Below, piece after piece: positions 1 through 64,000 of a DNA stretch of 64,000 nucleotides. The notes beneath the pieces are model-generated. The model searched no databases and was not told where the DNA came from. It saw nothing but the letters and a program-made list of their open reading frames with translations. Within the stretch, counting starts at the first letter, position 1. Every line of letters begins with the position of its first letter. The DNA is from Candidatus Omnitrophota bacterium (GTDB taxonomy: Bacteria > Omnitrophota > Omnitrophia > Omnitrophales > Aquincolibacteriaceae), in contig JAUYMS010000042.1 of NCBI GenBank assembly GCA_030698625.1, forward strand, positions 92,150 to 156,149, read 5' to 3'. A program made the position numbers and the translations under genes.

Positions 1-3000
1 CTTGCGCGCCGAGGTCTTGAGCATTTGCGCGGCGTTCCGGTCTCCCGATTCAAGTTCGAGAGTTTTCTTTTCTCCTTCGCCGTCCCTGTAGATGGCGCCC
101 TCCGGCTTCTGCAGGTAGTACCCGCCCATTAAGCGCACCTTACTCTGTCCCACGAAATAGCGCTTATCCGGTGTATCGTATTTCATTCTTAATTCGGAAC
201 GCGCTTGACGACTCGCGCCGTAGGCTTGCGGGTGCACGTCGGCAAAATCGGGGTATAGGTCGGTGCTTCGAGATACCAGAGTATGGTACCTCTCCATGGC
301 AAAAGCAAAATTACCCTCGCCGGAGCGCAGCAGATCGCCCGCACGAAATGGCGGCTCCCCCTCACTTTCGAGAAACTCTGCCGCATCCAGTATCAGCTCC
401 TCGAGCTCAAGCGTAAGCATTTCTACCTCAAGGTGAAATGCTTCACGCTCTCCTACGGGAAAATAAATGCCGGGAACCGGCGTGCGGTTGTACACCGCAA
501 CGACTCGATCTCTAAAATCGGCGTTTCGCTCGGAAAAATTCTCAACCTGCTGATGGGCACGGACGTTCAAGGCCGCGGTCGCATCGCCCGGCCGCGAAAC
601 AAGGCGGCTGTCGTAAAGGGCCATGATCTCTTCCCGCACGCGCTTGCGCTCCTTGTTCAGCTCGGCCATTCTGCGCCCCACGCGTCTTTGGAGGATGGTA
701 CCGGTCAAATACCACAAACCGGATAAACCGAGTCCTACAGCACTCATAACCACATCGATCCAAACCGGCCAGGCGATCATCTGCAAGGCCCTTCCCAATA
801 AGAAAATAGCGGGAAGCGATACCGCCGCAAGGAGGTGCCAAATACTCGGTTCCTCAAGACGCCGCACGCCAAATGAGGCCAACGTATAATGCTCGCGGGC
901 TTTGGCCATTTCCGCGGTCAGCCTTTGCGCCTTTTCGCGCAATGCACGGGCCGTCCCTTTCGCAGCGGCCTCGTCTACTCTAAGCTCCGAACGCTTCTTC
1001 TGATAAAAACGAAAGTCCATCTCGTGATAGGCGCGTGCCTCTGCGAGGAGTTCACGCACGAGAGCTTCCTGCTTTTGGCTCCAGCTAACGTTGCGATAAC
1101 TCTGAGCAGATCGATCAAGCGATGTCTCTCTGGCCGTCAAGGTCTGCAACATATCCGTCAGGGTCTTATAAGCAAATGCGGAGAATCGCCCGTAGCCCTG
1201 CCGCCGCCGTTGGTCTTCGTTGCGCAAGCGGTCAATGGCGGCCTGACGCAAAGCCGAAAAATTCAATCGGCTCAGCTCACGTATATACCGATTGGTTTGG
1301 CCGGCAACTTGATCAACGAAGGCATCCCTATCAAAATCGGGTTCGTTTCTGCGCCGGCGCTCCTCCACTTTTTCCAGCCGGCCGCCGACCACTTCCCTGG
1401 TCTTATCCTTTTCAAAATCAAAACGATCTCCGTAACCGGCCCGTAATTCTGACCGTGCGGGGAGGACTTCACTGACTCCGTCATCAATCTCTTGCTCGAT
1501 CCGCTGCAGATCATAACCGACAGCGCTCGCCGCATTGGCCCTTTTAAACATTTGTACAATGCCCCGGATGATGGAGACGCGCATAGTGCCGTAGACCACA
1601 TCATGGGCCGCTTCGATATTCTCGGGGATGATCCCCATGTGCGTCGGCTCCGGGGCCACAAGGGTTCCCATGTCCACGAGTTTCAGTTCCCCGGAAGGTG
1701 TGATACGAAAACTATCCGGCTTGAAATGCTTCACCCGCCGGCCGAATATACCCACCGTCAACTTCTGTCGGCCGAGTTCCAGCACAAACTCCGCGAATCG
1801 GCGCGAAAAGTTTTTCGCATCGAAGTCTGCCGGTTTCGCCAAAGCCTCTGAGACCGGCTGGCCGTCCACGTATTCCATGAGCATTGCCGCTGCCCGAACA
1901 CGTTCATTTCCAAACATTGCATTAAAACGGTAAAGCCGCTCGATCTTGGGCACATACCCCGTAGACTCCATGGCAGCTCCTAAGACCTGATCTTTTTCCA
2001 GTAAGTGCACAATATTTTCAGTCAAAATACGGTTGATCTCTTCCGCTTCACGGAAGCCGTAGCCGGTCCGAACCTTGTACCCGATGGGGACTTTCAAAGC
2101 CTTTTCCCCGCCCGCGGCATCTTTCACCAGATAGACCTCACCTCGCTCGCTTTCTCCCAACACACGCACAAACTCAAGCTCGGCATCAATCGCCTTAACA
2201 ATGGCTCCGGCATCAGCCGCTTCGATCGGCCATGCATAGTTAGACGCCACTTCACCGGCCCGTAGTTCGGAGCGGTGAGGAGCGTCAACGCTTGGCACGG
2301 GCACGGTCATGCGTTCGCGCGCACTTGTTTCGCCTAGTGCTTCCGGATACAAGACAACGTCGACAACGGTTTCGCCGGTCGCGGTTTGCCGCGGACGCAC
2401 GCGGTAGATCGGATCTCCGGCAGCGGTACTCGCATGGGCGCTCGCATTGAGCTGCGCAGCAAGACCCGGGCGGTCAGGCAGTAGGGGCGCGATCACTGAG
2501 AGAATCGTTCCGACTTCGGCCCCATAGAGCCAGCGAAGGTTGTCGAACAATTGCTTGCGCTGCGCCAGGCCGTGCGCCAAGGAAGCGGTTTCCATCGTGG
2601 ATCTTGTGAAGATATTAGACGCGTCCTGCAGAACGGCAGCGACATAGGCTTTCTGGCCGTCTTCGGCTTCGCCGAGCCCGATTTTCGGAGAAACCACTGC
2701 ATAGCTATAACCGCTGTCTTCGAAAAATTCACGGAAAGGCTCCTGGTGGAAACCTCCGGTGATGACGACCGCCTTTTCGAGTTCGAGTTCTTGCATGCGC
2801 CGGGCAATGTTCTCAGTCATCTCGGCATCACGCTTTTTCACCAGGCGATAAAACTCCATCGCTTTTTTGAAAAGCGCGTCGAGCCTGTCGAGGCTGTCAA
2901 AACGTGCTTCGCGAACACGCTTATCCGCGTTCAGCGAAAGAAAACGAGCGGCAACGGCTGAAGGCCGGATCGCGCTCCCCTCGCCGCCGTTCAGCATGAT

Positions 3001-4194
3001 CGCATCATATTCTGCCGGGGTAAGCTCCAGGCGAAACAGCTTCTGCAGCAACCTGTAATCTGTGAGCAGCCGGACTAAGGACTTTTCTTCAGGCGAGACG
3101 GCAAGGGTGTCGGATAGCCGGCCGATGAGCCGCTCGGTCTCTGCCATCAACCGGTCTGCCTTGAGTTCGCTTTGGAGCAGGAGATGCCCCACAAAGAATT
3201 TCACATTCGGATAGGCCTCATAATTAAAGTTGGGCGGAAGAAGCGCGACCAAACTCTCGATGAGATTGCCCGTCTGGGGCTCGGGCAAATGGTGCTGGGT
3301 CAACCCCATGCTCAGAAGGCTCTCGACTTCGTCAACAACAGGACGGCGGTCGGCACGAATCACAAGCCTCCTGACATCCGCCAAAAAGCGGTCCCGTTCT
3401 ACGGGGAACTCTGTCATGTCGATCTTGGATTCGAATTCCCGCAATTTAAAGATCCTCAAAAGCTGGGGCCAGTCGATCTGCAGTGCCGGGTCCGTTAAGT
3501 CTAGGCGAAGCTGCTCTTTCGCCTGCGCTCTCAGAAGCTCCAGCCAGTCGGGAAGGGACAGAAATCCCTCATCATGAGCTGCCAGCTGTTTGAGAAACTG
3601 GCGAAGTTGTACATTTAAAAAATGTCCCGACAGATACCGGATCTGACTGTCCATGCCCTGCACGAACTCCGAACTTTCCTCCCTTGCTTTAAGTACGGTT
3701 CGAAAGGCGTCACGGTTGGCAAGATAAGTCGAAAGGGTTTCAATGCCGTAACCTTCCGCTTGGGGTTCGTCGATAAGAAAGAGTTCCGGCGCCTTTATAA
3801 GCGCCTGTTTGGCTAAATGATCCGCAATAGACTTTGTCAGGGCCGAATCGTCGGGGAAGATTCTCAAGATCTCGGGCTCAAGCTTGAAGGCCGTTCCCTC
3901 CACAAAAACAGTATTGATGTCATAGGCCGTTTTGAGATGATGAAGAATCGTTTGGATATTCTTCTGCGCTTCGTAGTTACCGTGAGCCGTTTGAACGTGA
4001 ATCAGTGTGGGGCCGTTGCCGAGATGGAACCTGTCGACTGTTCCGAGCTCCGCGGGGATTTCGAGTTGAAAGTTCGGGGAAACACGGACTTCGGCTTGCG
4101 CGTAAACCATAGCGGCGGCATAACTTTGCGGCGCTGCAACAAAGTTACTAGCGAAGAAAATAATTGCCGTCAGCCATGTTGTGATTTTTAACAT
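1..4194 (-). CDS. Large secreted/membrane multidomain protein, 3' end beyond window start (>=1398 aa visible). It has an N-terminal signal peptide, a protein-kinase-like domain, two TM helices and four RSELR motifs.
   Basis: Manual translation of the minus strand from ATG at 4194 (RBS GAGGGG about 10 nt upstream) is stop-free down to nt 1. 4194 is divisible by 3, so the frame exactly fills the window edge. It is absent from the ORF track only because it has no in-window stop. The N-terminus MLKITTWLTAIIFFASNFVAAPQSYAAA looks like a signal peptide. Confidence 0.7.
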   Translation of the reverse strand, partial: MLKITTWLTAIIFFASNFVAAPQSYAAAMVYAQAEVRVSPNFQLEIPAELGTVDRFHLGNGPTLIHVQTAHGNYEAQKNIQTILHHLKTAYDINTVFVEGTAFKLEPEILRIFPDDSALTKSIADHLAKQALIKAPELFLIDEPQAEGYGIETLSTYLANRDAFRTVLKAREESSEFVQGMDSQIRYLSGHFLNVQLRQFLKQLAAHDEGFLSLPDWLELLRAQAKEQLRLDLTDPALQIDWPQLLRIFKLREFESKIDMTEFPVERDRFLADVRRLVIRADRRPVVDEVESLLSMGLTQHHLPEPQTGNLIESLVALLPPNFNYEAYPNVKFFVGHLLLQSELKADRLMAETERLIGRLSDTLAVSPEEKSLVRLLTDYRLLQKLFRLELTPAEYDAIMLNGGEGSAIRPSAVAARFLSLNADKRVREARFDSLDRLDALFKKAMEFYRLVKKRDAEMTENIARRMQELELEKAVVITGGFHQEPFREFFEDSGYSYAVVSPKIGLGEAEDGQKAYVAAVLQDASNIFTRSTMETASLAHGLAQRKQLFDNLRWLYGAEVGTILSVIAPLLPDRPGLAAQLNASAHASTAAGDPIYRVRPRQTATGETVVDVVLYPEALGETSARERMTVPVPSVDAPHRSELRAGEVASNYAWPIEAADAGAIVKAIDAELEFVRVLGESERGEVYLVKDAAGGEKALKVPIGYKVRTGYGFREAEEINRILTENIVHLLEKDQVLGAAMESTGYVPKIERLYRFNAMFGNERVRAAAMLMEYVDGQPVSEALAKPADFDAKNFSRRFAEFVLELGRQKLTVGIFGRRVKHFKPDSFRITPSGELKLVDMGTLVAPEPTHMGIIPENIEAAHDVVYGTMRVSIIRGIVQMFKRANAASAVGYDLQRIEQEIDDGVSEVLPARSELRAGYGDRFDFEKDKTREVVGGRLEKVEERRRRNEPDFDRDAFVDQVAGQTNRYIRELSRLNFSALRQAAIDRLRNEDQRRRQGYGRFSAFAYKTLTDMLQTLTARETSLDRSAQSYRNVSWSQKQEALVRELLAEARAYHEMDFRFYQKKRSELRVDEAAAKGTARALREKAQRLTAEMAKAREHYTLASFGVRRLEEPSIWHLLAAVSLPAIFLLGRALQMIAWPVWIDVVMSAVGLGLSGLWYLTGTILQRRVGRRMAELNKERKRVREEIMALYDSRLVSRPGDATAALNVRAHQQVENFSERNADFRDRVVAVYNRTPVPGIYFPVGEREAFHLEVEMLTLELEELILDAAEFLESEGEPPFRAGDLLRSGEGNFAFAMERYHTLVSRSTDLYPDFADVHPQAYGASRQARSELRMKYDTPDKRYFVGQSKVRLMGGYYLQKPEGAIYRDGEGEKKTLELESGDRNAAQMLKTSARK
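187..201 (-). other. RSELR motif codons (QARSELRMK) in the truncated large protein.
   Basis: Reverse complement cgt tcc gaa tta aga = R S E L R, in frame with the 4194 ORF. Confidence 0.8.
979..993 (-). other. RSELR motif codons (KKRSELRVD).
   Basis: Reverse complement cgt tcg gag ctt aga, in frame. Confidence 0.8.
1441..1455 (-). other. RSELR motif codons (PARSELRAG), C-terminal boundary of the kinase-like domain.
   Basis: Reverse complement cgg tca gaa tta cgg, in frame. Confidence 0.8.
1456..2259 (-). other. Eukaryotic-like protein-kinase-like domain (about 270 aa) bracketed exactly by two RSELR motifs.
   Basis: Gly-rich loop LGESERGEVYLV, putative VAIK-like lysine in EKALKV, HFKPDSF (degenerate HRDLKPxN) and LVDMG (DFG-like), seen in the translation. 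The catalytic motifs are degenerate, so it may be a pseudokinase. Confidence 0.45.
2260..2274 (-). other. RSELR motif codons (PHRSELRAG), N-terminal boundary of the kinase-like domain.
   Basis: Reverse complement cgc tcc gaa cta cgg, in frame. The plus-strand 17-mer ccgtagttcggagcggt is shared with giant-gene motif copy 8 at 37847. Confidence 0.8.
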
Positions 4195-4366
4195 CGTAGA
4201 AAATTCCCCTCTGTTCCGCCTGAACGGAACCCTGTGAAATTTGCCTAAATGGACGTAAATAAAGGAGTTGGTAAAGACTACCCGGTCGATCGGGCAGCTT
4301 CAAATCGGGGGAGTTTTTGATCTAGCATGGGCTAGCATTCAAAAACAATGAAGAGAGATGGCTGTC

Positions 4367-4524
4367 TACTTGTCCGCGTATAAATTGAGCATAAAGTCAC
4401 GGAACCACAGAGGCCGGCAAAAGAGGATATAGGCGGCAAAAATAGTGGCCATTGGAATGACAAAAAATACGATATCAAGAAGGAGAATTACCGCCGCGAT
4501 GAAGATTTTGTCCGTCGTCGTCAT
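4367..4524 (-). CDS. Small hydrophobic protein (51 aa), likely translationally coupled to the upstream amidotransferase gene.
   Basis: Its ATG overlaps the TGA of the 4521..5264 ORF (ATGA junction). Translation MTTTDKIFIAAVILLLDIVFFVIPMATIFAAYILFCRPLWF has one or two TM helices. It is below the ORF-track size cutoff. Confidence 0.3.
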
Positions 4525-5264
4525 GGGATCACCTTATCCAGAAAGTTTTCAAGCAGTCGTTTACCTGTTTTAGTGTAGATCTCTGAGAATGCGTCGAAAT
4601 CCGCCAGGAGCTTTTGTTTGTCTAGGACGCGGAGGTCCTTGTCCGTACTCGCCCACACTTCTAGCATTTCACGCGTCAGTTCAAAATGACATTGAATTCC
4701 ATAGGCATTCGTACCCACTCGGACCACTTGGTCACGACAATGCCTGCCGCCGGCCAACAGTGTCATGCTTTCGGTCAACCGCACCGTTTCACCGTGCAGC
4801 TGAAACACCTCAAAACCGTCAGAGAGGCCGTCAAATAAAGGGTCCGCTTTCCCCTCGCCGGTCAAGTCAACTTTAAAACGTTTGCCGTCAGGCTCGCGAA
4901 ATCCGACTTCTTTGAGCGGGCTCTTGACCACTCCGCCTCCTGCCGCTTTCACCAGGACCTGCAGTCCTAAGCAAATGCCCAGATAAGGAATTTCTTGATC
5001 AATGCACTCACGAGTCCGCATTAACTCGGTTGCCATCTTTTCCGTTCGATCATTAGCACTGTCGGGACCGCCCAGAACCACAAGACCTCGATAATTTGCA
5101 GGCGCCGGAAATTTCTCACCTCGCGCGAGGTCGACGACCTCGTGGGTCATAACGCGGTCTCTGAGAATTCCTTCTAATAAACCGGGCCCCTCGTGAGTGA
5201 CATTTTTGATCACAAGAAGCGGCTTCACTGCTGCGATGAACCGCCCTCTGACACCTTGACCCAA
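4521..5264 (-). CDS. Class I glutamine amidotransferase-like protein.
   Basis: 247 aa. GICLGLQVL nucleophile-elbow Cys motif and a downstream His/Glu, typical of the GATase1 fold. Confidence 0.7.
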   Translation of the reverse strand: MGQGVRGRFIAAVKPLLVIKNVTHEGPGLLEGILRDRVMTHEVVDLARGEKFPAPANYRGLVVLGGPDSANDRTEKMATELMRTRECIDQEIPYLGICLGLQVLVKAAGGGVVKSPLKEVGFREPDGKRFKVDLTGEGKADPLFDGLSDGFEVFQLHGETVRLTESMTLLAGGRHCRDQVVRVGTNAYGIQCHFELTREMLEVWASTDKDLRVLDKQKLLADFDAFSEIYTKTGKRLLENFLDKVIP

Positions 5265-8200
5265 CCGAGACGCACACGCAACCGCCCCAGTTGGTCGGTA
5301 ACGTCATCGGCGATGGAATACAGACAGGGCACCAACAGGAGTGTTAAAACCGTGGCAAACGCAATGCCATAACTGATGGCGAGCGCCATCGGTTTGATAA
5401 AGGGGTCACTGCCCCCGATCCCATACGCGACCGGCATCAAACCGAAAACGGTAGTCACGCTCGTAAGGATGACGGGACGCAAGCGTAGTTTTCCGGCCTC
5501 AATGATGGACTCCATGCGCCCCAACCCCTGTTCCTTGCGTTGGGCGTGGATGAAATCGACCAATACGATGGAGTCATTGACGACGACCCCGCTCAAACCG
5601 ATCGTGCCGAGAAGGGCCATAAAGCTTAAAGGCTGGCCGTGCAGAAAAAACGTGACAATAACCCCTACGATGCCAAAGGGAATGGCCGACATGACGATCA
5701 GCGGCCGCACGATGGAATTAAAATTGGCTGCCAGGATAATGAAGATAAAGAAAAGCGATAGAAAGAGCGCGCGGATAAAATCGTGGAGCGATTCCTTAGT
5801 CTCTTCCTGCTCTCCGCCGAAACTCATAGTAATGCTCGGATAACGTTTTTGTATTTCCGTTTTATAGTAGGCCCTCACCTTCCCCTCCACCTCGATCGGC
5901 GTAATCTGTTTCTCATCGAGATCCGCGGTCACATTGACCATGCGTTTACGGTCAAAGTGCTTGATGGCGTTGACGCCGACAGCCTCTTCAAGCGTCGCAA
6001 TCTTCATCAGGGGCACTAAGTTCCCCAGCCGATTCGGCACCAGGGCCCGGTCAAAAACCTCTTTCGAAGTCGTTTCATTGTCGGGGTATTTAACGATGAC
6101 TTCGATTTCCTCGTCCGTCTTGCGAATCTTCGTCGCCTCACCCCCTTCGATTCCGCGCCGGACAGCATTAGCCACGTCGCGCACCGTCAAATAGGCCTTG
6201 GTCGCCTTCTCTTCGTCGACAATAACCCGCAGCTCCGTTTTCCCGATATCGTAGTCGTCCCGAACATCCTTGAGGCCGGGGATCCCCGAAAGAAACCGTT
6301 TAAAGACTGAAGCGGCTTCATCTAAAAGGTCTAAGTCGTCCCCTCGGAGTCGTATGGCAACCGGCTTACCTACAGGCGGTCCCGCGCGCACCTTTTCGAA
6401 CGTAACCTCATCAAAGATATCTTCAAAGGCCTTCGACTTTTCACGCAGTTCGGCAATGATGTCGTCGGCCTTGCGCCTTCCTCGGGCCCTGCTTTCAGGA
6501 GTCAAGAACACATGCACCTGCCCGAGGTGAGATCCCCGGTCGGTATACGGATCGTCCGGGCCTTCCCGCATCATGCCGACTTGGGTTACGAAATTTTCGA
6601 GCTCCGTATCCGGCATTTTCTTGATGAGGTCTCCAAAATTCGCAAGCCTTTTATCCATTTCTTCCAGAGACGTTCCTATGGGGGCTTTCGCCCGAATAAA
6701 AAATTCCTCGATCATACCCTGTGGGAACAGAATAAACCGCATGCCCGCAAAAAACAGGAGCAAAGAACCGACAAACACACACACAAAGGCCATCACCGCC
6801 TTATAGCGGTGGCTGATCACCCATTTCAACATCGCCAGATAACGCTCACGCATCTTAATAAACCAAGGGCTCTCGGACTTTCCTTTCCCCCGCATACTCC
6901 CGCCAAAATCAGTCAAATGACTCGGGAGGATAACGAAACATTCAAACAGAGACGCCGACAGCGTGATGATCACGATCACGGGAATAACGGCAATGTACTT
7001 CCCGATAATGCCGCTCATGAATAAGATGGGGATGAAAGCGGCAATGGTGGTCAACACCGTCGTTATCACCGGTTTGGCGACCTGACTAGTACCCTGAATT
7101 GTCGCCTCGCGCGCTGAGAGCCCCATCTCGCGATGGCGGTACACATTCTCGGCAATAATAATGGCGTCGTCGACGACCATCCCCAAGACCATGATCAAGG
7201 CAAACATGGTAATCAGGTTGATAGTCAATCCGAACGCATACATGCCGAAAAAAGCGGTCATGACGGCTACCGGGATTCCGAGCGCAGTCATGACGGCTGT
7301 CCGGCGGGAAAGAAAGACCAGCAGACTGAAGACAACCAGGATAATTCCGATGGCGCCGTTATTCTTCAACACGTTCAGCCTGCGCTTGACATAAAAGGAG
7401 TAATCGTCAAAGTAGCTCACCTGCAGCTTCTCATGATCCTTCTTGAAGAGTTCCGCCGTTTCTTTGATCTGCTTGACGAGCCGGATAATATCGCCATTTT
7501 CTTTTTTGACCACTGTGAGCGTGATCGCCGGCTTGCCGAAGGTCTTCTCAATGACGTCATCGTCTTCGAATGTGTCCCGGACTTCGGCCACATCAGAGAC
7601 GCGAATCCAGTTTCCCAGATCATTGGCACGAATAATCACTTTGCGGATGTCGTCGGCAGTTTTGAATTCGCCGATGGTCCTGACTAAATAATCACCCTCC
7701 TTGGCGTGGAGAGTACCGCCGGGGACGTTCAGGTTCTGGTTGCGCAGGGCCAGGACAACGTCTTCCAGCGACAATTTGTAATCGTCGACGATCTTGGGGG
7801 TGACTTCCACCCAGATTTCTCGATCACGCCACCCGAGTCTTTCGATGCGCGCCACATCCCGCAAATCCAGAAAGCGCAATTCGAGCAGCCGCGCCAGCCT
7901 TTGCAGTTCCAGTTCGTCAAAGTCTCCCGACAAAGAGACATTGATCACCGGGATGTCCTTGGTCTGCAGCGCTTCAACTTCGGAGTCCTCGGCGTCTTCG
8001 GGAAGGTCATCGACGCGGTCCACGGCACGCTGGATATCGGTGACGATCTTGGTCTTGTCCTTTTCCGCCGGATCGATCTGCAGAACAATGATCGAGATGT
8101 TCTCCGTCGAAATAGAGGTCATCTCATCAATGCCGCTGACCTCCTTAAGTTCGTCTTCAAGCTCAATGGTAACAAGCTTCTCGACCTCTTCGGGCGGAGC

Positions 8201-8365
8201 CCCAGGGTAGTCCGTTCGCACGCTGACGACATCATAACTGATATTTGGAAAGGCTTCGCGCTGCATAGCGAGAAGAGAGATCACGCCTGCGATCACGAGG
8301 AAAAGGGACAGGAGATTGACAAAGAGAGAATTGTTTACCGAAAACTCAACGATCCGTCGCATCAT
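5225..8365 (-). CDS. RND family efflux transporter permease (AcrB/HAE1-like).
   Basis: 1046 aa, 12-TM architecture with two large periplasmic loops. The N-terminus MMRRIVEFSVNNSLFVNLLSLFLVIAG is typical of RND pumps. No membrane-fusion or outer-membrane partner gene is adjacent in the window. Confidence 0.85.
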   Translation of the reverse strand: MMRRIVEFSVNNSLFVNLLSLFLVIAGVISLLAMQREAFPNISYDVVSVRTDYPGAPPEEVEKLVTIELEDELKEVSGIDEMTSISTENISIIVLQIDPAEKDKTKIVTDIQRAVDRVDDLPEDAEDSEVEALQTKDIPVINVSLSGDFDELELQRLARLLELRFLDLRDVARIERLGWRDREIWVEVTPKIVDDYKLSLEDVVLALRNQNLNVPGGTLHAKEGDYLVRTIGEFKTADDIRKVIIRANDLGNWIRVSDVAEVRDTFEDDDVIEKTFGKPAITLTVVKKENGDIIRLVKQIKETAELFKKDHEKLQVSYFDDYSFYVKRRLNVLKNNGAIGIILVVFSLLVFLSRRTAVMTALGIPVAVMTAFFGMYAFGLTINLITMFALIMVLGMVVDDAIIIAENVYRHREMGLSAREATIQGTSQVAKPVITTVLTTIAAFIPILFMSGIIGKYIAVIPVIVIITLSASLFECFVILPSHLTDFGGSMRGKGKSESPWFIKMRERYLAMLKWVISHRYKAVMAFVCVFVGSLLLFFAGMRFILFPQGMIEEFFIRAKAPIGTSLEEMDKRLANFGDLIKKMPDTELENFVTQVGMMREGPDDPYTDRGSHLGQVHVFLTPESRARGRRKADDIIAELREKSKAFEDIFDEVTFEKVRAGPPVGKPVAIRLRGDDLDLLDEAASVFKRFLSGIPGLKDVRDDYDIGKTELRVIVDEEKATKAYLTVRDVANAVRRGIEGGEATKIRKTDEEIEVIVKYPDNETTSKEVFDRALVPNRLGNLVPLMKIATLEEAVGVNAIKHFDRKRMVNVTADLDEKQITPIEVEGKVRAYYKTEIQKRYPSITMSFGGEQEETKESLHDFIRALFLSLFFIFIILAANFNSIVRPLIVMSAIPFGIVGVIVTFFLHGQPLSFMALLGTIGLSGVVVNDSIVLVDFIHAQRKEQGLGRMESIIEAGKLRLRPVILTSVTTVFGLMPVAYGIGGSDPFIKPMALAISYGIAFATVLTLLLVPCLYSIADDVTDQLGRLRVRLGWVKVSEGGSSQQ

Positions 8366-8910
8366 GATGCTTGAACAGCCTCCGAGGACATTCCTGCCGC
8401 GAGAGAATTCCTAAAGTGATACGCCACAATACCAAACGCGACGGTAACGTTCAAAGAGTTCTTCAAACCCGCCATCGGAATTTCGACGGCACGGTCACAA
8501 AGCTCAAGGAGTTCCTCTGAAACCCCCGTAATTTCATTACCCAAAACAAGGCACACCGGACGCCGCGGGCGAAACTCATGATAAGGAATACTTTCGGCCA
8601 GCTGCTCAAGCAAAACGATTTCTGCCCCTTGCTCCTTTTCAAGACGCAACGCATCCATCGCATAGCGCTGATATTTCCACGCAACGGTGTTCTCCGCGCC
8701 GAGGGCCGTCTTCGAAATTTGAGTATCGGGCGGACACCCCGTAATCCCGCACAGCCAGATTTTAGCGATACCGATGCCGTCGGCTGTGCGAAAAATCGAG
8801 CCGACATTATAGAGACTTCGAATGTCGTTGAGCACAATCGAGAACGGTAGGGGGAAACGCTTCTGATCCGCCTGTCTTTGTAAAAGTTCGATATGGGACA
8901 ACTTGCGCAC
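8362..8910 (-). CDS. SpoU/TrmH family RNA 2'-O-methyltransferase.
   Basis: 182 aa. LVLGNEITGVS and GCPPDTQIS-type SPOUT motifs. Confidence 0.7.
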   Translation of the reverse strand: MRKLSHIELLQRQADQKRFPLPFSIVLNDIRSLYNVGSIFRTADGIGIAKIWLCGITGCPPDTQISKTALGAENTVAWKYQRYAMDALRLEKEQGAEIVLLEQLAESIPYHEFRPRRPVCLVLGNEITGVSEELLELCDRAVEIPMAGLKNSLNVTVAFGIVAYHFRNSLAAGMSSEAVQAS

Positions 8911-9039
8911 CGGACTTCACGCCTCCTGTCGGTAATGAAGTGAATGGTAAGCTTATAAACCAATGCCGACGGATTCAACCTTTATCTTAGGGAGGCGGTA
9001 CAGAGCCCTACTCGGAGGCCGTAAATAGAATGAGAACCA

Positions 9040-9080
9040 TACATTAAGATGTATCAGATGGTATTCTTTATGCTATAATC
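9040..9080 (+). promoter_or_regulatory. Candidate sigma70-type promoter for the CBS-kor operon.
   Basis: Perfect -10 hexamer TATAAT at 9074..9079 in atgcTATAATcg, with a 110-nt leader before the ATG at 9188. The -35 element is poor. Confidence 0.3.
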
Positions 9081-9187
9081 GAGCCAAATATAAAAGACAG
9101 TCTTCAGCTGGGGTGAGGACACTCCAACATCGCCCACTGTAACAAGTTAGACTACACCGTCTTCGACATCTGAGCGGGAGAAATGCT

Positions 9188-9664
9188 ATGACTACCAAAT
9201 CGGTTGATGCCCTACTCAAAGAGAAGAAGATTTTTCAGGTTGTCAATCCAAAGCTTGTCCAGGCCCGCCCCGAAATGCCTGTTCAGTCGGTTATTCAAAT
9301 CATGCAAGAAAAGCAGTCAGGCTATGCCGTCATCGCCGAGAGCAACAGAGTAGTCGGCATCTTTACCGAACGTGACGTCGTCATGAAAGTCTTAAATAAG
9401 GACGTAGACTTAAACTCGCCCGTAAGCGAGTTTATGACGCCCGATCCTTTCGTGCTCACGCCGCAAGATTCTGTAGGCGCGGCGATGGATCTCATGGGCG
9501 ACAAACGCTTTTACCATGTGCCTCTCGTCAATGACAATGGAGAGTTGGTAGGAATCCTTTCCGTAAGAACTTTGATTCGATTTCTCGCGGCTTTTTATCC
9601 GACAGAAGTCTATAACTTGCCTCCGGTCCCCGGCCAAATCATGGAGACTCCAGAAGGTGGATAA
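9188..9664 (+). CDS. CBS-domain pair protein.
   Basis: 158 aa, two CBS repeats (VGIFTERDVV..., HVPLVNDNGELVGILSVRTLI). Confidence 0.75.
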   Translation: MTTKSVDALLKEKKIFQVVNPKLVQARPEMPVQSVIQIMQEKQSGYAVIAESNRVVGIFTERDVVMKVLNKDVDLNSPVSEFMTPDPFVLTPQDSVGAAMDLMGDKRFYHVPLVNDNGELVGILSVRTLIRFLAAFYPTEVYNLPPVPGQIMETPEGG

Positions 9665-11510
9665 ACAAAAGCTCGCTGTGGGAAAAGAAGTTAAATCGGC
9701 AACAGCCATTACGGTCAGATTTGCGGGTGATTCCGGCGACGGAATGCAGCTGACCGGAGACCAATTCACCGACACCGCGGCTCTCATGGGCAATGACTTT
9801 GCCACATTGCCGGACTATCCCGCTGAGATCCGTGCTCCGGTCGGAACCCTGCCCGGCGTCAGCAGTTTTCAAATACAATTTTCGGATTCCATCATCTTTA
9901 CGCCCGGTGACTTAGCCGATGTGCTCGTGGCCATGAATCCGGCAGCCCTTCGGGTTAACCTCACGAACATCAAAAAGGACGGCATGATCATCGTCAATGA
10001 ATCGGTGTTCACGGAAGCCAGCCTGGTAAAGGCCGGGTGGAAGGCGAATCCGCTTGATGATGACACCCTAAAGGATTATCGGGTCTTGCGCGTTCCCCTT
10101 TCGGTGCTGACGAAAAATGCGCTGAAGGATCTTCCCCTTAAACTTACCGAGGTAGAGCGCTGCAAGAACTTCTTCGCCCTCGGTATTATGTTCTGGCTCT
10201 ATGACCGAGATAGGGATCACACCGTCGAGTGGGTGCGAAAAAAATTCGCAAAACGTCCTGAGATCGTAGAGGCAAACATCACCGCCTTGAAAGCCGGATA
10301 CACCTTCGCCGATGTCAGCGAAGCGATGCCGATTCAGTTTCATATCAAACGAGCCAAACTCGAAGCGGGCGTTTACCGCAAAATTACCGGCAATGAGGCT
10401 ACCGCGATCGGTCTTGTCGCAGCGTGTAATCTGGCAAACAAGACCCTCTTTTACGGTTCTTATCCCATTACTCCGGCAAGCAACATTTTGCATGAGCTTG
10501 CGCGCCATAAAAACTTCGGCGTAAAAACCTTTCAGGCCGAAGATGAGATCGCGGCCTGCGGCGCCGCAGTCGGGGCGTCTTTCGGCGGTGAGGTCGGTAT
10601 GACGGGTACGAGCGGTCCCGGATTGTGTCTTAAGTCGGAAATGATAAACCTGGCAATCATGGCAGAACTCCCGCTTGTGGTGGTTAACGTACAACGCGGG
10701 GGTCCGAGTACGGGCATGCCCACAAAAACGGAACAGGCGGATCTCCTGCAGGTTCTTTTTGGCCGTAACGGAGAGTCCCCCATTGCCGTGGTGGCGCCGA
10801 TAACACCGGCCGACTGTTTTCTGATGGCCATTGAAGCTGTCCGCATCGCCATAGAATACATGACCCCCGTGGTCCTGCTTTCGGATGGCAATATTGCCAA
10901 CGCCGCGGAACCTTGGCAATTACCCGAGATTGAAGCGCTTCCCAAGATCAAGGTCACTCATCCGACAAATTCCGACGGCCCTTTTATGCCGTACACGCGC
11001 GACCCTAAAACACTCGCCCGTCCGTGGGCAAAACCCGGAACACCCGGCCTAGAACATCGTATCGGAGGCCTGGCCAAAGCGGACATTACGGGGAATGTGA
11101 GTTACGATCCGGAGAATAATCAGAAGATGATCAATCTCCGCGCCAAGAAGATCCGGCGCATTGCTGACAGTATTCCTGAGTTAACCGTAGACGGCCCGGC
11201 AAAGGGAAAGCTGCTTGTCCTTGGCTGGGGAGGAACTTACGGGCCCCTCTACCAAGCACGTACGGAATTGGAAAGTCAGGGCATCAAAATTTCCCATGCG
11301 CAACTGAAGTACCTGAACCCTTTCCCGAAAAACCTCGGGAGCATTCTCGGGAATTTCGAAAAGGTCTTGATCCCAGAACTAAATATGGGACAATTATTGA
11401 TGTTGATACGCTACCATTTCCCCGGAGTTAATGCCGTCGGCATGCACAAGGTTCAGGGCCATCCGTTCAAAGTGACAGAAGTCGTGGAACATATCCGGAG
11501 CGTCTTATGA
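9657..11510 (+). CDS. korA: 2-oxoacid:ferredoxin oxidoreductase alpha subunit (fused gamma+alpha type).
   Basis: 617 aa. The N-terminal gamma-like region and pyruvate-flavodoxin/ferredoxin oxidoreductase core (GSYPITPASN, GPGLCLKSE) are followed by a beta-subunit gene with a 4-nt overlap. Confidence 0.8.
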   Translation: MDKQKLAVGKEVKSATAITVRFAGDSGDGMQLTGDQFTDTAALMGNDFATLPDYPAEIRAPVGTLPGVSSFQIQFSDSIIFTPGDLADVLVAMNPAALRVNLTNIKKDGMIIVNESVFTEASLVKAGWKANPLDDDTLKDYRVLRVPLSVLTKNALKDLPLKLTEVERCKNFFALGIMFWLYDRDRDHTVEWVRKKFAKRPEIVEANITALKAGYTFADVSEAMPIQFHIKRAKLEAGVYRKITGNEATAIGLVAACNLANKTLFYGSYPITPASNILHELARHKNFGVKTFQAEDEIAACGAAVGASFGGEVGMTGTSGPGLCLKSEMINLAIMAELPLVVVNVQRGGPSTGMPTKTEQADLLQVLFGRNGESPIAVVAPITPADCFLMAIEAVRIAIEYMTPVVLLSDGNIANAAEPWQLPEIEALPKIKVTHPTNSDGPFMPYTRDPKTLARPWAKPGTPGLEHRIGGLAKADITGNVSYDPENNQKMINLRAKKIRRIADSIPELTVDGPAKGKLLVLGWGGTYGPLYQARTELESQGIKISHAQLKYLNPFPKNLGSILGNFEKVLIPELNMGQLLMLIRYHFPGVNAVGMHKVQGHPFKVTEVVEHIRSVL

Positions 11511-12541
11511 GTTCGATAGACACAAAAAAAATTCCCTTCACAAAGAATGACTTCGTTTCCGGCCAAGAGATCCGCTGGTGTCCAGGATGCGGTGATTATG
11601 CCATTTTGGCCACGATGCAGCGCACCCTCGCGAAATTTGATATCAAGCGCGAAAATCACGTCTTTATCTCTGGCATCGGCTGCTCAAGCCGTTTTCCGTA
11701 TTACATGAACACCTACGGTTTCCATACCGTGCACGGCCGGGCTCCGACGATTGCGAGCGGTCTTCGTTGCGTCAACCCCGATCTTTCCATCTGGGTCATT
11801 ACCGGAGACGGTGACGGCCTGAGCATCGGCGGCAATCACTTACTGCATTGCATGCGCCGGAACATGAATCTTAATATCTTGCTCGTCAACAATAGGACGT
11901 ATGGACTTACCAAGGGGCAGTATTCCCCCACTTCGGAGATGGGTAAGGTGACGAAATCCAGCCCGATGGGATCCATCGACCACCCTATCAACGCTCTCTG
12001 CGTCGCGCTGGCCTCAGAAGCGACCTTTGTCGCACGGACTCTGGACAACGACCCTATTCATATGAGTGAGACTTTCAAACGAGCTATGGATCACAAAGGC
12101 ACCTCGTTTGTCGAGGTTTACCAGAACTGCAACATCTTTAATGACAAGGCATTCGTGCCGGTTACCGGCCGCGACAACCGAGACGACCGAATGATCTACC
12201 TTGAAGACGGGAAACCGCTCATCTACGGCAAAGAAAAAAACCGCGGCATTCGCTTGGTTGGCATGAAACCGGAGATCGTCGACATTGATAACCAGGAACT
12301 CGACCAGCTTCCGGTGATACTCATGAGCCACAATGAAAAAACAGCGGATCCAAGCTACGCCTATATGCTAACTCAGATGGATCACCCCGAAATGCCGGTG
12401 CCCTTCGGTGTTTTTCGGGCCCTTGAAAGACCGACTTACGATGATTTACTAAACGGTCAGGTCAAAACCGCCATAAAAAAACTAGGCCCCGGTGACCTAA
12501 AAAAACTCATTCACGGCGATAACACATGGACGGTGAATTGA
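11507..12541 (+). CDS. korB: 2-oxoacid:ferredoxin oxidoreductase beta subunit (TPP-binding).
   Basis: 344 aa. CPGCGDY Cys cluster and TPP-binding GDGDG motif (ITGDGDGLSIGGNH). Confidence 0.8.
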   Translation: MSSIDTKKIPFTKNDFVSGQEIRWCPGCGDYAILATMQRTLAKFDIKRENHVFISGIGCSSRFPYYMNTYGFHTVHGRAPTIASGLRCVNPDLSIWVITGDGDGLSIGGNHLLHCMRRNMNLNILLVNNRTYGLTKGQYSPTSEMGKVTKSSPMGSIDHPINALCVALASEATFVARTLDNDPIHMSETFKRAMDHKGTSFVEVYQNCNIFNDKAFVPVTGRDNRDDRMIYLEDGKPLIYGKEKNRGIRLVGMKPEIVDIDNQELDQLPVILMSHNEKTADPSYAYMLTQMDHPEMPVPFGVFRALERPTYDDLLNGQVKTAIKKLGPGDLKKLIHGDNTWTVN

Positions 12542-12542
12542 T

Positions 12543-13076
12543 ATGCAAACAGGCCTGAAATGCCCTTCCTGCGGCCACGCCAATCTGCTGGGCAATGATC
12601 GTTGCGAACAGTGCTTTGCTTCACTCATGACAAGCGACCTTCCGCGTCCCAAGAAAGGTGACAAGATTCAGAACGCCATGATGACGGATCCCGTCTCCGC
12701 TCTTTTAACCGGCGCGGATCTGCTCGTTGCAAGCACAACCGATTCGGTCGGAGATATCATTCGCGTCATGCAGGAAAAACAGAAGAGATGCATGGTTATC
12801 TATAAAGACAAAAAATTAGTGGGGATCGTCAGTGACAGAGACATCCTCTTCAAGGTTGCCAATCGCGACAAAGATCCGAAAAAGATGAAAGTCGAGAGCG
12901 TCATGACTCCCAATCCCGAATTCGTCACTGCCGACGATCCCATTGCCTTCGTAATTAACAAAATGGCCATGGGGGGATTCCGGCACGTTCCTGTTCTGGC
13001 AGCCGACGGTACGCCGTTGAGCATTGTTTCCATCAAAGACGTCCTTGCCTACCTAAAAAATCGCGGGAAAAACTGA
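12543..13076 (+). CDS. Zinc-ribbon plus CBS-pair protein.
   Basis: 177 aa. N-terminal CPSCGHAN...CEQC zinc ribbon, then two CBS repeats. Confidence 0.7.
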   Translation: MQTGLKCPSCGHANLLGNDRCEQCFASLMTSDLPRPKKGDKIQNAMMTDPVSALLTGADLLVASTTDSVGDIIRVMQEKQKRCMVIYKDKKLVGIVSDRDILFKVANRDKDPKKMKVESVMTPNPEFVTADDPIAFVINKMAMGGFRHVPVLAADGTPLSIVSIKDVLAYLKNRGKN

Positions 13077-13096
13077 TTCCGCGGCGGGAACAGCCG

Positions 13097-15085
13097 GTGA
13101 GTTGTCCTTCTAATTTTTCTCGATGGCAATGGGGCATCCTCTTGGCGGGATTTTTTCTATCGTTGCTGCTACCCGTTGTACAGATCTTTCACTCCTCCGA
13201 AATATCCGTCCTGACGCATCGTTCAGGTGCCGAGTGGATTCGCTACCCCGAAGCCCCGCACACCCTTCCGCGTCAGGTACTGACCCCAACCGTCTTTTCT
13301 AAATCAATCTCCGTGGAAGGCTTCGAAGACACGGCCGAACTCGAACTCAGGGCTCCGGGGCACGTAAAACTGACCGTTAACGGGAAGACTGTTTGGCAGC
13401 GTAAATGGCGCGAGGGCAATTGGAAGAAATCAGGCCCCATTGTCGTCGGCCGGCAACTTGTTCCGGGTCGAAATCTAATCGTTGTGGAAATCGATAATCC
13501 TCTCGGGCCCCACATGTTTCAATTGAGAAGCCGGGCCGTTACACCGCCGCTGCAAAGTGATGAAACCTGGGCCGTTACCCAGGGGAATCGTCCGCCGGCG
13601 CGTGCCGTAAAAGTTTCCGAGAAATCGCTGCCGGACGCCAAGACGGCTTATCCGACAGCGGCGGCCGCACTAGTCCGTCACGGCAAATTACTCGGCACCT
13701 TAATGGCAGTCTTTTCGCTTTTTTTCATTCTTGGGCCGCAATTACGCTTGAAGGAGCTGATACGCTGGGGGCCGGTCTGTCTGCTTGCGGGCGTTACGCT
13801 GATATGGGGCTGGCTTTATGTGCGAGTATGGACAGAGCTTCCTATGCGTATTGGTTTTGATTCCGGTGGTCATATCGGGTATGTCGATTTTATTCTTGAG
13901 AAGGGCAGACTGCCGCTGGCCCACGAGGGGTGGTCGACCTTCCACCCGCCCCTCTACTATTTACTTACGTCCCTTTGTCTCGGCGCCGTAAAAATCTTCT
14001 CCGGGACACCGGCAGTTATAAGCGCGGCTTACCGTTTTATACCCTTTGTTTGCGGTCTCGGGCATATTTTCCTGTGTTGGGCCCTTGCGCGGTGTATCTT
14101 CACCGATAACTCCGGAAAAATTCTTCTGACGGTGGCTGCGGCGGCGGCAACACCGATGAACGTGTATTTGTCAGCGTATCCCGGCAACGAACCGCTACAA
14201 TCTTTTCTGGTGGGGGCCGCAATCGTAGTCACGGCACATATGCTCATGCGCGAACGTGCCCTCCTCGGAGAAGCGCTATTTATCGGCGCCCTGCTCGGTC
14301 TGGCCGTGCTTACCAAGTTCACGTCTCTGGCAGCGATCCCGGTTATCGCCCTTTTCCTTGGAGTCAAGAAAACACTCATTGAAAAGTCTCCCGCCCGGGA
14401 CACCTTGAAATACTTGACGGCGCTCATCGTACCGATTGTCTGCATCACCGGATGGTATTTCGCCCGAAACATTGCTGAATACGGCAGGCCGGTTATTGTA
14501 AACTGGGGACTAAAGGATCAGTTGTGGTGGCAGGACCCCGGCTATCACATGCCGGCTTATTACCTTAATTTCGGCGCGGCCCTTGTCCGCCCCTATTTCT
14601 CGGCGTTCCTGTCCTTTTGGGACGGCATGTATTCCACGTTCTGGGGAGACGGCAATCTGGGCGGTCTCGCGCAGCTCGACGAAGCCCTGCAACTTGGGTG
14701 GTGGCGTTTTGATTTGATGACGGCAACTTACCCGCTCGCGGTGCCTGCGACACTCATGATCCTCCTGGGATTTACCGCCTGCCTGCGCCAAGGTCTCGGA
14801 GCCGGAGAAATCAGGCGGCGTTGGACGCTCACGTTTCTGGCGACTATTGCCTATACCTTTATCTGGTTCGTCGCGTATGCCACCATGCGCGTTCCGATTT
14901 TTTCCCAGACAAAAGCATTTTATTGCTTATCGGTCATGGGACCCATCTGCGTGTTTTTTACTTTGGGATTTACGGCGACAAGAGATTTTTTAGGTGCCAG
15001 GATGGGTGTCCTGGGAAAGGCCATCCTCTACGGGTGGCTGGGGACACTTCTGACCGTCGTCTACCGCACTTACGGACTCGGGTAA
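13097..15085 (+). CDS. Polytopic membrane protein, GT-C fold (GT39/ArnT/PMT-like) glycosyltransferase candidate.
   Basis: 662 aa with many predicted TM helices and a GTG start. It is a paralog in architecture of the 34023..35879 protein. Confidence 0.5.
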   Translation: MSCPSNFSRWQWGILLAGFFLSLLLPVVQIFHSSEISVLTHRSGAEWIRYPEAPHTLPRQVLTPTVFSKSISVEGFEDTAELELRAPGHVKLTVNGKTVWQRKWREGNWKKSGPIVVGRQLVPGRNLIVVEIDNPLGPHMFQLRSRAVTPPLQSDETWAVTQGNRPPARAVKVSEKSLPDAKTAYPTAAAALVRHGKLLGTLMAVFSLFFILGPQLRLKELIRWGPVCLLAGVTLIWGWLYVRVWTELPMRIGFDSGGHIGYVDFILEKGRLPLAHEGWSTFHPPLYYLLTSLCLGAVKIFSGTPAVISAAYRFIPFVCGLGHIFLCWALARCIFTDNSGKILLTVAAAAATPMNVYLSAYPGNEPLQSFLVGAAIVVTAHMLMRERALLGEALFIGALLGLAVLTKFTSLAAIPVIALFLGVKKTLIEKSPARDTLKYLTALIVPIVCITGWYFARNIAEYGRPVIVNWGLKDQLWWQDPGYHMPAYYLNFGAALVRPYFSAFLSFWDGMYSTFWGDGNLGGLAQLDEALQLGWWRFDLMTATYPLAVPATLMILLGFTACLRQGLGAGEIRRRWTLTFLATIAYTFIWFVAYATMRVPIFSQTKAFYCLSVMGPICVFFTLGFTATRDFLGARMGVLGKAILYGWLGTLLTVVYRTYGLG

Positions 15086-15088
15086 CCG

Positions 15089-16198
15089 CTACCCGTTACG
15101 CGAAGCAAACTCTTTCATAAAACCAATCAGCGCATTAACCCCTTCCAGCGTTTGGGCATTGTAGATGGAGGCGCGCAAACCTCCTATGGAACGATGCCCC
15201 TCCAAACCGCCCAATCCCGCCTTCAAGGCCTCGCCGACAAACTGCTTTTCTAAGTCTTCGCGATCACCGCGAATTCGAAAAACAACGTTCATCACAGACC
15301 GGTCGGCCTTCTCGATAGGGCTGTAATAGAAATCATTTACGTCGATAGCCTCATAGAGCCTCTTCGCTTTTTCCTCGTTCCGGATCTCAAGGGCGGCCAT
15401 CCCCCCTTGTGCCTCCGTCCACTCTGTCACAAGCGCCGCCACATAAATCGGAAAAACAGGGGGCGTGTTGTAAAGAGAGCGGTGCTTAATATGGGTCCGG
15501 TATTGCAGAGTGGTGCCAATCGTGTCTTTCGCCTTCTCCGCCAAATCCTTGCGTATAATAACGACCGTCACACCGGCCGGTCCTAAATTCTTCTGTGCGC
15601 TTGCGAAGACAAGACCAAACTTTGAGATATCAATACGTCGTGACAGAATATCAGACGTCATATCCGCAACCAACGGAACGGCTCCGGTGTCGGGAAACTC
15701 ATGCCACTGAGTTCCATATATGGTATTGTTGGAAGCTATATAGACATAGGAAGCATTGGGACTCAAATCGATTTCTTCGAGCCGGGGAAGGCGCTTGAAG
15801 TTTTCCTTCTCAAGCGACGCGGCCAACCGATATTCAGTTAACCGTTCCAACTCCATAATTGCCGCCTGAGTCCATATGCCCGTATTGATGACGTCAACCG
15901 GTTTTCCCTTCGCATAAAGGTTCATCGGAATCATCGAGAACTGCAGCCGCGCGCCCCCCGACAGAAACAAGACCGCGTAATCGTCACTAATTCCGAGAAG
16001 GCGGCGAAGGCCTCCCTCAGCACGGTCCAACACACCTTCAAAGTGCTTAGAGCGGTGGCTGATCTCCATAACGGACATTCCCGTATTCTGAAAGTTGAGT
16101 AATTCCTCCCGAACCTTCTCTAAAACCGAAAGAGGCAGAGCTGCGGGTCCCGAGCTGAAGTTATAGATTCGTTCTTCCAAGGTATCCCTCGTTTTCAT
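15089..16198 (-). CDS. serC: Phosphoserine aminotransferase.
   Basis: 369 aa. FSSGPAALP...MEISHRSKHF and the PLP-lysine region, typical of SerC. Confidence 0.85.
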   Translation of the reverse strand: MKTRDTLEERIYNFSSGPAALPLSVLEKVREELLNFQNTGMSVMEISHRSKHFEGVLDRAEGGLRRLLGISDDYAVLFLSGGARLQFSMIPMNLYAKGKPVDVINTGIWTQAAIMELERLTEYRLAASLEKENFKRLPRLEEIDLSPNASYVYIASNNTIYGTQWHEFPDTGAVPLVADMTSDILSRRIDISKFGLVFASAQKNLGPAGVTVVIIRKDLAEKAKDTIGTTLQYRTHIKHRSLYNTPPVFPIYVAALVTEWTEAQGGMAALEIRNEEKAKRLYEAIDVNDFYYSPIEKADRSVMNVVFRIRGDREDLEKQFVGEALKAGLGGLEGHRSIGGLRASIYNAQTLEGVNALIGFMKEFASRNG

Positions 16199-16671
16199 GC
16201 ATGTTCACTCCTTAGGAAATCTAAAATTTCGTCGCTATGCCCCTCGGGCTTTACTTTCGAATAGATCTTCTCGATCTTCCCTTTTTTACCGATCACAAAC
16301 GTCGAGCGCGCAACTCCCATATAGGACCTGCCGTACATACTCTTTTTTACCCAGACCCCGTAAGCGCGGCAAATTTTTTTATTTTCGTCACTTAACAGCA
16401 GAAAAGGAAGCTTGAATTTCTTAACAAACTTTTCATGGTCACTCAGTCCATCGGGGCTGACACCAAGGATGACCGCTCCCGCTTTTTCGATCTTGCTCCT
16501 GTCGTCCCTAAACTCGCAGGCCTCCACCGTACATCCTGGGGTGTTATCCTTGGGGTAAAAATAGAGAACCACCCTTTTCTTGCCCTTAAAATCCTTCAAA
16601 GCAACCTTTTCCCCGTTACTGGACTGAAGATTAAATTGCGGCGCCTTCACGCCCTCTTTGAGTTTTGCCAT
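16195..16671 (-). CDS. bcp: Thioredoxin-dependent peroxiredoxin (Bcp type).
   Basis: 158 aa. YFYPKDNTPGCT peroxidatic Cys motif. Confidence 0.85.
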   Translation of the reverse strand: MAKLKEGVKAPQFNLQSSNGEKVALKDFKGKKRVVLYFYPKDNTPGCTVEACEFRDDRSKIEKAGAVILGVSPDGLSDHEKFVKKFKLPFLLLSDENKKICRAYGVWVKKSMYGRSYMGVARSTFVIGKKGKIEKIYSKVKPEGHSDEILDFLRSEHA

Positions 16672-16690
16672 AGCTGTCTCCCATAATTGA

Positions 16691-17053
16691 TTATTGTGTC
16701 TGTTTGATTAAATCCAAGAAAAGCGTCGGCATCTGGGGGTGTGCGCCGATATGCGGCGGTACTTTAAACGCCACCTGCGGATATTTCTCTCGGGCCTCGC
16801 GAATCAGATGAGGAATATCATTCAAAATGTGCTTTCCGGAATTAAGGAAATTGAGCAGCACAACAATTTCCGCAGCTCCCTGATTGACACAGGAAGCGAC
16901 AGCCTCGGGAACACTCGGTGACTCGATGTCGAGGAAGGCATGCTCCAGAATCGGATAACCCGCTTCTTCGCGCAGCGACTTTACCAGGCGCAGAACCTCT
17001 TCTTGGGTTTCATGGGCCCGACTTCCGTGTGAGATAAGCAGAATTGCCTTCAA
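16691..17053 (-). CDS. cbiX: Small sirohydrochlorin cobaltochelatase CbiX.
   Basis: 120 aa. LLISHGSRAHET and HAFLDIESPS, typical of short CbiX. Confidence 0.7.
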   Translation of the reverse strand: MKAILLISHGSRAHETQEEVLRLVKSLREEAGYPILEHAFLDIESPSVPEAVASCVNQGAAEIVVLLNFLNSGKHILNDIPHLIREAREKYPQVAFKVPPHIGAHPQMPTLFLDLIKQTQ

Positions 17054-17067
17054 AGCAGCCGATGCCT

Positions 17068-18066
17068 CTATGCCGAAACCTTCAGGTACTCGTCAATCTC
17101 TTGAATCAACTTCTTGCTATCACTATATATCAGGACATTATTCCTACCCAGGGACTTTACGGCATCAATACCCAGATGCTCCGGACATATCGCACCAAAA
17201 AGGATCTTCTTAGTGGCTTCGTCGGCGTAAAGGTCTCGATACAGTCCCGCGATATCCAGCACGGTTGTATCTTCCCAAAACTGGCCTAAGATCAATTCGG
17301 GTTTCTTTTCCTTAGCCAGCTTCAATACCCCGCTCTCGTTGACACCGTTGATGACCGAGAAACCCAATGACTCCAGATGCTTTTTGGCACTTTCAAGTAT
17401 AAAATCTTCAGCGGCAACAACCACGGCTAACTTTCCCCGAGCGGCGGAGTTAGCTTCCTGCGCTCCGGACGGCTGCGCCGTTTCCTCAACGGGTAAAGGA
17501 GGGGCGTCATTACCGAGTGCCTCTGCCACTTTGGTTAAAAGGACGTTAGATGAAACCGCCTTATCCAGAAAGGCAAAGACGGCCCAATCCGGAAAATAAT
17601 CCTTAAAACTCTTTCGGGCTGACATGACAATGACGGGTATCTTATCCATCCCTTCGACCTCAACCTTGAGTTTTGCCAACAGCTCGTAGCCTGTCATTTC
17701 CGGCATAAGCACATCCATAAGGATGAGATCCGGCTTTTCCGCTTTGACCCTATCAAACCCTTCGCGACCGTTGTCGGCGCGCGTAACCTCATAGCCGTGT
17801 TTCCTGAGATCAAACTCCATCAAATGAGCATAACTAGCGTCGTCTTCGATGAGCAGGATTTTTTGATGGTTGCCTGCCGGCACAGACTCCGCTTGGCCGC
17901 CCTCGGATGCGACAGCCTTCTGTGCCCCTGTTGACGCGGCGTCCTTAGGTTCTTCTTCGCCGCCGGCCTGGGCGTTGCACCGCGAGCAGAACATCTCAGC
18001 GGGAGATCGCGGCTCAAACGACGAGCCGCACGTCATGCAATTCTTGGAAATTTTTTTGTTCGCCAC
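17068..18066 (-). CDS. Response regulator with N-terminal C4 zinc ribbon, REC domain and a second receiver-like domain.
   Basis: 332 aa. CMTCGS...CSRC, then KILLIEDD...LILMDVLMPEMTGY (phospho-acceptor Asp), then a second CheY-like domain. Confidence 0.8.
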   Translation of the reverse strand: MANKKISKNCMTCGSSFEPRSPAEMFCSRCNAQAGGEEEPKDAASTGAQKAVASEGGQAESVPAGNHQKILLIEDDASYAHLMEFDLRKHGYEVTRADNGREGFDRVKAEKPDLILMDVLMPEMTGYELLAKLKVEVEGMDKIPVIVMSARKSFKDYFPDWAVFAFLDKAVSSNVLLTKVAEALGNDAPPLPVEETAQPSGAQEANSAARGKLAVVVAAEDFILESAKKHLESLGFSVINGVNESGVLKLAKEKKPELILGQFWEDTTVLDIAGLYRDLYADEATKKILFGAICPEHLGIDAVKSLGRNNVLIYSDSKKLIQEIDEYLKVSA

Positions 18067-18069
18067 GGA

Positions 18070-19023
18070 TTAGGCCTTTCGCTGCATATGCTCGTCGATG
18101 AGCTTGACTAAATCATCGCTTTGTTGATAGATGAGCACCTTTGATGGGTTAACAACTTTGACCGCATCAAGCCCCAAGTGATCCGCGGCAAAGGTCGCGA
18201 AGCGTATGCTTTTCATCTCCGGATCCGTATTAAATGCCTGATAGATTTTACCGACATCCAGGGTAGTCGTATCTTCCCAATACTGTGCCAGAACCATGTC
18301 GGGTCTGATTTCCTTCGCCTTCTGAATAGTTCCTGCTTCGTTAACTCCGTTGAGAACCCTATACCCGTTCCCCTCAAGGTGCTGCTTCACTTTTTCGAGT
18401 AGGAACTCCTCTACGGCCGTGACGATAACCGTCTTTCCCGAACTGCGCTGGGTCGGTTGCGGGGCACTGGCAGCAGGCGCAGCGTCAGAAGTCCCGATGG
18501 CCTCTACAACCCTTTCCATCATGATTTCCGGCTCAAAGGGTTTCGCCAAAAACGTCAGGATCGCCCAACTGGGGAAAAATTCCTTCATGCTGTGCTTTGC
18601 CGACATTACAATCACCGGGATTTCGCCGATATCCGCATCATCCCTGAGATGCTCAACCAGCTGATACCCCGTCATCTCGGGCATTAAGACATCCGTTATA
18701 ATTAGGTTCGGTTTCTCCGTCCGAGCCACCGCTAGACCTTCCCGACCATTACTTGCCGTAACAACCGCATAGTTCATTTTTGAAAGACGCGACTTTAGAA
18801 GCAAAACAATGGCCGGTTCATCGTCAACAATGAGGATCTTCTTTGAGCCGACAATGGCGGGCTCTTCAACGGCTGCGGGCTTAGCAGGCTCAGGCTCTTT
18901 TTCCTCTTTGGCCTTATCGGGTTCTCCGCCGCAACGCTGGCAAAAAATCTCGTCGCCGGAGGGGGTAAATGACGTCCCGCATATCGTACACGACTTACTT
19001 CTGGGTGCGCGCTTTGTCATCAA
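18070..19023 (-). CDS. Response regulator, tandem paralog of 17068..18066 (zinc ribbon + REC + receiver-like).
   Basis: 317 aa with the same architecture and conserved DVLMPEMTGY. Confidence 0.8.
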   Translation of the reverse strand: MMTKRAPRSKSCTICGTSFTPSGDEIFCQRCGGEPDKAKEEKEPEPAKPAAVEEPAIVGSKKILIVDDEPAIVLLLKSRLSKMNYAVVTASNGREGLAVARTEKPNLIITDVLMPEMTGYQLVEHLRDDADIGEIPVIVMSAKHSMKEFFPSWAILTFLAKPFEPEIMMERVVEAIGTSDAAPAASAPQPTQRSSGKTVIVTAVEEFLLEKVKQHLEGNGYRVLNGVNEAGTIQKAKEIRPDMVLAQYWEDTTTLDVGKIYQAFNTDPEMKSIRFATFAADHLGLDAVKVVNPSKVLIYQQSDDLVKLIDEHMQRKA

Positions 19024-19104
19024 CTCCTCCAGCGGGGCTCAGGAATCCTCAAAACATGTGCTCTGGGCAGAGTTTACACATTCTCTGCTCAAAATGCAAT
19101 TTAC

Positions 19105-19612
19105 GAATTAGCGGTGGGTGAATTCCTGTAGCTGCGACCGTCGCAGCAAGAGGTATTCTCCGCCCGGAGAAATTCTTCGCAGAGGACTCCGAATACCTCA
19201 CGGCGCGAGGTGAAAGCGAGGTTGTCCGAAACGCTACGGATTTCTCGGCCTATCCTGCCCATCAAAGTCTTGCCGAGAACCGTTGACTTTGATACCCGCT
19301 GATACGGCCCGAGAAATCCTCCGCATGTTTCTGACAACCTCGCTTTCACCCAGCTTTGGCCTGCCTCAGCGACAGGGGTCCCTTTTGGGGGCCGTTGCGG
19401 TAAGAGGTATTCGGAGCCCAATAAGAGAAATTCTGAAGACTGAGGACGCAGCTAACTTACTAGGGGAGACCGTCGATAGGAGCTTTAGCTCCGTTATCGA
19501 CGGCGGGGTCCCCGTAAGTCAGTGGAGTCCTCCGCGAAGAATTTCTCCGGGCGGAGAATACCTCTTGCCGCTGCGGCCGCAACTACAGGGATGCACCCAT
19601 TAGCGGTCTCGA
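19105..19612. repeat. About 510-bp nested inverted-repeat (foldback/MITE-like) element in the 717-bp gap between two response-regulator genes.
   Basis: Outer arms 19125..19190 and 19524..19589 are about 90% reverse-complementary over 66 bp. Inner arms 19207..19250 and 19306..19350 and a local hairpin at 19458..19500 are also present. The mirrored 106-aa ORFs on both strands are an artefact of the symmetry. Confidence 0.75.
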
Positions 19613-19740
19613 ATCGCAAGCTCAAAAGCCTGGGGAAATCCCCCGTCGAAACCAGCGGGGGTTTGCTTCGGCGAGAGACGTTGAAGCTTTTCGAGTTGTG
19701 GGCAAATCGCAATGATCAGAAGGCGTACTAAACTAAGTCG

Positions 19741-20562
19741 TTAAAGAAACCGCTCCAAGAACACGGCTGACTTTTCGAACAACTCTTCCTCATTTTTGTA
19801 GGATAGGATCTGGGAAAGGGCAAGGTCCTGCGCCGCGCGCTCAAGATTCTTTTCCTCACAGAGAACATAAAAGGGTATCGGCTGAACGGTCGGCATGCCC
19901 ATGAGCCGGTTGCGCAGGTTTAATGCGGCGGCCCAGCCCTCGGATGCCGGATCACATTGAGCCAAAACACATGCCGGGTGCGTCCTGATAGCTTGGCCGA
20001 AGGCTTCCTTCTCGTCTAGGGTGAATAGCGGAATAAATTGATGCGCAATGCGGCTTGACTTCATCTTATCCCGGTGATCGTCGCTCCAGCCGAAAAAAAC
20101 AACGTGGTATCGCTGATTCTCGCTCGAACAAGCTTCTGCCGGCTTTGTCGCAGCTTCAGGGCCCGCAGAAACCGGTAACTTTTCCGCATCAATTTCACCC
20201 AGAAACTCACGCACTTTTAAGAGGATATCATCCAGAGAAAAGGGCTTTGGGATAAACGCATACTTCTTCCAGTCCGTAAAGAAATCTTTCATTTTGGGAC
20301 GGCCCGACATAATAATGATGGGAATGTTAAGGACATGGTCGCCCTGCCCCTTCAATTTTTCAAAGACCTGATAGCCCGTCATTTCCGGCATCAACACATC
20401 CATGATAACCAAGTCCGGAATCTCGCGGATGATCGTCTCATAGGCTTCCGCACCGTTGCTCGCCGTAAAGACTTCGTACTGATTTTGCGTCAACCAGTCC
20501 TCGAGAACTGTCTTGATATCCTGCTCGTCATCAACAATAAGTATTTTTTTGCTCATCCCCAT
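19741..20562 (-). CDS. Response regulator (REC domain plus C-terminal domain of unknown function).
   Basis: 273 aa. KILIVDDE...LVIMDVLMPEMTGY. Third paralog, lacking the zinc ribbon. Confidence 0.75.
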   Translation of the reverse strand: MGMSKKILIVDDEQDIKTVLEDWLTQNQYEVFTASNGAEAYETIIREIPDLVIMDVLMPEMTGYQVFEKLKGQGDHVLNIPIIIMSGRPKMKDFFTDWKKYAFIPKPFSLDDILLKVREFLGEIDAEKLPVSAGPEAATKPAEACSSENQRYHVVFFGWSDDHRDKMKSSRIAHQFIPLFTLDEKEAFGQAIRTHPACVLAQCDPASEGWAAALNLRNRLMGMPTVQPIPFYVLCEEKNLERAAQDLALSQILSYKNEEELFEKSAVFLERFL

Positions 20563-20588
20563 GTCCTATCACAAAAAAGCTTAGCATA

Positions 20589-20810
20589 CTACGCTGTGAC
20601 TTCGACCACTTTTTCTTTTGAGCGATGCCCCGATACGAGCGTCAGGCAGGACTTTGGAAGATCGAGATGTCCACTGAGGGCTTCAAGAACGGCCTTGTTA
20701 GCGCGGCCTTCGTTGGGGGATGCTTTCACCCACACTCGGAAGTGCGTCGGATCAACCTCAACAACTCGAACTTGCTTCGCGTTCGGTTTCGTCTGTACAA
20801 ATAATTTCAC
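20589..20810 (-). CDS. DUF167 (YggU-like) small protein.
   Basis: 73 aa. GRANKAVLEALSGHLDLPKSCLTLVSGHRSKEKVV matches the YggU family pattern. Its stop overlaps the HK start. Confidence 0.55.
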   Translation of the reverse strand: MKLFVQTKPNAKQVRVVEVDPTHFRVWVKASPNEGRANKAVLEALSGHLDLPKSCLTLVSGHRSKEKVVEVTA

Positions 20811-22252
20811 GCGACAAGAGTTTGAGTTAACTGGGGAATCACGAATCGAAAAGAACTGCCTTTACCCGGCTCACTTTCCACCCAGATACGGCCGCCGTGG
20901 CGTTCCACAATCTCTTTAGCGATCGCCAAGCCAAGCCCTGTCCCCTGTTGATTCTCAAGCGGGACACTGCTCCCCATGGCAAACTTTTCGAAGATCCGCT
21001 TCTGATCTTTTTCGGAAATGCCGGCGCCGTTGTCCATGACCGCAATCTGCACAAACTCCGTTCTCGTGCCTTGCGCGAGTGCCGGGTCCTTATAGAACAG
21101 TGTGCTTAGCGTCACCGCACCGCCCTTAGGCGTAAATTTAAAGGCGTTTCCGACCAGATTGACGAGCACTTGTTGGAGACGCTCGCGATCAGCTTCGACC
21201 ATGAGGGTTTCATCGTGAATATCCACACTCAAGCGAATCCCTTTGTCCTTTGCCCAGATTTTAAAGCTGGTGACAGTGTCATGGATAAGCTCCACTAACC
21301 GAAAGGGCTCTGTATGGAGCCGCACGGCCCCCGCCTCAAGCCTGGAAAAATCGAGGATGCTGTTGACTAGCTTTTCCAAGCGCACGGCATTACGCGTCGC
21401 GATTGAAAGACAACTACGTTGGTCCTCACTTAAAGCTGTGAGTTCGCCGTCCAAAGCTGCTAAGGACTTCTGAATGCAAATCAGCGGTGCCCGCAGTTCA
21501 TGCGTCACACTGGCAAGAAACTCGGTCTTATAGTCCTCAAGCTCCTTTTTCCCGGTAACTTCCGGGACAACCGAGAACATCCCCATGGTCTGGCCTGATT
21601 CAGTTTCAATGACGGCACTGCTCTCTCTGATGAGTTTTTCGGCCTTAGGATCATTGCTTAGGAGATCAATCGCGGCTGATTCCGATGCTTCCATCCGGTG
21701 CGCAAAGGATATGACCTGGCCCTCCTTCTGCGTAGCACCGATGGGCTTACCCAGCACCTCTTCCTTCTTAACCCCCAGCATTTTCTCGGCCGTTGCGTTC
21801 AGCATCAGGGTTTCCCCTTTCGCATTGACAACAATCACGCCCTCGGAAAGAGAGCGAACAACGGACTCCGTTTGCTTCTTTTCGCGGCCAAGAACCCGGA
21901 AATCCGCCGAGACCTCCTCAACTTTTTGCTCCAACGTCTTAAGGGTTTTATCTTTAGAGCTGATGACATCTTTGTAGGCACCGGCAAGTCTCTTTTCGAT
22001 CTGGTCCGTATTGCGGCTAATCTCGTTGCTCACAAAGCGCCCGACGGCTTCGCTTGCCTTGCCGAGGTTGATTCCGCTGATTTTCAGTTTACTGAGCTCG
22101 CTATGGACGGCCTTTAGGATCTTGGCAGTTTCAGGATCACTTGAGGTAGGGGTAAGCTTCCGGGGATCGGCAGTTCGCTGTGTCAGCAGAAACAGAATGA
22201 CCAAGCAAATCCCGATGACAGACGCCAATATAACGAGTGCCATAGTTCCCAT
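20807..22252 (-). CDS. Sensor histidine kinase (TM anchor, coiled coil, PAS, HisKA, HATPase).
   Basis: 481 aa. H-box SVTHELRAPL, N/G boxes NAFKFT and GTGLGLAIAKEIVERHGG. Confidence 0.85.
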   Translation of the reverse strand: MGTMALVILASVIGICLVILFLLTQRTADPRKLTPTSSDPETAKILKAVHSELSKLKISGINLGKASEAVGRFVSNEISRNTDQIEKRLAGAYKDVISSKDKTLKTLEQKVEEVSADFRVLGREKKQTESVVRSLSEGVIVVNAKGETLMLNATAEKMLGVKKEEVLGKPIGATQKEGQVISFAHRMEASESAAIDLLSNDPKAEKLIRESSAVIETESGQTMGMFSVVPEVTGKKELEDYKTEFLASVTHELRAPLICIQKSLAALDGELTALSEDQRSCLSIATRNAVRLEKLVNSILDFSRLEAGAVRLHTEPFRLVELIHDTVTSFKIWAKDKGIRLSVDIHDETLMVEADRERLQQVLVNLVGNAFKFTPKGGAVTLSTLFYKDPALAQGTRTEFVQIAVMDNGAGISEKDQKRIFEKFAMGSSVPLENQQGTGLGLAIAKEIVERHGGRIWVESEPGKGSSFRFVIPQLTQTLVA

Positions 22253-22289
22253 ATCGCCGCCTATTATAGCAAAAAAAGAGCGAGTCTTT

Positions 22290-22335
22290 GCTCAAATTCG
22301 TTGAAAAAAGGGCGTGTTTTGATAGTATCTCCCCC
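22290..22335 (+). promoter_or_regulatory. Candidate sigma70 promoter for pdxH.
   Basis: TTGAAA, a 16-17-nt spacer, then TAGTAT, upstream of the ATG at 22374. Weak, pattern-only. Confidence 0.2.
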
Positions 22336-22373
22336 TATCTATTTCATTTTGTAAGTTATGTTATGAGGTCCGT

Positions 22374-22994
22374 ATGAAAGCATTAAAAAAGTCGCCTCTT
22401 AGCGAAGCCGCTGCGGGACTGGATCCGGTAGTCCTTTTCGGAAAGTGGTTCCGGCGAGCGGAGCACAGCGGCATCTATAAAGCAAATGCAATGACTCTTG
22501 CGACTGTCGCGGCAGGCGGCAGGGCGGCGACGCGAACCGTTTTATTGAAAAGTCATGACTCCCGTGGGTTCATATTTTTCACCAATTATAGAAGCCAGAA
22601 AGCACGCGAGCTCAAGAGATCGGCAAATGCGAGCCTGCTGTTTCATTGGGCGATTTTGGGCAGACAAGTCCGTATTGACGGCCGCGTAAAAAAAGTCGCG
22701 CGCGCGGAGTCTGAGGCCTACTTTGCAACGCGGCCCCGGGACTATCAGTTGGGCGCATGGGCATCGGACCAAAGCAGCGTCGTTCGAAGCCGTAAAGCCA
22801 TGGACAAACGCATGGATGCGGTCAAGAAGAAATTTTTCGGACGCAGCGTACCCTGCCCCGCGCACTGGGGCGGCTACCGCTTAGCCCCGAAGCGGATGGA
22901 GTTCTGGCAGGAAAGACCGGGAAGATTCCACGACAGACTGCGTTATACGAAGATTAAGACAGACAGATGGCGCCGTGAACGGCTTGCGCCTTAG
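22374..22994 (+). CDS. pdxH: Pyridoxamine 5'-phosphate oxidase.
   Basis: 206 aa. FHWAILGRQVRIDGRV and the C-terminal RLEFWQ signature. Confidence 0.85.
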   Translation: MKALKKSPLSEAAAGLDPVVLFGKWFRRAEHSGIYKANAMTLATVAAGGRAATRTVLLKSHDSRGFIFFTNYRSQKARELKRSANASLLFHWAILGRQVRIDGRVKKVARAESEAYFATRPRDYQLGAWASDQSSVVRSRKAMDKRMDAVKKKFFGRSVPCPAHWGGYRLAPKRMEFWQERPGRFHDRLRYTKIKTDRWRRERLAP

Positions 22995-23527
22995 CCGGAG
23001 GCGTGCCGGAAAAACCAGAGTAGGGCCGTCAGAGACAGTCCGTCATTGATCTTATTTTCATCGATCAATTGCTTCACTTCACCCTGCAATAACCACTTCA
23101 CTTCAGCGACTTCAGCAACATCGTGTAACCCTACGCGCTTGCCGGCGCGGCACTTGATTATATGAAACATTTGATTGCTGATGCCGATCGACGGGTAGTA
23201 GGCAAACAGACTTTCCGCATCCTGAGTCTCATAGCCGGATTCTTCCAAGACCTCACGCCGACCCGTCTGGATCACCGACTCCCCCTTCTCCACACTGCCG
23301 GCAGGGATTTCCCACTCGATGCTATCGATAATATAACGATAGGACCGAATCATGAGTATGCGTTCCTCCTGATCAAGCACCAGTACGCCAACTCCTTCTT
23401 TGGGATAATCGACAACGTGGTGTTCATCGACAATTCGCCCGCCGGGCATTTCCACACGGTCGACATGGAGGTTGACCCATGAGCTCTTGTAGATTGTTTT
23501 TCTTTCGAGCTTTTTAGGAAATGTCAT
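22991..23527 (-). CDS. NUDIX hydrolase.
   Basis: 178 aa. NUDIX box GESVIQTGRREVLEESGYE. Confidence 0.8.
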   Translation of the reverse strand: MTFPKKLERKTIYKSSWVNLHVDRVEMPGGRIVDEHHVVDYPKEGVGVLVLDQEERILMIRSYRYIIDSIEWEIPAGSVEKGESVIQTGRREVLEESGYETQDAESLFAYYPSIGISNQMFHIIKCRAGKRVGLHDVAEVAEVKWLLQGEVKQLIDENKINDGLSLTALLWFFRHASG

Positions 23528-24450
23528 TTGGATGTGCCCGCATTCAAAATAGATTCCAGGGCCTCTCGAAGTTGCGGATGTTTAAAAGGGTAAGCGGCAC
23601 GTTTCAATTTCTCGGGCACCGCGCGCTGTCCCGTCAGGAGCATATCTGACATCTCTCCCAGCATGAGCTTAAGCATGAAGGCCGGCACAGGCGCCCAGGA
23701 TGGGCGATTCATCACCCGGCCCAGGGTGCCGCAAAAATCCTTCATGTTGACCATCTCCGGGGCCGTGACGTTTACGGGACCGGCCAGTTCGGGATGTTCG
23801 AGGGCAAACAAAACGGCGCCTACGACATCGTCGCGATGAACCCAAGGAAACCACTGCTTTCCCGATCCGAGCGGCCCCCCTAAGAAAAATCGGAAAGGCG
23901 GAACGATTTTCGCCATCGCACCTCCGCCCTGCTCAAGCACCACCCCCAACCGAAGCAGGACAACGCGAATCCCAAATTTAGCGACCCCGACGGTTTCGGC
24001 TTCCCATTGCTGACACGTATCTGCGAGAAAACCTTCGCCCTTGGGCCGTTCTTCACCGGCCGCTTCATGATCGACGTTACCGTAATACCCCACCGCAGAC
24101 GCATTGATAAAGACAGCGGGTTTACTGCGGGCTCGCTCTATGGCCTGCGCGAGTGCGGCGACACTCCCGACACGGCTCTGAACAATGCGCTCCTTTTGTG
24201 CACGCGACCATCGTTTGGCTGCAATGGACTCGCCGGTCAAGTTGATTACGGCTCCGGCACCATCCACTTCTTTTGCCCAAGCGCCTGCTCTTTTTGCATC
24301 CCAGGTCACGGTCGCAACCCGGTCGGGGTCAGAATTTTCCGGATGCCCCGGGGTGCGTGTAAGCAGAACGACCCGATGGTCTTCCCGGAGCAAAGCCTCA
24401 AGCAAACTTTTCCCGATAAAACCCGTACCGCCAGCCAAAATGATTTTCAT
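23524..24450 (-). CDS. TIGR01777/YfcH-like NAD-dependent epimerase family protein (DUF1731 C-terminus).
   Basis: MKIILAGGTGFIG Rossmann motif. The start is placed at the internal ATG at 24450 (RBS AAGAGGTGA), not the track's 24519, which would overlap the divergent gene at 24511. Confidence 0.7.
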   Translation of the reverse strand: MKIILAGGTGFIGKSLLEALLREDHRVVLLTRTPGHPENSDPDRVATVTWDAKRAGAWAKEVDGAGAVINLTGESIAAKRWSRAQKERIVQSRVGSVAALAQAIERARSKPAVFINASAVGYYGNVDHEAAGEERPKGEGFLADTCQQWEAETVGVAKFGIRVVLLRLGVVLEQGGGAMAKIVPPFRFFLGGPLGSGKQWFPWVHRDDVVGAVLFALEHPELAGPVNVTAPEMVNMKDFCGTLGRVMNRPSWAPVPAFMLKLMLGEMSDMLLTGQRAVPEKLKRAAYPFKHPQLREALESILNAGTSK

Positions 24451-24510
24451 GTCATCACCTCTTGTGTGTATTATAAGCCCTACCTCAGAGGATGGTAAGG
24501 GTTCTATTCT

Positions 24511-25356
24511 ATGTACCACATGCTAATTGTAGGCGCCGGCTATACCGGATGTGCAGTGACGGAACATTTCCGCCGCAAGAATCAGCGCGTGTGGGCGGTA
24601 GCCCGCAGCGCAAAATACAAAGAGAGAATCGAGTGTTCGGGGGCAGTGCCGGTTATCGCCGATCTAACAAAACCCGAAACCCTCGACGCGCTGCCGCAAG
24701 CGCACTTTATTATTATTTGTGCTGCACCTGACAACCGAGACGCAGAGAGCTACCGGAAAATTTACCTTGAGGGTATCGGCAATCTGCTCAAAGCCCGCCA
24801 AAAACAGCCTCCCCCTTTTCTGATTCTCTACTTATCCAGCACCGGTGTGTACGGTACCGCAATGGAAGGCTGGCTGGATGAGTCGAGCGCCCCTCAGCCT
24901 AATACGGAGCGGGCAAAAATCCTTCTGCAGGCCGAAGAGCTAGTCCTGCACTCCGGTTTCCCGTCCGCGGTATTCCGCCTATCGGGGATCTACGGCCCCG
25001 GCCGGAATCGTATCGTACCGCTTCGTGAAGGCCGGTGGCCGGAACCGGGTGATGATCGATATCTGAACATGATACACCTGGAGGATATTGTCCATGCCAT
25101 CCCGGTATTGCTTAACAAAGCCGAGACCGGACAGATCTATTTGGGAGTGGATGACGAGCCCGTGCTGCAGTCCGAATTGTGCAAGTGGCTGGCACCGCAT
25201 CTGGGCCTTCGCGATTTTGATAAGCACCTTCATTTAAAAACGTCTGCCCGACCCAAGCGTTACCGGAACAATAAATTAAAAAGCCTGGGTTATTCCTTCC
25301 GGTTTCCGACTTTTCGGGAAGGATACCAATCCTTTCTCACTGAAACTCATGGATAA
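24511..25356 (+). CDS. NAD(P)-binding Rossmann-fold protein (SDR/epimerase-like).
   Basis: 281 aa. LIVGAGYTGCAV GxGxxG motif. Confidence 0.6.
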   Translation: MYHMLIVGAGYTGCAVTEHFRRKNQRVWAVARSAKYKERIECSGAVPVIADLTKPETLDALPQAHFIIICAAPDNRDAESYRKIYLEGIGNLLKARQKQPPPFLILYLSSTGVYGTAMEGWLDESSAPQPNTERAKILLQAEELVLHSGFPSAVFRLSGIYGPGRNRIVPLREGRWPEPGDDRYLNMIHLEDIVHAIPVLLNKAETGQIYLGVDDEPVLQSELCKWLAPHLGLRDFDKHLHLKTSARPKRYRNNKLKSLGYSFRFPTFREGYQSFLTETHG

Positions 25357-26095
25357 GAATACGTCCCCTGAAACGGCGTTAAAGCATTTGATCGCTGCAA
25401 GCGATCAAATCGTAATTTTTACGGGGGCCGGGATGTCGACCGAAAGCGGGGTCTCCGATTACCGCTCACAAGGCGGCTTGTGGCAGCGCTATCAGCCCGT
25501 CACGATCCGGGAATTTTTGACGGACGAAGAGAAGCGTCGGGAATACTGGCTGAGAAAAAAGGAGATGTACACCGAGATGCGCCGAGCCAAGCCCAATATC
25601 GGGCACACGGCCATTGCGAAACTTGAGCAAAAAGGAAAACTCCTCGGTGTTATCACTCAGAATATCGACGGACTGCATCAAATGGCGGGAAACAAACATA
25701 TCCTTGAGATTCACGGCACAAACCGCGAGGCGATCTGCTTAGACTGCAACTGCGTCATTCCCTTTGATCCCGTCTTCGCGCGGCTCGCCGGCGGCGAGGA
25801 CATTCCGCTATGCAAAGATTGCGGCGGATTGCTTAAACCCAACACGATCTCTTTCGGTCAGGCCCTGGACCCGGATGTCATCGATAAGGCCTTCGACTGG
25901 GCAAGGCGCTCGGACCTTTTCCTCGCCGTGGGATCCACACTGATCGTTGAGCCGGCGGCTTCGATCCCGAGAGCTGCCAAATCGGCCGGAAAGCCGCTCG
26001 TGATCGTCAACCGCGATCCCACACCGCTGGACGGCATGGCTGATCTTGTAATCTCAGCGACCATCGGCCCCCTGCTCGACACCGTGGTGAAATAA
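25349..26095 (+). CDS. cobB: Sir2-family NAD-dependent protein deacylase.
   Basis: 248 aa. GAGMSTESGVSDYR, QNIDGLH and a CxxC...CxxC zinc module. Confidence 0.85.
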   Translation: MDKNTSPETALKHLIAASDQIVIFTGAGMSTESGVSDYRSQGGLWQRYQPVTIREFLTDEEKRREYWLRKKEMYTEMRRAKPNIGHTAIAKLEQKGKLLGVITQNIDGLHQMAGNKHILEIHGTNREAICLDCNCVIPFDPVFARLAGGEDIPLCKDCGGLLKPNTISFGQALDPDVIDKAFDWARRSDLFLAVGSTLIVEPAASIPRAAKSAGKPLVIVNRDPTPLDGMADLVISATIGPLLDTVVK

Positions 26096-26118
26096 GAAGA
26101 TTTTGATATAATAACCCC

Positions 26119-27135
26119 GTGGAAACAAAACCTTCATTCCGGATCAAAGAAGAAGACCTCCTGGAAAAGCGCATATCGGACCTTGGGCTTCAAATAAGCC
26201 AATCCGTCTTCAGCCCGCTCATTCAAAAGTTGTACCACGAATTGGACCAAAAGGGGCTCGTTTTCCGGCCGCCCTGTTTTCTTGCCGACGAATGGTTTGC
26301 GCCCGTCGGGGTTCCCGCGATCGGCATCCCTTTCTTTCTGGCCCATCCGCGACTTCGCAAACTTGAGCAGAAGATCATTTTGGAAGTCGAGGGAGGCACG
26401 CGCGCAACCTTCATGAAGCTCATCCGCCATGAAGCAGGACATGCCTATTCCTATGCCTACGGTCTTTACAAAAAAAAGCGCTGGCGCAGACTGTTCGGTC
26501 TCGCATCCAAGGAATATCCCGATACTTACAAACCGCGGCCTTACAGTCACTCCTACGTTCAACACCTGGAAAACTGGTATGCCCAAAGTCATCCCGACGA
26601 AGACTTTGCGGAGACATTCGCTGTCTGGCTGACCCCGGGGCTCAATTGGAAAAGGCGTTATCGCGGCTGGAAAGCATTCGGAAAGTTGGAGTATGTCGAC
26701 AAACTCATGAAATCTATCATGGGGAAAAGCCCGCGGGTTCGTCCGCATTTCAATCCGGACGAGTACTCGGGGCTCAGGATAAAGCTTAAAACCTATTACC
26801 GAAATAAGAAGAAACAATGCCAAGAATCTTATCCGGATTTTTACGATAACGATTTAAAAGCACTATTTACGGATGACCCGGATGAGCGTTCCGATACGAA
26901 GGCATACCGCTATTTGACACGATCGCATGAAAAAATATTGCGTTCCGTCGCCTTTTGGACTAAAGAAAAAAAATATACCATCGATCAATTAATGAGAGAC
27001 TTGATTTATCGGTGTCGCGGACTTAATCTATACATCCGAAAAGAAAATGGTCATTTGGATTTTGAAGTGAGCTCCTTTATTACGTCGCTCGTAACCACTT
27101 ACCTTCACACAGGGACGTTCAAACGGTCGAAATGA
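26119..27135 (+). CDS. Hypothetical protein with an HExxH zinc-metallopeptidase-like motif.
   Basis: 338 aa. MKLIRHEAGHAYSY (HEAGH). Its stop overlaps the start of the ATP-grasp gene. Confidence 0.45.
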   Translation: METKPSFRIKEEDLLEKRISDLGLQISQSVFSPLIQKLYHELDQKGLVFRPPCFLADEWFAPVGVPAIGIPFFLAHPRLRKLEQKIILEVEGGTRATFMKLIRHEAGHAYSYAYGLYKKKRWRRLFGLASKEYPDTYKPRPYSHSYVQHLENWYAQSHPDEDFAETFAVWLTPGLNWKRRYRGWKAFGKLEYVDKLMKSIMGKSPRVRPHFNPDEYSGLRIKLKTYYRNKKKQCQESYPDFYDNDLKALFTDDPDERSDTKAYRYLTRSHEKILRSVAFWTKEKKYTIDQLMRDLIYRCRGLNLYIRKENGHLDFEVSSFITSLVTTYLHTGTFKRSK

Positions 27136-28157
27136 AAAAGAGCGGAAAAGAAAGGGTCCTGGTCGTGTGCAATTCTACGGGGCCCACCAAAATTGACCAA
27201 GACTTCTCCAAGGAGCTCAGAACCGAGGACTGGGAAACCGAGAACGACGTCTTGAAGGCCCTAAGGACGCTCGGCCATGATTGCGATCTTCTCGGTGTCT
27301 TTGACAGCACCGACGTCATCACTGAAAAGATCCGCCGGTATTGCCCCAATATCATATTTAACCTGGTCGAGCGCTTCAAGGGAGAAGCCGCCTATGACAG
27401 GGACATCGCTTCTTTCTTCGAGCTTCTCGGAGTGCCGTTCACGGGCTCCGGAACCACCGGCCTGACTCTGAGCAAGAATAAGGGAATTTCCAAGAAGATT
27501 CTCAGCTATCATAAAATACGCGTCCCGGCTTTCGTCATACTTCACCACGGAAAACCGGTTCACAGGCCGAGCCGCCTGCACTTTCCCATCTTTATTAAAC
27601 CCTTGAGCGAAGAAGCCTCCCTCGGAATTTCGCAGGCATCGTTTGTAGAGAATGACGATCAGTTCATCGAGCGCGTAAGATTCATCCACGAAACCATGGG
27701 ACAGGACGCCATCGCAGAGGAGTACATTGACGGAAGAGAGCTCTACGTAAGCGTGCTCGGTAACAAACAGCTTCGCGTCTTCCCCATCCGTGAAATGAAA
27801 TTCTCACAGGTGCCCGAGGACGAACCGAAATTCGCAAGTTACAAGGCCAAATGGGATAAGGCTTACCGGAAACGCTGGGGCATCCGAAATCAGTTTGCCG
27901 GCGGCTTGACAGAGGGGACAGAGGAAAAAATCAAAAAGCTCTGCAGGAAGATCTATCGTTTACTTTGCATCCGCGGTTATGCGCGTTTTGATCTGCGCCT
28001 GACCAGCGAAGACGAGATTGTCTTCATTGAGGCCAACCCTAATCCTATTCTCTCCGAGTGTGAGGATTTTGCGGTGTCTGCCCGTAAGGGAGGCGTCCCC
28101 TACCCGCAAATGATACAGAAGATTCTCAACCTCAGCGTAGCAAGAAATGGGTATTAG
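27132..28157 (+). CDS. ATP-grasp fold ligase (D-Ala-D-Ala ligase/RimK-like).
   Basis: 341 aa. KPLSEEASLGIS, EEYIDGRELYVSVLGN, FDLRLTSEDEIVFIEANPNP, typical of ATP-grasp. Confidence 0.7.
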   Translation: MKKSGKERVLVVCNSTGPTKIDQDFSKELRTEDWETENDVLKALRTLGHDCDLLGVFDSTDVITEKIRRYCPNIIFNLVERFKGEAAYDRDIASFFELLGVPFTGSGTTGLTLSKNKGISKKILSYHKIRVPAFVILHHGKPVHRPSRLHFPIFIKPLSEEASLGISQASFVENDDQFIERVRFIHETMGQDAIAEEYIDGRELYVSVLGNKQLRVFPIREMKFSQVPEDEPKFASYKAKWDKAYRKRWGIRNQFAGGLTEGTEEKIKKLCRKIYRLLCIRGYARFDLRLTSEDEIVFIEANPNPILSECEDFAVSARKGGVPYPQMIQKILNLSVARNGY

Positions 28158-28708
28158 AAAGAAAGCGCGGACGACAGATCCTTTAGAGAGGGGTACTTCT
28201 GATCCTTCGGAGACAGAGTGTATTCGCCGTTGAGCTTGGGCCAGGGAATAGCCAACGCAGGATCATTCCACCGCACGCCCCGTTCGTGTTCCCGCGAATA
28301 GACATCCGTACACTTGTAAAAAACTTCGGTGTCGTCTTCAAGCGTACAAAATCCATGGGCAAACCCTTCCGGGACGTAGAGCATTTTCTTGTTATCTCCG
28401 CTTAGATTTTCGGTCACAAAATCACCATAAGTCTTAGAGCCCCGGCGGATATCCACTGCCACGTCAAAAATTTCTCCCCGAATAACACGAATCAGCTTTC
28501 CCTGCGCCTTGGGAGCCGTCTGGAAATGGAGGCCCCGCAAGACCCCGCGTGCAGAGCGACTCTGATTGTCCTGTATAAACCGCGCAAGGATTCCGTTCTT
28601 TTTGAATTCATCTTCACGATAGGCCTCATAAAAATAGCCGCGGGAATCGCCGTAGATTTTCGGCTCTATGAGAATGACATCGGGAATGGCTAGAGGAATA
28701 AAGTTCAT
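28154..28708 (-). CDS. rfbC: dTDP-4-dehydrorhamnose 3,5-epimerase.
   Basis: 184 aa. DSRGYFYE and QDNQSRSARGVLRGLHFQ cupin motifs. Confidence 0.85.
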   Translation of the reverse strand: MNFIPLAIPDVILIEPKIYGDSRGYFYEAYREDEFKKNGILARFIQDNQSRSARGVLRGLHFQTAPKAQGKLIRVIRGEIFDVAVDIRRGSKTYGDFVTENLSGDNKKMLYVPEGFAHGFCTLEDDTEVFYKCTDVYSREHERGVRWNDPALAIPWPKLNGEYTLSPKDQKYPSLKDLSSALSF

Positions 28709-28751
28709 GAACCGTATGATAAAGACCGTTTAGGAAAAACTCAAGGGGGGA

Positions 28752-30185
28752 TTAATTCTGACCTGCGATTTGTTGCGGGACGATAAAATGGAAACGGGCT
28801 CCTTCGCCTTCCCGGCTATCGGCCCACAGGCACCCGCCGTGGCGTTCTACAATCTCTTTGCAAATGGAGAGGCCGAGTCCGGTGCCCTTGTGATGCTCAA
28901 GAGGGGCTTGGCTGCCTACACGAAACTGCTGAAAAATGACGGGGAGATCCTTTTCCTTGATACCGATGCCCGAATCCTCAACGCTGATCTGGACAAAGCT
29001 GCCGTCGCTCGCCACGGCTCTGGGTTTCGACCGGCAAACCGTAGCCCGGAGATGAATCTTGCCTCCGTTGGGAGTGAATTTCAGCGCGTTCGACACCAGG
29101 TTCATCAGGACCTCATCCAACCGCTCACGGTCGCCCATAATCAGCGAAACACTCGGGTCCACCTCTCTGGCAACCGCTATCCCCTTGTCTTTTGCCCAAA
29201 CACCGAGCGATCCCATGACATCATCAAAGAGCATGTCCATGCTCACCGGTTCGCAATGAATCGCGACGTGATTCGACTTTAGCTTCGAGTAGTCCAGGAT
29301 CTGATTGATCATCATCTCTAAACGTTTAATATTCCGGTGCGCGATACCGATATATTTTTTTTGCTCATCGGAGGCGGACATCAACTCTTCGCAAATGACA
29401 TACAGCGACTTATAGACGCAGTAAAGCGGTGAGCGAAGCTCATGCGAAATGTTGGCCATGAATTTCATCTGGTAATGCTCTATTTCCTTCTGTGTCATGG
29501 TGTGCGGCAGCGCCGACAACATACCGCGCGTATCGCCCTTTTCTGTTTCGATAACGGCACTACGTTCTCGCACCATCCTTACGGCATCTTCATCCTGACT
29601 GGAGACCTCAGGGTTGTCGCCTGTCTGAGAGGCATCATCCACGAATGAAATAACGGCGTTCTCACTTTTGCTCTGCCTGATCGGTTTTCCGATAATCTCA
29701 CGCCGTTTTAATCCGAGTAGTTTTTCTGCGGCATCGTTAACGGCAACGGCTTCGCCTTTCTCGTTGACGACGATCCTTCCTTCAGACATGGAGCGCACTA
29801 CCTTTTCGGTTTTCTTCTTTTCTTTGCCAAGGTGAACATAGTCTTCTTGCACGGTCTCATACTTCTTCTCTAATTTCTTGATCGCCTGTTCGCTCTGAGT
29901 GATGAGACTGCGGTAGGTCTTGGCCATTTCCTGTTTGACGACGAAGGTCTGATTGCGGACCTCTTCCATGACAATCTTCGTAATCGTATTGTTCAATTGC
30001 TGGGATTTGGATGAAGGAATGGCGAGCTTCTTTAGCTCGGACTGGACGGAATTAAGATAGGCCCCCGAACCCTTTGCCTTTTGGGAGTCCTTCTGAACAC
30101 GAATACCACCGCGGGCTATCTGGACAACCATCACCAGACAGATGAGCGCGACAAACAAGAACAGTATTAAACCAAATCCTCCCAT
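28752..30185 (-). CDS. Sensor histidine kinase, paralog of 20807..22252 (TM, coiled coil, PAS, HisKA, HATPase).
   Basis: 477 aa. The PAS segment VVRSMSEGRIVVNEKGEAV is nearly identical in pattern to the other HK. H-box ISHELRSPL and G-box GTGLGLSICKEIVERHGG. Confidence 0.85.
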   Translation of the reverse strand: MGGFGLILFLFVALICLVMVVQIARGGIRVQKDSQKAKGSGAYLNSVQSELKKLAIPSSKSQQLNNTITKIVMEEVRNQTFVVKQEMAKTYRSLITQSEQAIKKLEKKYETVQEDYVHLGKEKKKTEKVVRSMSEGRIVVNEKGEAVAVNDAAEKLLGLKRREIIGKPIRQSKSENAVISFVDDASQTGDNPEVSSQDEDAVRMVRERSAVIETEKGDTRGMLSALPHTMTQKEIEHYQMKFMANISHELRSPLYCVYKSLYVICEELMSASDEQKKYIGIAHRNIKRLEMMINQILDYSKLKSNHVAIHCEPVSMDMLFDDVMGSLGVWAKDKGIAVAREVDPSVSLIMGDRERLDEVLMNLVSNALKFTPNGGKIHLRATVCRSKPRAVASDGSFVQISVEDSGIGIKEKDLPVIFQQFRVGSQAPLEHHKGTGLGLSICKEIVERHGGCLWADSREGEGARFHFIVPQQIAGQN

Positions 30186-30556
30186 TTAAAGTTGCCTGCC
30201 TTTGCAAAGGTTGCTCAAACTCCCCTTAAAAAAAAGTATACCCTATGAATTGAAGCTTGGTGATTAAAATTACAGAACTTAATCATATCTTTTAATAAGT
30301 TTTAACCTATTGCTGGTAAGTTACTATCACATCCCTTTATGCATGATTAAACTTGATTTAAATCCGCTAGAGAAGTGATAGGAATATTAGTTATATTAGA
30401 AGTCTAAGCCTCTTCCCTAAAATAGGGCGTATTCCAAATTAAGGAAGTGGCATCGCTTGACGAAAGAGTATATGGATCAAACGGCTTGCAGAAATCTTAC
30501 CCAAGCTCATTGGGCGGCAGCTGAACAGAACATTCAAAATAAGGGGGGTACTTTAA
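30186..30556. promoter_or_regulatory. AT-rich (about 30% GC) 370-bp divergent intergenic island between the HK (minus) and a small secreted protein gene (plus).
   Basis: A strong compositional contrast with the 55% GC surroundings. It contains several A/T tracts and a candidate RBS GGGGGG before the ATG at 30557. Confidence 0.45.
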
Positions 30557-30889
30557 ATGAAAAAATTTACACGGATGTTGGTCGTACTCGTGGCCATTGC
30601 GGTCCTACCAGCCGTAGCATTTGCCGGCAGCCCCTGGACCATGGAGTCCTCGTATGGCGATAAGGCTATGGGCAAACTCGAATTCGGCATCAAGAATGCG
30701 CTTGGTGGTTGGACCGAGATTCTCACTGAGCCGAAAGCGACCCTCGATGCAGATGAGAACGTTCTGGTGGGTATCGGACAAGGGATCTGGAACGCTGCCT
30801 TTTACACCGTTGGCGGTTTGCTCCACATCGTAACTTTCCCGATCACATCCCTCGACGTTCCGCTTCCTCAAAACGGCGTCGATTTCTAA
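30557..30889 (+). CDS. Small secreted protein (110 aa) resembling the exosortase-system-associated TIGR04073-like family.
   Basis: Signal peptide MKKFTRMLVVLVAIAVLPAVAFA. The internal pattern G..N.LGGWTEI..EP ... TFPI matches my recollection of that family. The family call is tentative. Confidence 0.55.
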   Translation: MKKFTRMLVVLVAIAVLPAVAFAGSPWTMESSYGDKAMGKLEFGIKNALGGWTEILTEPKATLDADENVLVGIGQGIWNAAFYTVGGLLHIVTFPITSLDVPLPQNGVDF

Positions 30890-30907
30890 CGAATTCGCTG
30901 CTCACAA

Positions 30908-30941
30908 AAACCCCGCACCCTCAAAAGGTGCGGGGTTTTTT
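30908..30941. terminator. Rho-independent terminator hairpin, possibly bidirectional.
   Basis: aaaaaCCCCGCACC ctcaaaag GTGCGGGG tttttt. The stem overlaps the last codons (KKPRTF*) of the convergent minus-strand reductase gene. Confidence 0.7.
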
Positions 30942-31967
30942 GTAGTAGGTCAGAGCGGCATCCTGCGCCGCAGTACGCTTCTCCAACTGCAACATTTCCT
31001 CACCGCTCAAGGGCTGAAACGCACTGGCCGCAGCCGCATTTCCCCTCACCTGCTCAATATTGTCACAGCCGATGATAACGTGAGATACGGGGAGGCTCAC
31101 GGCATACCGAAATGCCTCCTCCTGCGTCAACAAACCTTGGCCTAAAATCCTCCCGTGGCTATACACCTTCATACCGATAATGCCCAGCCCCCTGTCGACG
31201 GCTTTGGGCAGGAAATCCTGCATAAAAGATAGTGAGTGTTTGTCGGCGGCATTTAAAGCGACAAGCACCGTGTCAAACTCATACCTGTCGCTCACCGCAC
31301 TTAGAATCGCCGGGTCATGATGGCCGGTGAAACCTACAAATCGAATAAGATTCTTCTTCTTGGCTTCCTCGACGGCTCGAATCGCCCCGTCCTTGGAAAA
31401 AATCTGATCGATATCCGATTCTGTTCTCAGATCATGCAGTTGCCAGAGATCCAGGTGATCCGTATGCAAACGGCGAAGACTGTCTGTCAGAAGCTTCATG
31501 GAACCTTCGTAGCTGCGTTCATGCGTTTTCGAAGCCAGAAAAATTCCATCCCGCTTGGAAGGAGCATTCTTAAAGACCTGCCCGTAATAGTCTTGGCTAT
31601 TGGCATAGGCGGGCGCAGTGTCAAAATAGTTAACACCGCGCTCGATGGCCTCTTCGATAACCGGCACCGCTTCCCGAAAACGCCCATACGTGCGCAAAAT
31701 ACCTTCGCCGCCCAGCCCGAAGAGAGTTGCAGAGAATCCCGTTTTTCCTAATTTGCGAGTCGGAATCTGACCTGCCGCGACAGCGGGTGGCAGGCTCGGC
31801 AATGCCGCATTGGCGATCTGGGCCCAGGTCGGGGAGCTCTTGGCTACGAGAGAAAGCCAGGCACCGGCTGCGAATTGCAGTCCTCTTTTAATAAAATCGC
31901 GTCTGCGCATATTGTTAGCCCGCGAGTTCGGGATGCTTAGCACGATAATACTCACGTGTAAGGTCAT
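30921..31967 (-). CDS. Aldo/keto reductase with a twin-arginine (Tat) signal peptide.
   Basis: RRRDFIKRGLQFAAGAWLSLVA Tat motif and an AKR core (GTAPAYANSQDYYG, LWQLHD). The alternative start at 31910 (MRRRDF) would give a canonical Tat n-region. Confidence 0.75.
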   Translation of the reverse strand: MTLHVSIIVLSIPNSRANNMRRRDFIKRGLQFAAGAWLSLVAKSSPTWAQIANAALPSLPPAVAAGQIPTRKLGKTGFSATLFGLGGEGILRTYGRFREAVPVIEEAIERGVNYFDTAPAYANSQDYYGQVFKNAPSKRDGIFLASKTHERSYEGSMKLLTDSLRRLHTDHLDLWQLHDLRTESDIDQIFSKDGAIRAVEEAKKKNLIRFVGFTGHHDPAILSAVSDRYEFDTVLVALNAADKHSLSFMQDFLPKAVDRGLGIIGMKVYSHGRILGQGLLTQEEAFRYAVSLPVSHVIIGCDNIEQVRGNAAAASAFQPLSGEEMLQLEKRTAAQDAALTYYKKPRTF

Positions 31968-32072
31968 CCATTTTCTTCAGAAAAGCATGCGGATCTCCGC
32001 CCTTATCTTTAAATTCGCCCGCCAGCTTAGCCATTTTCTCTTGGATTTTTTTTGCTTGCTGCCTTTCTTTGC

Positions 32073-32552
32073 TCATCGCACTTCCTCCGGCTCAATCGCC
32101 CAGTCCAACGACCATGTATCGTCGGCCCCGCAACCCAAACACAGAGTGCCGGCCTCACCAAAGCGCACGCTGCCGCGCTGAGTCTCTGTGGATAGAAGAA
32201 TCTCTACAAGGTTAGGCAAAAAAGGCAAATGACTGACCAGCATGATGGAACCGTCGGGGTGGTGTATGGCGTATTCTTGCAGAAGATCGGCAACAGGGCC
32301 TGCTGGATCATTCGGCGCAAGCCCCTTCTTCTCTTGGCAGGATAATGGGAGCTCCATCACCCTAACTAACCCCTCGGCCGTTTCTTTGGCGCGCAACTCG
32401 GTACTATGCCATACCTCTTGGAGTTTGATCCCAGTCTGACGCAGGTACGCAGCGACGCTGGCCGTCTGGGCCCGGCCCCGCTCGCTAAGCGGCCGTTGGG
32501 GATCGACATGATCGCTAACGGCTTCCCCATGGCGCATGAGATACAACTTCAT
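32073..32552 (-). CDS. sixA: Phosphohistidine phosphatase SixA.
   Basis: MKLYLMRHGEA RHG catalytic motif. The start is placed at the internal ATG at 32552, whose A is shared with the TGA of the upstream small ORF. Confidence 0.7.
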   Translation of the reverse strand: MKLYLMRHGEAVSDHVDPQRPLSERGRAQTASVAAYLRQTGIKLQEVWHSTELRAKETAEGLVRVMELPLSCQEKKGLAPNDPAGPVADLLQEYAIHHPDGSIMLVSHLPFLPNLVEILLSTETQRGSVRFGEAGTLCLGCGADDTWSLDWAIEPEEVR

Positions 32553-32803
32553 CAGCCGCCCGCTAGTTGTTTCTTGTAATACTCCATGCACTTACCGCAG
32601 ACACCGTCAGAAGAGACCCAGTCGGGATGCTCCTGCTTGATGGCCTCAATAATATGCTGGTTCGCATGATTCAGAAACATGAGCAGGTCGCGTTTCATTT
32701 CTTTCCGGCATACAGGGCATTCGTAATAGCCGCTCTTATCCATAACATTTCCTCCGGGTACCGGACTCAATTTATCATAGCATTGCGCGTTCGGTCTACG
32801 CAT
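32552..32803 (-). CDS. Small zinc-ribbon protein (CPVC...CGKC), translationally coupled to sixA.
   Basis: 83-aa ORF, probably starting at the internal MDKSGYYECPVCRKEM (63 aa), with four Cys in a CxxC...CxxC arrangement. Confidence 0.45.
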   Translation of the reverse strand: MRRPNAQCYDKLSPVPGGNVMDKSGYYECPVCRKEMKRDLLMFLNHANQHIIEAIKQEHPDWVSSDGVCGKCMEYYKKQLAGG

Positions 32804-32859
32804 AAAAAGCCGTACAAAGGGCTTGCGGCTCGGGGAATCAAGATTAAAATGAGGCTATC

Positions 32860-33456
32860 TTGCAAAATAAAATTCTCGATATCAAATCGTATGACGACTT
32901 CAAGCACGCCCTGATCGATTCGGCGTGCCGCAAATGCGAGCTCGCTAATCATCGCACTCATATCGTCGTCGACCGTGGGAATCCGAATGCCGACGTTGTC
33001 ATGATCGGCGAAGGCCCCGGTGAAAACGAAGACCTGCAAGGAAAGGCCTTTGTGGGAAGGGCCGGAAAACTCCTCGACGGAATGCTCGGGGAGTTTGATT
33101 TCAATACCGACGAGCACAGCCTCATTATTAATGTCGTCAAATGCCGCCCTCCCGGAAACCGGGCCCCGAAGCAGGAAGAAGTCAACGCCTGCAGCCCTTA
33201 TCTGAAGACACAGTTGGCACTAGTCAAACCTCGCTTTTTATTACTGCTCGGGGCAACGGCCCTCAAACACCTTTTCCCTGAGAAAAAGAACGTTTCCATG
33301 AAAAGCCAGGCAGGCGTTTTTTTTGAGGCCCATCAATTTCCCGGAGCCCGAATCATGGTCCTTTACCACCCCGCCTATATTCTGCGGGATCCGAGAAAAA
33401 GACCCGAAATGATGACCCATCTCAGGGTCTTCGTGAGCGCGTGGAGAAAAGCTTGA
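32860..33456 (+). CDS. Uracil-DNA glycosylase, family 4.
   Basis: 198 aa. GEGPGENEDLQGKAFVGRAG family-4 motif and the C-terminal HPAYILR. Confidence 0.85.
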   Translation: MQNKILDIKSYDDFKHALIDSACRKCELANHRTHIVVDRGNPNADVVMIGEGPGENEDLQGKAFVGRAGKLLDGMLGEFDFNTDEHSLIINVVKCRPPGNRAPKQEEVNACSPYLKTQLALVKPRFLLLLGATALKHLFPEKKNVSMKSQAGVFFEAHQFPGARIMVLYHPAYILRDPRKRPEMMTHLRVFVSAWRKA

Positions 33457-33506
33457 ATTTACGCTTATGCTATACTTTTTACTGTAAATAACATCGAAGG
33501 AAATTC

Positions 33507-34022
33507 ATGTTTAGGAATACTTTTTTATTTATATCGGTAGTCACCCTAGCATGTCTCACCGGGTGGTCGATGGGATATCGATTACACCTCGAAGCCATCC
33601 CTGACTATTTGCAGAACTACACTCCCAAAGAAATGCGTAAAATCGATCTCATTAACGGGCAGAGTATCGTCGGCGAAATCGTGAACGAGACCGACGAATA
33701 TATCAAACTCCGCTTTGAGGGCGGTCATATCATTTTGCCCCGGGAAGAAATTGAGGCGAATACGCTGATCGACGAAAGCCGCCTAGGGTCTGACGAAATC
33801 AGCGAGCTCATGATCCGCGATGCGAAAAGGCCGTTTATCACGCATCACGAAGATCTCAGTCTCGTGACGACATGGAAGGAAACTCTCCGCGAGCTGCAGC
33901 AGGCGCCGAAACCTCAGACCGGCGGATTACAAAATTATATGGATCAGGCACAAAGGGCCGCCGGCGAACAGCAACAGAAGATCGCAGAACATCAGCAATT
34001 GATGGAGAAGTACTCGGGGTAA
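33507..34022 (+). CDS. Hypothetical secreted or lipoprotein.
   Basis: 171 aa with an N-terminal hydrophobic segment ending LACLTGWS (lipobox-like). The rest is Gln/Glu-rich. Confidence 0.5.
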   Translation: MFRNTFLFISVVTLACLTGWSMGYRLHLEAIPDYLQNYTPKEMRKIDLINGQSIVGEIVNETDEYIKLRFEGGHIILPREEIEANTLIDESRLGSDEISELMIRDAKRPFITHHEDLSLVTTWKETLRELQQAPKPQTGGLQNYMDQAQRAAGEQQQKIAEHQQLMEKYSG

Positions 34023-35879
34023 CTAAGTCAGAGTCGTAATCCCGCGCCCCGCCCGCTCATGCCCGGCGTCGATTGCCAGGGATTTCTCATAGGCATTCCG
34101 GGCCTGGTCCATTTTTCCTTCCTTAACGAGGATATCCCCCAGAACCGCCCAGGCATCCGGTTGCTCAGTGTGAATGCGAAGGATCTCTTCGGCTAATGAC
34201 TTCGCCTCGTCCATATCGCCTTTCTGAAAAGCGAACTCCATGAGGCGGGCTCGGGGTAAAGGGTTCTTATCAAAAGCCGCCGCGGCGTTGCGATAAAAGT
34301 TCAGAGCCTCATCCGTTCTGCCCTTTTCATGCATCAGGGCCCCCAAATTATAAAGTGCTGTACTGATCTCGGCCTTCTTGTAAAGGGGCATCGGAAAGGG
34401 CGAAAAAACACCTGCGGCAAAGACAGCCGCGACACAACCGAATACCAGCATGCCGCGCATATCCTGCCGGCGTATCATTTGAGCCGCACGTACGCTTGCA
34501 TGAGCCGCCAGAATGATGAGCGGCAATACAACGGGAAGCCGGTAGCGCGCCAGAACAAAAAAAGGCAGCGTAATGACCAGCACACCCAGCACCAACCAAT
34601 GCAGGAGTCTAGCGCGAGGATCTCTCCACGTCAGGACCAGGCCGACCAAACCGAGTACCGCAATCCACCCAAATCGCACGGGTAACCACTTCAGCACAGA
34701 CGAGAACCGCTGATAAAAATAATAACTCTCCGTATCCGGTACTTCGTAAGCATTCCAAAAGAGATGGAGTTTGCGCAGTTCCAGCCAAAAAAAGCGGCCC
34801 GGATTCTGTAAGACAAAGTCAATGGCTTTGCCCGCCCAGTACTGTGAAACCTCTGAAGGCTTGAGAGACCGGCCGACCGCCTGCTCGGCAAGTTGGCGAT
34901 TGTAGCGCGCTTCCGTTGTGAGATTGGCCTGTTTGTTATAGAGCGGCTTATAGGTGCCGTCGGCCTCGGGATTATTTCCTATATAGAGGTTCATGCCGCC
35001 CTGGGAGGAGACCATAACGACATCCCCACTCACCTGATAGTTACGAAGAGTTACCGGCACAAGTGCCGCTGCCGCACCCAACCCGAAAAACACAACGGCT
35101 ATCAATCGATTCCGGCGCTCCCGGGCAGGCCCCGTCCAAACCAGCCACAGCAATGCGAACGGCGCAAGCAGGATCAAGTTCGCGATAATCAGCGTCGCGA
35201 TCATCAGCAGCAGGCCCGCCAGAAAAGATGCCCACCAGCTGACTTTTTCCGACTGCCTCGCGATGAGCCACAGAAATACGGCCAAAAGAAAGATCTCTAA
35301 CGTCGGCTTAATTAAGAATCCCGCATAGCAAACGAGAATACCGTAGCCCGCAGCAAAAAGGCCCGTAACAATCGCCGTCGCTCTTCCGAATAAATGATAC
35401 GCCGTCATGTACAGGACAAGGCATGTCAATGCCCCAAGAACCTGCTGAGCCACTTGAGCCGCTTGAATGCTTACACCGAAAATTGAAAATAGCGCGCCTA
35501 AAAAGTAGGGGTACCCAGGGGCTTGAAAGAATGCCTCCGTGCCCAGCCAATTCCCCGATGCCAGGTCGGCCGCCCATTTGATGTAGCCCTGGGCATCGAC
35601 AGTGGGAATATTCAAATACGGGAAGGCATTAATCTGAAAGTGATACGCGAGACGAACGGTGAGCGCGATAAGAAACAGAACCGCTAGGTCGAAAAGGATC
35701 CACTTCAGCGGCGGTGCAGCGGGACGCCCCTTTTCCGGCGACGACTGAGGCCCTGTCTCCAAGTCCCGGATAGCAGCGGCGACCTTCTTTTTGCTTATCC
35801 CAAGGTTCTTGGCGATCGCTTTTGCCGATTCGGAACGGTACCGGCGGCCGATATAACGCAGTGCATCTTCGTTCAGCAT
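34023..35879 (-). CDS. Polytopic membrane GT-C-like (GT39/ArnT/PMT-like) protein with C-terminal TPR repeats.
   Basis: 618 aa with at least 10 TM helices, then TPR-like repeats (ALYNLGALMHEKGRTDEALNFYRNAAA...). It lies directly downstream of, and co-oriented with, the giant gene and the small TM protein. Confidence 0.6.
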   Translation of the reverse strand: MLNEDALRYIGRRYRSESAKAIAKNLGISKKKVAAAIRDLETGPQSSPEKGRPAAPPLKWILFDLAVLFLIALTVRLAYHFQINAFPYLNIPTVDAQGYIKWAADLASGNWLGTEAFFQAPGYPYFLGALFSIFGVSIQAAQVAQQVLGALTCLVLYMTAYHLFGRATAIVTGLFAAGYGILVCYAGFLIKPTLEIFLLAVFLWLIARQSEKVSWWASFLAGLLLMIATLIIANLILLAPFALLWLVWTGPARERRNRLIAVVFFGLGAAAALVPVTLRNYQVSGDVVMVSSQGGMNLYIGNNPEADGTYKPLYNKQANLTTEARYNRQLAEQAVGRSLKPSEVSQYWAGKAIDFVLQNPGRFFWLELRKLHLFWNAYEVPDTESYYFYQRFSSVLKWLPVRFGWIAVLGLVGLVLTWRDPRARLLHWLVLGVLVITLPFFVLARYRLPVVLPLIILAAHASVRAAQMIRRQDMRGMLVFGCVAAVFAAGVFSPFPMPLYKKAEISTALYNLGALMHEKGRTDEALNFYRNAAAAFDKNPLPRARLMEFAFQKGDMDEAKSLAEEILRIHTEQPDAWAVLGDILVKEGKMDQARNAYEKSLAIDAGHERAGRGITTLT

Positions 35880-35891
35880 ACGGAGACGTGG

Positions 35892-36080
35892 TTAATCTTT
35901 CCCGTAGAGCTTAATCGCACAGGCAGCAACCATCAGACCGAGACCCAGGACAAAGAAACTGATTGTCTCGTAGGTTCCTATATAGGCATACCCCATGAGC
36001 CGGATGACTCCGGAGACCAATGCGACGACCAACCCCGCATTCGCAATCAAAGGACCTATGGAATTGAGCGTTTTAAGCAT
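35892..36080 (-). CDS. Small two-TM membrane protein (62 aa) immediately downstream of the giant gene.
   Basis: MLKTLNSIGPLIANAGLVVALVSGVIRLMGYAYIGTYETISFFVLGLGLMVAACAIKLYGKD. It begins 60 nt after the giant-gene stop. Confidence 0.45.
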   Translation of the reverse strand: MLKTLNSIGPLIANAGLVVALVSGVIRLMGYAYIGTYETISFFVLGLGLMVAACAIKLYGKD

Positions 36081-36139
36081 ACCGTCCCCCCCTCTTGGGT
36101 TATTATACGGCCGCCAAGGTGTTATTCCATAGGTTTGTA

Positions 36140-39100
36140 TTACGCACTTATGTCGATGAGCTCTTCGCGGATTAGACTCTCCTCGATGTACTTGCCGAGG
36201 TCGACAAGGTACGCGTCACCCTTAGATCTGGCATTGGGGAAGATGTCTTCAATGTGCTGGTCCAGCAGAGCCGCTTGCTCAAGCGGGTCTTTAACGCCGC
36301 GAATAAGTTTGGCAGGTTCGAGAAGGGCTACCGCCAGAAAAGCCAAGCCCTCGAAGTCACCGCGATCGGCGGCCTGCGGATCCACAATAAAATTGGCGGC
36401 CGTCCCGATATTTTCAGGCAGCACATTTCTATCCGAAAGAAGCGTGGCCACACCCGCTTCGCTTTCGCCCACATAAGAAGCCACATGTTCAACCGCGACA
36501 ACATTGACGAGCGTATTCAACCGCGGTAGCGTGAAAAGATCGCCCGCATCCTGTTCCTCCTGCCAGTGAATCCCGTTATCACGCTTCAAAAATGCCCGTT
36601 TCAAGACGCGTTCCAGAATATCGTCGCTCCCCAGAATTCCCACCAGGGGTTTCGCCCCCGGATGCTGCTTCTCGAATTGATCCAAGGCCCGGAAAAGCAG
36701 GTACAGTGTTCGCGGACTCTTCTCAATAAGCCGTTCAATCCAAACCGAGTCGATAAGGACCTGGCCCATGTCGGCGACCTGCTGCTGCATTTTCTCGTTG
36801 AAGCGCGGCGTCATGACCACGCGGCCTTGACCCAGTTTTGTGAGGATCGTGCTTTCGGTCGTTTGCGGCATAATTCCGGCACGCTCCGAGTAAACAGCAC
36901 GATTCAGGAGCCCCGACAACAGGGTCACCAGAGCTTCGGTAGAATGCTCTTCCAGTCTTCTCGGCAGAATCTGCGCGCGCGGCCCATGAAAGATCCGTTC
37001 GCCTTGAGCCGTGAGAAGTTCGTCTGCAACTCTCAATTCCGAGCGCTCGGAACCGTCAGGGATCTCGCCTTGCCCTAAGAGCTGCTCTAGAACCGGTTCA
37101 TAATCCCGCCTGCCGACGTCAATGAAATCCCGCGCAATGGCTACTCCCACTTCAAAATCGAATTTTTCGAATACTCTGATACCTGCGTCCAGAACCCTGG
37201 ACCGCTTATTGAAATTTTCGCGCCAGATGCCTGATAAGCCCTTTCTCAGATCACGATCCAGCTTTTCCCAGAATTTTTCGATCACGTCGCCATCGATGTC
37301 CACAGCACGCGGGTTGATAGAGTTCATGACAACGCGTCCCGTGTAATCGATCAGGAAGTCACGCGAGGGCAGATAAAGTCCCGGCTGAACATCGGCTACA
37401 TCGTATTCGATCCCCGCCCTTAAATAAATGTCGTTAGCGTTCACCCAAAACTCGGTAGGGATATCCGACATAGAAACGGTTCCTGCTGACCGCACTTTTA
37501 GTGTTTTCTGCTCGGGCAGCCACCAGTCAATGCCCCCTTCAAAATCGTCCCGCAGCTTAAATTCAGGGCTTAAAACTACAACATCCACATCTTTGTGTCT
37601 GAGCAGGTCCTTCGCCTGGACCCGTTGATTCCATAAGTCGGGCGCTATGCTGCCGATCACGATGCCGACGGCCCCCCGCTCTTTAAGAATACGATCCGCC
37701 GTTTGCAGAGCCCGTAATCCTTTCGCGGCATTGGGAGGAACAGGATCTTCCTCTTCCATTTTCTGAATCTGCAGTTGGAGAGTTTTCATGAGCTGCTTCT
37801 GAGCATAAGTCGGCTTCTGTGCCTGAATCATCATCTGGCTCATTGACCGTAGTTCGGAGCGGTAAGGGTCGTCGTCGAAATCGAATTCCTCGGCAGCATG
37901 TTCGTCGGCCCGGCGCTGCAGATAAGGATGAGCGAACTGCTGACCCGAATGCTTAATGAAAATGGGCGGCACCAATTCTGAAAACTGTGCCGCGCCGACC
38001 GGCATACCTTCAGGGGCTCCGTTCATGACGGAATACGGGAGGCCCAAATCAATGGCCTCAAGCAACAGATACCTGGAAAGGTTCTCCCCCATATTGAAGC
38101 CGCGCATAAATCTCCATGAGAGCATTCCGCCGGGCGCAACAGTGCTCATCAGGCGGCGGACGCTTTCCGTCCTGAGATCGACCCCATCGGTAGCGTTAAG
38201 AAAGACAAGGTCGAACGGTTCCTCTCCGAGCTGACCGGTCTCAATGACCTCTTCGATCCTGCCCGGCACGGTCTCAATGCCGTAGGCATCCAGTTTAAGG
38301 CGGTTCTCAAAATCAAAGCCCGAATTATTCCCGACGAGCTCGAACTCAAAGGTTCCGTCGGCCTCCAGCAATGCCTTAAGCCTAATCAAGAACTCTCCCT
38401 TCCCCGTAGCCACATCCAATATGCGGAGTTTTTTCTTATCCGCAAATTCGCTTTTCAGGATGTCGATGAACGCGGGAACTTGTGTTTCCGCCTGGACGGG
38501 TTTGCGGTACTCTTCAGACAGGAGATGGGAAAATCTTGTGAGGCGCTGAACACTATCACGCAAAGCTTCCGCATCGAGATCGAATCCTTGATCGGCGACA
38601 TGGTCCAGCATGGCCTCAAACCCCCTGCCACCAAAGGACTGTAATGCCTCCATCACGGCGATATCGAGTTCGGCTTTGGCACGAAGCTCCGGATTCGTCC
38701 TCAGCGTAAAGATCGTATATGGGTTGCCGTTTCTAAAGCTGAGCTCCGGAGAGGAATTCGGCCCCCCCGAACTCGCTCGTACATAGGCGATTCTTTTTTC
38801 AAAATCATTCTCCGGATAAGATTCGACCAAATTAAATTCATCGATCGAGATCTTGCCGCCCAATCCGTAGATTTTGGCAAATTCTGTCAGCTGACTGCCG
38901 GTTCCGTCGCTTTCACCGACGGAACTAACCATGATCAGCCCCTTCCGGTTAAGCAGAGAGCGGAGCATGAGAATCGGCCACTCGTCCGGATCAAGAGGCA
39001 GGGGCTCATAACTGAATGTCCAGTCGACATCGCCCTTTGCAACGGGTTCCTTAAGAGGGTCCCCGACACGAAATCTCGCGGACAAATCTTCTCCCGCGGC

Positions 39101-42100
39101 AAAGTTAAAATTTCCCGCTCGATTGTCACGAACCCATTCAACGATCCCCGGATTGATATCCGTATAGACAACGTCGGCCCCGCGGCGGCTGAGCTCCGCG
39201 GCCCAGTCGCCGAGATAACCGGCGATTGTAAGAACCTTGTCCCCCTCCTTGATGCCCAACGTGTCGAGCAACGTCTCATCGTCCGGCACCGTCGATTGAT
39301 GCGGGTTGCTGCCGAGCAAGTGTTCATGGAAAGTCCCGATGTTACGTTCCGCGAGCATCTTCTTAATGTCAGGAACGACATAGTCTGATCGCAGCTCGGA
39401 CCGCTCGGAATCGTCAGGGGTCTCGCCGCTCGGTTCCTGCCTTTTCTTTACTTCGCTTTCAGGCACGAGCTCCTCTGTCGTATCGTCAAAAACCAGTTCC
39501 TCAAATTCTTCGACAACTTCGTGCTCTACCGCAGGTGCCGGTTCCCTTGAATCAGCCTTTTCAATTTCGGTTGTCGGTAAGAATGCCTTTGTGCTCTTCG
39601 CGGTCTTCTTCTTCTTTTTCTTGGACTTAGGCTTTGGCCGCTCCGTCTGCACATTACCCGTAAAACTTGTTCCACCCTTCCAGACAACGCCTTCAAATAG
39701 CGGCGGGTATTTCAGGACCTGCGCAATAATGCCCCATGTCTCAGGCGATGGGATGGCCCCTTTTTCCCATTGCGCCACGGTTGGCCCCATTTCCTTAATG
39801 CGTTCTTCATCTTGTATAGGAACACCATGTCTGTCGGTAAAGACAAAGCCGGCTTCTCGGAGCGTATAAACCATATCGAGCTGCGTCATTCCGAGGCGAA
39901 CTCTCAGATCATAGATCCTTTCCGATAACGGAAGGTCGCGGAGCGCTTCATCGAGGTCCTCGATTCCCGTAATAAACGCGATCGGGTCCACGAGCAGCGC
40001 CTCGCCCAGCTTTAAGACAGTGCCCGATTTTGTGGGCAAGGCGTCGCGACGCTCCACCGGAGAATAAGTGTTGCTCGGTATGCCAGCCGCACTCGCGGTT
40101 TCTCCCTTCTTCTTTCCCCGCGCCTCCCGAATCAGTTCTATTCTTTTGCCGATAATCATTCCCGGTTCCTGCATGGTTTCACTGAGGCCCTCCGGCAAGG
40201 GTTGCGGTTTATAAGGAAGCGGCATGACAATAAACCTCTCCCATAGCGCCCTCAGAATCTCTGCGGCAAGTTTTCCAACTCCGGTGTCGGTACGTGCATG
40301 TTGAGGAAGGTCCTCGGTGATAACGAATCTGACACGTGCGATATTGGCAAGCGTAGGTTCGAATTCAGAAAGTCCCGCGACAATGATCTTGAGCGTTGCA
40401 ATACGCTGAGCATCGAACGCTTTGGCGAGTGAGTCTAGGAGCCCTCTCGTCTCCGGCCAAAAGGCCTCTTCAATAAGCGCTTGTGCCGAATCCGGCAAGG
40501 CCTCTCTGAGGTTGGCAAGCAGTCCTGAAAACTCGTCGGGGTCATTAGCCGCTATGGCTCGTTTCAGGGCACCCGGCCAATCCTCGGCCCGAAGCTCAGA
40601 ACGCTCTCGAATGATTTTTTTTGCATAAATTTCGGCTGCGTCCACAAGTGCAGACAGAAAGAGTCCATCCGCGAGATCGAGCCCTCGCGCCACAAAGAAA
40701 TCCACAAAGACCTTAGGCACCCCCCTATCTATAAGGTCTTTTGGCTGCGGAGCAACAAGCTCACTTTCCGAACCGATAAATTCCGAGCCTCTATAGAAGC
40801 GCATCAGCCTGCCGATTAGCTTCTTGGAGAACCGCTTTTCATGCGTCAGGTAGTGCGCAAGGGCTTCAGCTTCGCGCAGGTTTGCGGCGTCGGAATACAT
40901 GAGCTTCGCCTGAGAAGTATCGGGAAGAAAACCAAAGCTATGAACGGACTTCTTTGCCCGTTCGATGCGTCGCGGCGCCTTGAGATCAATGCTTGAACCC
41001 TCTCTATGTAAGCGGCCGTAATAGGCTTCATCAAAATCGAGTAGTTGCTTCTTGGCCTTGGCTTCCCGAATGGATTCCTCAAAACGTTGAAAAAGGATTT
41101 CTTCCTCCAAATACTCCAACGTTTCTCCAAGATTGTCCTCATCCACGATGCGGAAGAGCTGCATATCTTTTGGCGCTATGAATTGCAATCCGTCTTCGCG
41201 GCGGAGCAGCCGTGTCTCAAACTCCTTAAGGTAAGGCTCCCAAAATGAACGCCCGACTAGGAGAATCGGCCGCTTGGTCACTTTAGCCGTCTGCATGAGT
41301 TGAACGATGTCGAAAAGCCGGTTGAAAGTCCCCACCGCACCCGGCAGAAAGACATACGCGTAAGCATTGTAGGTCATCAAAAGTTGATGGTTGGATTCGT
41401 CATCGACAATAATGTGCCGATCGCCGAAAAATTCTTTGTCCGCAGCTAAAAATTCTCTCAATTGGTGATTCTCGGAGGCATCGTGCAGGACAGCTTGAAA
41501 CTTGTCAGACCAGCCTTGTTGCTTGGAGCGGTCCCTCAGACGATTATAGAGACGGCCCGTACTGGCACCCCGTATGAATACTTCGTCGAGCTCGGAAACA
41601 TAACTAGCAATCTTTTCCGCGATATTCAGTTTTCCATTTTCCCGATGAGGCCGGCCCGCCATCATCACAACCCGCTTCTGCCGGCTTAAGGTTTGAAGAC
41701 CTTGCTTGATCTCTTCATTGATCTTTTCGACCTCGCGCTGCGTGGTCCGATGAGGCGGATTCGTTTTTGCTTCCGCCAAAATAAAATTAACCGCCTCTTC
41801 GGGGTCGTCCGTAATCAGCGGAGGATCGGACCGGTAACCCAGCTGCTCGGAGATACCTTCTCTTTCGATCGTCGCAAAGAATTCGTCCATGAGCGGCTGC
41901 CAAAAATCCTTCCCGAGAAGGGCCACGGGACGCCGGCGACGCCAAAATTCGAAGAGTTCATCATGGGTCCCAACTCCGCCGGGAAGAAAGATGGACCCCA
42001 GGATATTTTCATGCAGGGCGATCTTGCGAGTCACAAAGCGTTCATAGCTCTTTACGATTTGGGTGTAAGGATTCGTGGTCTGTTCCCAGGGCAGAAGAAT

Positions 42101-45100
42101 ACGAATCCCCTGTGTCGGCAAGGTCCTGTACTTGACGTAAAGAATAAGCGCCGGAATCAAGAGGACAAACAACGTTGCCGGAATAAGGCTTGGGACCATC
42201 CATCCGAAGACGGAAATAAAAGACGGGCTCAGAATAAATAGGACGATCCCGGTCATCACATTAAATAAGCTGGTAAAGAATAGAGTCATTTCATAAAGCT
42301 TCTTGGCTTGCAGATAGCCGAGCATCGGTGCTTCCATCTCGCCCGGCCCCGCGCCTGTGCGCGGCGGTATCCCTTTTTTGTAGAGCATCTTCCCCAGTTT
42401 TACCCCAAGCTTGTAGTACGGATGATCCGGCGGTACCCTCGCGCCTCCGAGCACCGCAATAGCCGGTGTCCACTTATTGACTACCTCGAGGATAGTCTCT
42501 CGCTCCGGGATAACATCTTCGATAAGTGCCCGCAGGGATCGAAGCCGGTAGACGGGCCCATCATAGCCATCACTAAGATCCGATAAATCGGGGCTCCGAA
42601 GCTCCGAGCGAACAAGGCTCGCAAACTCGATTAACTGCGAAACCCAGTCGGGTCCGAGCTCCGCCTCAAGCCACTCGGCGGTACGGGGCAGCGCCTGGGG
42701 TACGGTCTCTAAGCCTCGCATCAGCGTAAACGTTTCCGATGCGGCACCTGGTTTATAAACAAAGGCATCCAGAAAATTGCCGAAGTCCGCCATCCGGGCC
42801 ATCCGGTTCAAAGCCTTAAAATTCTTGGCAACATAAACCCATTTCATGGGGATTTCTATGCCCGAACTTTCGATATGGAAAATGATGGCGGATAAGCTCC
42901 CGCCGATATCCTTCCTGCGATAGCGGTTGATAATCTCGTGTTTCAGCGTCGCCGCCTTGGCCGGCTGCTCGCCGCCGAGGAGATGGGTAATCACCTGATT
43001 GTATGCCGCATCCGAATTCTCGAGAAGCGGGTTCAAAATGACCGAGCGGATAAGTTCGCGATCAATATCGTCAAGGACCTGCAGGTTTTTCCGATCGAGG
43101 TAGGCGATCCAATCCCCTTCCATCTGCAGGAACTGACCCGGGTGAATATCGGAGTGAACGATACCCGTTTCAAAAAGCTGGTAAAAGAAGTTTTGCACCA
43201 GCACGGATACAACCCCTTTGGCCGAGGCCTGGTCTGCGGCTGTCACAGTTGTCTCTCCTTTTGATACTTTGGTCAGGAACTCATTAAACGAGGTTCCGTG
43301 CACGAATTTTTCCCGCCGCAAAAGCGCGGTATGAGTTTCCTGCACTCCGGGGACGAACAGTTTCTGAGGCAGGCCGTTGGCCGGACGAAACTTATCTGCT
43401 CTCTGAGAATCATGGTGTGTCTGCGCCGAGAACTCTTTGTTCTTCGCATGATAATCAGGATCATCGATTTCAGACTCGACACGCGTTTTGGCCTTATCGA
43501 GAAGGATCTTCAGAAACTCATAGAACTTGACCTCCTCGGCGCCTCTCTTTTTGCCGCGTTTGATGAGCCCGTCCAGGAGTTGATGCCCGAACTGGTGGAG
43601 TTCACCGGCGCGATACGCGGCATTCGGGTTCGTAATCCCGTCCGCCCATTCGTTGCCGTCTTCATCGACATTTCGAAACACGGTCACGATGGAACCGCCG
43701 CCCACGTATTCTCCCCATTCCATAATCCCTTTGAATAGAGGCGCATACTTGGGGTTCTTCTTCGCTTCTTCTTCGAGTATCATGTAGGCCTGCAGTTTAT
43801 TCATACCGCGCACGGCATCGAAGACATCGGCGATCTTTTCTTGATCATCATTCGAAAGTTCGAAATACATCCCGGCAAGCTGCAAGAGCGTAACCGCAAG
43901 GGACCCGGCGTGTTTAGACACCTCGACGGCGAGTTCGATCGGACTCACTTTTTCGCTGAAAGACTTGCGTTCCGTGACGAGATTCATATCCGCCATCTTC
44001 TCCATGGCGGCGTCCTCAAAGTGCACATAGGGAACGTCCCGGGGGAAAAAGACATTGAGCCCGACACCGTCTTCGGTTCGTCTGAGCTGTCCGCGCACTC
44101 CCGTAATAAAGGTTCGAATGCGGGTACGGATAAGGCGGTGGGTTTCCGGAAATTGGGCTTCGTCGGCAATATGCTCAAACCCCTTGGTTTCCAGATGCTT
44201 GACATAATCCCGAAACAGCATGTCTTCGATTCCGTCATTGGGATAGCGGTCCTTCGGAACCTGCAGCGAGACCTGTGAGAGTGCCGGACCCAGGAAATAA
44301 AAGATGTCCTGTGCATCCATGTCCGTGGCGATGGTCTCGGTAATGTCGTTGGCCACCTGCCGGGCCTTCTTCGCTTTGCCGACCTCCACATACTGGTTGA
44401 TGAAGTGCTGCACTAGGGAGCGCTTTGCCTTCTTGGAATAAAGGAGTGCGTTTTCGCCGTCCAGCATAATGGAACGAATCATGAGGTAGATCACGACCGT
44501 GTCCAACCGGTAGAGCGCCGGGTAAAATTCATCGAAGAAGATCATGCTCAGGTAGCGAATGTCGCGGATCATGTCGGCCGCCTCGAAATTTGCGCTGTCC
44601 AAGCGTGACGCATTTTCTTCCGCCTCTTCTTGCTCTTTCGAATCGGCCCTGCCTAAGGTCGGTGTACGGGCTTTTAATTCCCCGTAGTAAGCGAGATGAG
44701 CAACGCTCTCGATATTGCTCAATTCCATGGTCTCACTGGTGAAGGCCCGCCACCATTTGCGGGCCATATATTTCTTAAAGCCTTCGTCACTCTGGCGCGT
44801 GGAGATGGCCTCTAAAAAGAAAGGAAGGCGATCTCCCGGTTTGATAAACCGCACGAGCGTGTGGGCAATTTCGAGAAGCATCACATCACTGCCGGTCTCC
44901 AAAAGACGGTCTACCTGTTCCCAAAACCATTTCTTCATGACTTCCATGTCTTCATGGGACTTGGTTTTCTCCTCGGATAAGACATAAAGCCCTTCACGCA
45001 AGATGGTGCGCGGCAGATAGCTGTACTTTTGCAGGTAGGCAGCGGCCTCGTCGAAGTCCTTGGAACGCTTGATCATCTCCCGGAAGGCAATCGTCGCCAG

Positions 45101-48100
45101 GCTCATCGCCGAAAAGCTCTCCTGAGAGAGCAACGACACGGCCAGGAGGCCCTCGAAGTCTTCCGGCGTCTGGGGATAGTCTTTTTTCTGCCGCAGTTGT
45201 GCCATAAGGCTCGTGGAAATCCGGCGCCAATCCTTTTCGTATTCCAGCCGGGGCATGTTGACAAAGGCAATGCCCCATTGGTTGACCACGCGGATGGCCT
45301 CGACAAGCATAGCCTCCGTTTCCCCCTGCTCCGACAGGTGAGCCATGCGGCTCAGCGTCTTCTGCTTAACGCCTTTCAAAACTGAGCTGAGCCGCGAGCG
45401 CTCTTCAAGACCGATTGTCCAAGATTCTCCGATTTGGGCCCGATTTCTTCTTGCGATGGCGTCCTCGAGCCAAGCCATCAACTCGTCGACTTGGTTTAAG
45501 ACCCCCGTTTTTTCGGTCGACAGCCTGCGATTCAGCGTCGATACAAACTCGCGGCGAAAGGGCTGCCTGAAGAGATCAAGCAAAATAACCTTCTTCATTT
45601 CCGGCATGTAAAACTGGCGCCATTTGTCGTTTTTCCTAGCGGAGAATCGAATGGACCAATGGTTTTTAGCCTCCAGATACCCATAAAGAAACTCTGAGAG
45701 TTCTCTCATTCTTTTTTCCCGGTCCGTCGTCGGATCTAAGCTCCCATACCAATCAAGCAACGCCTGCCGCAGATCATCGGCACTCATGGCGTTGACCTCT
45801 TCCATGATCTTCTCAAAGCGGCTGGAAAATTCGGTCGTTGCCTCTTGCGCAAACAGTCCCCAATCAAACGTCACACCGCCCTGACCGGGACGGCGCCTTG
45901 AGCGTTCACGGAGCTGCGCCATTCTTTCACCCGCATCACCGGCAAGCCGCGTCACATTAGCGCCCAGAGCAAGAATCATGTCCGCTCTCTCCATGACCGT
46001 AAGCTCTCTGCGGTCCAACTGCGAGACCATGTGCTGCGTCGTCGCATTCATGAGAATGCGCATATTGGAGCGAAGCTTTTGCACTTCCTTGTCGTCCACT
46101 TCGTAGTTGATTTGGGCCGACATAATTTTGCGGACATCAAGACTTATCAAAATGCGCTCCATGAATCGTTCGGCATCAATTAAGTTCACACTCATTTCGG
46201 TCATGAAAGTCTTAATCTCATTTGTATCTACGGCGTCAAACGGGATCTCGTCCTGGAACATAACCATCCGCTCAATCTTCGGGGTGTCCGACCACCGTGT
46301 CATGACTTCGACATCGCCGATTTGATAAGCGGCCTTCCCGTGAATCAGCTGCGTCCGCACATAAACACCCATCAGGCGGGTATCCCACGAAATAAGGAAC
46401 TCCCGGGCATCGCCGAAGCGCTGCTCATAGGCCTCCGCGGCCTTCTGGCGCAGCTTTGCGAGAGCCGGGAATGCCTCCTTGAACTCTTCGTATTTTTTTC
46501 CGTCCATGGCGGAACGCATCGCCTGCTCGCTTAAGCCAAGCAATTCCTCCGGAGCGAGCGGCAACCCTATGCGTTCAAAGATCCGGGCTTCCATCATCCT
46601 CGCAACGCGCTCCGGAGTAAAATATTCGACGAATTCTTCGCGGGTTACTTCGTAGACCTCGTCATCGCCGGGAAACAGGAACCCTTCCGAGCGATGCAGG
46701 ACAATGTCATGCAGCATCAACAGCAGCACGTTCTCACCCTCCTCATCAAATCCCAGGTTCTGGTTGCGCAGAAATGTCAGCACCGCCTCTGTCCATTGAT
46801 CACGGGACAAGTGCCGCACCAAATGTCCAAACTGGTTCCAGAACCGCGCCGGCTCAGCCTTCACAAGATCTTCCACAAATCCTTCGGGAATTTCGCTGGG
46901 GATCGTATCGTCGATCCGGAGGGCATCCCAATCAATGGGATGAACATCATGGCTCAATTTGTCTAGATGAATGAAGCGGACGAACTCGCGCAGGTTGGAG
47001 TAGCGCATCTCCATGGAACCGTGCACCGGATCAAGACCGACAGCTCCTGTCGGCATAGCCTCGTCACCTTTTGCTTGCTCTTCTGCACTTTTCTGTGCAA
47101 CGCGCGCACTCCATTTTCGTTTGAACGTAAGCGCCCCGATCGGATTCACTCCCCTCTGATTGAGCTCCCACAACATCGCCAAGTCGGCTTCAAATTCATT
47201 AAGCCTCCAGATACCGAAGCCATAAATGTCAAAGGGGTCGAGATCCCCGCGTTTAAACCTATGCGACCTCTCGATGTGCCTGAGTTCATGCATGAGAACA
47301 GCCAACACTTCCTCCTCGGTATCAAGAATCTTTAACATGCCCGTCGTGATATAGATCTGACCGGCAGCGGAGGCAAAGGCGTTCTCCTCTTTGTCATCGA
47401 TAACGGCAACACGTGCCTCGTGCGTACGGATAAGCCGCTGCAACAACCCGTTGAGGAATACGCTCGTTGGATGGTTTTCCATGAGAATATTCTTCTCAAA
47501 AAGGGTCCGTTGGACGGCGATCGACTGCGCCTCAAAAAAGCGGTCACGGAAAGTCACGGCACGAAGTTCCGAGCGCTGTCCGGTTTCGACGCGCCGTAGC
47601 TCTTCGAGTTGTTCGCGTAGCCCTTCCTCTAAGCGGCGGAAGCGGTGCGGCCCCCGTGCTCCGAGCAGTGCCAGCGCCCGGCGATTGTCGAAAACCGGCG
47701 GATTCATCACCTTTGAGGGCGGGTCTACTGATAGGCGGCTCGTTTCTTCTTCTGAGAGTACGCGCAACATCTTCACCGCCCGCAACACATCTGCCGGGGC
47801 ATAGTTGTAACCGCTGGCAATATTAATGATGTCGTGTTCGCCTCGAATAATTTTTGGGAGCTGAGAAATTTCTTCCAGAACCGCCACTGCATCCGACAAA
47901 TGCACGTAATCTCTTGTATACCCGGCAAAACGCCCTTGATACCCCTTAAAAATCGGGCGAATCGCTTCCGGAATAGGATGGTTCGAAGACGTATCTTTCT
48001 TGCCGAAGAAGCTGGTGGGTCTCACAATAACAACGTTGTCACGCTTTTCGAGCAGCCGCTCACCTATCATCTTTGCGAGTTTGTAAGGATAAACTTCAGC

Positions 48101-51100
48101 CGGAATGGGATGGCTGCGTATAAATTGTTCAAGCCACTTCACGAGGGTTTCATGCAAATCATCATCTGCGTCAAACTCTTCCTGCCGCGCTTCATATTCG
48201 GCGATGACTTGATTGATCCAGTCGTTGACCTCCTTAGGAGGAACGGGGATCATGCTTTCGTCGAGAACGGCTGTAATCTGCCCGCCCGTCCAATAGACCA
48301 CCTGACTTGAGATAAAGACAACGCGTGATTTTTCCGTTCTGCCTGCACGATCGCGCAAGCGCACCACACGATCCGCACTGAAGCCGTTAACCGCTATCAC
48401 AACGGCCTCGTCTTCGGCGCGTTGCGCGGTCTTTTCCGTCATGGCGCCCGCCAGATAGACGATGTCATTGTCCTCCGTCAGCCTTGACAGAGACGCATTG
48501 GATAAAAGATCGCCGTCGACGCGCTTCAGATTCTCATGCTCCGGCAGGTTCTCAGCCCGCGGGGAGTCCGTTCGGACCAGGACTTGCACGTCATGTCCTT
48601 CGGCCAAGAAATGTTTCACTAAGCCGTTCCCGAGAACGCCCGTACCCCCAGTGACCAACATTTTTCTGGGTATCTTCTCGGTAACTACCACTTGGATCTC
48701 CGCGCCAAGCTGGATGCGCGAACCCAAAAGCGCAGCTGCGGCCGCCCCATGCCATGAGTCGCTTATGTTACTCGATGGAATCTTTCCGGACAGATCCTCA
48801 ATGGCCACCTGCGGAGCCTCATTTGTAAGATAGTCCTGAATACCGGCGCTGACGGCGTCGTGTACAAGATCCCGGCTAATCCACCCGGCGCGGTGAACCG
48901 TTAATTTATCTTCGTCGTAAACACGTGCGATTTCCGCATATAAACTTCCGAGACCCCGCCCCATTTCGACAAAAATTTGCCTCGTATAATCACGAACCGC
49001 CTCGGAGGGATTCTCCAGCAACTCTTCAAGCTGACGGATGATTCGCGGCACATCCGCGGCAGTTTTCATCTCCTGAATGTTCTTGCGGATACGCTCCGGT
49101 AAGGGATTAGCGCCACTCTCGGCGGCCAGCCTTTTTTGCAGGGATTCGATCATCCCGATCGGCGATGAAACCGTATAAAGGTCACCCTGCAAACCGCAGC
49201 GGCAGAAGTCGGAATCGCCGGAAAAGTCATATTTCAAATGTGCTTCCAGCGGTGAGGCGATCAACTCCCCGTCGTTGAGAATGGACAACCCCAGCCCCGT
49301 ACGGAAGGTTGTCTGAACAAACAAACCATGCGCAATGTCGCGGCCCTGATAGAGCCCGGCTAGATTGGCGGAGTTTTCAAAAGTCAGGTGCGGATATTCG
49401 CTTTTCAATTCTTCGAGGGATTCCTGGGCATCCGGATGATCCCGCCCAAGTTGGGGAAGGTCTAAAATGATGCCTTCCGGATGAACCAGTCCCGGCACAC
49501 CTACCGTAATCGCCATCGACTGGAGTTCACGATCAGAAATTCCGATATGACGGGCTGTATCAAGAAGTACGGTGCGAACGCCTTCTCCGATTCGGCCTTC
49601 CAACCGTCTTACGGAAATTTCCTGAGTGTAGATCGGTTCTTCGCCGTCAAAAGCCAGCACGCGAATGCTATCGGCGCTAAGGTCGACACCGATCGCGATG
49701 CCATCCTTCGACCGTGACGGCTTTTTAGGTTTGTAATCATATCCCTCCGTTCCCTGTACGGCATCGGCCCCCCAAGCCACGGGCTGACTGAAATTGGCGT
49801 GATAGGCCGGCGTTTGGTAGACGCTTTCAAAATGCGTCCTGATGGCAGTCCTTAAACTATCTTCCGAAATATCGAGATCACCGCTCAATTCAACGTCCAC
49901 CGCACGCATGCCCCGCAATTCTGCCTGATACGCCAATAAACCGCCAAAATAATCCAGAAGCTCCTGATTAGCATCCGTGAAAAGACGCCGAGGAACCACG
50001 ACTTCCTCCTGCCCCAAGCTGCCCTGCGTATGGCGAATGGTCAGACGCACGGTGATGAGATCCTTACGGGCCATAGACAACCCGAGATGCGCAATTGCTT
50101 GATGTTTCTTGCCTATCGTCTTGGCCCCGCGAAATCGGCTTAGCGACTTTTCATACTCATGCACGAGAAAAATATCACGGCGCCGGACAAATTCGTCGGT
50201 TTGAAGATTGAGCCTACGCTTGACTTCGGCGAAAGGTAAATTTTCACTTTGAACCTCGTGAGTAAAGGAAGCGATACGAAGCTTCAAGAGCGGTGTCAGC
50301 GCCGGAGCGAGTCCCCGCCTCCTGTCCGGATGCGAGTCACGATAGGCTTCGAGAAACAGAAACACGACTTCTGCCCATTCCCGGGCTGAAAAACGCCCCG
50401 CGCTTTCAAAGGAAGACCCCTCCGCAGCCAGGGCAGAGAGTTTTTGGAAGGTTGCCGCCGGCACAAGGCCCTCGTAGGTCTCCCTTTCTTGGGGAAATTC
50501 GAAACGGAAATTCTCCAGGAAGCGTTCCGGCTCAATGTTGATAAATTCTTCGGTCCGGATCCCTTCGATGTCATGACGGACAACCTCCGTCAACTCGTCT
50601 TGATCGGCCAGCCACGGCTGACGCAGCGTAAAATCAAAGAAAGCTTGCACATAATTGGGGAAACGGTTGTACGGATGCGGCACCCAATCGTGCTCCTTGA
50701 CCTTGATGTTGATTCCCTGCATCTGCTTGCCGAGTTTCGTCGCTTTGGGAATAAAAAAGAACTCTGGAAAGGCATAACTCCAAATGGAGTAATCATCGAG
50801 CAGGGCATCGAGGAGCGCGCCTTGGCGTATTCCATACTCCCCTTCAGCTTCGAGCAGTCGCTTCCCGACCCAAGCACTAAAAAACGGCGTCACGAAATGG
50901 TCCTTCAAAGAGCGGTCGTCATCTTCGTACTTGCGCGCGCTGTAACTTGACACCGTGAGGTCCTTGTCTTGATAGAGCGGCTCCAGGAACGCAGGGATCC
51001 ACTCAGGGGTCGTATTGCGAATATCATCATCCAGAATCAGGAAAACGCCGGGCCGGTCGGCCTCTTTCGGAAACAGTATCCGTGCCATCAGTAGCCCCGC

Positions 51101-54100
51101 GCGCAAGGACCATCCTTTACCGCGAAACCGGTCAGGCTTAACGTGCCCGACCACGTGGACATCTTCGTTCTCAGGGACGCGCGACTGTGATTCTTCCAGC
51201 ATGTCGGCAAATTCCGTCGCCCTCTCGGATTCCCCGGTTAAAAGAATTGTGGCCTTGCGTCCCGGGTAATGTTTTTGAATGCCTTCGGCGATGTTACTCA
51301 CCACATTCTTTGTATTCGGCGAATAGCGATACGTCGGGACCATGATAAAAATCCCGGAAGCGCCGTTCTCAGTGAGGGTCCGGCCGGCAAGCTCGATAAC
51401 GCCGCGATCGAATGCCTGGATCTCCGGCAGCATTTTCTTCTCATCTTGACGCTCGCGTAATCGTTCACGTGGCATCATCGGATACCAATGGGATTCTCCG
51501 GTCGGCCTATTGCGGGATTCATTAGAAGAAACCACACTCTCGAGGGCCGCCGCGGCCATCGCAAATGGAAAACTCAAGATTTTTGTTAGGGTTAGCAGAT
51601 TAAAGCGAATAAAGTTTAAACTCGTCACCTTGCTGCGCAGCAAACGAGATTCCAGCGTGACGTGAATCCGCGACCCTATTTTTATTAGGAGAAACAGCCA
51701 GGACTCGCGGAAAGACAACGGTCCCTTCAATGCTAAATTAAAATCGGAGATAAGTCCGTCTTCTTCCGGAACCGCGATAAAACCGGGAGCTCTGCGCCAG
51801 CGGTCGATCCAGGACGCGACCGGAATCGGCCGCCCCAAATTCATGTAGTGCTGGGAAACCTTTTGATAAAGCCAGCGATTGAGCCGCGCTTCGGCAGAAA
51901 GGATGGCGAATCCGGTGATAATGACTCCGAGAGCCGTAAGGGGCAGCCACAGGCCCGCGATCTGGGCCGCAGTAAGTGCGGCAGCCGCCGCGGCAATCAC
52001 TGCCGAGGCAAATACCCATTGCCGCCCCGCCGCTCTGGTTCCATCGCGCGATACTCCCGGCTCCGGCACCTGATCGTCGTCTACGCGAAGTTCAGACCGC
52101 ATGGCAATAAAATACCGCCCCTGTGTTTGTTCCAGCGCGGCTGCGGTATAAGCGGCTCCGCGTGCGCCGAGTTCGCGTCCGTGATCCGACGCCTTGAGGG
52201 TGTACGAAGAATCCGAATCCTTTCGCCGAATCTGGCCACCGATCTTTTCGTGAAAGGTTGCGCCAAAATCTCCCTGCAGATTACCTCCGCCAAGGACCCA
52301 CATTGCAATTCCGTTGATTCGCGTCGATTCGATAATATGTTCAGCCATGGCCTCGGCCGCCTTATCCATGAGCCGGGCGGCAATGACTTCATCGTTTGTC
52401 AGCGGCGAACCCTTTTCCCTCTTTGCCCAACCGAGCACAGCGGCAGTCATCAGGGGCTCGATCGAGAGCCCTTCAAATTCGGCTTCAAAACCCAAAGCTT
52501 TGGCCCGCTGTTGAAGGATGGGAGTACCCGCAAAATACTGAATGTGTTCGGGACGTCCGGCCATTTTTCCGATTGGGCTGGTCTGCCCCGTGAGCGTCAT
52601 GCCGCGATAGACAGAATCAAGCACAACGGATCCGTTTCGGATAACGGCCCGGCCGACTCCCGTACCCCACCACAAAACATTTGCGGTCCCCGTTCCGGGC
52701 TCGAAGATTGTGGGATTTTCCTTAACAATACCGGCCGCGACACCCTGCACGTCATTAAAAAGATTTAGGGGGACATCTCCCAGAAATTCTTTGAGCTTAT
52801 CGTAAAGACCTCGGGCACGTTGACGATCGTCGTCTGTCCAAAAGCGGTCGAGAAAGCCAAAGTTACGATTTTCATACCCGTCATTCTGCCCTGGGAGCAA
52901 AACAACCACGCGCTTAGGCTCTTCCCCGAAGCTCTCAACAAACTTTTGAACCACATCGGCAACCTCCCCAACAAAGACCGCACCACCGATTATGCCTTTA
53001 TGACGTTGGACCTCTTCACGAACAATCCGGCCGTCCTTAAGAGCGGCTAGTTTAATGGAATAAGCACCAACATCGACGCCGATAAACAGGCCCTCAGGAT
53101 AGGGTTCTATCAATCCCGGAAGCTGCTGTTCCTGCTTCACCTTTCGCGGACCTTCATCCGCGTCGCTTGCCGCTTGAACATTAACCGGACTCACTTCAGG
53201 CATAGCAAAACTAAGACGGTCCGTATGGGTCCGGTGAAGATGCGCCTCAATGCCGGCCGTGATCTGCTTTTCTGTATCCCTACCATGAGTCACTTCAACC
53301 TGGAGAGACGTACTGTGATTATCGATAAGAAGATTAAAGGAGAAGTGGGCAAGCCGTTCAACAACGGCACTTCTCAGTCCCGGATGCTCCGACCAAGGCA
53401 CGGTGAGTTCGCGACGCGGGCCGTGAGGGGTTTTTAAAACAACATTGACGGACTCAATTCCGGCCAATTCACGAATTTCCCGGAATATCGCCTCTCGCTC
53501 TGTTAAGAACGCGGTGCGATTTAGTTTTGACAGCAACCTGTCCAGGTCGGATGTCGGTCCGCGCGCAGGTGCGGCCGGAAACGGATACAACTTCCGTCGG
53601 GTCATATGTTCGGCAACCGTGCGGGGAACAAAGATCTTCGCCTTGGGATTATCGCGCACCTCCGTCGAACTGATGCCGCCGGTTTCCCTGCCGACCACAT
53701 AGACGGGCAAATCATGCGAGATACCGGCAACCACACCTCGAGAGACTTCCCCTCTCCTCTGAGTAATTTCAAGCGTTGTCGCTGCCTCCGCCAAAGGAAA
53801 ATCACGCCGTTCGGTCGTTACCAGTGACACTTTTTGAAAGTTATCCCAGGACAAATTGATTTCCGTGAGCGCTCTTTGCACGTTCCGCGCACTGCTCTCG
53901 AGCGAATCGCTGGCAGCCAGCACGGAGAGTTCCAACGAAACACCGGGGTTGAGTTCAAAGAGGTTCAGTCCGAGGGTTGCCGATCCCCACTCAGGGTGAC
54001 TGACCCCCAGGGGCGAAGAGTGGAAAAGCGGACGGAAGAGATCCGCCGTTTGATGGGCCATAAAATAACGGTTTCCCGCGGGAGACTTCGCTTCTTTGTA

Positions 54101-57100
54101 TCCCTCAATGTCGCCCATGGGGAAAAAGACGATGCCGTCGAGGTTCAACTCATCCATGACACGAAGCGCAAAAGCAACGTGTCCCCAGTGCGTGGGGTCA
54201 AAGGTACCGCCAAAGACGCCCAGATGAACCTGCGATTGTGGCTTGGAAGCCGACATGGCCTGCCCCTCGTGAACGCGAAGAGTCGCATAGGGCTGAATCA
54301 CCCCGTCACGAATTTTTTGTTCGATTGATTTCAGATTCGCGATGATCTGCCGCTTTGTCGCCAGAAACCTTTCGGTAAGCGCCTCATCATCGACGGCATC
54401 AAGCTCCTCTTCAGTGGGAAAAGCCGCTTGAATCATACCGAGGGAAGGCATGCCCTCGAGCGGCAGTGTCTCATCCAAGGAAATTGTTTTCTCGATAATC
54501 GGATCCCCGATGGCCTCGAAGGCGCGGCGGGCTGCGTGCCGGATTCTGGCAACAGGATGATCGTAATACACGGTCAGCGTATAGAGTACATCGGGACTTA
54601 CCTCTAACATGCGTATCGGATCCGAATATTCAGCCAATGTCTCCATCGCCTCAACCACGAGAGCGATCTGATCGTCGCGCAAATCACGCTTCGAGAGGTG
54701 ATTTAGATACCGCGCCGCCGTACGGATGTGAAGGGTGTCTCTGTTTTCTACCGTATCCAACGGGGCGCTGAGACGATCGAAGGCCTTCTGCGCCGCCATG
54801 CGGACATCTACGGAGCGTTCGGTCTTCGAAACATAGTCCGCCCAACGGATCAAGACAACATAGATATCAGGATTGATTTCCAGGAGCGGCTCGGGACTTT
54901 CGAATTTCGCCAAAGCCTCCAGAATGCTGACAGCGAGATCCTCTTCCTTCGGCGTCAGCCTTTCACTCTGATAGGCCCTTAGAAAGTTTGTGATGACGTG
55001 AACGGACTCGACGATAGCATCATCCAGCTGTGTTTGAGCAAATCGCGCCGGATCTGCATTTAAATTGTGGACCGCCAAAACACCCGCTGCACGGAAATCT
55101 GCTTTTGATAATTCACCCAATGCATAATCGCGCATTACTTTATCGTCACCGAAAGTAACGCGCGTCAGGAATTCAACGGCTGCACCGCTTCGTTGCTCAC
55201 GCATAGCACGCAATGCCGCGTGTACCAGCCCGTCGTCTTCAGTGAAATCAATCGCTTTGACCAGAAAATCAAAAACCTGAGGCGTTCGCACTTCTCCCAA
55301 TTCCCGAAGAGCACGGATGAGAAGCCCACGGTTCACCGTAGGATCTTCCTGATAGAGAAGTCTTTCGATAATCGTAAAGTCATCCAAGCGTGCAAGTGCC
55401 TTGAGGATCGCATACTGCACGATAGGATCCGCCTCCGGTTCTTCATAGACCAGCTTCAGCTTGCTGATCATTCGGTTCCGGTTTTCCTCATCGAGGTCTG
55501 CCCCCAAATTCCCCAGGGCCTCCACGACGACCCTGCGCACGGGAATGCGGCCCCGCTCCACCAGGACACGCTCAAAGAGGCTGTTGACGAGCGCAATGCG
55601 TTCATCTCTTGTTAACCCCTTGAAGTGCCCGCTCAAGAGTACCGCCTCTCGCGCAAGCTCGGGGACTTCCATACGCAAACCGAGCATGGTGAGCATGTAC
55701 CTCAGGAACGGATGAATCGTAATCGCCGTATCCTCACCGCCGTATCCCTCTGAAGCCATACGCAGATGCTTGATAAAGCGCACGCGATTATGCACGTGCC
55801 TCGGATGCGTTGTGGCCTGTAGGCTTTCGGGCGGTAGATGCCCGTCGGGATATAGTTCCGGGTAAGCAGTGGCAATCTTCAGCATCTGACGGACAATAGG
55901 TTCGAGAACGCCTTCGTGCATCGAGTCGTCGTATTCGATGCCTGCGAGGCGACGAAAAATCATAAAAGCATATAAGCTCTGCTCTCCGTACAATTCCTTT
56001 GGCAACACATCCTCGTCGGAAAGGAGAACGTTGAGCTCTTCGATCATCTCCACGATTTCCCTCTTCTTACGAAGCTCTTCGGATTGCAGATTGGTTTCAG
56101 GGGAAATCGCCACCTCTGAGAGTTCGCGGCGGGTCGGCATTGCGATGCCGACAATCTCTCTGCCGTGCTGTTCTAAGAATGCCGACATCGTCCTGGCGCG
56201 GGGATCCACACTTAGCGCTAATTCCTTGCGGACAAGTTCAAAGGTCTGCTTTAAGTGAGTTGCATACTCCTCGCGACCGTAGCGCATGGCGCGGACGAGT
56301 TCTCCGAGCTGCTTGTCGAAGCGCGCAAAGGCCTTGCCGTCGAGCACGGAACGAAAATCACGCATCAATTCGCTGGAAAGGCCGCTTACCTTAAAAATAC
56401 GGCGCGTGAGTCCCTCGCGAAGATCAATGACGCGCTCCACGCGGGACGCCTCATCGCGTAAGCGCCAAAATGCGATACGAATGTCGTTGGCGACAGCATA
56501 AGGTGAGCGTGCCAATACGGAACCAAAACTCACGGAAATTTGCTTCGCACCTAGCTCCGCCGTCCGTTCGCGAACCGTCTCACGCCCGCGCTCGTCATAC
56601 TCACGCACCTTGTTCTCCGAGTGGATCGCGAGAAGCCTCTTTTCATCGTAAACTCGCACCTCATCCAGCACCGGAACGAAAAGGTAGTTTGGGATCACCG
56701 TTTTTGCCAGGAGATCGGGGAAGTCTTCGGTGGTCGTTTTCATCAGAAGCGCCGTCGGATGCTGGCCGGTCGGGCCCGACTCGCCGACACGTACGGGCCT
56801 CAAATTCGTCCACTTATCGCGGCCGAAATTCGGAAGGACAAAATTTAATCTCGCGTCGGGATAAATAATATGGCGCGCACTATCGCCCACCGTGCGCACA
56901 TTAATTTCCCTCGTCAACTGTGCGCGCAAGTAGGACAACCTGTTATCCGCGTTATCGTAGTAGTTCCTAAGCACATTTTTCATGAAGACCTTGCTCAAGG
57001 GTTGCTTTGTCAAGGTCTTCAGCGAAATCCGGCCCGTCGAAGGTATCGCAAGCGTTTCCGTCGCGCCGCCCTTGGACATAAGAATGACGTGGTCGCTGTT

Positions 57101-60100
57101 GTGGCGGTAGCCGATAAAGAGAACGTTTCGCAAATCAGGGCTGACCATGGTGCGTACGAAAAAGTCGCCGTCAGCGATGTGTTGGTTCAGGAATTGAACT
57201 TTTCCGGAAAGGTGAGCTCCAAAATTGAAGTAGATATTCGGGCCAACCTGCCGCCGGCCCAAATTAACCTGTATGACGCGCGCCTGAGACGGTGCCATAG
57301 GAGCGGTCAATCCCGCTAGGATCTCCTGCGATGTCCGGTACAGCAACCGGTGGTCCGCTAAAAGATCCCTCTGCCATTCGACTCTTAACTCAGAGCGCTG
57401 CGACCCATCAGAAATCTCAATCGGGGACGGCCCACGGGCCTGGAACAAAGATGTAGACGGCAGGATGACGGTTCGGGATGGTTCGAAAACGTCGGTCAGA
57501 CGTGACTGCGCGACGGGCAGATGCGGTGCGGGCGATGAACCGTATGGCACATAAGGCGCAAAATGCAGGACTTCTTCCTCGCCTTCGGCTGCGCTGCCTT
57601 TCAGAGTCCGGCCCGTGAAAATAAATAGTTGCGCGGCATCGCGGTCGGGGGCCCTGACATCTATGACAGTGCCCGGTTCGAGTCGGGCGAGCATGGCCTC
57701 AGCCGAGGTCGGGTGCGAATCGGGCCGCGGAGCGAAACGACTGTAGATGCGGAATGCCTGCCGGTCGAGTACTTCGTCCACAGTGAGAGCGCCGGCCCGG
57801 TCCATTTCACGGCGGGCTCTGCGCAAATACCTTAAATCACTGATGGTACGCGCCAAGTCATGCAGGTGTGCGGAAAGCGCTTCCGCGTATTCGGCGGGAG
57901 CAAAGGATTCCTCCGGTTTGAGATAGACGGCATCATCGCTAAGTTTCAAATCATAGGCCTCGAAGAGCCGGCGAAGGCGGTCGGTATGCTGTCCAAGATT
58001 TTCGGACAGAACACGAGGGGGAGCGATGCGGCTAAGAAAGGGCCAAGTCCGGGACCAAGCCCAGGAAGGTCCGGATTTAAGGAAGGCCCGTTCGTGAACC
58101 GCCACAAATGTTTCAGCACCTAGGAGCGCCTCAAATGCGGCAGTCCAATATTTCCGGCGCAGTGTCACAACACGCGGCTTGAAGAATCGCGACTCTGCTG
58201 ACAGCGTCCAGACTCTCGGCGGCTTTTTTCCGAATCGCCCGGCACCGGCCGGGACGTACACATAATATTTCGCCAGCCCTTCCTGCAGCGCGCGCCTTGC
58301 CCAGTCGACTTCCGTCCAGGTCGCAAGCGGTCCCCGCAGGGCCAAGTCAATGCCCCCCTGCGTACCGACTCCGACCAAGACTTCGACCGGCCTGCCTTTT
58401 TGGTCGCGTAGACGGCGAAGATGTTCTCTCAACTCGTTGTAGTCGGTGACCGCCACGGCCGCGGGTTCGGCGCTGCGTGGCTCAAACGTTATGCCGTTGA
58501 TAGTTGCGCCGGTCAGACCCTCGGCGATCTGTTCTACGGTTTCCTCAAACACCTCTTCGGCCTCCCTGCCCCGGGGATCAATCGGCCTTCCCAGATGAAT
58601 TCTCAGGGAAAGCGGCGAAAGTCTGGAAAAAAGTTGGCTGAAAAATTCACCGCGTTTTTCCCGCAACACTTTGCTGCGCTTGTCGAGTTCATGCCGGTCT
58701 TCACCGGCCGCCCTGCCTTTCTTCGCCTTTATCTTATACTTCCTCTTCGCGAGCACGTACCTTGCCCGAGCGGCACGCCACCTGGCAAAGAAAGTAACGA
58801 TACGAGTCTCGCCTGAAATTTGGGTCGGAATCACAAACCGTCCTTCGTTTACGGCAATGCGCGCGAATGTCCCGTGCCAGTCGCGCTTCCATTCGTCGAT
58901 CATGGCACCGGGTTGTATCTCGGCGCGACCCAAAGGAAAGAAGGCCAGACTTTCTCCCGCGCGAACCGCGGCTTGAACTTTGTCAAAGGTTCCGCTCGGC
59001 CCGGCAACTGCCTCCTGGAGCTGTTTGCCCGAGAGGCTTTCGGCCCTGAGCAACAAGAGGATGTCCCTCATCGCCCGTTCAGCCCCATTGCCCAGCAGCG
59101 TCATTGTCAGGGCATCGCCGGGCAGGATTCCGGCTTCTCGGATCATGTCGGGCTTACGCAAGTCGTACACCTGCGATCCCGCATGCAGGGACGCGATAAA
59201 GTGCGGTTTTTGGGGATAATCTTTGAGGATGGCTGCGACCTGATCTGCAGGAAACTCGAGGCCCGCCACCCCTTCCCACCGGACATTTTCGTCCACTTCA
59301 ATGGCCAGTCCTTTGCGGATCAAGACCTGCTGAAGTTTCCCTACTTCCGAGGGCCGGGCAACAAAAAGCGGCAGCCGCCCCGTGCGCAGGTAGAGTTCCG
59401 TGACCAGAACAAGGCCGTCCAGCGTGCTGATGTGGTTGGCGGCGATAATATAATTGTCGCCCTCAGGCAAATTTTCAATGCCTGTAAGCCGGACAAAGTA
59501 CCGGACAAAAATGCGGTAGAACCGCAGCCACCACTTGGCCGGAGCAGGATAGTCTTTAAAGGCCTTGATCGGTGCAACCCTTAGCGGTGGTTCCGCAACC
59601 GGTTTGTCGGGCAAGAGCTCGTCCTGCTGTTCGGTTCTTAACTCAGAGCGCTCGGGCATTGTTCCGGCGGTTTTGTGGTAAAGTTCCAGATTATTCCGAA
59701 GGGTGCGGTCTTTAGAGAAATTGGCGATTACATGGTTACGCATAATGCGCGAGTTGAATTGCCCGGCCTCAGCCCGAGACAACACATTTTTTATTCCCAT
59801 AGCAACATCAAAATCTCTGCGGTCGGCATTGACGAGCATGCCGAGATCAGAAATCGGAAAAGGCCGTTCGGCGTAGCGCGGATCAAACGAAGCACGAATA
59901 CCGGGAATGTCGGTCGCGATCACGGGCTTGCCCATCGCCCAGGCTTCAAGGATCACACGTGTCAGCACCTCGTCTTCCGACATATGGATGAGCGCGTCCG
60001 CGAAACCATAGAGCTGAGGCAATTTGGTCTGCGGTACAAACCCGAGGAAAATCACTTTGTCCCGGAGCGCTTCCGGCAGGCGCCGGATCCGGGCCCGGAC

Positions 60101-63100
60101 CTTACGTTGATATTTCCCGCCACCCGCCCCCGCCAGGACCAGGTAGGTATCCCGCCCCGCGGTCCGGGCATAGGTCTCAAACCCGTCGATTGTCTCGACA
60201 ACGCCCTTCCCCTCGACCATGCGGCCTACATAGAGCAGGACATCCGATTTCGGGCGATCGATTTCCAGGAGGGCTTTCGGCAGTTTTTGCGCCCCGGCGA
60301 GCTTGTCCGGGTCGAAGAATTCCGTGTCCACTCCGTGCGGAATGACAATAATTTTCTCATCGGGCAATCCGTATAAAGCCTTTGCCTTTTCGGCGTGATC
60401 CGGTGTAATCGCGACGAAGTAGTCGGCAAGTCCCACGGCTTTTCTGAAGACATGTTTAACGTGCTCGGGAAAATCTTCGTCAAAAATAATCTCCATGTTG
60501 TGACCGTGGATGCCAAAGAAGATCTTCTTTTCTTCCGACTTATTGTTGATCTCCTCTGCCACGGACGCAGCGGCCAAAGCAAGAACACCCCCGTGATGCG
60601 CATTTAAGACAATCTTCTTATCGGGCGAACGTTCGAGGATGGCGGCAACACGTTCTCTGACGACTTTAACAGCGGCCAAAGCGTAAGCCTCTAACTGTTC
60701 TTCACTCATATCTTTGAAGGCCACGGTCTTCGGCATCGTAGGGTGGGCGTCGAAAAGCGGCACCTCGTCGAGTTCGATCAGAGACACATCAAAGGGAAAC
60801 TCTTCCGGCTTCGTACCCTTGAGCGCTGTCGAAACAACCGCGCTTTCGATTCCGTTCTCGGCATACCACTCCGGCACCGTGGTGACATAGGTCATCGTGC
60901 CGGAACCGCCGGCACGGCTCGGCAGGTAAATAGAGATGTCTACAAGGGCGAGATCTTCACGGGCACTGTTAATCAGTTCACGCAGAGGTAACTCCGGTTC
61001 GTCGGCAGGCAGCGCCTCTACTACCGGTTTCGCAGCCGCTTTGACCTCAACCCGGTAAAGTGGTAGCTCCACCCACCTATCCGAAGAAGGCCTGATGTAA
61101 TCAATCGGTCCATACCAACCGCTCCCCGCTATCCAGACAAGGGTCCCGTTAGAAGACCCCCGTTGATGGGTCCCTATGTCGCCGATCAAGAGTTTGTGCC
61201 CGACAATTCTTACGGCCGCATGATCCCGCGAGACATCGCCTTGATACATGACGATATCGCGGTCCGTGTAGCGGCCCACAGTCACCCTGGCCGATTCCTG
61301 CTCTTCACGATAGCCAACATGCAGGGCCGGGTCGGCGGGAAATTTCCCAACATAATGGCGGGTCCCTTCATCTTCGACAATTTCAACCTCACCGCTTTCC
61401 AATTCCTGAACCGTTAGAGCAACACTTGAAAGCTTAAACCGCCCTTCGCGCACAACCGAACTGCGCTCCTGAATTCTGGGATTTGCAACACGACCCACCA
61501 GAATCTCCGCTTCCTGCAGGTCGTGCTGCTCACGCGCCTGTGCGAACCACCAAGGAACGGCATAACGGCGCTTATGCAACTCAAGACCGGTCGGTGTGAT
61601 GCCTGTGCCCCGGGCAGTATCGCGCAACCTCACGAATTCTCCGTTTGCATTCACGGCAAGATCGAGCTTAAAGACCCAATCTCTGACATCATCCCAACCC
61701 GATGCCGGAACCGTCGCTATGTCTCCGTTCGTAATACGCTTCTGGATTTGCCCCGCCAGCGTTGGATGAAGATCGTCACCGGCCTCGTTCAGAGTCTTGA
61801 CGATCCAGTAAGGATGTCCTCCTCCATCGACCATGAATCCTTCGAGACGCTTCCACTGGCCGGCTTGTCCCTCCTCCGCAATCTGAGAATGGGAAATGCT
61901 CTTATAGGTCATGTAAACTTTCCCTTTGTAACCGATCACCACAAAGTAGCGAACCGCGCGCTTTGCCCCCTGCAATTGCCTGCCGTGCGAATGTCTCTCA
62001 AAAGCCTGCTTAAACATAAGCACTTTATCTTCCTCACCGCGGCGGCCCACCTCGTCTGTGAACGCGTCTAAATCCTCAGCCTCCGAAACCTCCATATCCT
62101 CATCGGTAACCGTCAAGCGCGGCACCGGCAGCTTTTCCTTTTCGAACCGCTTCTCTCCTGTGTGAAGTACCCGGTAGCGACCGATGAAGATATTAAAAAA
62201 TTTAAGATACTCACGGAGTGAGCGGAAACCTTCAATGCGCTTCTGGACAGACTCGTCATTCTCAATCAGGTACAGGAGATTGAAATACCGGGCCATGACC
62301 AGACCGGGGGTTTGCCCATATTCATAAAAGTAGTGCGTGACTGCCAGTTTAAAGTCAGCCAGAAGATCATCATCGAGATACCGTAGGAATTTCCTCGCTC
62401 CGTTATCGAACAGATAGGTTCTCGCCTCCTCAGAAATCGTCTTCCGCGCGTCTTTGATGTCGCGGAGGATATCCCTAGGCTCGAAAAACTTGTCGTCACC
62501 TACCTGAAACCGCAGTTGGGACTTTTCGAACTCATAGAGAATATCCAAATCCCGTTCGCTGCCGAGCAGGCCCTGCAGATAAAAGCGAAAGGCCCGAAAT
62601 AAATTTCTCGAGGCGGCCTGATCGACGAGGCTGCCGTCCGACTCCTCATTGGGGATAATGTTGATACTCTGGCCGAGATCTTCATCCGGCTCCACCTCAA
62701 CCCGAAAGCTGCGGCGATTCTCAGCAATGGGGAAGGCCTTCGCATAGCGGTCGAGTGCCTGTTGAATCTTCACATTCACTTGATCCGGCTCGTCATAGTC
62801 GGAGGGCATCAACTGTGTCACGGTAATGGAGTCATAAACCGACTCGTCAGTCCTGAATACTTTTTCTGCTTCGTCAACTAACAGCTGTTCCCCTCGCGCC
62901 CGAATACGCGCCGCCTTTTCCAACTGTTCGATAAACTCCTCGTCTTCCTCACGCAACAACCGCTGCACCTCTTCCTCGGGCACAAGCTCGCCGTTTTCCT
63001 CATAGCGAATCTTACCCTCGACGTCAACCTCGTATTTGATGCCCTTGTAGAATATTTGCGTATCATCATCCGAGCGCAATTCCGACCGCACTTTGCTGTT

Positions 63101-64000
63101 GCGAACGACCGTGGCTAATCGATTTGAAAGGCGCGGGGCGTAGCGGTGGAACCGGATATTGACGGGCCGGCCGCCGGAATCATTAAAGGTCGCGGTACCA
63201 AACTCGCCCGCGAGCTCCACTACCGCCTGCTCGACGCCCATTGCGGCGAGTTGCGCATCGGAGGCATAGGTCAGCGGCAGGCGATTCCCTTCGACCGTTC
63301 CGAAAGAGCCGTCACCGAAATATTGCGGGGTTTCATATTTGCCTTCAAACCGGCGAATCCATTCCTGAGCCAGCGCTTTCCCGCTCTCGCCATAAATTTC
63401 CACGAGCGCATCTTCGATACCGCCGTAAACTTGTTGGCGATCATAAATGCGTATGTCGCGAAACCACAGCGGATCGATATCACGCTTGCGGCGCTTGCTA
63501 TAGACGTCCTCTTCGTGGCTCAAGAGCGAAAACACGAAGTCCGCGGTCTCCAGGGCCTTGAAGGTGCGCGCCGTAATCAAATGCAATGCGTCGTCGGTAT
63601 TGTTGGCAACCCAGTCCCCCGATTCGAGACTGGCACCATTCTCGAAACCGTCGATACCGCCCTTCACGTCCTCACTACCGATCGCTTTTTTACCGTTTAG
63701 CTCGTAATAGACCGTGAGAATCTTAATCATTTGCCGTTTCATGAGGCTTGATTGCTGTGTCGCCATCCAGGAAGTCTGGGCAGGGTAGGGATTCCGGAGA
63801 AGGCCGGTTTCGTCGGCACCGTTGATTTCGACAACGTCTTCGAGATACTCAAGCGAAAACATGTCAAGACCGCGCGCGCGGCCTAATTCATAAGGCTTCG
63901 CGACATAGTCCGCCCTGAGGCCGTGCAAGACCCGGAGATTATCGTAAATTTGAGCCACTGCCGGACTGTGCCCGAGGCTTTTCGGCACCACCAGGACAAA
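36140..64000 (-). CDS. Giant multi-enzyme protein, 5' partial (>=9283 aa in window; the frame is still open at nt 64000).
   Basis: A single stop-free minus-strand frame of 27,852 nt ends at TAA 36140..36142. Sense codons FVL precede the first in-window GTG at 63991, so the N-terminus lies beyond the window. The translation contains recognisable catalytic motifs of more than 12 enzyme families and nine RSELR motifs (see the other features listed here). Confidence 0.92.
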   Translation of the reverse strand, partial: FVLVVPKSLGHSPAVAQIYDNLRVLHGLRADYVAKPYELGRARGLDMFSLEYLEDVVEINGADETGLLRNPYPAQTSWMATQQSSLMKRQMIKILTVYYELNGKKAIGSEDVKGGIDGFENGASLESGDWVANNTDDALHLITARTFKALETADFVFSLLSHEEDVYSKRRKRDIDPLWFRDIRIYDRQQVYGGIEDALVEIYGESGKALAQEWIRRFEGKYETPQYFGDGSFGTVEGNRLPLTYASDAQLAAMGVEQAVVELAGEFGTATFNDSGGRPVNIRFHRYAPRLSNRLATVVRNSKVRSELRSDDDTQIFYKGIKYEVDVEGKIRYEENGELVPEEEVQRLLREEDEEFIEQLEKAARIRARGEQLLVDEAEKVFRTDESVYDSITVTQLMPSDYDEPDQVNVKIQQALDRYAKAFPIAENRRSFRVEVEPDEDLGQSINIIPNEESDGSLVDQAASRNLFRAFRFYLQGLLGSERDLDILYEFEKSQLRFQVGDDKFFEPRDILRDIKDARKTISEEARTYLFDNGARKFLRYLDDDLLADFKLAVTHYFYEYGQTPGLVMARYFNLLYLIENDESVQKRIEGFRSLREYLKFFNIFIGRYRVLHTGEKRFEKEKLPVPRLTVTDEDMEVSEAEDLDAFTDEVGRRGEEDKVLMFKQAFERHSHGRQLQGAKRAVRYFVVIGYKGKVYMTYKSISHSQIAEEGQAGQWKRLEGFMVDGGGHPYWIVKTLNEAGDDLHPTLAGQIQKRITNGDIATVPASGWDDVRDWVFKLDLAVNANGEFVRLRDTARGTGITPTGLELHKRRYAVPWWFAQAREQHDLQEAEILVGRVANPRIQERSSVVREGRFKLSSVALTVQELESGEVEIVEDEGTRHYVGKFPADPALHVGYREEQESARVTVGRYTDRDIVMYQGDVSRDHAAVRIVGHKLLIGDIGTHQRGSSNGTLVWIAGSGWYGPIDYIRPSSDRWVELPLYRVEVKAAAKPVVEALPADEPELPLRELINSAREDLALVDISIYLPSRAGGSGTMTYVTTVPEWYAENGIESAVVSTALKGTKPEEFPFDVSLIELDEVPLFDAHPTMPKTVAFKDMSEEQLEAYALAAVKVVRERVAAILERSPDKKIVLNAHHGGVLALAAASVAEEINNKSEEKKIFFGIHGHNMEIIFDEDFPEHVKHVFRKAVGLADYFVAITPDHAEKAKALYGLPDEKIIVIPHGVDTEFFDPDKLAGAQKLPKALLEIDRPKSDVLLYVGRMVEGKGVVETIDGFETYARTAGRDTYLVLAGAGGGKYQRKVRARIRRLPEALRDKVIFLGFVPQTKLPQLYGFADALIHMSEDEVLTRVILEAWAMGKPVIATDIPGIRASFDPRYAERPFPISDLGMLVNADRRDFDVAMGIKNVLSRAEAGQFNSRIMRNHVIANFSKDRTLRNNLELYHKTAGTMPERSELRTEQQDELLPDKPVAEPPLRVAPIKAFKDYPAPAKWWLRFYRIFVRYFVRLTGIENLPEGDNYIIAANHISTLDGLVLVTELYLRTGRLPLFVARPSEVGKLQQVLIRKGLAIEVDENVRWEGVAGLEFPADQVAAILKDYPQKPHFIASLHAGSQVYDLRKPDMIREAGILPGDALTMTLLGNGAERAMRDILLLLRAESLSGKQLQEAVAGPSGTFDKVQAAVRAGESLAFFPLGRAEIQPGAMIDEWKRDWHGTFARIAVNEGRFVIPTQISGETRIVTFFARWRAARARYVLAKRKYKIKAKKGRAAGEDRHELDKRSKVLREKRGEFFSQLFSRLSPLSLRIHLGRPIDPRGREAEEVFEETVEQIAEGLTGATINGITFEPRSAEPAAVAVTDYNELREHLRRLRDQKGRPVEVLVGVGTQGGIDLALRGPLATWTEVDWARRALQEGLAKYYVYVPAGAGRFGKKPPRVWTLSAESRFFKPRVVTLRRKYWTAAFEALLGAETFVAVHERAFLKSGPSWAWSRTWPFLSRIAPPRVLSENLGQHTDRLRRLFEAYDLKLSDDAVYLKPEESFAPAEYAEALSAHLHDLARTISDLRYLRRARREMDRAGALTVDEVLDRQAFRIYSRFAPRPDSHPTSAEAMLARLEPGTVIDVRAPDRDAAQLFIFTGRTLKGSAAEGEEEVLHFAPYVPYGSSPAPHLPVAQSRLTDVFEPSRTVILPSTSLFQARGPSPIEISDGSQRSELRVEWQRDLLADHRLLYRTSQEILAGLTAPMAPSQARVIQVNLGRRQVGPNIYFNFGAHLSGKVQFLNQHIADGDFFVRTMVSPDLRNVLFIGYRHNSDHVILMSKGGATETLAIPSTGRISLKTLTKQPLSKVFMKNVLRNYYDNADNRLSYLRAQLTREINVRTVGDSARHIIYPDARLNFVLPNFGRDKWTNLRPVRVGESGPTGQHPTALLMKTTTEDFPDLLAKTVIPNYLFVPVLDEVRVYDEKRLLAIHSENKVREYDERGRETVRERTAELGAKQISVSFGSVLARSPYAVANDIRIAFWRLRDEASRVERVIDLREGLTRRIFKVSGLSSELMRDFRSVLDGKAFARFDKQLGELVRAMRYGREEYATHLKQTFELVRKELALSVDPRARTMSAFLEQHGREIVGIAMPTRRELSEVAISPETNLQSEELRKKREIVEMIEELNVLLSDEDVLPKELYGEQSLYAFMIFRRLAGIEYDDSMHEGVLEPIVRQMLKIATAYPELYPDGHLPPESLQATTHPRHVHNRVRFIKHLRMASEGYGGEDTAITIHPFLRYMLTMLGLRMEVPELAREAVLLSGHFKGLTRDERIALVNSLFERVLVERGRIPVRRVVVEALGNLGADLDEENRNRMISKLKLVYEEPEADPIVQYAILKALARLDDFTIIERLLYQEDPTVNRGLLIRALRELGEVRTPQVFDFLVKAIDFTEDDGLVHAALRAMREQRSGAAVEFLTRVTFGDDKVMRDYALGELSKADFRAAGVLAVHNLNADPARFAQTQLDDAIVESVHVITNFLRAYQSERLTPKEEDLAVSILEALAKFESPEPLLEINPDIYVVLIRWADYVSKTERSVDVRMAAQKAFDRLSAPLDTVENRDTLHIRTAARYLNHLSKRDLRDDQIALVVEAMETLAEYSDPIRMLEVSPDVLYTLTVYYDHPVARIRHAARRAFEAIGDPIIEKTISLDETLPLEGMPSLGMIQAAFPTEEELDAVDDEALTERFLATKRQIIANLKSIEQKIRDGVIQPYATLRVHEGQAMSASKPQSQVHLGVFGGTFDPTHWGHVAFALRVMDELNLDGIVFFPMGDIEGYKEAKSPAGNRYFMAHQTADLFRPLFHSSPLGVSHPEWGSATLGLNLFELNPGVSLELSVLAASDSLESSARNVQRALTEINLSWDNFQKVSLVTTERRDFPLAEAATTLEITQRRGEVSRGVVAGISHDLPVYVVGRETGGISSTEVRDNPKAKIFVPRTVAEHMTRRKLYPFPAAPARGPTSDLDRLLSKLNRTAFLTEREAIFREIRELAGIESVNVVLKTPHGPRRELTVPWSEHPGLRSAVVERLAHFSFNLLIDNHSTSLQVEVTHGRDTEKQITAGIEAHLHRTHTDRLSFAMPEVSPVNVQAASDADEGPRKVKQEQQLPGLIEPYPEGLFIGVDVGAYSIKLAALKDGRIVREEVQRHKGIIGGAVFVGEVADVVQKFVESFGEEPKRVVVLLPGQNDGYENRNFGFLDRFWTDDDRQRARGLYDKLKEFLGDVPLNLFNDVQGVAAGIVKENPTIFEPGTGTANVLWWGTGVGRAVIRNGSVVLDSVYRGMTLTGQTSPIGKMAGRPEHIQYFAGTPILQQRAKALGFEAEFEGLSIEPLMTAAVLGWAKREKGSPLTNDEVIAARLMDKAAEAMAEHIIESTRINGIAMWVLGGGNLQGDFGATFHEKIGGQIRRKDSDSSYTLKASDHGRELGARGAAYTAAALEQTQGRYFIAMRSELRVDDDQVPEPGVSRDGTRAAGRQWVFASAVIAAAAAALTAAQIAGLWLPLTALGVIITGFAILSAEARLNRWLYQKVSQHYMNLGRPIPVASWIDRWRRAPGFIAVPEEDGLISDFNLALKGPLSFRESWLFLLIKIGSRIHVTLESRLLRSKVTSLNFIRFNLLTLTKILSFPFAMAAAALESVVSSNESRNRPTGESHWYPMMPRERLRERQDEKKMLPEIQAFDRGVIELAGRTLTENGASGIFIMVPTYRYSPNTKNVVSNIAEGIQKHYPGRKATILLTGESERATEFADMLEESQSRVPENEDVHVVGHVKPDRFRGKGWSLRAGLLMARILFPKEADRPGVFLILDDDIRNTTPEWIPAFLEPLYQDKDLTVSSYSARKYEDDDRSLKDHFVTPFFSAWVGKRLLEAEGEYGIRQGALLDALLDDYSIWSYAFPEFFFIPKATKLGKQMQGINIKVKEHDWVPHPYNRFPNYVQAFFDFTLRQPWLADQDELTEVVRHDIEGIRTEEFINIEPERFLENFRFEFPQERETYEGLVPAATFQKLSALAAEGSSFESAGRFSAREWAEVVFLFLEAYRDSHPDRRRGLAPALTPLLKLRIASFTHEVQSENLPFAEVKRRLNLQTDEFVRRRDIFLVHEYEKSLSRFRGAKTIGKKHQAIAHLGLSMARKDLITVRLTIRHTQGSLGQEEVVVPRRLFTDANQELLDYFGGLLAYQAELRGMRAVDVELSGDLDISEDSLRTAIRTHFESVYQTPAYHANFSQPVAWGADAVQGTEGYDYKPKKPSRSKDGIAIGVDLSADSIRVLAFDGEEPIYTQEISVRRLEGRIGEGVRTVLLDTARHIGISDRELQSMAITVGVPGLVHPEGIILDLPQLGRDHPDAQESLEELKSEYPHLTFENSANLAGLYQGRDIAHGLFVQTTFRTGLGLSILNDGELIASPLEAHLKYDFSGDSDFCRCGLQGDLYTVSSPIGMIESLQKRLAAESGANPLPERIRKNIQEMKTAADVPRIIRQLEELLENPSEAVRDYTRQIFVEMGRGLGSLYAEIARVYDEDKLTVHRAGWISRDLVHDAVSAGIQDYLTNEAPQVAIEDLSGKIPSSNISDSWHGAAAAALLGSRIQLGAEIQVVVTEKIPRKMLVTGGTGVLGNGLVKHFLAEGHDVQVLVRTDSPRAENLPEHENLKRVDGDLLSNASLSRLTEDNDIVYLAGAMTEKTAQRAEDEAVVIAVNGFSADRVVRLRDRAGRTEKSRVVFISSQVVYWTGGQITAVLDESMIPVPPKEVNDWINQVIAEYEARQEEFDADDDLHETLVKWLEQFIRSHPIPAEVYPYKLAKMIGERLLEKRDNVVIVRPTSFFGKKDTSSNHPIPEAIRPIFKGYQGRFAGYTRDYVHLSDAVAVLEEISQLPKIIRGEHDIINIASGYNYAPADVLRAVKMLRVLSEEETSRLSVDPPSKVMNPPVFDNRRALALLGARGPHRFRRLEEGLREQLEELRRVETGQRSELRAVTFRDRFFEAQSIAVQRTLFEKNILMENHPTSVFLNGLLQRLIRTHEARVAVIDDKEENAFASAAGQIYITTGMLKILDTEEEVLAVLMHELRHIERSHRFKRGDLDPFDIYGFGIWRLNEFEADLAMLWELNQRGVNPIGALTFKRKWSARVAQKSAEEQAKGDEAMPTGAVGLDPVHGSMEMRYSNLREFVRFIHLDKLSHDVHPIDWDALRIDDTIPSEIPEGFVEDLVKAEPARFWNQFGHLVRHLSRDQWTEAVLTFLRNQNLGFDEEGENVLLLMLHDIVLHRSEGFLFPGDDEVYEVTREEFVEYFTPERVARMMEARIFERIGLPLAPEELLGLSEQAMRSAMDGKKYEEFKEAFPALAKLRQKAAEAYEQRFGDAREFLISWDTRLMGVYVRTQLIHGKAAYQIGDVEVMTRWSDTPKIERMVMFQDEIPFDAVDTNEIKTFMTEMSVNLIDAERFMERILISLDVRKIMSAQINYEVDDKEVQKLRSNMRILMNATTQHMVSQLDRRELTVMERADMILALGANVTRLAGDAGERMAQLRERSRRRPGQGGVTFDWGLFAQEATTEFSSRFEKIMEEVNAMSADDLRQALLDWYGSLDPTTDREKRMRELSEFLYGYLEAKNHWSIRFSARKNDKWRQFYMPEMKKVILLDLFRQPFRREFVSTLNRRLSTEKTGVLNQVDELMAWLEDAIARRNRAQIGESWTIGLEERSRLSSVLKGVKQKTLSRMAHLSEQGETEAMLVEAIRVVNQWGIAFVNMPRLEYEKDWRRISTSLMAQLRQKKDYPQTPEDFEGLLAVSLLSQESFSAMSLATIAFREMIKRSKDFDEAAAYLQKYSYLPRTILREGLYVLSEEKTKSHEDMEVMKKWFWEQVDRLLETGSDVMLLEIAHTLVRFIKPGDRLPFFLEAISTRQSDEGFKKYMARKWWRAFTSETMELSNIESVAHLAYYGELKARTPTLGRADSKEQEEAEENASRLDSANFEAADMIRDIRYLSMIFFDEFYPALYRLDTVVIYLMIRSIMLDGENALLYSKKAKRSLVQHFINQYVEVGKAKKARQVANDITETIATDMDAQDIFYFLGPALSQVSLQVPKDRYPNDGIEDMLFRDYVKHLETKGFEHIADEAQFPETHRLIRTRIRTFITGVRGQLRRTEDGVGLNVFFPRDVPYVHFEDAAMEKMADMNLVTERKSFSEKVSPIELAVEVSKHAGSLAVTLLQLAGMYFELSNDDQEKIADVFDAVRGMNKLQAYMILEEEAKKNPKYAPLFKGIMEWGEYVGGGSIVTVFRNVDEDGNEWADGITNPNAAYRAGELHQFGHQLLDGLIKRGKKRGAEEVKFYEFLKILLDKAKTRVESEIDDPDYHAKNKEFSAQTHHDSQRADKFRPANGLPQKLFVPGVQETHTALLRREKFVHGTSFNEFLTKVSKGETTVTAADQASAKGVVSVLVQNFFYQLFETGIVHSDIHPGQFLQMEGDWIAYLDRKNLQVLDDIDRELIRSVILNPLLENSDAAYNQVITHLLGGEQPAKAATLKHEIINRYRRKDIGGSLSAIIFHIESSGIEIPMKWVYVAKNFKALNRMARMADFGNFLDAFVYKPGAASETFTLMRGLETVPQALPRTAEWLEAELGPDWVSQLIEFASLVRSELRSPDLSDLSDGYDGPVYRLRSLRALIEDVIPERETILEVVNKWTPAIAVLGGARVPPDHPYYKLGVKLGKMLYKKGIPPRTGAGPGEMEAPMLGYLQAKKLYEMTLFFTSLFNVMTGIVLFILSPSFISVFGWMVPSLIPATLFVLLIPALILYVKYRTLPTQGIRILLPWEQTTNPYTQIVKSYERFVTRKIALHENILGSIFLPGGVGTHDELFEFWRRRRPVALLGKDFWQPLMDEFFATIEREGISEQLGYRSDPPLITDDPEEAVNFILAEAKTNPPHRTTQREVEKINEEIKQGLQTLSRQKRVVMMAGRPHRENGKLNIAEKIASYVSELDEVFIRGASTGRLYNRLRDRSKQQGWSDKFQAVLHDASENHQLREFLAADKEFFGDRHIIVDDESNHQLLMTYNAYAYVFLPGAVGTFNRLFDIVQLMQTAKVTKRPILLVGRSFWEPYLKEFETRLLRREDGLQFIAPKDMQLFRIVDEDNLGETLEYLEEEILFQRFEESIREAKAKKQLLDFDEAYYGRLHREGSSIDLKAPRRIERAKKSVHSFGFLPDTSQAKLMYSDAANLREAEALAHYLTHEKRFSKKLIGRLMRFYRGSEFIGSESELVAPQPKDLIDRGVPKVFVDFFVARGLDLADGLFLSALVDAAEIYAKKIIRERSELRAEDWPGALKRAIAANDPDEFSGLLANLREALPDSAQALIEEAFWPETRGLLDSLAKAFDAQRIATLKIIVAGLSEFEPTLANIARVRFVITEDLPQHARTDTGVGKLAAEILRALWERFIVMPLPYKPQPLPEGLSETMQEPGMIIGKRIELIREARGKKKGETASAAGIPSNTYSPVERRDALPTKSGTVLKLGEALLVDPIAFITGIEDLDEALRDLPLSERIYDLRVRLGMTQLDMVYTLREAGFVFTDRHGVPIQDEERIKEMGPTVAQWEKGAIPSPETWGIIAQVLKYPPLFEGVVWKGGTSFTGNVQTERPKPKSKKKKKKTAKSTKAFLPTTEIEKADSREPAPAVEHEVVEEFEELVFDDTTEELVPESEVKKRQEPSGETPDDSERSELRSDYVVPDIKKMLAERNIGTFHEHLLGSNPHQSTVPDDETLLDTLGIKEGDKVLTIAGYLGDWAAELSRRGADVVYTDINPGIVEWVRDNRAGNFNFAAGEDLSARFRVGDPLKEPVAKGDVDWTFSYEPLPLDPDEWPILMLRSLLNRKGLIMVSSVGESDGTGSQLTEFAKIYGLGGKISIDEFNLVESYPENDFEKRIAYVRASSGGPNSSPELSFRNGNPYTIFTLRTNPELRAKAELDIAVMEALQSFGGRGFEAMLDHVADQGFDLDAEALRDSVQRLTRFSHLLSEEYRKPVQAETQVPAFIDILKSEFADKKKLRILDVATGKGEFLIRLKALLEADGTFEFELVGNNSGFDFENRLKLDAYGIETVPGRIEEVIETGQLGEEPFDLVFLNATDGVDLRTESVRRLMSTVAPGGMLSWRFMRGFNMGENLSRYLLLEAIDLGLPYSVMNGAPEGMPVGAAQFSELVPPIFIKHSGQQFAHPYLQRRADEHAAEEFDFDDDPYRSELRSMSQMMIQAQKPTYAQKQLMKTLQLQIQKMEEEDPVPPNAAKGLRALQTADRILKERGAVGIVIGSIAPDLWNQRVQAKDLLRHKDVDVVVLSPEFKLRDDFEGGIDWWLPEQKTLKVRSAGTVSMSDIPTEFWVNANDIYLRAGIEYDVADVQPGLYLPSRDFLIDYTGRVVMNSINPRAVDIDGDVIEKFWEKLDRDLRKGLSGIWRENFNKRSRVLDAGIRVFEKFDFEVGVAIARDFIDVGRRDYEPVLEQLLGQGEIPDGSERSELRVADELLTAQGERIFHGPRAQILPRRLEEHSTEALVTLLSGLLNRAVYSERAGIMPQTTESTILTKLGQGRVVMTPRFNEKMQQQVADMGQVLIDSVWIERLIEKSPRTLYLLFRALDQFEKQHPGAKPLVGILGSDDILERVLKRAFLKRDNGIHWQEEQDAGDLFTLPRLNTLVNVVAVEHVASYVGESEAGVATLLSDRNVLPENIGTAANFIVDPQAADRGDFEGLAFLAVALLEPAKLIRGVKDPLEQAALLDQHIEDIFPNARSKGDAYLVDLGKYIEESLIREELIDISA
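37031..37045 (-). other. Giant-protein RSELR copy 9 (aa 8983-8987, SERSELRVA), about 300 aa from the C-terminus.
   Basis: Reverse complement cgc tcg gaa ttg aga, in frame. Confidence 0.85.
37847..37861 (-). other. Giant-protein RSELR copy 8 (aa 8711-8715, PYRSELRSM), after methyltransferase 2.
   Basis: Reverse complement cgc tcc gaa cta cgg. The 17-mer is shared with the copy at 2260 in the other large gene. Confidence 0.85.
37900..38470 (-). other. Class I SAM-dependent methyltransferase domain 2.
   Basis: Motif I LRILDVATGKGEFLIRL, then FDLVFLN and GGML. Confidence 0.55.
38750..39330 (-). other. Class I SAM-dependent methyltransferase domain 1.
   Basis: Motif I VLTIAGYLGDWAAELSRRG and post-I acidic residue ADVVYTDINP. 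Confidence 0.55.
39389..39403 (-). other. Giant-protein RSELR copy 7 (aa 8197-8201, SERSELRSD), before methyltransferase 1.
   Basis: Reverse complement cgg tcc gag ctg cga, in frame. Confidence 0.85.
39600..39650 (-). other. Poly-lysine linker (KPKSKKKKKKTAKSTK) encoded by an (AAG/AAA)n tract.
   Basis: Plus strand cttcttcttctttttcttggacttaggctttgg, a low-complexity charged linker between the SLOG region and the methyltransferases. Confidence 0.7.
40589..40603 (-). other. Giant-protein RSELR copy 6 (aa 7797-7801, RERSELRAE), after the second SLOG domain.
   Basis: Reverse complement cgt tct gag ctt cgg, in frame. Confidence 0.85.
41200..41700 (-). other. Second, more divergent LOG/SLOG-like domain.
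   Basis: VFIRGASTGRL and YVFLPGAVGTFNRLFDIVQL (degenerate PGGxGTxxE). Confidence 0.4.
41830..42500 (-). other. LOG/SLOG (TIGR00730-like) Rossmann domain with an inserted double-TM segment.
   Basis: AIAVLGGAR, TGAGPGEMEA and FLPGGVGTHDELFEFW (PGGxGTxxE) motifs. A hydrophobic insertion LFFTSLFNVMTGIVLFILSPSFISVFGWMVPSLIPATLFVLLIPALIL lies between them. Confidence 0.55.
42596..42610 (-). other. Giant-protein RSELR copy 5 (aa 7128-7132, LVRSELRSP), between ABC1 and SLOG.
   Basis: Reverse complement cgc tcg gag ctt cgg, in frame. Confidence 0.85.
42700..43420 (-). other. UbiB/ABC1 (aarF) atypical-kinase-like domain.
   Basis: IVHSDIHPGQFLQ corresponds to the ABC1 catalytic-loop motif HADPHPGN, with an upstream Lys-containing block. 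Confidence 0.55.
47100..47560 (-). other. HExxH zinc-metallopeptidase (M48/M56-like) domain starting immediately after RSELR copy 4.
   Basis: LAVLMHELRHIERSH is an HEXXH motif flanked by hydrophobic residues as in M48 peptidases. A third ligand, NEFEADLAM, sits about 30 residues downstream. Confidence 0.5.
47561..47575 (-). other. Giant-protein RSELR copy 4 (aa 5473-5477, GQRSELRAV), between the epimerase and the HExxH peptidase.
   Basis: Reverse complement cgc tcg gaa ctt cgt, in frame. Confidence 0.85.
47800..48690 (-). other. NAD-dependent epimerase/dehydratase (extended SDR) domain.
   Basis: KMLVTGGTGVLGNGLVKHFLAEGHDVQVLVR Rossmann motif and the later NDIVYLAGA. Confidence 0.65.
49000..49730 (-). 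other. ROK-family sugar kinase domain.
   Basis: IAIGVDLSADSIRVLAF phosphate-1 motif and the ROK zinc signature C-x-C-G-x2-G-x in FCRCGLQGDLYTV. Confidence 0.65.
50800..51500 (-). other. GT-A-fold glycosyltransferase-like domain (GT2/GpgS-like).
   Basis: GIFIMVPTYRYS, GKGWSLRAG and the acidic DxD-type motif in VFLILDDDIRN. Confidence 0.45.
51880..52030 (-). other. Transmembrane segment pair within the giant protein.
   Basis: WVFASAVIAAAAAALTAAQIAGLWLPLTALGVIITGFAILSA is strongly hydrophobic. Confidence 0.6.
52100..53110 (-). other. ASKHA-superfamily (BadF/ROK/sugar-kinase-like) ATPase domain.
   Basis: Phosphate-1 motif LFIGVDVGAYSIKLAAL and later GGG-rich motifs (WVLGGGNLQGDFG). Confidence 0.5.
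53800..54260 (-). other. HxGH nucleotidyltransferase (cytidylyl/adenylyl-transferase, NadD/TagD-like) domain.
   Basis: VHLGVFGGTFDPTHWGHVAF is the G-x-F-D-x-x-H-x-G-H signature of class I nucleotidyltransferases. Confidence 0.7.
55100..55750 (-). other. HEAT/PBS-lyase-like alpha-helical repeat region.
   Basis: Repeated about 30-aa units (VRRVVVEALGNLGAD, DPIVQYAILKALARLDD, DPTVNRGLLIRALRELGE, DGLVHAALRAMRE). Confidence 0.5.
57383..57397 (-). other. Giant-protein RSELR copy 3 (aa 2199-2203, SQRSELRVE).
   Basis: Reverse complement cgc tct gag tta aga, in frame. Confidence 0.85.
58950..59560 (-). other. Lysophospholipid/glycerol-phosphate acyltransferase (PlsC-like) domain.
   Basis: HX4D motif in YIIAANHISTLDGLVL, plus the downstream FVARPSEVG and VIPTQISG blocks. 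Confidence 0.65.
59636..59650 (-). other. Giant-protein RSELR copy 2 (aa 1448-1452, PERSELRTE), between GT4 and the acyltransferase.
   Basis: Reverse complement cgc tct gag tta aga. The 17-nt tcttaactcagagcgct is identical to copy 3. Confidence 0.85.
59720..60650 (-). other. GT4-family (GT-B fold) glycosyltransferase domain.
   Basis: KKIVLNAHHGG N-lobe and the C-lobe LLYVGRMVEGKGV ... SEDEVLTRVILEAWAMGKPVIATD (E-x7-E motif). Confidence 0.7.
61130..61330 (-). other. FHA (phosphothreonine-binding) domain within the giant protein.
   Basis: GDVSRDHAAVRIVGHKLLIGDIGTHQRGSSNGTLVWIAG matches the FHA core pattern (SR.HA.I....D.GS.NGT.VNG). Confidence 0.65.
63074..63088 (-). other. Giant-protein RSELR copy 1 (aa 302-306, KVRSELRSD).
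   Basis: Reverse complement cgg tcg gaa ttg cgc, in frame. Confidence 0.85.

Follow-up and report, generated by a model that had tools for sequence, protein, structure and literature searches.

Two minus-strand reading frames share one pentapeptide

The window (the whole stretch of DNA analysed here, 64 kb in length) carries two long open reading frames (ORFs) on its minus strand, hereafter G and K, in which a single exact pentapeptide, RSELR, recurs. ORF G (36140..63991, minus strand) is visible over 9283 aa and comprises 11 modules with 10 RSELR copies between them; the window ends before the frame does, so that the N-terminus of G is missing. ORF K (1..4194, minus strand, residues numbered from the ATG at 4194) is visible over 1398 aa, has its C-terminus cut off by the window start, and contains four copies. 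A six-frame search of the window returned 14 RSELR copies, all on the minus strand and all within these two ORFs, with zero copies in the remaining frames or in the other 29 ORFs (9574 aa) and no one-mismatch variants in G or K. The first-pass annotation of this DNA had listed four copies in K, as found here, and nine in G; all nine listed positions are correct, but a tenth copy at G aa 3965 had been overlooked.

From the composition of G and K only 0.036 copies are expected, against 14 observed (Poisson P about 6e-32), which agrees with the earlier estimate of far below 1 and rules out chance or composition as the source. Internal paralogy of segments was likewise ruled out, as blastp finds none, and the word is not simply common in related DNA, since 297 kb from other loci contain only six scattered matches to R[SA]E[LVIM]R. 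The 14 copies are encoded by 12 distinct 15-mers, so the codon variation first described is real and selection acts at the peptide level; TTA and AGA, both rare codons, are used more than usual at these sites. The flank pattern proposed earlier also holds, in that the residue directly after the motif is S, A, V, T or M and acidic residues lie beyond. G contains two Cys and K none, that is, 2 in 10,681 residues, compared with 1.05% in neighbouring ORFs. Both Cys of G sit in a ROK-type CxCG motif, and a cysteine protease at these two residues was ruled out because they belong to this ROK-kinase zinc motif.

Modules and junctions of G and K

At least 11 distinct domain types were recognised in G using Pfam and NCBIfam, and the earlier claim that the copies fall between domains is upheld against these coordinates. 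Reading from the visible N-terminal end (all coordinates on the minus strand), copies are found at aa 302 (63074..63088), at aa 1448 (59636..59650), which lies 7 residues past the end of a GT4 glycosyltransferase profile at aa 1440-1441, at aa 2199 (57383..57397) and at aa 3965 (52085..52099), the last being followed 28 residues on by a hydrophobic hairpin of two predicted transmembrane helices (aa 3993-4031, 51899..52015, from a Kyte-Doolittle scan only). The copy at aa 5473 (47561..47575) stands shortly ahead of an M48 peptidase-like region (aa 5526-5579, Pfam E=3.6e-9), and that at aa 7128 (42596..42610) marks the start of a double-LOG module, which is common to a relative of G at another locus (the L018 protein) and within which the same type of scan predicts a second hairpin of two transmembrane helices (aa 7236-7286, 42134..42286). 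Two further copies, at aa 7797 (40589..40603) and aa 8197 (39389..39403), precede those at aa 8711 (37847..37861) and aa 8983 (37031..37045), which bracket a module designated s9 (aa 8716-8982, 37046..37846). The chain ends in a family-conserved C-terminal domain (aa 8988-9283, 36143..37030). From one copy to the next the distances are 1146, 751, 1766, 1508, 1655, 669, 400, 514 and 272 aa, and 296 aa lie behind the last copy.

In K, a predicted N-terminal signal peptide or anchor, MLKITTWLTAIIFFASNFVAAPQSYAAA (4114..4194, minus strand, read by eye), is followed by the N-terminal domain that defines the family (aa 40-525, 2620..4077), hereafter the N-domain, for which a structure model predicts an EreA/ChaN/TIKI/TraB fold. 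The first RSELR copy comes directly after this domain (aa 641, 2260..2274), with further copies at aa 914 (1441..1455), aa 1068 (979..993) and aa 1332 (187..201), again all on the minus strand. The first two copies bracket a module (aa 646-913, 1456..2259) that the first-pass annotation had read as kinase-like. Pfam gave no match for this module, but all 49 of the 49 PDB sequence matches to aa 646-918 are protein kinases (best PknA, E=0.002), which lends weak support to a divergent protein-kinase-like domain between two junction copies. G and K are paralogous members of one family, a relationship that the first-pass annotation had not noticed, and it had likewise passed over the near absence of Cys and the conserved N-domain.

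The window comes from an Omnitrophota genome: the neighbouring gene KorA is 64-75% identical to Omnitrophota MAGs, and G itself fits the class of Omnitrophota multi-enzyme giant proteins (class 1 of Nielsen & Lui 2026), in which many distinct enzyme Pfams tile one polypeptide. Word-indexed homologue searches returned no relatives for the C-terminal 1584 aa of G at 1e-5 or for aa 307-2203 at 1e-8, a threshold that was too strict, and these nulls say little since the database seems to be without the products of genes cut at contig ends; a scan of GTDB genomes with aa 5400-7200 also found none. For genes of the window, contig look-ups yielded just short Logan contigs from the sample itself, which did not carry G or K past the window.

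A large cysteine-excluded family across Omnitrophota

A search with the N-domain of K retrieved at least 6711 cluster representatives from public data. Among the best 150 N-domain matches, 102 of the 119 proteins of at least 1500 aa contain at least three copies of R-[S/A]-E-x-R, while about 15% of the long family members have fewer than three. The more relaxed pattern R.E.R occurs 1166 times in these best 150 proteins against 166 expected, with position 2 enriched 73-fold for S and 12.6-fold for A, and position 4 enriched 10- to 34-fold for M, V, L and A. In total, about 970 motif copies were counted in 153 family members. The fourth residue varies by lineage, and the words seen include RSELR, RSEVR, RSEAR, RAEVR, RSESR and RTELR. 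Within a protein the word is uniform (14 of 14 copies in G and K together, 12 of 12 in the family member P0002, 10 of 10 in P0125), whilst N-domains less than 50% identical often carry differing words (assessed on representatives that are all below 50% identity to one another, 36 of which have a clear dominant word). Codon usage at the sites is free in several lineages, where every copy is encoded by a different 15-mer (12 of 12 RSELR copies in P0002, 14 of 14 RTELR copies in P0056 and 12 of 12 RSESR copies in P0149), and the junction word is thus under strong purifying selection on the peptide.

The family shares an architecture of signal peptide or anchor, conserved domain of ~500 aa, variable and shuffled enzyme modules, and a C-terminal domain of ~300 aa. 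The N-domain signature H.QTAHG ... EG ... TGGFH, directly behind a hydrophobic N-terminus, is present in K, and a domain of about 300 aa like that at G aa 8988-9283 forms the extreme C-terminus in 17-19 of the 150 N-domain proteins. Module types include glycosyltransferase, acyltransferase, NadD-like, ROK kinase, epimerase, M48, and ABC1 and Hanks-like kinases, as well as LOG, HTH and methyltransferase modules. Cys makes up 0.072% of 455,919 family residues. Hydrophobic N-termini recur among family members, and together with the scarcity of Cys they make the proteins look exported. Profile searches of Pfam, NCBIfam and PDB with the N-domain, module s9 and the C-terminal domain gave no matches, and no description of the junction word or of the family was found in the searchable literature (a search for RSELR itself had no relevant match, only the software name varSelRF). 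G and K are thus read as members of a large, so far undescribed family of cysteine-excluded Omnitrophota giants that are predicted to be exported. The presence in them of cytoplasm-type, nucleotide-dependent enzymes is hard to square with export.

The junction word lies in linkers between modules

Family-wide placement was judged from the boundaries of homology blocks, as too few domains were recognised by Pfam in three more members of the family to judge it that way. Homology blocks begin just past one motif copy and finish just short of another: only 152 of the 705 blocks between family members contain a motif, compared with 361+-24 under random placement, and 260 start within 40 aa after a motif, compared with 81+-13. 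The first copy is located at median residue 616, and only four copies fall in the first 520 residues across 152 proteins. Tandem copies separated by short spacers (17-40 aa) were found in 59 cases, and the order of modules differs between G and the L018 protein. R-[S/A]-E-x-R therefore sits in linkers at module junctions, its first copy directly after the N-domain, and the idea of a dedicated punctuation signal at domain boundaries, acting at the peptide level and originally put forward for two proteins, gains strong support and extends to the family.

The s9 module gives the closest view of such a junction. Along its whole length it is homologous to proteins of about 190-266 aa that stand alone; in the alignment their N-terminal Met falls at the RSELR copy of G aa 8711, and their C-terminus lies ~25 aa short of the next copy. 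In an AlphaFold model of s9, built from database homologues, the two flanking RSELR copies, with pLDDT values of about 63 and 51, lie beyond the confidently modelled core (74-96), so that for this module the structural check proposed in the first-pass annotation speaks for motifs in linkers. The conservation of motif positions in homologues, a second check proposed there, was also borne out: the RSELR at G aa 8983 aligns column for column with that of a 33%-identical L018 homologue, and of 926 covered sites across the family 225 align to R.E.R in a homologue, 173 of them with a different word. The s9 module occurs without any motif in a Cys-poor ORF of 2918 aa at locus L017 and in an ORF of 2226 aa at locus L019 that contains 11 Cys (0.49%). 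By eye, s9 resembles a nucleotidyltransferase (GG...DxD), a resemblance that is not established, as Foldseek found no significant fold with its model.

The N-terminal domain as a candidate reader of the word

Two same-chain protease candidates were considered, namely the predicted TIKI-fold N-domain and the M48-like region of G. The AlphaFold model of the N-domain (pLDDT 77.5) has an alpha/beta fold with a parallel beta-sheet core and appears to belong to the EreA/ChaN/TIKI/TraB fold, with a ~300-residue helical insertion predicted between the two halves. The TIKI/TraB/PrgY/EreA/ChaN superfamily includes the TIKI Wnt protease, the Ras/Rap1 endopeptidase RRSP and erythromycin esterases. Compared with this superfamily the N-domain has the additional helical insertion and shows no detectable sequence similarity: searches of Pfam, NCBIfam and PDB did not connect it to TIKI or EreA by sequence, and the Foldseek match to EreC was not significant (E=0.24). 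Across 152 sequences, H66, Q68, H71, E99, E152, R247, E352, R455 and H483 are invariant. H71 and E99 are 28 residues apart, the same His-Glu spacing as in Bcr135 (H85/E113) and RRSP (H3902/E3930) (PMC6254334), with the catalytic-type residues here matched by spacing and invariance as opposed to a checked structural superposition. The predicted affiliation with a superfamily that contains the endopeptidases TIKI and RRSP, in combination with the His-Glu pair at the canonical spacing, makes the N-domain, by a further step of reasoning, a candidate protease and reader of the junction word. The fold also includes esterases and a haem binder.

Competing explanations for the junction word

The reading that best fits these results is that of a polyprotein in which the word is a protease site, and we hold with moderate confidence that the G/K family consists of exported polyproteins with the junction word as their processing signal. 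The word would be recognised by a single dedicated partner evolving together with it, and would most likely be the recognition site of a site-specific endopeptidase, which would cut the exported polyprotein into separate enzymes. A more specific version, in which the cutting enzyme would be the family's own N-domain, so that an exported Cys-free polyprotein carrying an operon-sized set of enzymes is cut at R-[S/A]-E-x-R by its own TIKI-fold domain with residue 4 co-evolving with the protease, is put forward only tentatively. On this view the junction word may also be the seam along which giant genes exchange modules. A simple cut after the last Arg is disfavoured, since Pro follows the motif in some copies (two of 10 in the L018 protein). 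Counting against the polyprotein reading are the long family members with fewer than three copies, the motif-free s9 ORFs at L017 and L019, and the cytoplasm-type enzymes.

The strongest alternative, which we regard as possible but rather unlikely, is that the word is a short linear docking motif that is not cleaved. The giant chain would then stay intact and each junction word would bind one partner, be it a chaperone, a scaffold, a component of the machinery for export or translocation, or the protein's own N- or C-terminal domain, which would organise or thread the chain one module after another. No candidate binding partner has been identified, however, and the N-domain keeps the invariant His/Glu/His typical of active hydrolases of its fold. 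Tandem copies with short spacers, and modules that correspond to whole free-standing proteins, moreover resemble precursor processing more than docking.

Less probable still is a scar of module assembly at the DNA level, in which modules would be inserted or exchanged in frame by a recombination process that acts at, or leaves, a fixed site of ~15 nt, whose translation at each junction would be the word, perhaps co-opted later. Every copy has Ala at position 2 in some proteins (RAEVR 14 times in P0061, 10 times in the L018 protein and 7 times in P0146). In favour of a scar, in three such RAEVR-only proteins, which are mutually distant (N-domains less than 40% identical), the same 15-mer, CGCGCCGAGGTGCGG, encodes 7 of 14, 6 of 10 and 3 of 7 copies, whereas ~0.003 per site would be expected, and in the third protein GCC GAG GTG is used in 7 of 7 copies. 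Modules are shuffled between proteins, 37 of 38 copies with Ser at position 2 encode it by TCN, the residues tolerated at that position (S/A/T/P) are exactly those of NCN codons, and TTA and AGA codons are used to excess in the window, all of which would fit descent from a shared DNA source. On the other hand, the wobble bases are essentially free in P0002, P0056 and P0149 as well as in the window, yet the peptide is invariant; a mere scar would be lost with time, so selection has to be acting on the peptide. Moreover, the DNA flanking the motif carries no information, 15 nt is short for recombination, and no recombinase is associated with the G and K genes in the window. The nearly fixed wobble bases in the three distant RAEVR lineages are a feature that peptide selection alone leaves without explanation.

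We consider it very unlikely that the signal is read in RNA or during translation, as a pause site, hairpin or Shine-Dalgarno-like GAGGUG at module boundaries that would aid co-translational folding or internal initiation. The RAEVR 15-mer can form a hairpin of -7.5 kcal/mol, over 31 sites the real codons give more structure than recoding with synonymous codons does (mean z -1.2 to -1.3), and GAGGTG matches the Shine-Dalgarno complement of the 16S 3' end. Set against this, RSELR sites in G and P0002 lack a structure signal (z about 0), wobble bases are free in four lineages, base changes in the hairpin are not balanced by compensating ones and its loop is under as much constraint as its stem, and what is conserved family-wide is the amino-acid word. 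Finally, phosphorylation of the motif Ser by the proteins' own kinase-like domains, raised in the first-pass annotation from the kinase-like and FHA domains of G and K, is refuted, and its chance of being right is negligible, because Ala occupies position 2 in about 20% of sites, with 197 cases among the 1166 R.E.R sites, and in all copies of whole lineages; FHA domains, for their part, bind phospho-Thr.

Meaning of the junction word and relation to known giant proteins

The word supplies the first concrete candidate cut positions in the Omnitrophota giants, and its lineage-specific form gives exact coordinates for module boundaries, including 14 in the window, in a family of thousands defined by conserved terminal domains, Cys exclusion and a predicted TIKI-fold domain with invariant catalytic-type residues. 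Should cutting be confirmed, the family would represent a polyprotein system in bacteria whose protease recognises a pentapeptide. It would then bear on the way in which very small cells that depend on a host put many enzymes to work beyond the cytoplasm, and could offer a useful new pair of sequence-specific protease and site. If the chains were also to cut themselves, the system would parallel, in a cellular organism, the processing of viral polyproteins, and the word would be a cleavage map for the largest bacterial proteins known. Even as a docking signal, it lets the giants be divided into modules for structure prediction and annotation.

Giant proteins of the same phylum with many enzyme Pfams per polypeptide, a signal peptide and transmembrane helices have been described previously (bioRxiv 10.64898/2026.06.07.730766; bioRxiv 10.1101/2023.11.21.568195), and Nielsen & Lui 2026 (bioRxiv 10.64898/2026.06.07.730766) termed them ‘multi-enzyme metabolic cluster’ proteins. 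A junction motif, Cys exclusion and conserved terminal domains are reported in neither work: the former text does not contain the terms ‘motif’, ‘cleav’ or ‘cysteine’, and in West-Roberts et al. 2023 (bioRxiv 10.1101/2023.11.21.568195) ‘cysteine’ is absent and ‘motif’ appears only in the title of a cited reference. The latter authors consider cleavage by C39/S8 domains possible, with the cleavage points given as unknown, and both papers (10.64898/2026.06.07.730766; 10.1101/2023.11.21.568195) leave undecided whether the giants act as one chain or are cut.

Among better-characterised systems, MARTX toxins resemble the G/K family in being very large, Cys-poor bacterial proteins with conserved ends around variable, shuffled modules, and one of their effectors, RRSP, has the TIKI fold that is modelled here for the N-domain (PMC6254334). 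In MARTX a same-chain protease frees the effectors by cutting linkers, whereas processing in the G/K family is inferred only. MARTX proteins further have RTX/glycine-rich repeats and a cysteine protease domain, neither of which was matched in G or K by Pfam or NCBIfam; cleavage by their protease takes place after Leu, in linkers that are only loosely defined, as opposed to an exact pentapeptide, and they use a C-terminal type-1 secretion signal, while the chains here begin with a predicted Sec-type signal. Unlike in MARTX, the modules are metabolic-type enzymes and the host belongs to Omnitrophota. Viral polyproteins (with 3C, NIa or nsP-type proteases) share with the present family a short, near-invariant word at every junction, and their same-chain protease and its word co-vary by lineage, a likeness that we propose here for the N-domain and the junction word; they differ in that the present host is a cellular organism, that the fold of the N-domain, if it is the protease, is unrelated, and that the processing would be a putative one. 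Repeated short recognition sequences also flank the released units of multi-core RiPP precursors (such as cyanobactin PatE) and of gingipain polyproteins, the latter being cut after Arg or Lys at domain junctions. The present family is related to these neither in its word nor in its proteins, and each of its units is an entire enzyme (100-1800 aa) instead of a peptide.

An exact pentapeptide recurs in two giant proteins

A six-frame search of the window retrieved 14 copies of the pentapeptide RSELR, all on the minus strand and all within two paralogous open reading frames (ORFs). Ten lie in the giant G (36140..63991, 9283 residues visible; at residues 302, 1448, 2199, 3965, 5473, 7128, 7797, 8197, 8711, and 8983), whose reading frame is not closed at the window end, and four in K (1..4194, 1398 residues visible; at residues 641, 914, 1068, and 1332). 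The first-pass annotation had the count right for K and gave nine for G, overlooking the copy at residue 3965. From the composition of G and K, 0.036 copies are expected (P about 6 × 10−32), and RSELR is absent from the remaining frames and from the 29 further ORFs of the window (9574 residues). Twelve different 15-mers encode the 14 copies, with 0.2–0.5 bits at the wobble positions, which bears out the earlier remark that codons differ between copies of a conserved peptide. One-mismatch variants number zero in both G and K, the 16 segments delimited by RSELR show no mutual similarity, and the flanks lack sequence kinship, their only pattern being small residues before the motif and S, A, V, T, or M behind it, with acidic residues farther downstream. 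Because codons vary, flanks and segments are unrelated and near-variants are missing, the conservation is at the peptide level and all-or-none.

G is a string of unrelated enzyme domains: FHA, GT4 glycosyltransferase, PlsC-type acyltransferase, HEAT repeats, NadD-like adenylyltransferase, two ROK-type kinases, NAD-dependent epimerase, an M48 peptidase-like region, ABC1/UbiB kinase, two LOG/TIGR00730 domains, HTH, and methyltransferase. As had been proposed, each RSELR in G sits outside the Pfam/NCBIfam domains; full-length GT4 profiles stop at residues 1440–1441 and RSELR begins at residue 1448. Domain boundaries without RSELR also exist in G, and some segments contain two or three domains. 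K has a signal-peptide-like N-terminus, and the kinase-like domain described earlier between its first two RSELR copies is weakly backed by the PDB, where 49 of 49 matches are protein kinases (best PknA, E = 0.002), and not by Pfam, which has no match in this segment. Cysteine accounts for 2 of the 9283 residues in G, both in the CxCG zinc motif of a ROK domain (residues 4930 and 4932), and for none of the 1398 in K, against 1.05% in the other window ORFs.

The junction word characterizes a cysteine-poor family

An exhaustive HMMER search with residues 1–645 of K (E ≤ 10−3) matched 6711 cluster representatives, 737 of them at ≤10−30, and in nearly all of the best 150 relatives, which reach 7823 residues, this domain (hereafter N-domain) is N-terminal. 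The last 296 residues of G have homologues at the very C-terminus of 17–19 N-domain proteins, so that G is a family member whose own N-domain would lie beyond the window. Across the best 150 relatives plus G, K, and a complete 3938-residue ORF from metagenome locus L018 (455,919 residues), cysteine makes up 0.072%, and the pattern R.E.R occurs 1166 times vs 166 expected, with S 73-fold and A 12.6-fold enriched at position 2, where T or P are rare, and L, V, A, M, I, S, or T at position 4. At least three copies are found in 102 of the 119 family proteins of at least 1500 residues. Conserved terminal domains and cysteine exclusion together mark the family.

The junction word is often uniform within a protein, and in this genome it is common to the paralogues G and K. 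Among the relatives, P0002 and P0028 carry 12 RSELR each and P0125 carries ten, as against 14 RAEVR in P0061, 14 RTELR in P0056, 12 RSESR in P0149, and nine RSEMR in P0044; other members mix words, such as P0004 (RSEAR ×10, RSEVR ×7, RAEVR ×3). The word differs between lineages: it is mostly the same at N-domain identities above 50% and often different below. All 15-mers are distinct in the DNA of P0002 (12/12), P0056 (14/14), and P0149 (12/12), which replicates the peptide-level selection in three further lineages.

Since their N-termini are hydrophobic, the family proteins are probably exported, and it is established that some bacteria exclude cysteine from the proteins they export. The contig of P0002 holds a second large ORF (L046:26638-29868) with a signal-peptide-like start, cut at 1077 residues, without cysteine and without the R.E.R motif, so that the exclusion extends beyond motif-bearing proteins.

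Copies are placed at module boundaries

Family-wide, the first copy falls at median residue 616, immediately past the N-domain, and only four copies lie within the first 520 residues across 152 proteins. Segments between copies have a median of 218 residues (IQR 113–430), 59 being shorter than 40. For 705 homology blocks between different members, N-domain left out, we compared motif positions with random placement: the motif lies inside 152 blocks (361 ± 24 random), up to 40 residues before a block start in 260 (81 ± 13), and up to 40 residues after a block end in 86 (43 ± 8). The junction word is a peptide-level signal at module boundaries, under selection. The alignment of relatives that the first-pass annotation had suggested upholds the positions: 225 of 926 block-covered sites align column-exact to R.E.R in a homologue, 173 of them with a different word, and the single RSELR of the L018 protein aligns exactly with that at residue 8983 of G (33% identity).

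That last copy and the one at residue 8711 bracket module s9 of G (residues 8716–8982; window 37046-37846), through which alone the last 1584 residues of G matched 28 loci in a metagenome scan. Most are free-standing ORFs of about 250–265 residues, whose N-terminal Met aligns at RSELR and whose C-terminus ends about 25 residues short of the next copy; one RSELR-delimited segment therefore equals one whole protein. A database search added 52 relatives, mostly of about 190–266 residues and without known function, some of them filed under uncultured archaeon or Candidatus Pacearchaeota. The s9 family (also P0151-P0202 and L020-L044) conserves GVLIGGLAE..W, HKDVDVLVL, and FEGGIDWW; a fold search with s9 gave no significant match. 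Free-standing N-termini are often Cys-containing and rich in Met, Gly, and Leu. The L018 protein, in which s9 is embedded, has zero cysteines, ten RAEVR besides its RSELR, 450 N-terminal residues homologous to K (E = 10−50), and two modules homologous to G in a different order. In L017 (2918-residue ORF, one Cys) and L019 (2226 residues, 11 Cys), s9 is fused without any junction word, and the fusion point in L017 still shows the ancestral start Met.

Candidate readings of the junction word

We propose that one specific partner would read the junction word, that reading would mean cutting, and that the reader would be the N-domain, modelled with a TIKI-like fold (K residues 1–605 with 12 relatives; pLDDT 77.5, pTM 0.65, confident over residues 45–520). 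TIKI and RRSP are site-specific endopeptidases. Across 152 sequences there is little or no variation at H66, Q68, H71, E99, E152, R247, E352, R455, and H483. The TIKI-fold superfamily has a 2His/2Glu catalytic set, and the 28-residue spacing of H71 and E99 equals that of the His-Glu pairs H85/E113 in Bcr135 and H3902/E3930 in RRSP (PMC6254334). In a model of the s9 region (G residues 8680–9020 with 40 free-standing homologues), the flanking RSELR copies lie outside the confident core (pLDDT 74–96), and their low scores (about 63 and 51) are partly expected because the homologues leave the flanks uncovered. Pro follows the motif in some copies, which counts against a simple cut behind the last Arg; cleavage on the N-terminal side of the small position-2 residue would be compatible as well. 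Alternatively, the word may be a docking motif.

A further reading concerns the DNA. In P0061, the L018 protein (bar its one RSELR), and P0146, RAEVR-only giants with N-domains mutually less than 40% identical, RAEVR is mainly coded CGC GCC GAG GTG CGG (CGCGCCGAGGTGCGG), with about 0.003 per site expected from codon usage; the giants sharing this 15-mer lie at L018:2669-14485, L045:923-17155, and L049:501-7877. Codons are varied in P0011, which mixes words. Compared across lineages, position 2 admits S/A/T/P, precisely the set that NCN codons specify, and its Ser is encoded by TCN in 37 of 38 copies; CGC encodes the first Arg about 62% of the time vs about 25% expected. The 15-mer includes GAGGTG and could form a hairpin (−7.5 kcal/mol), and the actual codons give more structure than synonymous recodings do (z about −1.25, 31 sites); the hairpin has no compensated variants, its loop bases are fixed as much as its stem bases, and the DNA flanking RAEVR sites holds no information. 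These data suggest that junctions derive from a common DNA source, or an extra nucleic-acid constraint in some lineages. Peptide selection in the window stands nonetheless, because the RSELR wobble bases are free there.

The phospho-acceptor Ser proposed earlier is ruled out by Ala at position 2 in whole lineages; overall, the initial observation was confirmed and extended, and its interpretation supported in part only.

Polyproteins with a recurrent site are known in principle from viruses, MARTX toxins, and RiPP precursors. Omnitrophota giant proteins have been described, among them a class termed 'multi-enzyme metabolic cluster' whose members have signal peptides and TM helices (Nielsen & Lui 2026, 10.64898/2026.06.07.730766; West-Roberts et al. 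2023, 10.1101/2023.11.21.568195), neither preprint mentioning a motif repeated at junctions, the exclusion of cysteine, or the terminal domains found here; West-Roberts et al. state the cleavage points as unknown. Within the literature searchable, neither the junction word nor the family definition has been described before, and the word makes the open question of whether Omnitrophota giants are cut directly testable.

Other features of the window

The KorA gene near the giants is 64–75% identical to genes in Candidatus Omnitrophota MAGs, and the window DNA is also found in the Logan assembly of SRR13727534. By eye, the first visible residues of G (1–301, window 63089-63991; VVPKSLGHSPAVAQIYDNLRVLHGL...) resemble an internal module (FVIVVPKNVTHSPKVRQNYENLKELHAL...) of P0001 and P0002, which fits G extending well upstream. 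A Kyte-Doolittle scan found hydrophobic helix pairs (hairpins) inside modules of G and K, on the minus strand at 51899-52015 (starting 28 residues past the RSELR at residue 3965), at 42134-42286 (inserted in a LOG module), and at about 685-840 (K residues about 1118–1170). Between K and G, a mixed-strand sugar-nucleotide and peptide-modification cluster (24511-28708) comprises, in the Logan gene table, RmlD/epimerase-like, SIR2, Peptidase_Mx, ATP-grasp (D-Ala-D-Ala-ligase-like), and dTDP-sugar isomerase genes. The intervals 17068-19023, 20807-22252, and 28752-30185 contain a pair of adjacent, paralogous response-regulator genes together with two PAS-HisKA-HATPase histidine kinases that are paralogues of each other.

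Follow-up and report, generated by a model that had tools for sequence, protein, structure and literature searches.

An RSELR-punctuated modular gene from Omnitrophota as a member of a putative polyprotein family

Location and general features of the gene

The window, that is, the whole analysed stretch of 64,000 nucleotides from a Candidatus Omnitrophota genome, begins inside a long gene on the minus strand (nt 1..4194), described here as the 5′ part of a putative modular polyprotein gene. The frame running from nt 4194 to nt 1 comprises 1398 codons, and its translation contains zero stops. Downstream of the stop at nt 4302, ATG 4194 is the sole in-frame start, and it is preceded at a distance of approximately 9 nt by a Shine-Dalgarno-like element, GAGGGG. 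The 3′ end of the gene lies past nt 1, outside the window, and since the frame runs off the window, it was missing from the list of open reading frames (ORFs). The original prediction of an unlisted truncated gene at the window start was confirmed both by this uninterrupted frame and by homologues (P0001–P0020 and loci L001–L046), which share 36–48% identity with it and are present across many Omnitrophota MAGs.

The neighborhood of the gene is chromosomal, with ordinary housekeeping genes around it. One neighbor encodes an AcrB-type pump, for which an exact look-up led to the Logan contig SRR13727534; this contig stops at about nt 4205, short of the 1398-codon gene. A scan of genome contigs for a leftward extension returned only relatives at ≤45% identity, and metagenome scans with residues 641–1398 and with the C-terminal module of the giant ORF described below gave no match. 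Thus, neither the source contig nor an orthologue extending the gene was found in the genome-contig and metagenome scans. Pfam and NCBIfam yielded no usable match for the whole 1398-residue protein or for any of its modules.

The N-terminus (residues 1–26, nt 4117..4194, minus strand), as read from the sequence, resembles a Sec-type signal peptide and consists of MLK, WLTAIIFFASNFVAA and PQSYA|A, with an h-region from W7 to A21 and SYA|A at its end. The AF2 model places a helix at residues 3–19, followed by a disordered stretch at 20–40. An equivalent segment is present in all homologues, and textbook signal peptides were observed in the stand-alone homologues of the adjoining domain. These features are consistent with the signal peptide claimed in the original prediction, without proving it.

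The topology signals of the protein are in conflict. If the signal peptide works, all of the protein as far as a membrane hairpin in the C-terminal half of the available sequence would be exported, but the basic stretch after this hairpin and the ATP- and NAD-dependent cargo of relatives suggest a cytoplasmic location. We also asked whether the number of transmembrane helices between consecutive motifs is even; the simple hydropathy scan called segments that overlapped and falsely flagged Rossmann folds.

The N-terminal domain is predicted to have a TIKI-type hydrolase fold

The first module is a conserved N-terminal domain (N-domain) at residues 45–505 (nt 2680..4062, minus strand), with an alpha/beta core similar to that of TIKI, EreA, ChaN and TraB. 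The core is split by a helical insertion of approximately 370 aa (about 105–470). The N-terminal unit continues into a small alpha/beta tail, recognized from AF2 secondary structure and pLDDT at residues 540–635 (nt 2290..2577, minus strand), which is poorly conserved and ends in a low-confidence linker. The invariant residues of the N-domain are H71 (nt 3982–3984), E99 (3898–3900), R455 (2830–2832) and H483 (2746–2748). H71, E99 and H483 are invariant in 21 of 21 family members and are also kept in the stand-alone forms.

The predicted fold of the N-domain contains the central parallel beta-sheet of the TIKI/EreA/ChaN/TraB superfamily; a fold with such a sheet is common to ChaN, Bcr135/Ere, HopBA1, PMT and RRSP (PMC6254334). 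The best structural matches of the N-domain belong to this superfamily (TIKI/EreA/ChaN/TraB-PrgY-GumN), which includes Tiki, RRSP, the erythromycin esterases, ChaN and HopBA1. The catalytic His-Glu pair is H85/E113 in Bcr135 and H3902/E3930 in RRSP, where H4030 is the second His (PMC6254334). A catalytic-type His-Glu pair and a second His are likewise matched in the N-domain, and equivalence to the TIKI residues was assigned from position and secondary structure rather than by residue-level superposition. H71 and E99 are 28 residues apart, as are their counterparts in Bcr135 and RRSP, and the second His follows a beta-strand in the G-x-x-H context shared with the superfamily (GGFH).

Differences from the superfamily were also observed. 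Unlike in its known members, the core is interrupted by the helical insertion, and the 2His/2Glu set is incomplete, since the first Glu, which stands two residues ahead of the first His and is the fourth TIKI catalytic residue (E3900 in RRSP), is replaced by Thr in this clade (Thr69 in the present protein). Most close relatives also have Thr at position 69 (Asn or Ser in two). In 6 of the 21 sequences, the three distant members among them, this residue is Glu or Asp.

Sequence searches gave matches below threshold. DUF5694 was recovered in 5 of the 21 members with a best E of 0.027 and PF04187, "Tiki superfamily, ChaN," in two with a best E of 0.023, and no curated sequence model of the TIKI clan matched the N-domain of any of the 21 members above threshold. 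A profile built from the full alignment of the domain had no match among PDB sequences, one built from the trimmed alignment produced noise only, and Foldseek did not recover the TIKI fold at a significant level (best match EreC, E = 0.2). Taken as a prediction, the N-domain has a hydrolase fold of the TIKI/EreA/ChaN/TraB type. It occurs across Omnitrophota and in Elusimicrobiota. Stand-alone N-domain proteins of 450–520 aa bearing a signal peptide were also found.

The pseudokinase-like module and the following modules

The second module occupies the 268 aa (residues 646–913; nt 1456..2259, minus strand) between the first two copies of the pentapeptide RSELR and was assigned to the protein-kinase fold by structure, phmmer and motif reading. 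Its AlphaFold model (pLDDT 78, pTM 0.78) was compared with the PDB using Foldseek, and all 50 listed matches were protein kinases (E about 2e-8, probability 1.00, TM 0.45–0.5), with 1733 matches at E ≤ 1e-3. Searching PDB sequences with phmmer gave 50 matches, of which 49 were kinases, PknA among them with E = 0.002. As judged from the model, the module has a real bilobal protein-kinase fold.

Like the Hanks-type Ser/Thr kinases and pseudokinases (PknA/PknB), the module combines the bilobal fold with a Gly-rich loop (LGESERGEVY, 679–688, two of three Gly present) and the beta3 Lys K701 within ALKVP. It also retains a K-P-x-x remnant of the catalytic loop and the DFG Asp, which is D841 in DMG (841–843). 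In contrast to PknA/PknB, the sequence VKHFKPDS (821–828) stands where HRDxKPxN is expected; when aligned with HRDVKPGN of PknA, the HRD Asp corresponds to His823 and the Asn to Ser828. Because both the HRD Asp and the Mg-binding Asn are lost, we refer to the module as pseudokinase-like. Its C-lobe is compact and divergent, in agreement with the TM values of 0.45–0.5, and a further difference from PknA/PknB is that it has no Pfam match: Pfam and NCBIfam, including the Pkinase models, retrieved nothing for this module even at E ≤ 10. The original prediction of a kinase-like domain of about 270 aa, placed at roughly residues 640–910 and bracketed by RSELR, is therefore upheld with respect to its fold, length, hallmarks and boundaries, whereas profile support from Pfam and NCBIfam, the lack of which had been named as grounds for rejection, was not obtained; the assignment is based on structure and pairwise sequence similarity.

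The module is rare. An exhaustive HMMER search of 1.84 billion representatives retrieved only five credible relatives and a sixth, spurious match, and word-indexed homologue searches with the single sequence and with a profile gave none. The beta3 Lys and one loop Gly are the only residues invariant among the six known relatives; the position of the DFG Asp varies (D/D/D/G/N/D), and the catalytic loop is not conserved. All relatives are located within long proteins of the polyprotein kind, and in three of them a canonical kinase domain precedes the kinase-like module.

The remaining part of the protein comprises two orphan modules and the beginning of a fifth module. The first orphan module (residues 919–1067; nt 994..1440, minus strand) contains 38% charged residues and has no relatives detectable in Pfam and family searches. 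The second (residues 1073–1331; nt 202..978, minus strand), which likewise gave neither a Pfam nor a family match, carries a transmembrane hairpin in the hydropathy scan. The pair of transmembrane helices reported earlier was recovered there as two adjacent hydrophobic helices at about residues 1116–1168 (nt 691–849), followed by a strongly basic stretch. The fifth module is represented in the translation by its first residues only (1337–1398; nt 1..186, minus strand) and is cut by the window edge.

Distribution and conservation of the RSELR motif

The modules downstream of the N-terminal unit are delimited by four copies of RSELR, located by a motif scan on the minus strand at residues 641–645 (nt 2260..2274), 914–918 (nt 1441..1455), 1068–1072 (nt 979..993) and 1332–1336 (nt 187..201). 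Composition predicts 0.006 copies in the 1398-codon ORF (P about 5e-11). The second carrier is a giant ORF at nt 36140..64000 on the minus strand, which was identified from the ORF list and the motif scan, is open to the window end, and encodes at least 9283 aa with 10 copies against 0.03 expected. In the six-frame translation of the window, all 14 copies of RSELR, by far the most repeated pentapeptide, belong to these two ORFs, and the remaining four frames contain none. The original claim that the motif has a second, independent carrier 32 kb from the giant gene is therefore correct. When the window and seven related loci were considered together, the motif was confined to ORFs of the family, with the exception of one relaxed-pattern match in an 85-aa fragment.

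The 14 copies are encoded with three different Arg codons at the first position, four Ser, two Glu, five Leu and five Arg codons at the last, and the DNA flanking them is unrelated. The constraint thus falls on the peptide and not on the DNA. The diversity of synonymous codons together with the unrelated flanks indicates that the copies are old and have been kept by selection on the amino acid sequence. On the same grounds, we rejected the idea that the motif acts at the level of DNA or RNA. A phosphorylation site was also rejected, as entire lineages have Ala or Pro instead of Ser at position 2.

In closer relatives, the motif follows the consensus R-[S/A/P]-E-hydrophobic-R. A logo of 132 instances showed that R, E and R at positions 1, 3 and 5 are invariant, across genomes only 36–48% identical in the N-domain, and that the flanks carry ≤0.46 bits of information and slightly favor small residues at −1 and +1. 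The variable positions differ between lineages: RSELR accounts for 14 of 14 copies in the window and RPEAR for 4 of 4 in P0017, RAE[VIL]R was found in P0001 and P0011, and RxELR in L012. Paralogues within one MAG may differ as well, with RSETR in P0006 vs. RSELR in P0008.

Comparison with Pfam domains placed the motif at domain borders. In P0014, the PAS...HATPase_c region (613–1138) is framed by motifs at 593 and 1143; in P0010, motifs at 1150 and 1293 frame a receiver domain (1174–1263). The motif at 661 of P0011 is followed by UDPG-DH from 678, and in P0006 FBPase_C ends at 2163 and the motif follows at 2165. In 4 of 4 motif-bearing carriers, the end of the kinase-like module lies from a few to about 25 residues ahead of a motif. 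Thus, the motif is located in otherwise unconserved linkers at domain boundaries. It does not part every enzyme, because motif-to-motif intervals reach 1766 aa and contain several enzymes. In P0025, an exact duplication of 112 aa extends from the first R of RAEVR through the last R of RSEVR. A literature search with the motif strings returned only unrelated results.

A family of modular proteins in Omnitrophota

The original prediction also suggested a family of such proteins in the source genome. This family exists and proved to be wider, being found throughout Omnitrophota, with the N-domain reaching Elusimicrobiota. Its members share a fixed frame, in which a predicted Sec-type signal peptide and an N-domain of approximately 500 aa are followed by a freely variable cargo chain. 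Complete members end in a conserved C-terminal module of about 220–360 aa with a small residue and Ala in the final positions; a profile of this module had no match in Pfam or the PDB. In the clade that includes the source genome, R-[S/A/P]-E-[L/V/A/...]-R delimits the modules, and it is strictly RSELR in the latter. The N-terminal hydrolase-like domain, the common C-terminal module and the lineage variation R-[SAP]-E-x-R were absent from the earlier description.

Complete enzymes of the cytoplasmic type and signaling proteins make up the cargo, among them PGI, FBPase, UDPG-DH, response regulators, histidine kinases and LOG. This cargo has been shuffled freely among family members. The giant ORF is likewise a chain of cytoplasmic-type enzyme domains, in which an M48 peptidase match lies about 50 residues past one motif and the family C-terminal module comes last (296 aa, nt 36143–37030, ending in ...LIDISA). 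Homologues range from 1055 to 6894 aa, some having merely 1000–2400 aa, and therefore most of them are not "giant." In distant members, the N-domain and the ...xA C-terminus are present and the motif is absent. The existence of these motif-free members and of stand-alone N-domains indicates that the frame works without the motif and that the N-domain is not tied to it.

Comparison with known systems

Giant or very long multi-enzyme proteins, the "archaeovorins" and their relatives, have been described in Omnitrophota (West-Roberts et al., 2023, bioRxiv 10.1101/2023.11.21.568195; 2026, bioRxiv 10.64898/2026.06.07.730766), with a length of at least 30,000 aa in the 2023 paper. Proteolytic processing was proposed for them, with peptidase domains of the C39 and S8 types as the possible processing enzymes, and their cleavage points were stated to be unknown (10.1101/2023.11.21.568195; 10.64898/2026.06.07.730766), for which reason the 2023 study could not split them for structure prediction (10.1101/2023.11.21.568195). 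The punctuation motif, the TIKI-like N-domain and the common C-terminal module are mentioned in neither paper. The present family belongs to the same phylum and resembles these giants in having a signal peptide, a few transmembrane helices and a mosaic of unrelated enzyme and signaling domains in one chain. The giant ORF of the window belongs with them, their domains being HEAT, HATPase_c, response regulator, LOG and glycosyltransferases.

Two processed systems show a similar architecture. MARTX toxins are also single bacterial ORFs with an array of unrelated modules, whose effectors are freed when a protease domain belonging to that chain cuts the linkers at specific sites. This domain is an InsP6-activated cysteine protease that cuts after Leu. 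MARTX toxins carry RTX repeats, are exported by type I secretion and deliver toxic effectors, whereas the family described here has R-x-E-x-R sites, lacks RTX repeats and carries cargo resembling housekeeping and signaling enzymes, and its cleavage is hypothetical. One MARTX effector, RRSP, is itself an endopeptidase of the TIKI superfamily (PMC6254334). In viral polyproteins of the 3C/NIa type, as in the proteins studied here, a short strict peptide stands at the boundaries of unrelated modules within unconserved linkers, and the viral site varies by lineage in step with the cognate protease. Unlike the viral genes, the present one is cellular and chromosomal and has no chymotrypsin-like protease module, and its cleavage is putative.

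Possible function of the motif

Each ORF contains several autonomous modules parted by a recurring specific site, which is the arrangement of a polyprotein. We consider that the 1398-residue ORF is the N-terminal portion of a member of a previously undescribed family of modular Omnitrophota "polyproteins," and assign this explanation as a whole a probability of roughly 0.55. Within it, a processing site is the best reading of the motif and has about an even chance of being correct. We infer that the motif would be recognized by a site-specific protease and that a single long product would be cut there into separate proteins. The kinase-fold module would then be freed as a protein of about 30 kDa, probably non-catalytic and binding a nucleotide or a partner. 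As for the protease, one may speculate that it is the protein's own N-domain or that of a paralogue, or equally an unlinked enzyme; the N-domain is a candidate because the TIKI superfamily includes the sequence-specific endopeptidases Tiki and RRSP. No protease gene conserved beside the family genes was found at the window locus or next to P0009. The more specific proposal, that R-[S/A/P]-E-hydrophobic-R is the cleavage code of the long and giant proteins of Omnitrophota, possibly read by TIKI-like N-domains and tuned to lineage and paralogue, is tentative and somewhat more likely to fail than to hold.

Alternatively, the motif may be an uncleaved docking or recognition peptide. Binding of a partner, such as a chaperone, a scaffold or either of the conserved terminal modules, would then organize folding or assembly while the chain stays whole. 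Its position within linkers with uninformative flanks would suit such a role, paralogue-specific variants in one genome would fit recognition in cis by a domain of the same chain, membrane hairpins of the long proteins could anchor an intact chain, and publications treat the giant proteins as single membrane-anchored entities. However, five residues, three of them charged and invariant, in a disordered linker are more typical of an enzyme site, the modules are complete enzymes with unrelated functions, stand-alone N-domain proteins are known, and no candidate binding domain strictly co-occurs with the motif. We therefore regard docking as unlikely, although it deserves consideration.

A role of the motif as an export or host-targeting signal of each module, which would mark it for delivery outside the cell or into prey whether cleaved or not, is improbable. 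The comparison would be with PEXEL (RxLxE/Q/D) and RxLR, which are motifs of eukaryotic parasites, and the short pattern of Arg, Glu and hydrophobic residues is like that of PEXEL. The predicted signal peptide at the start of the proteins would agree with targeting, as would the inferred predatory or parasitic lifestyle of Omnitrophota, in which giant proteins are linked with prey attack (PMC10066038). Nevertheless, the motif is internal and repeated, away from the N-terminus, the cargo is mostly composed of housekeeping-type cytoplasmic enzymes and signaling domains, and there is no homology to known targeting systems.

Two further readings have very little probability. The motif could act on the ribosome as a nascent-peptide signal that pauses translation or breaks the chain between modules, in the manner of the 2A peptides of eukaryotic viruses. 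Constraint on the peptide with free synonymous codons is also seen in 2A and arrest peptides, and a co-translational split after residue 645 would reconcile an exported N-domain with cytoplasmic cargo; yet known arrest peptides need a longer upstream context, while the flanks of the motif are uninformative, and to our knowledge the motif is unlike any bacterial arrest peptide or 2A, and no bacterial chain-breaking peptide is known to us. It is equally hard to credit that the motif is a functionless by-product, either a recombination or cassette junction in the DNA or a remnant of an ancestral linker duplication, as the exact duplication bounded by motifs and the free shuffling of cargo might suggest, because such a scar would decay or be conserved as DNA, whereas the codons of the 14 copies are as diverse as synonymy permits amid unrelated flanking DNA and positions 1, 3 and 5 are invariant in 132 instances from divergent genomes.

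Implications for Omnitrophota

Omnitrophota are widespread, uncultivated, ultra-small bacteria that encode the longest proteins known, and whether their giants act as one chain or as many cut proteins is explicitly an open question. The RSELR motifs are the first concrete candidate cut sites in the very long proteins of this phylum. A short and statistically unmistakable peptide motif at module boundaries makes the question of chain or pieces experimentally addressable and gives a rational basis for dividing the ORFs before they are annotated and modeled. The 1398-codon gene matters because it is small. It presents the motif and frame seen in the giant ORF on a manageable scale: its start is defined, and it carries a candidate hydrolase domain and only a few modules. 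Should the motif not be a cleavage site, it would nevertheless be under strong selection in a large protein family and in need of an explanation. If the cleavage-code proposal is true, many housekeeping, signaling and envelope proteins of these bacteria would be made as chromosomal polyproteins cut at a pentapeptide. Cells would then have a counterpart to the polyprotein expression of viruses, and the TIKI superfamily would gain a new role.

Identification of the gene and its family

Translation of the minus strand from ATG 4194 to nt 1 gave 1398 codons with no stop, as the original prediction had claimed. The closest in-frame stop upstream is at nt 4302, with no other start in between, and a GAGGGG element lies ~9 nt upstream of the ATG. 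This frame is absent from the ORF list only because ORFs leaving the window are not included there. It represents a genuine gene of a family whose frame is previously undescribed: a signal peptide, a TIKI-like N-terminal domain (N-domain), variable modules, and a C-terminal module (C-module), in that order. The gene is cut off at the window edge, before the point where the C-module would come.

Homologous proteins of 1055–2404 aa were found in Omnitrophota MAGs and a few Elusimicrobiota; they align only to the first ~540 residues of the protein, with 36–48% identity for the closer homologs. Scanning a single genome for each species yielded 46 loci, several per genome being common. The cargo domains downstream of the common N-terminal part are unrelated to one another and include enzymes (PGI with FBPase, UDP-glucose dehydrogenase, phosphoribosyltransferase, and alpha-amylase), HEAT repeats, a response-regulator receiver, PAS with histidine kinase, and a canonical Ser/Thr kinase.

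The C-module (~220–360 aa) closes nearly all complete members, as well as the giant ORF of the same window (36143–37030, minus strand), and is conserved among the closer members; it had no matches in Pfam or PDB sequences. Family proteins terminate in a small residue followed by Ala (...SA, ...AA, ...MA, ...YA, ...RA, or ...QA). Such an end was observed in the giant ORF, in homologs P0001–P0005, P0007–P0009, P0011–P0013, P0015, P0016, P0020, P0022, and P0025, and at related loci L004, L011, L017, L018, L023–L025, L031, L036, and L037; it is present even in distant members without the punctuation motif.

A pentapeptide marks the module boundaries

The pentapeptide RSELR starts at residues 641, 914, 1068, and 1332 of the protein, whereas 0.006 copies are expected from its own composition (P about 5e-11). 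When all six frames of the window were translated, 14 copies were found, four in this ORF and ten in the giant ORF (36140–63991, minus strand), with none in the remaining four frames; within these two ORFs, no other pentapeptide is repeated nearly as often. Nearly all available synonymous codons are used among the 14 copies and the DNA around them is unrelated; therefore, the constraint acts on the peptide and not on DNA or RNA. The same observation disfavors the motif being a scar of module junctions.

The closer relatives are punctuated alike, by R-[S/A/P]-E-x-R. A set of 132 instances showed no variation at the R, E, and R positions, with S, A, or P at position 2 and, in most cases, L, V, or A at position 4; information in the flanks (ten residues per side) did not exceed 0.46 bits at any position, and small residues were only mildly favored at −1 and +1. 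In the window and seven related loci, the motif was confined to family ORFs, except for one relaxed-pattern match in an 85-aa fragment. More distant N-domain carriers had neither an R-x-E-x-R motif nor any other over-represented pentapeptide. In addition, L006 contains a 3018-aa open fragment (plus strand, frame 2) with six motif copies on the same contig as a 950-aa family ORF, which could represent either another family member in tandem or one gene split by a masked N run.

The flavor of the motif is specific to the lineage and in some cases to the paralogue: it is RSELR in 14/14 copies of the source genome, RPEAR in 4/4 copies of P0017, and RAE[VIL]R in P0001 and P0011. Paralogues differed within two MAGs, namely RSETR/RSEAR in P0006 (HYZ83_04400) versus RSELR in P0008 (HYZ83_03975) in the MAG with locus-tag prefix HYZ83, and R[PLAV]ELR in L012 versus RSE[LA]R in L009 in nzgw330. 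These differences between paralogues of one genome hint at either chain-specific (cis) recognition or a tolerant trans enzyme.

Comparison of motif positions with Pfam coordinates, where the cargo was recognizable, demonstrated that the motif hugs domain boundaries. Thus, motifs 593 and 1143 of P0014 enclose a PAS...HATPase_c block (613–1138), motifs 1150 and 1293 of P0010 enclose a receiver domain (1174–1263), motif 661 of P0011 is followed by UDP-glucose dehydrogenase from residue 678, and FBPase_C of P0006 extends to residue 2163, with a motif at 2165. An exact 112-aa duplication in P0025 (4302–4413 and 6448–6559) runs from the first R of RAEVR to the last R of RSEVR. It could be a real recent duplication, gene conversion, or an assembly artefact; paralogous modules (24% identity) precede the two copies. 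The ~23 residues preceding the first motif had pLDDT below 50 in the AF2 model (residues 1–640). Nevertheless, motifs in the giant ORF can be as far as 1766 aa apart, and several enzymes can fall within one interval. The pentapeptide marks module boundaries and is under strong peptide-level selection.

The N-domain and the kinase-like module

Residues H71 (QTAHG), E99 (VEG), R455, and H483 (GGFH) of the N-domain were invariant in 21/21 family members, also with stand-alone forms added. The spacing of H71 and E99 (28 residues) equals that of the H85/E113 pair in Bcr135 and the H3902/E3930 pair in RRSP (PMC6254334). Unlike in the TIKI superfamily, the 2His/2Glu set has Thr69 in place of its first Glu, a position occupied by Glu or Asp in distant family members, and the core is interrupted by a ~370-aa helical insertion. 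Sequence matches were sub-threshold (DUF5694 in 5/21 members, PF04187 “Tiki superfamily, ChaN” in 2/21), profile searches of PDB gave no useful matches, and Foldseek with the whole model was not significant (EreC, E = 0.2). Stand-alone N-domain proteins of 450–520 aa with a textbook Sec signal peptide (e.g., ...SLCYA/ETIWEK) occur in many Omnitrophota; those at L032, L033, L034, L038, L044, L045, and L046 lack cargo, the motif, and the ...xA end. Judging by these sequences, the N-domain is an autonomous unit that is probably exported.

Residues 646–913, corresponding to the pseudokinase-like domain of the original prediction, had no Pfam or NCBIfam matches even at E ≤ 10. Among phmmer matches to PDB sequences (E ≤ 10), 49/50 were protein kinases, the top one being PknA (E = 0.002), whose alignment pairs VKHFKPDS...KLVDMG with HRDVKPGN...KITDFG. 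The AF2 model built from the module alignment (pLDDT 78, pTM 0.78) had 1733 PDB matches at E ≤ 1e-3; all those listed were protein kinases (E about 2e-8, probability 1.00, TM 0.45–0.5). Thus, the assignment is supported at the fold level, although profile libraries fail to recognize the domain.

When 1.84 billion representatives were searched exhaustively with HMMER, just six proteins reached E ≤ 1e-3. Of these, P0023 (1125 aa) is built from a ~55-aa unit repeated in tandem about 20 times in nearly identical form, and its match, scattered over seven weak stretches, looks spurious. The other five are long proteins that contain the module; among them, P0024 and P0025 are complete members of the family, having the N-domain and numerous motifs, and P0022 has the C-module together with RSEAR. 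All three contain a canonical H[RH]DIKPxN kinase domain followed by the kinase-like module. The motif occurs just after the module in 4/4 motif-bearing carriers, including the protein studied here. Alignment of the six sequences showed that the beta3 Lys (K701) and one loop Gly are invariant, the DFG Asp is only partly conserved, and the HRD position is not conserved. The module has a kinase fold but lacks the catalytic Asp.

Topology, gene neighborhood, and the giant ORF

No relatives were detected for residues 919–1067 (38% charged) and 1073–1331. The latter region contains a hydrophobic hairpin (~1116–1168) followed by QRRVGRRMAELNKERKRVR, and by the positive-inside rule the hairpin flanks should therefore be cytoplasmic, which conflicts with a functional signal peptide exporting everything downstream. 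The ATP/NAD-dependent cargo of the relatives likewise conflicts with export, and the same contradiction was pointed out for giant proteins in a recent preprint (bioRxiv 10.64898/2026.06.07.730766).

The surrounding genes are ordinary (GATase, AcrB-type pump, SpoU methylase, CBS proteins, 2-oxoacid:ferredoxin oxidoreductase, and aminotransferase), as is the context of P0009, and neither locus had a linked protease gene. A 52-aa hydrophobic ORF (MTTTDKIFIAAVILLLDIVFFVIPMATIFAAYILFCRPLWFRDFMLNLYADK; about 4366–4524, minus strand) separates the GATase gene from the 1398-codon ORF; Logan contig L048 has a gene call for it as well. Among the well-annotated housekeeping genes, a 662-aa ORF (13097–15085, plus strand) had no Pfam matches. 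Over the 64 kb, the cumulative GC skew declines almost steadily and reaches −2.06, and the two long ORFs share the minus strand; therefore, the window probably lies within a single replichore.

The giant ORF is open from the listed GTG start (63991) to the window end and is thus probably N-terminally truncated too. Its chain includes GT4, acyltransferase, cytidylyltransferase, epimerase, LOG, ABC1 (atypical kinase, about residues 6821–6994), M48, FHA, and HEAT domains; the Peptidase_M48 match (about residues 5526–5579) begins ~50 residues past motif 5473.

Putative function of the motif

The motif behaves like the inter-module sites of viral polyproteins or MARTX toxins: it is short and strict, lies in disordered linkers, is tuned to the lineage, and occurs at the edges of complete enzymes. 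By this analogy, we infer, with a probability of about 0.5, that the pentapeptide is a processing site, and the long chain would be a polyprotein processed at it. Alternatively, the motif may serve docking or assembly without being cleaved, or it may act as a targeting signal or a co-translational signal. That the N-domain itself is the protease is speculative and rather improbable, since it also occurs in proteins lacking the motif and as a stand-alone protein, and its compartment probably differs from that of much of the cargo.

Giant and long multi-enzyme proteins have already been described in Omnitrophota and proposed to undergo proteolysis, with the cleavage points stated as unknown (West-Roberts et al., bioRxiv 10.1101/2023.11.21.568195). 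The punctuation motif, N-domain, and C-module are mentioned neither in that study nor in the 2026 complete-genome preprint or the 2023 Nature Microbiology survey (PMC10066038), and full-text searches for the motif strings returned nothing relevant. The motif turns the open cleavage question of the Omnitrophota giant proteins into a directly testable one.

Follow-up and report, generated by a model that had tools for sequence, protein, structure and literature searches.

The long spacer between two paralogous response-regulator genes holds a palindromic element of 483 bp (19116-19598) that is best explained as a MITE-type non-autonomous DNA transposon inserted into a formerly 225-bp intergenic spacer, a reading to which we assign a probability of about 60%. 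All positions refer to the window, by which we mean the whole 64-kb stretch of Omnitrophota DNA that was analysed. The interpretation follows from terminal inverted repeats (TIRs) that end at a short direct duplication, a size below 600 bp and a lack of coding capacity. MITEs are defined as non-autonomous transposons with TIRs, and in bacteria they range from 50 to 600 bp, as summarised in PMC6382973; the 483 bp of the element (483-484 bp, depending on how the duplication is read) lie within this range. Out of seven tests for MITEs, four (size, TIRs, duplication and non-coding sequence) gave the result expected of such an element, and those for multiple copies and AT-richness did not. With a G+C content of 56.7% against 53.0% for the window, the element does not show the AT-rich composition that is usual, if not obligatory, in MITEs. 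We regard it as an orphan element of an ordinary kind and an unnamed family, with no sequence relationship to any described element searched. A MITE-like insertion had been among the candidates of the first-pass annotation; its expectation of a target-site duplication is borne out by the perfect 9-bp repeat ATTAGCGGT, and its expectation of further copies is not, none having been found in the window or in the collections searched.

We propose that a transposase encoded elsewhere would bind the two ends of the element, that the target would be cut in a staggered manner about 9 bp apart, and that repair of the gaps would duplicate the target sequence. The threefold occurrence of the arm module described below, together with a 16-bp palindrome, would make a plausible multi-site transposase-binding region.

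Anatomy of the element and its putative insertion site

The outer inverted repeat was recovered by a repeat search at 19115-19190 and 19524-19599, with 76 nt per arm, 89% complementarity and 333 nt between the arms, and it is the sole long local inverted repeat of such size across the window. The first-pass annotation had slightly understated it: the 66-nt arms described there are present and match at 60 of 66 positions, and the true arms run 10 nt further out. The termini GGGTG..CACCC are identical, the outermost six bases of both arms agree, and the terminal sequence of the element can be given as GGGTGNATNCCTGTAG. Even with three mismatches allowed, the terminal 21-mer pattern matches the window at the two ends of the element only. 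Coordinates of the individual features are collected in Table 1.

Table 1. Features of the palindromic element and of its immediate surroundings, with positions in the window.
Feature	Position	Strand	Remarks
Downstream response-regulator gene	18070..19023	-	Zinc ribbon, receiver and unannotated C-terminal domain
Left direct-repeat copy ATTAGCGGT, putative target-site duplication	19107..19115		Perfect 9 bp
Left terminal inverted repeat	19116..19190		Terminus GGGTGAATTCCTGTAG...; 76-nt repeat match and arm alignment
35-nt block GCAAGAGGTATTCTCCGCCCGGAGAAATTCTTCGC	19145..19179; right copy 19535-19569		Identical in both arms
Inner palindrome	19209..19350		Core 19209-19232 / 19327-19350, 24 nt, 96% complementary; MFE structures
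Third, partial arm-module copy (..GGCCGTTGCGGTAAGAGGTATTC..GAGAAATTCT..GAGGAC)	19385..19446	+	Oriented as the left arm
Local hairpin	19440..19523		Centre of the second foldback; -37.9 kcal/mol
Right terminal inverted repeat	19524..19598		Terminus ...CTACAGGGATGCACCC; repeat search and arm alignment
Right direct-repeat copy ATTAGCGGT	19599..19607		Identical 9-mer to the left copy
G+C-rich hairpin CCCCCG..CGGGGG	19640..19661	Terminator-like on + only	32 nt outside the element, 80 nt past the stop of the upstream regulator
Upstream paralogous response-regulator gene	19741..20562	-	Receiver domain (Pfam)

On both sides, the copies of the 9-bp direct repeat abut the outermost arm bases and start exactly where arm complementarity stops. 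Within the window, two 9-mers set a constant few hundred bases apart agree at a rate of about 1e-5 per position pair, and the repeat is not a chance match, even when a handful of alternative registers is granted. A 9-bp direct repeat at the arm ends is the signature of a target-site duplication. Because T 19115 and A 19599 are complementary, the duplication can be counted as 8 bp or as 9 bp. The two genes are separated by 717 bp (19024-19740), as previously noted, and excision of the element with one copy of the repeat leaves a spacer of 225 bp. The empty site is predicted to read ...ACGAATTAGCGGTCTCGAATCG..., with the junction TTTACGAATTAGCGGTCTCGAATCGCAAG. The insertion point lies 92 bp upstream of the start of the downstream response-regulator gene, and the sequence shows a GGAGGAG ribosome-binding site ahead of this gene.

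The two arms differ at eight positions, six of them transitions, and these differences fall mostly within the outer 31 nt. Given eight mismatches in 76 positions, a mismatch-free run of at least 35 nt has a probability of about 0.046, so that the 35-nt core shared by the arms is mildly unexpected. Within this block lies a 16-bp palindrome, TTCTCCGNNCGGAGAA (19156-19171 and 19543-19558), which has no further exact copy in the window; its single other match, at 45631-45646, needs two mismatches.

The interior of the element is itself folded back in several ways. The inner arms of 44 and 45 nt reported earlier were recovered, with 38 matches in 47 aligned columns, gaps included, and the local hairpin proved larger than first described, extending over 19440-19523. 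A motif search combined with a three-way alignment found the arm-module motif three times against zero expected; the third, partial copy at about 19385-19446 adds, like the 10-nt extension of the arms and the 9-bp direct repeat, to what had been seen before. By alignment of the element with its own reverse complement, this third copy folds onto the inner portion of the right arm to give a second foldback at 19390-19578. Besides the three copies of a roughly 55-nt module, the element therefore comprises an inner palindrome of unrelated sequence and a central hairpin.

Nested and partial arm copies of this kind resemble serial template switches, and a local inverted duplication could have arisen in place by template switching or fold-back repair, with the short direct repeat as microhomology. 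A single copy in everything searched would fit such a one-off event. However, nothing else in the window resembles the arms, which argues that no local source was copied, and a 9-bp repeat that precisely brackets symmetric termini is what a staggered cut classically leaves behind. We consider an origin by local duplication unlikely.

Assembly, inversion and coding capacity

Palindromic chimeras can be produced by assemblers, and the source is a metagenome-assembled genome: the upstream regulator shows 100% identity to a protein encoded on a 253-kb contig of a Candidatus Omnitrophota MAG. An assembly palindrome is nevertheless unlikely because the arms differ at eight positions and lie deep in a 253-kb contig, and because the outer junctions were independently confirmed: the independent Logan assembly of SRR13727534 reproduced both flank-to-arm junctions with 100% identity to the window. 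Two Logan contigs (L001 and L008) stop at 19539 and 19175, which places both ends inside the 35-nt perfect repeat, one on either side. Such a break is expected, since a short-k de Bruijn assembler meets a perfect repeat at this point. The same two contigs also end at about 49110, in a giant gene, and at about 12131, in the open reading frame (ORF) 11507-12541.

The breaks within the core also bear on a different kind of explanation, an inverton, in which a trans-acting site-specific recombinase would flip the 333-bp segment between the arms and thereby toggle a promoter for the downstream regulators. With the Logan contigs broken at the core on both sides, mixed orientations fit as well as a perfect repeat does. 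The identity of the 35-nt core within otherwise diverged arms would be expected if recombination kept taking place there, and the arrangement as a whole, with intergenic inverted repeats around a short segment of a few hundred base pairs just upstream of a gene cluster, is shared with known invertons. These systems, such as fimS and the capsule switches of Bacteroides, have no target-site duplication, carry repeats of about 10-40 bp and hold a promoter inside the invertible segment. The element departs from them on all three points: an inversion leaves the 9-bp direct repeat beside the arms unexplained, at 76 nt the arms far exceed the usual length of inverton repeats, and no promoter was seen inside. 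A search of 18900-19900 on both strands found no sigma-70-like promoter, the consensus used being that of sigma-70, which may differ from the phylum's own, and Pfam detected neither a transposase nor a recombinase domain in the ORFs of at least 150 aa in the window. In addition, the interior is largely palindromic, so that a flip would alter little. An inverton is therefore a decidedly improbable reading. For a flipped 19191-19523 segment, the predicted junction would run from the left flank through the left arm as far as the core and continue with GGAGGACTCCACTGACTTAC.

The two mirror-image ORFs of 106 aa on opposite strands, at 19101..19421 (-) and 19283..19603 (+), are present as the first-pass annotation had described them, and open frames of 116 and 129 codons also exist within the element. 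Neither 106-aa ORF has a Pfam match. No homologue was found for the plus-strand ORF in a collection of 5.8 billion protein clusters, for 14 stop-free six-frame segments searched in concatenated form against the same collection, or for the 129-codon frame in an exhaustive phmmer search of 1.84 billion representatives. The mirror symmetry of the ORFs arises because the element is palindromic, and small-protein genes were rejected on the grounds of the absent homologues together with this mirroring. The element has no coding capacity, and the mirror-image ORFs should not be annotated as genes. Taken together, an assembly artefact or a genuine small gene is a very improbable source of the structure, and a MITE-like insertion would account both for the oddly long intergenic gap and for the short-k assembly breaks within it.

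Folding and possible effects at the RNA level

The long stem-loop predicted from the nested arms is strongly supported by folding of the whole element, which gave -301.6 kcal/mol (z -18.6) for the plus strand and -316.1 kcal/mol (z -20.4) for the minus strand, with none of 100 shuffled sequences as stable in either case. This stability does not discriminate between explanations, since good folding as RNA is common to all DNA palindromes. The folds contain 8 G-U pairs on the plus strand and 10 on the minus strand; of the six transition differences that separate the outer arms, two produce a wobble pair when the plus strand folds and four when the minus strand does. As the folds are about equally stable and G-U pairs about equally frequent, neither strand is favoured as an RNA.

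The first-pass annotation had also proposed a structured non-coding RNA or sRNA, or a large attenuator, and these candidates gained no support, with no Rfam match and no strand favoured. A scan of the entire window with Rfam 15 at gathering scores gave no match, and the best hit to the region at permissive E-values scored 14 bits where the gathering score is 35 (E 6.7). To our knowledge, known structured RNAs do not look like a near-perfect 76-bp duplex.

A native cis-acting RNA is another possible origin. The flanking genes share the minus-strand orientation, and a polycistronic minus-strand transcript could contain a very long hairpin that serves as an attenuator, a target of RNase III processing or a determinant of stability, so that expression of the upstream regulator would be separated from that of the two downstream ones. 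The sense strand is extremely stable (about -316 kcal/mol), with a lower energy than the plus strand and slightly more G-U pairs. On the other hand, this strand asymmetry is negligible, no Rfam family matches the region, no related sequence showing conservation or covariation was found, and the contigs of two distant homologues of the upstream regulator hold no comparable locus. The sequence has no U-tract after the stem on the minus strand, and the 9-bp direct repeat would again be unexplained. We judge a native RNA origin to be quite improbable. It is a rival to the MITE reading with regard to origin only, since an inserted MITE could have the same effects at the RNA level.

With a MITE inserted between two genes that are both read from the minus strand, RNA read through from the upstream gene would include, before the downstream regulators, a hairpin of about -316 kcal/mol, and no convincing minus-strand terminator precedes the element. 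By analogy with Correia and ERIC elements, such read-through RNA might be processed or destabilised at the hairpin. Should the element influence the expression of the tandem response regulators, this would be of no more than local interest.

Further copies, related systems and the surrounding genes

Sibling copies or a parent insertion sequence would be expected of a MITE, and the failure to find either is the main weakness of this reading. Searches of the element against the window with blastn and repeat-finding programs returned the element itself and no second copy. For wider scans we used the motif common to all three arm copies, AAGAGGTATTC-N6-14-GAGAAATTCT, with an exact 21-base match required. 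It was matched four times among GTDB species representatives, five times in JGI metagenomes and twice in IMG/VR. At the GTDB and JGI loci the similarity is confined to the motif and the named taxa are unrelated, and the two IMG/VR loci show no blastn similarity to the element at E ≤ 1. In IMG/VR, the terminal 21-mer pattern had no match and an inner-arm 18-mer had two chance matches. Plasmids and phages, searched with blastn in distant mode, gave no match to the element. The lack of further copies in the window and in collections without the source MAG is weak evidence, because the scans needed an exact motif and the source genome is in none of the collections.

Genes homologous to the upstream regulator were likewise followed up in search of an orthologous locus; beyond this genome, the closest show 34-35% identity and lie in unrelated contexts, and none revealed such a locus. 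Several other types of element were considered and rejected: REP/BIME, as the 64 kb contain no further occurrence of any of its units; a retron, as no reverse transcriptase is nearby; and attC, dif and oriT, which have the wrong size and shape and whose partner genes are absent.

Among described MITEs, MITEAba12 offers a useful comparison, with a length of 113 bp, mobilisation by ISAba12, a 9-bp target-site duplication, 16-nt inverted repeats and 90 known copies (PMC6382973). Both elements are intergenic and non-coding, have TIRs at their ends and a 9-bp target duplication beside them, and could affect neighbouring genes. In contrast to MITEAba12, the present element is four times longer and is not AT-rich, its inverted repeats measure 76 nt instead of 16 nt, and its termini begin with GGGTG... 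rather than GGCTTTGTTGC...; a known parent insertion sequence and 90 copies stand against one copy for which no parent was found.

Foldback, MITE-like repeats that are transcribed within operons and affect the processing or stability of mRNA are represented by Correia elements in Neisseria and by ERIC/IRU elements in Enterobacteria. They measure 100-160 bp and occur in tens to hundreds of copies, and Correia elements duplicate TA. The element shares with them, in principle, an intergenic palindrome that, in read-through mRNA, would form an extended hairpin with possible consequences for processing or stability. It differs in being longer and in the one copy found, and no sequence similarity was seen.

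A duplication of 8-9 bp and termini starting with GG are also found in Mutator/MULE transposons and the related prokaryotic IS256 family, and unusually long TIRs are typical of MULEs; unlike these, the element is without an identified transposase. Duplications of 8-10 bp are likewise made by IS1, the IS903 group of IS5, IS4, ISAs1 and ISLre2 (ISfinder tables). Since several insertion sequence families share duplications of 8-10 bp and the GGGTG termini do not discriminate between them, the element cannot be assigned to a family, and the 8-9-bp stagger would point to any of IS1, IS256, IS4, the IS903 group, ISAs1 or ISLre2. The terminus GGGTGNATNCCTGTAG, together with the 8-9-bp duplication length, provides a handle for seeking the mobilising transposase.

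If the MITE reading is true, the element is an example of small mobile DNA in Omnitrophota, a candidate phylum for which metagenomes are almost the sole source of knowledge. A MITE-like insertion would not surprise a specialist, and a full-text literature search returned no paper naming both MITEs and Omnitrophica. We hold a bolder version to be rather unlikely, in which the element would be the founder of an undescribed Omnitrophota transposon family, characterised by long ends in which a roughly 55-nt module carrying a palindromic site for protein binding occurs three times, or a MITE co-opted as an invertible or RNase III-cleaved switch that separates the expression of the paralogous response regulators.

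The element is not part of a mobile island. The Pfam-matched ORFs of at least 150 aa in the window are all housekeeping or regulatory (AcrB-type transporter, pyruvate:ferredoxin oxidoreductase, kinases, epimerases), and a few ORFs matched no Pfam family. No tRNA genes were detected across the 64 kb.

The genes on either side of the element were confirmed as paralogous regulators: both encode receiver domains, and their products are 37% identical over 199 aa (E 5e-34). A third paralogue lies directly next to the downstream gene, at 17068-18066, with 41% identity over 327 aa. The minus-strand region 17068-20562 thus comprises three tandem receiver-domain paralogues, all with a C-terminal domain that has no Pfam match, and the two downstream paralogues carry an N-terminal CxxC...CxxC motif resembling a zinc ribbon. 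This family of tandem regulators has few relatives, with seven matches at E<=1e-20 in a collection of 5.8 billion proteins. The G+C-rich hairpin between the element and the upstream regulator is followed on the plus strand, which is opposite to that of all neighbouring genes, by the tail TTTGCTT; the hairpin may terminate transcription in both directions or may mark the end of a short plus-strand transcript leaving the element.

Further features of the window lie outside the regulator cluster. Two paralogous PAS-HisKA-HATPase histidine kinase genes on the minus strand, at 20807-22252 and 28752-30185, are 6.5 kb apart and share stretches of about 76% DNA identity. At the left end of the window, a second very long minus-strand ORF (1-4299, at least 1,433 codons) runs off the edge, and the short plus-strand ORFs that overlie it have no Pfam matches and are probably not genes. 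A giant minus-strand ORF, 36140-64000, comprises at least 9,283 codons and is uninterrupted up to the right-hand edge of the window, beyond which the gene continues. Its Pfam matches form a mosaic of glycosyltransferases, acyltransferase, cytidylyltransferase, epimerase, M48 peptidase, ABC1 kinase, LOG/lysine-decarboxylase-like, FHA and HEAT domains. Giant genes have been reported for Omnitrophota, and this ORF fits that pattern.
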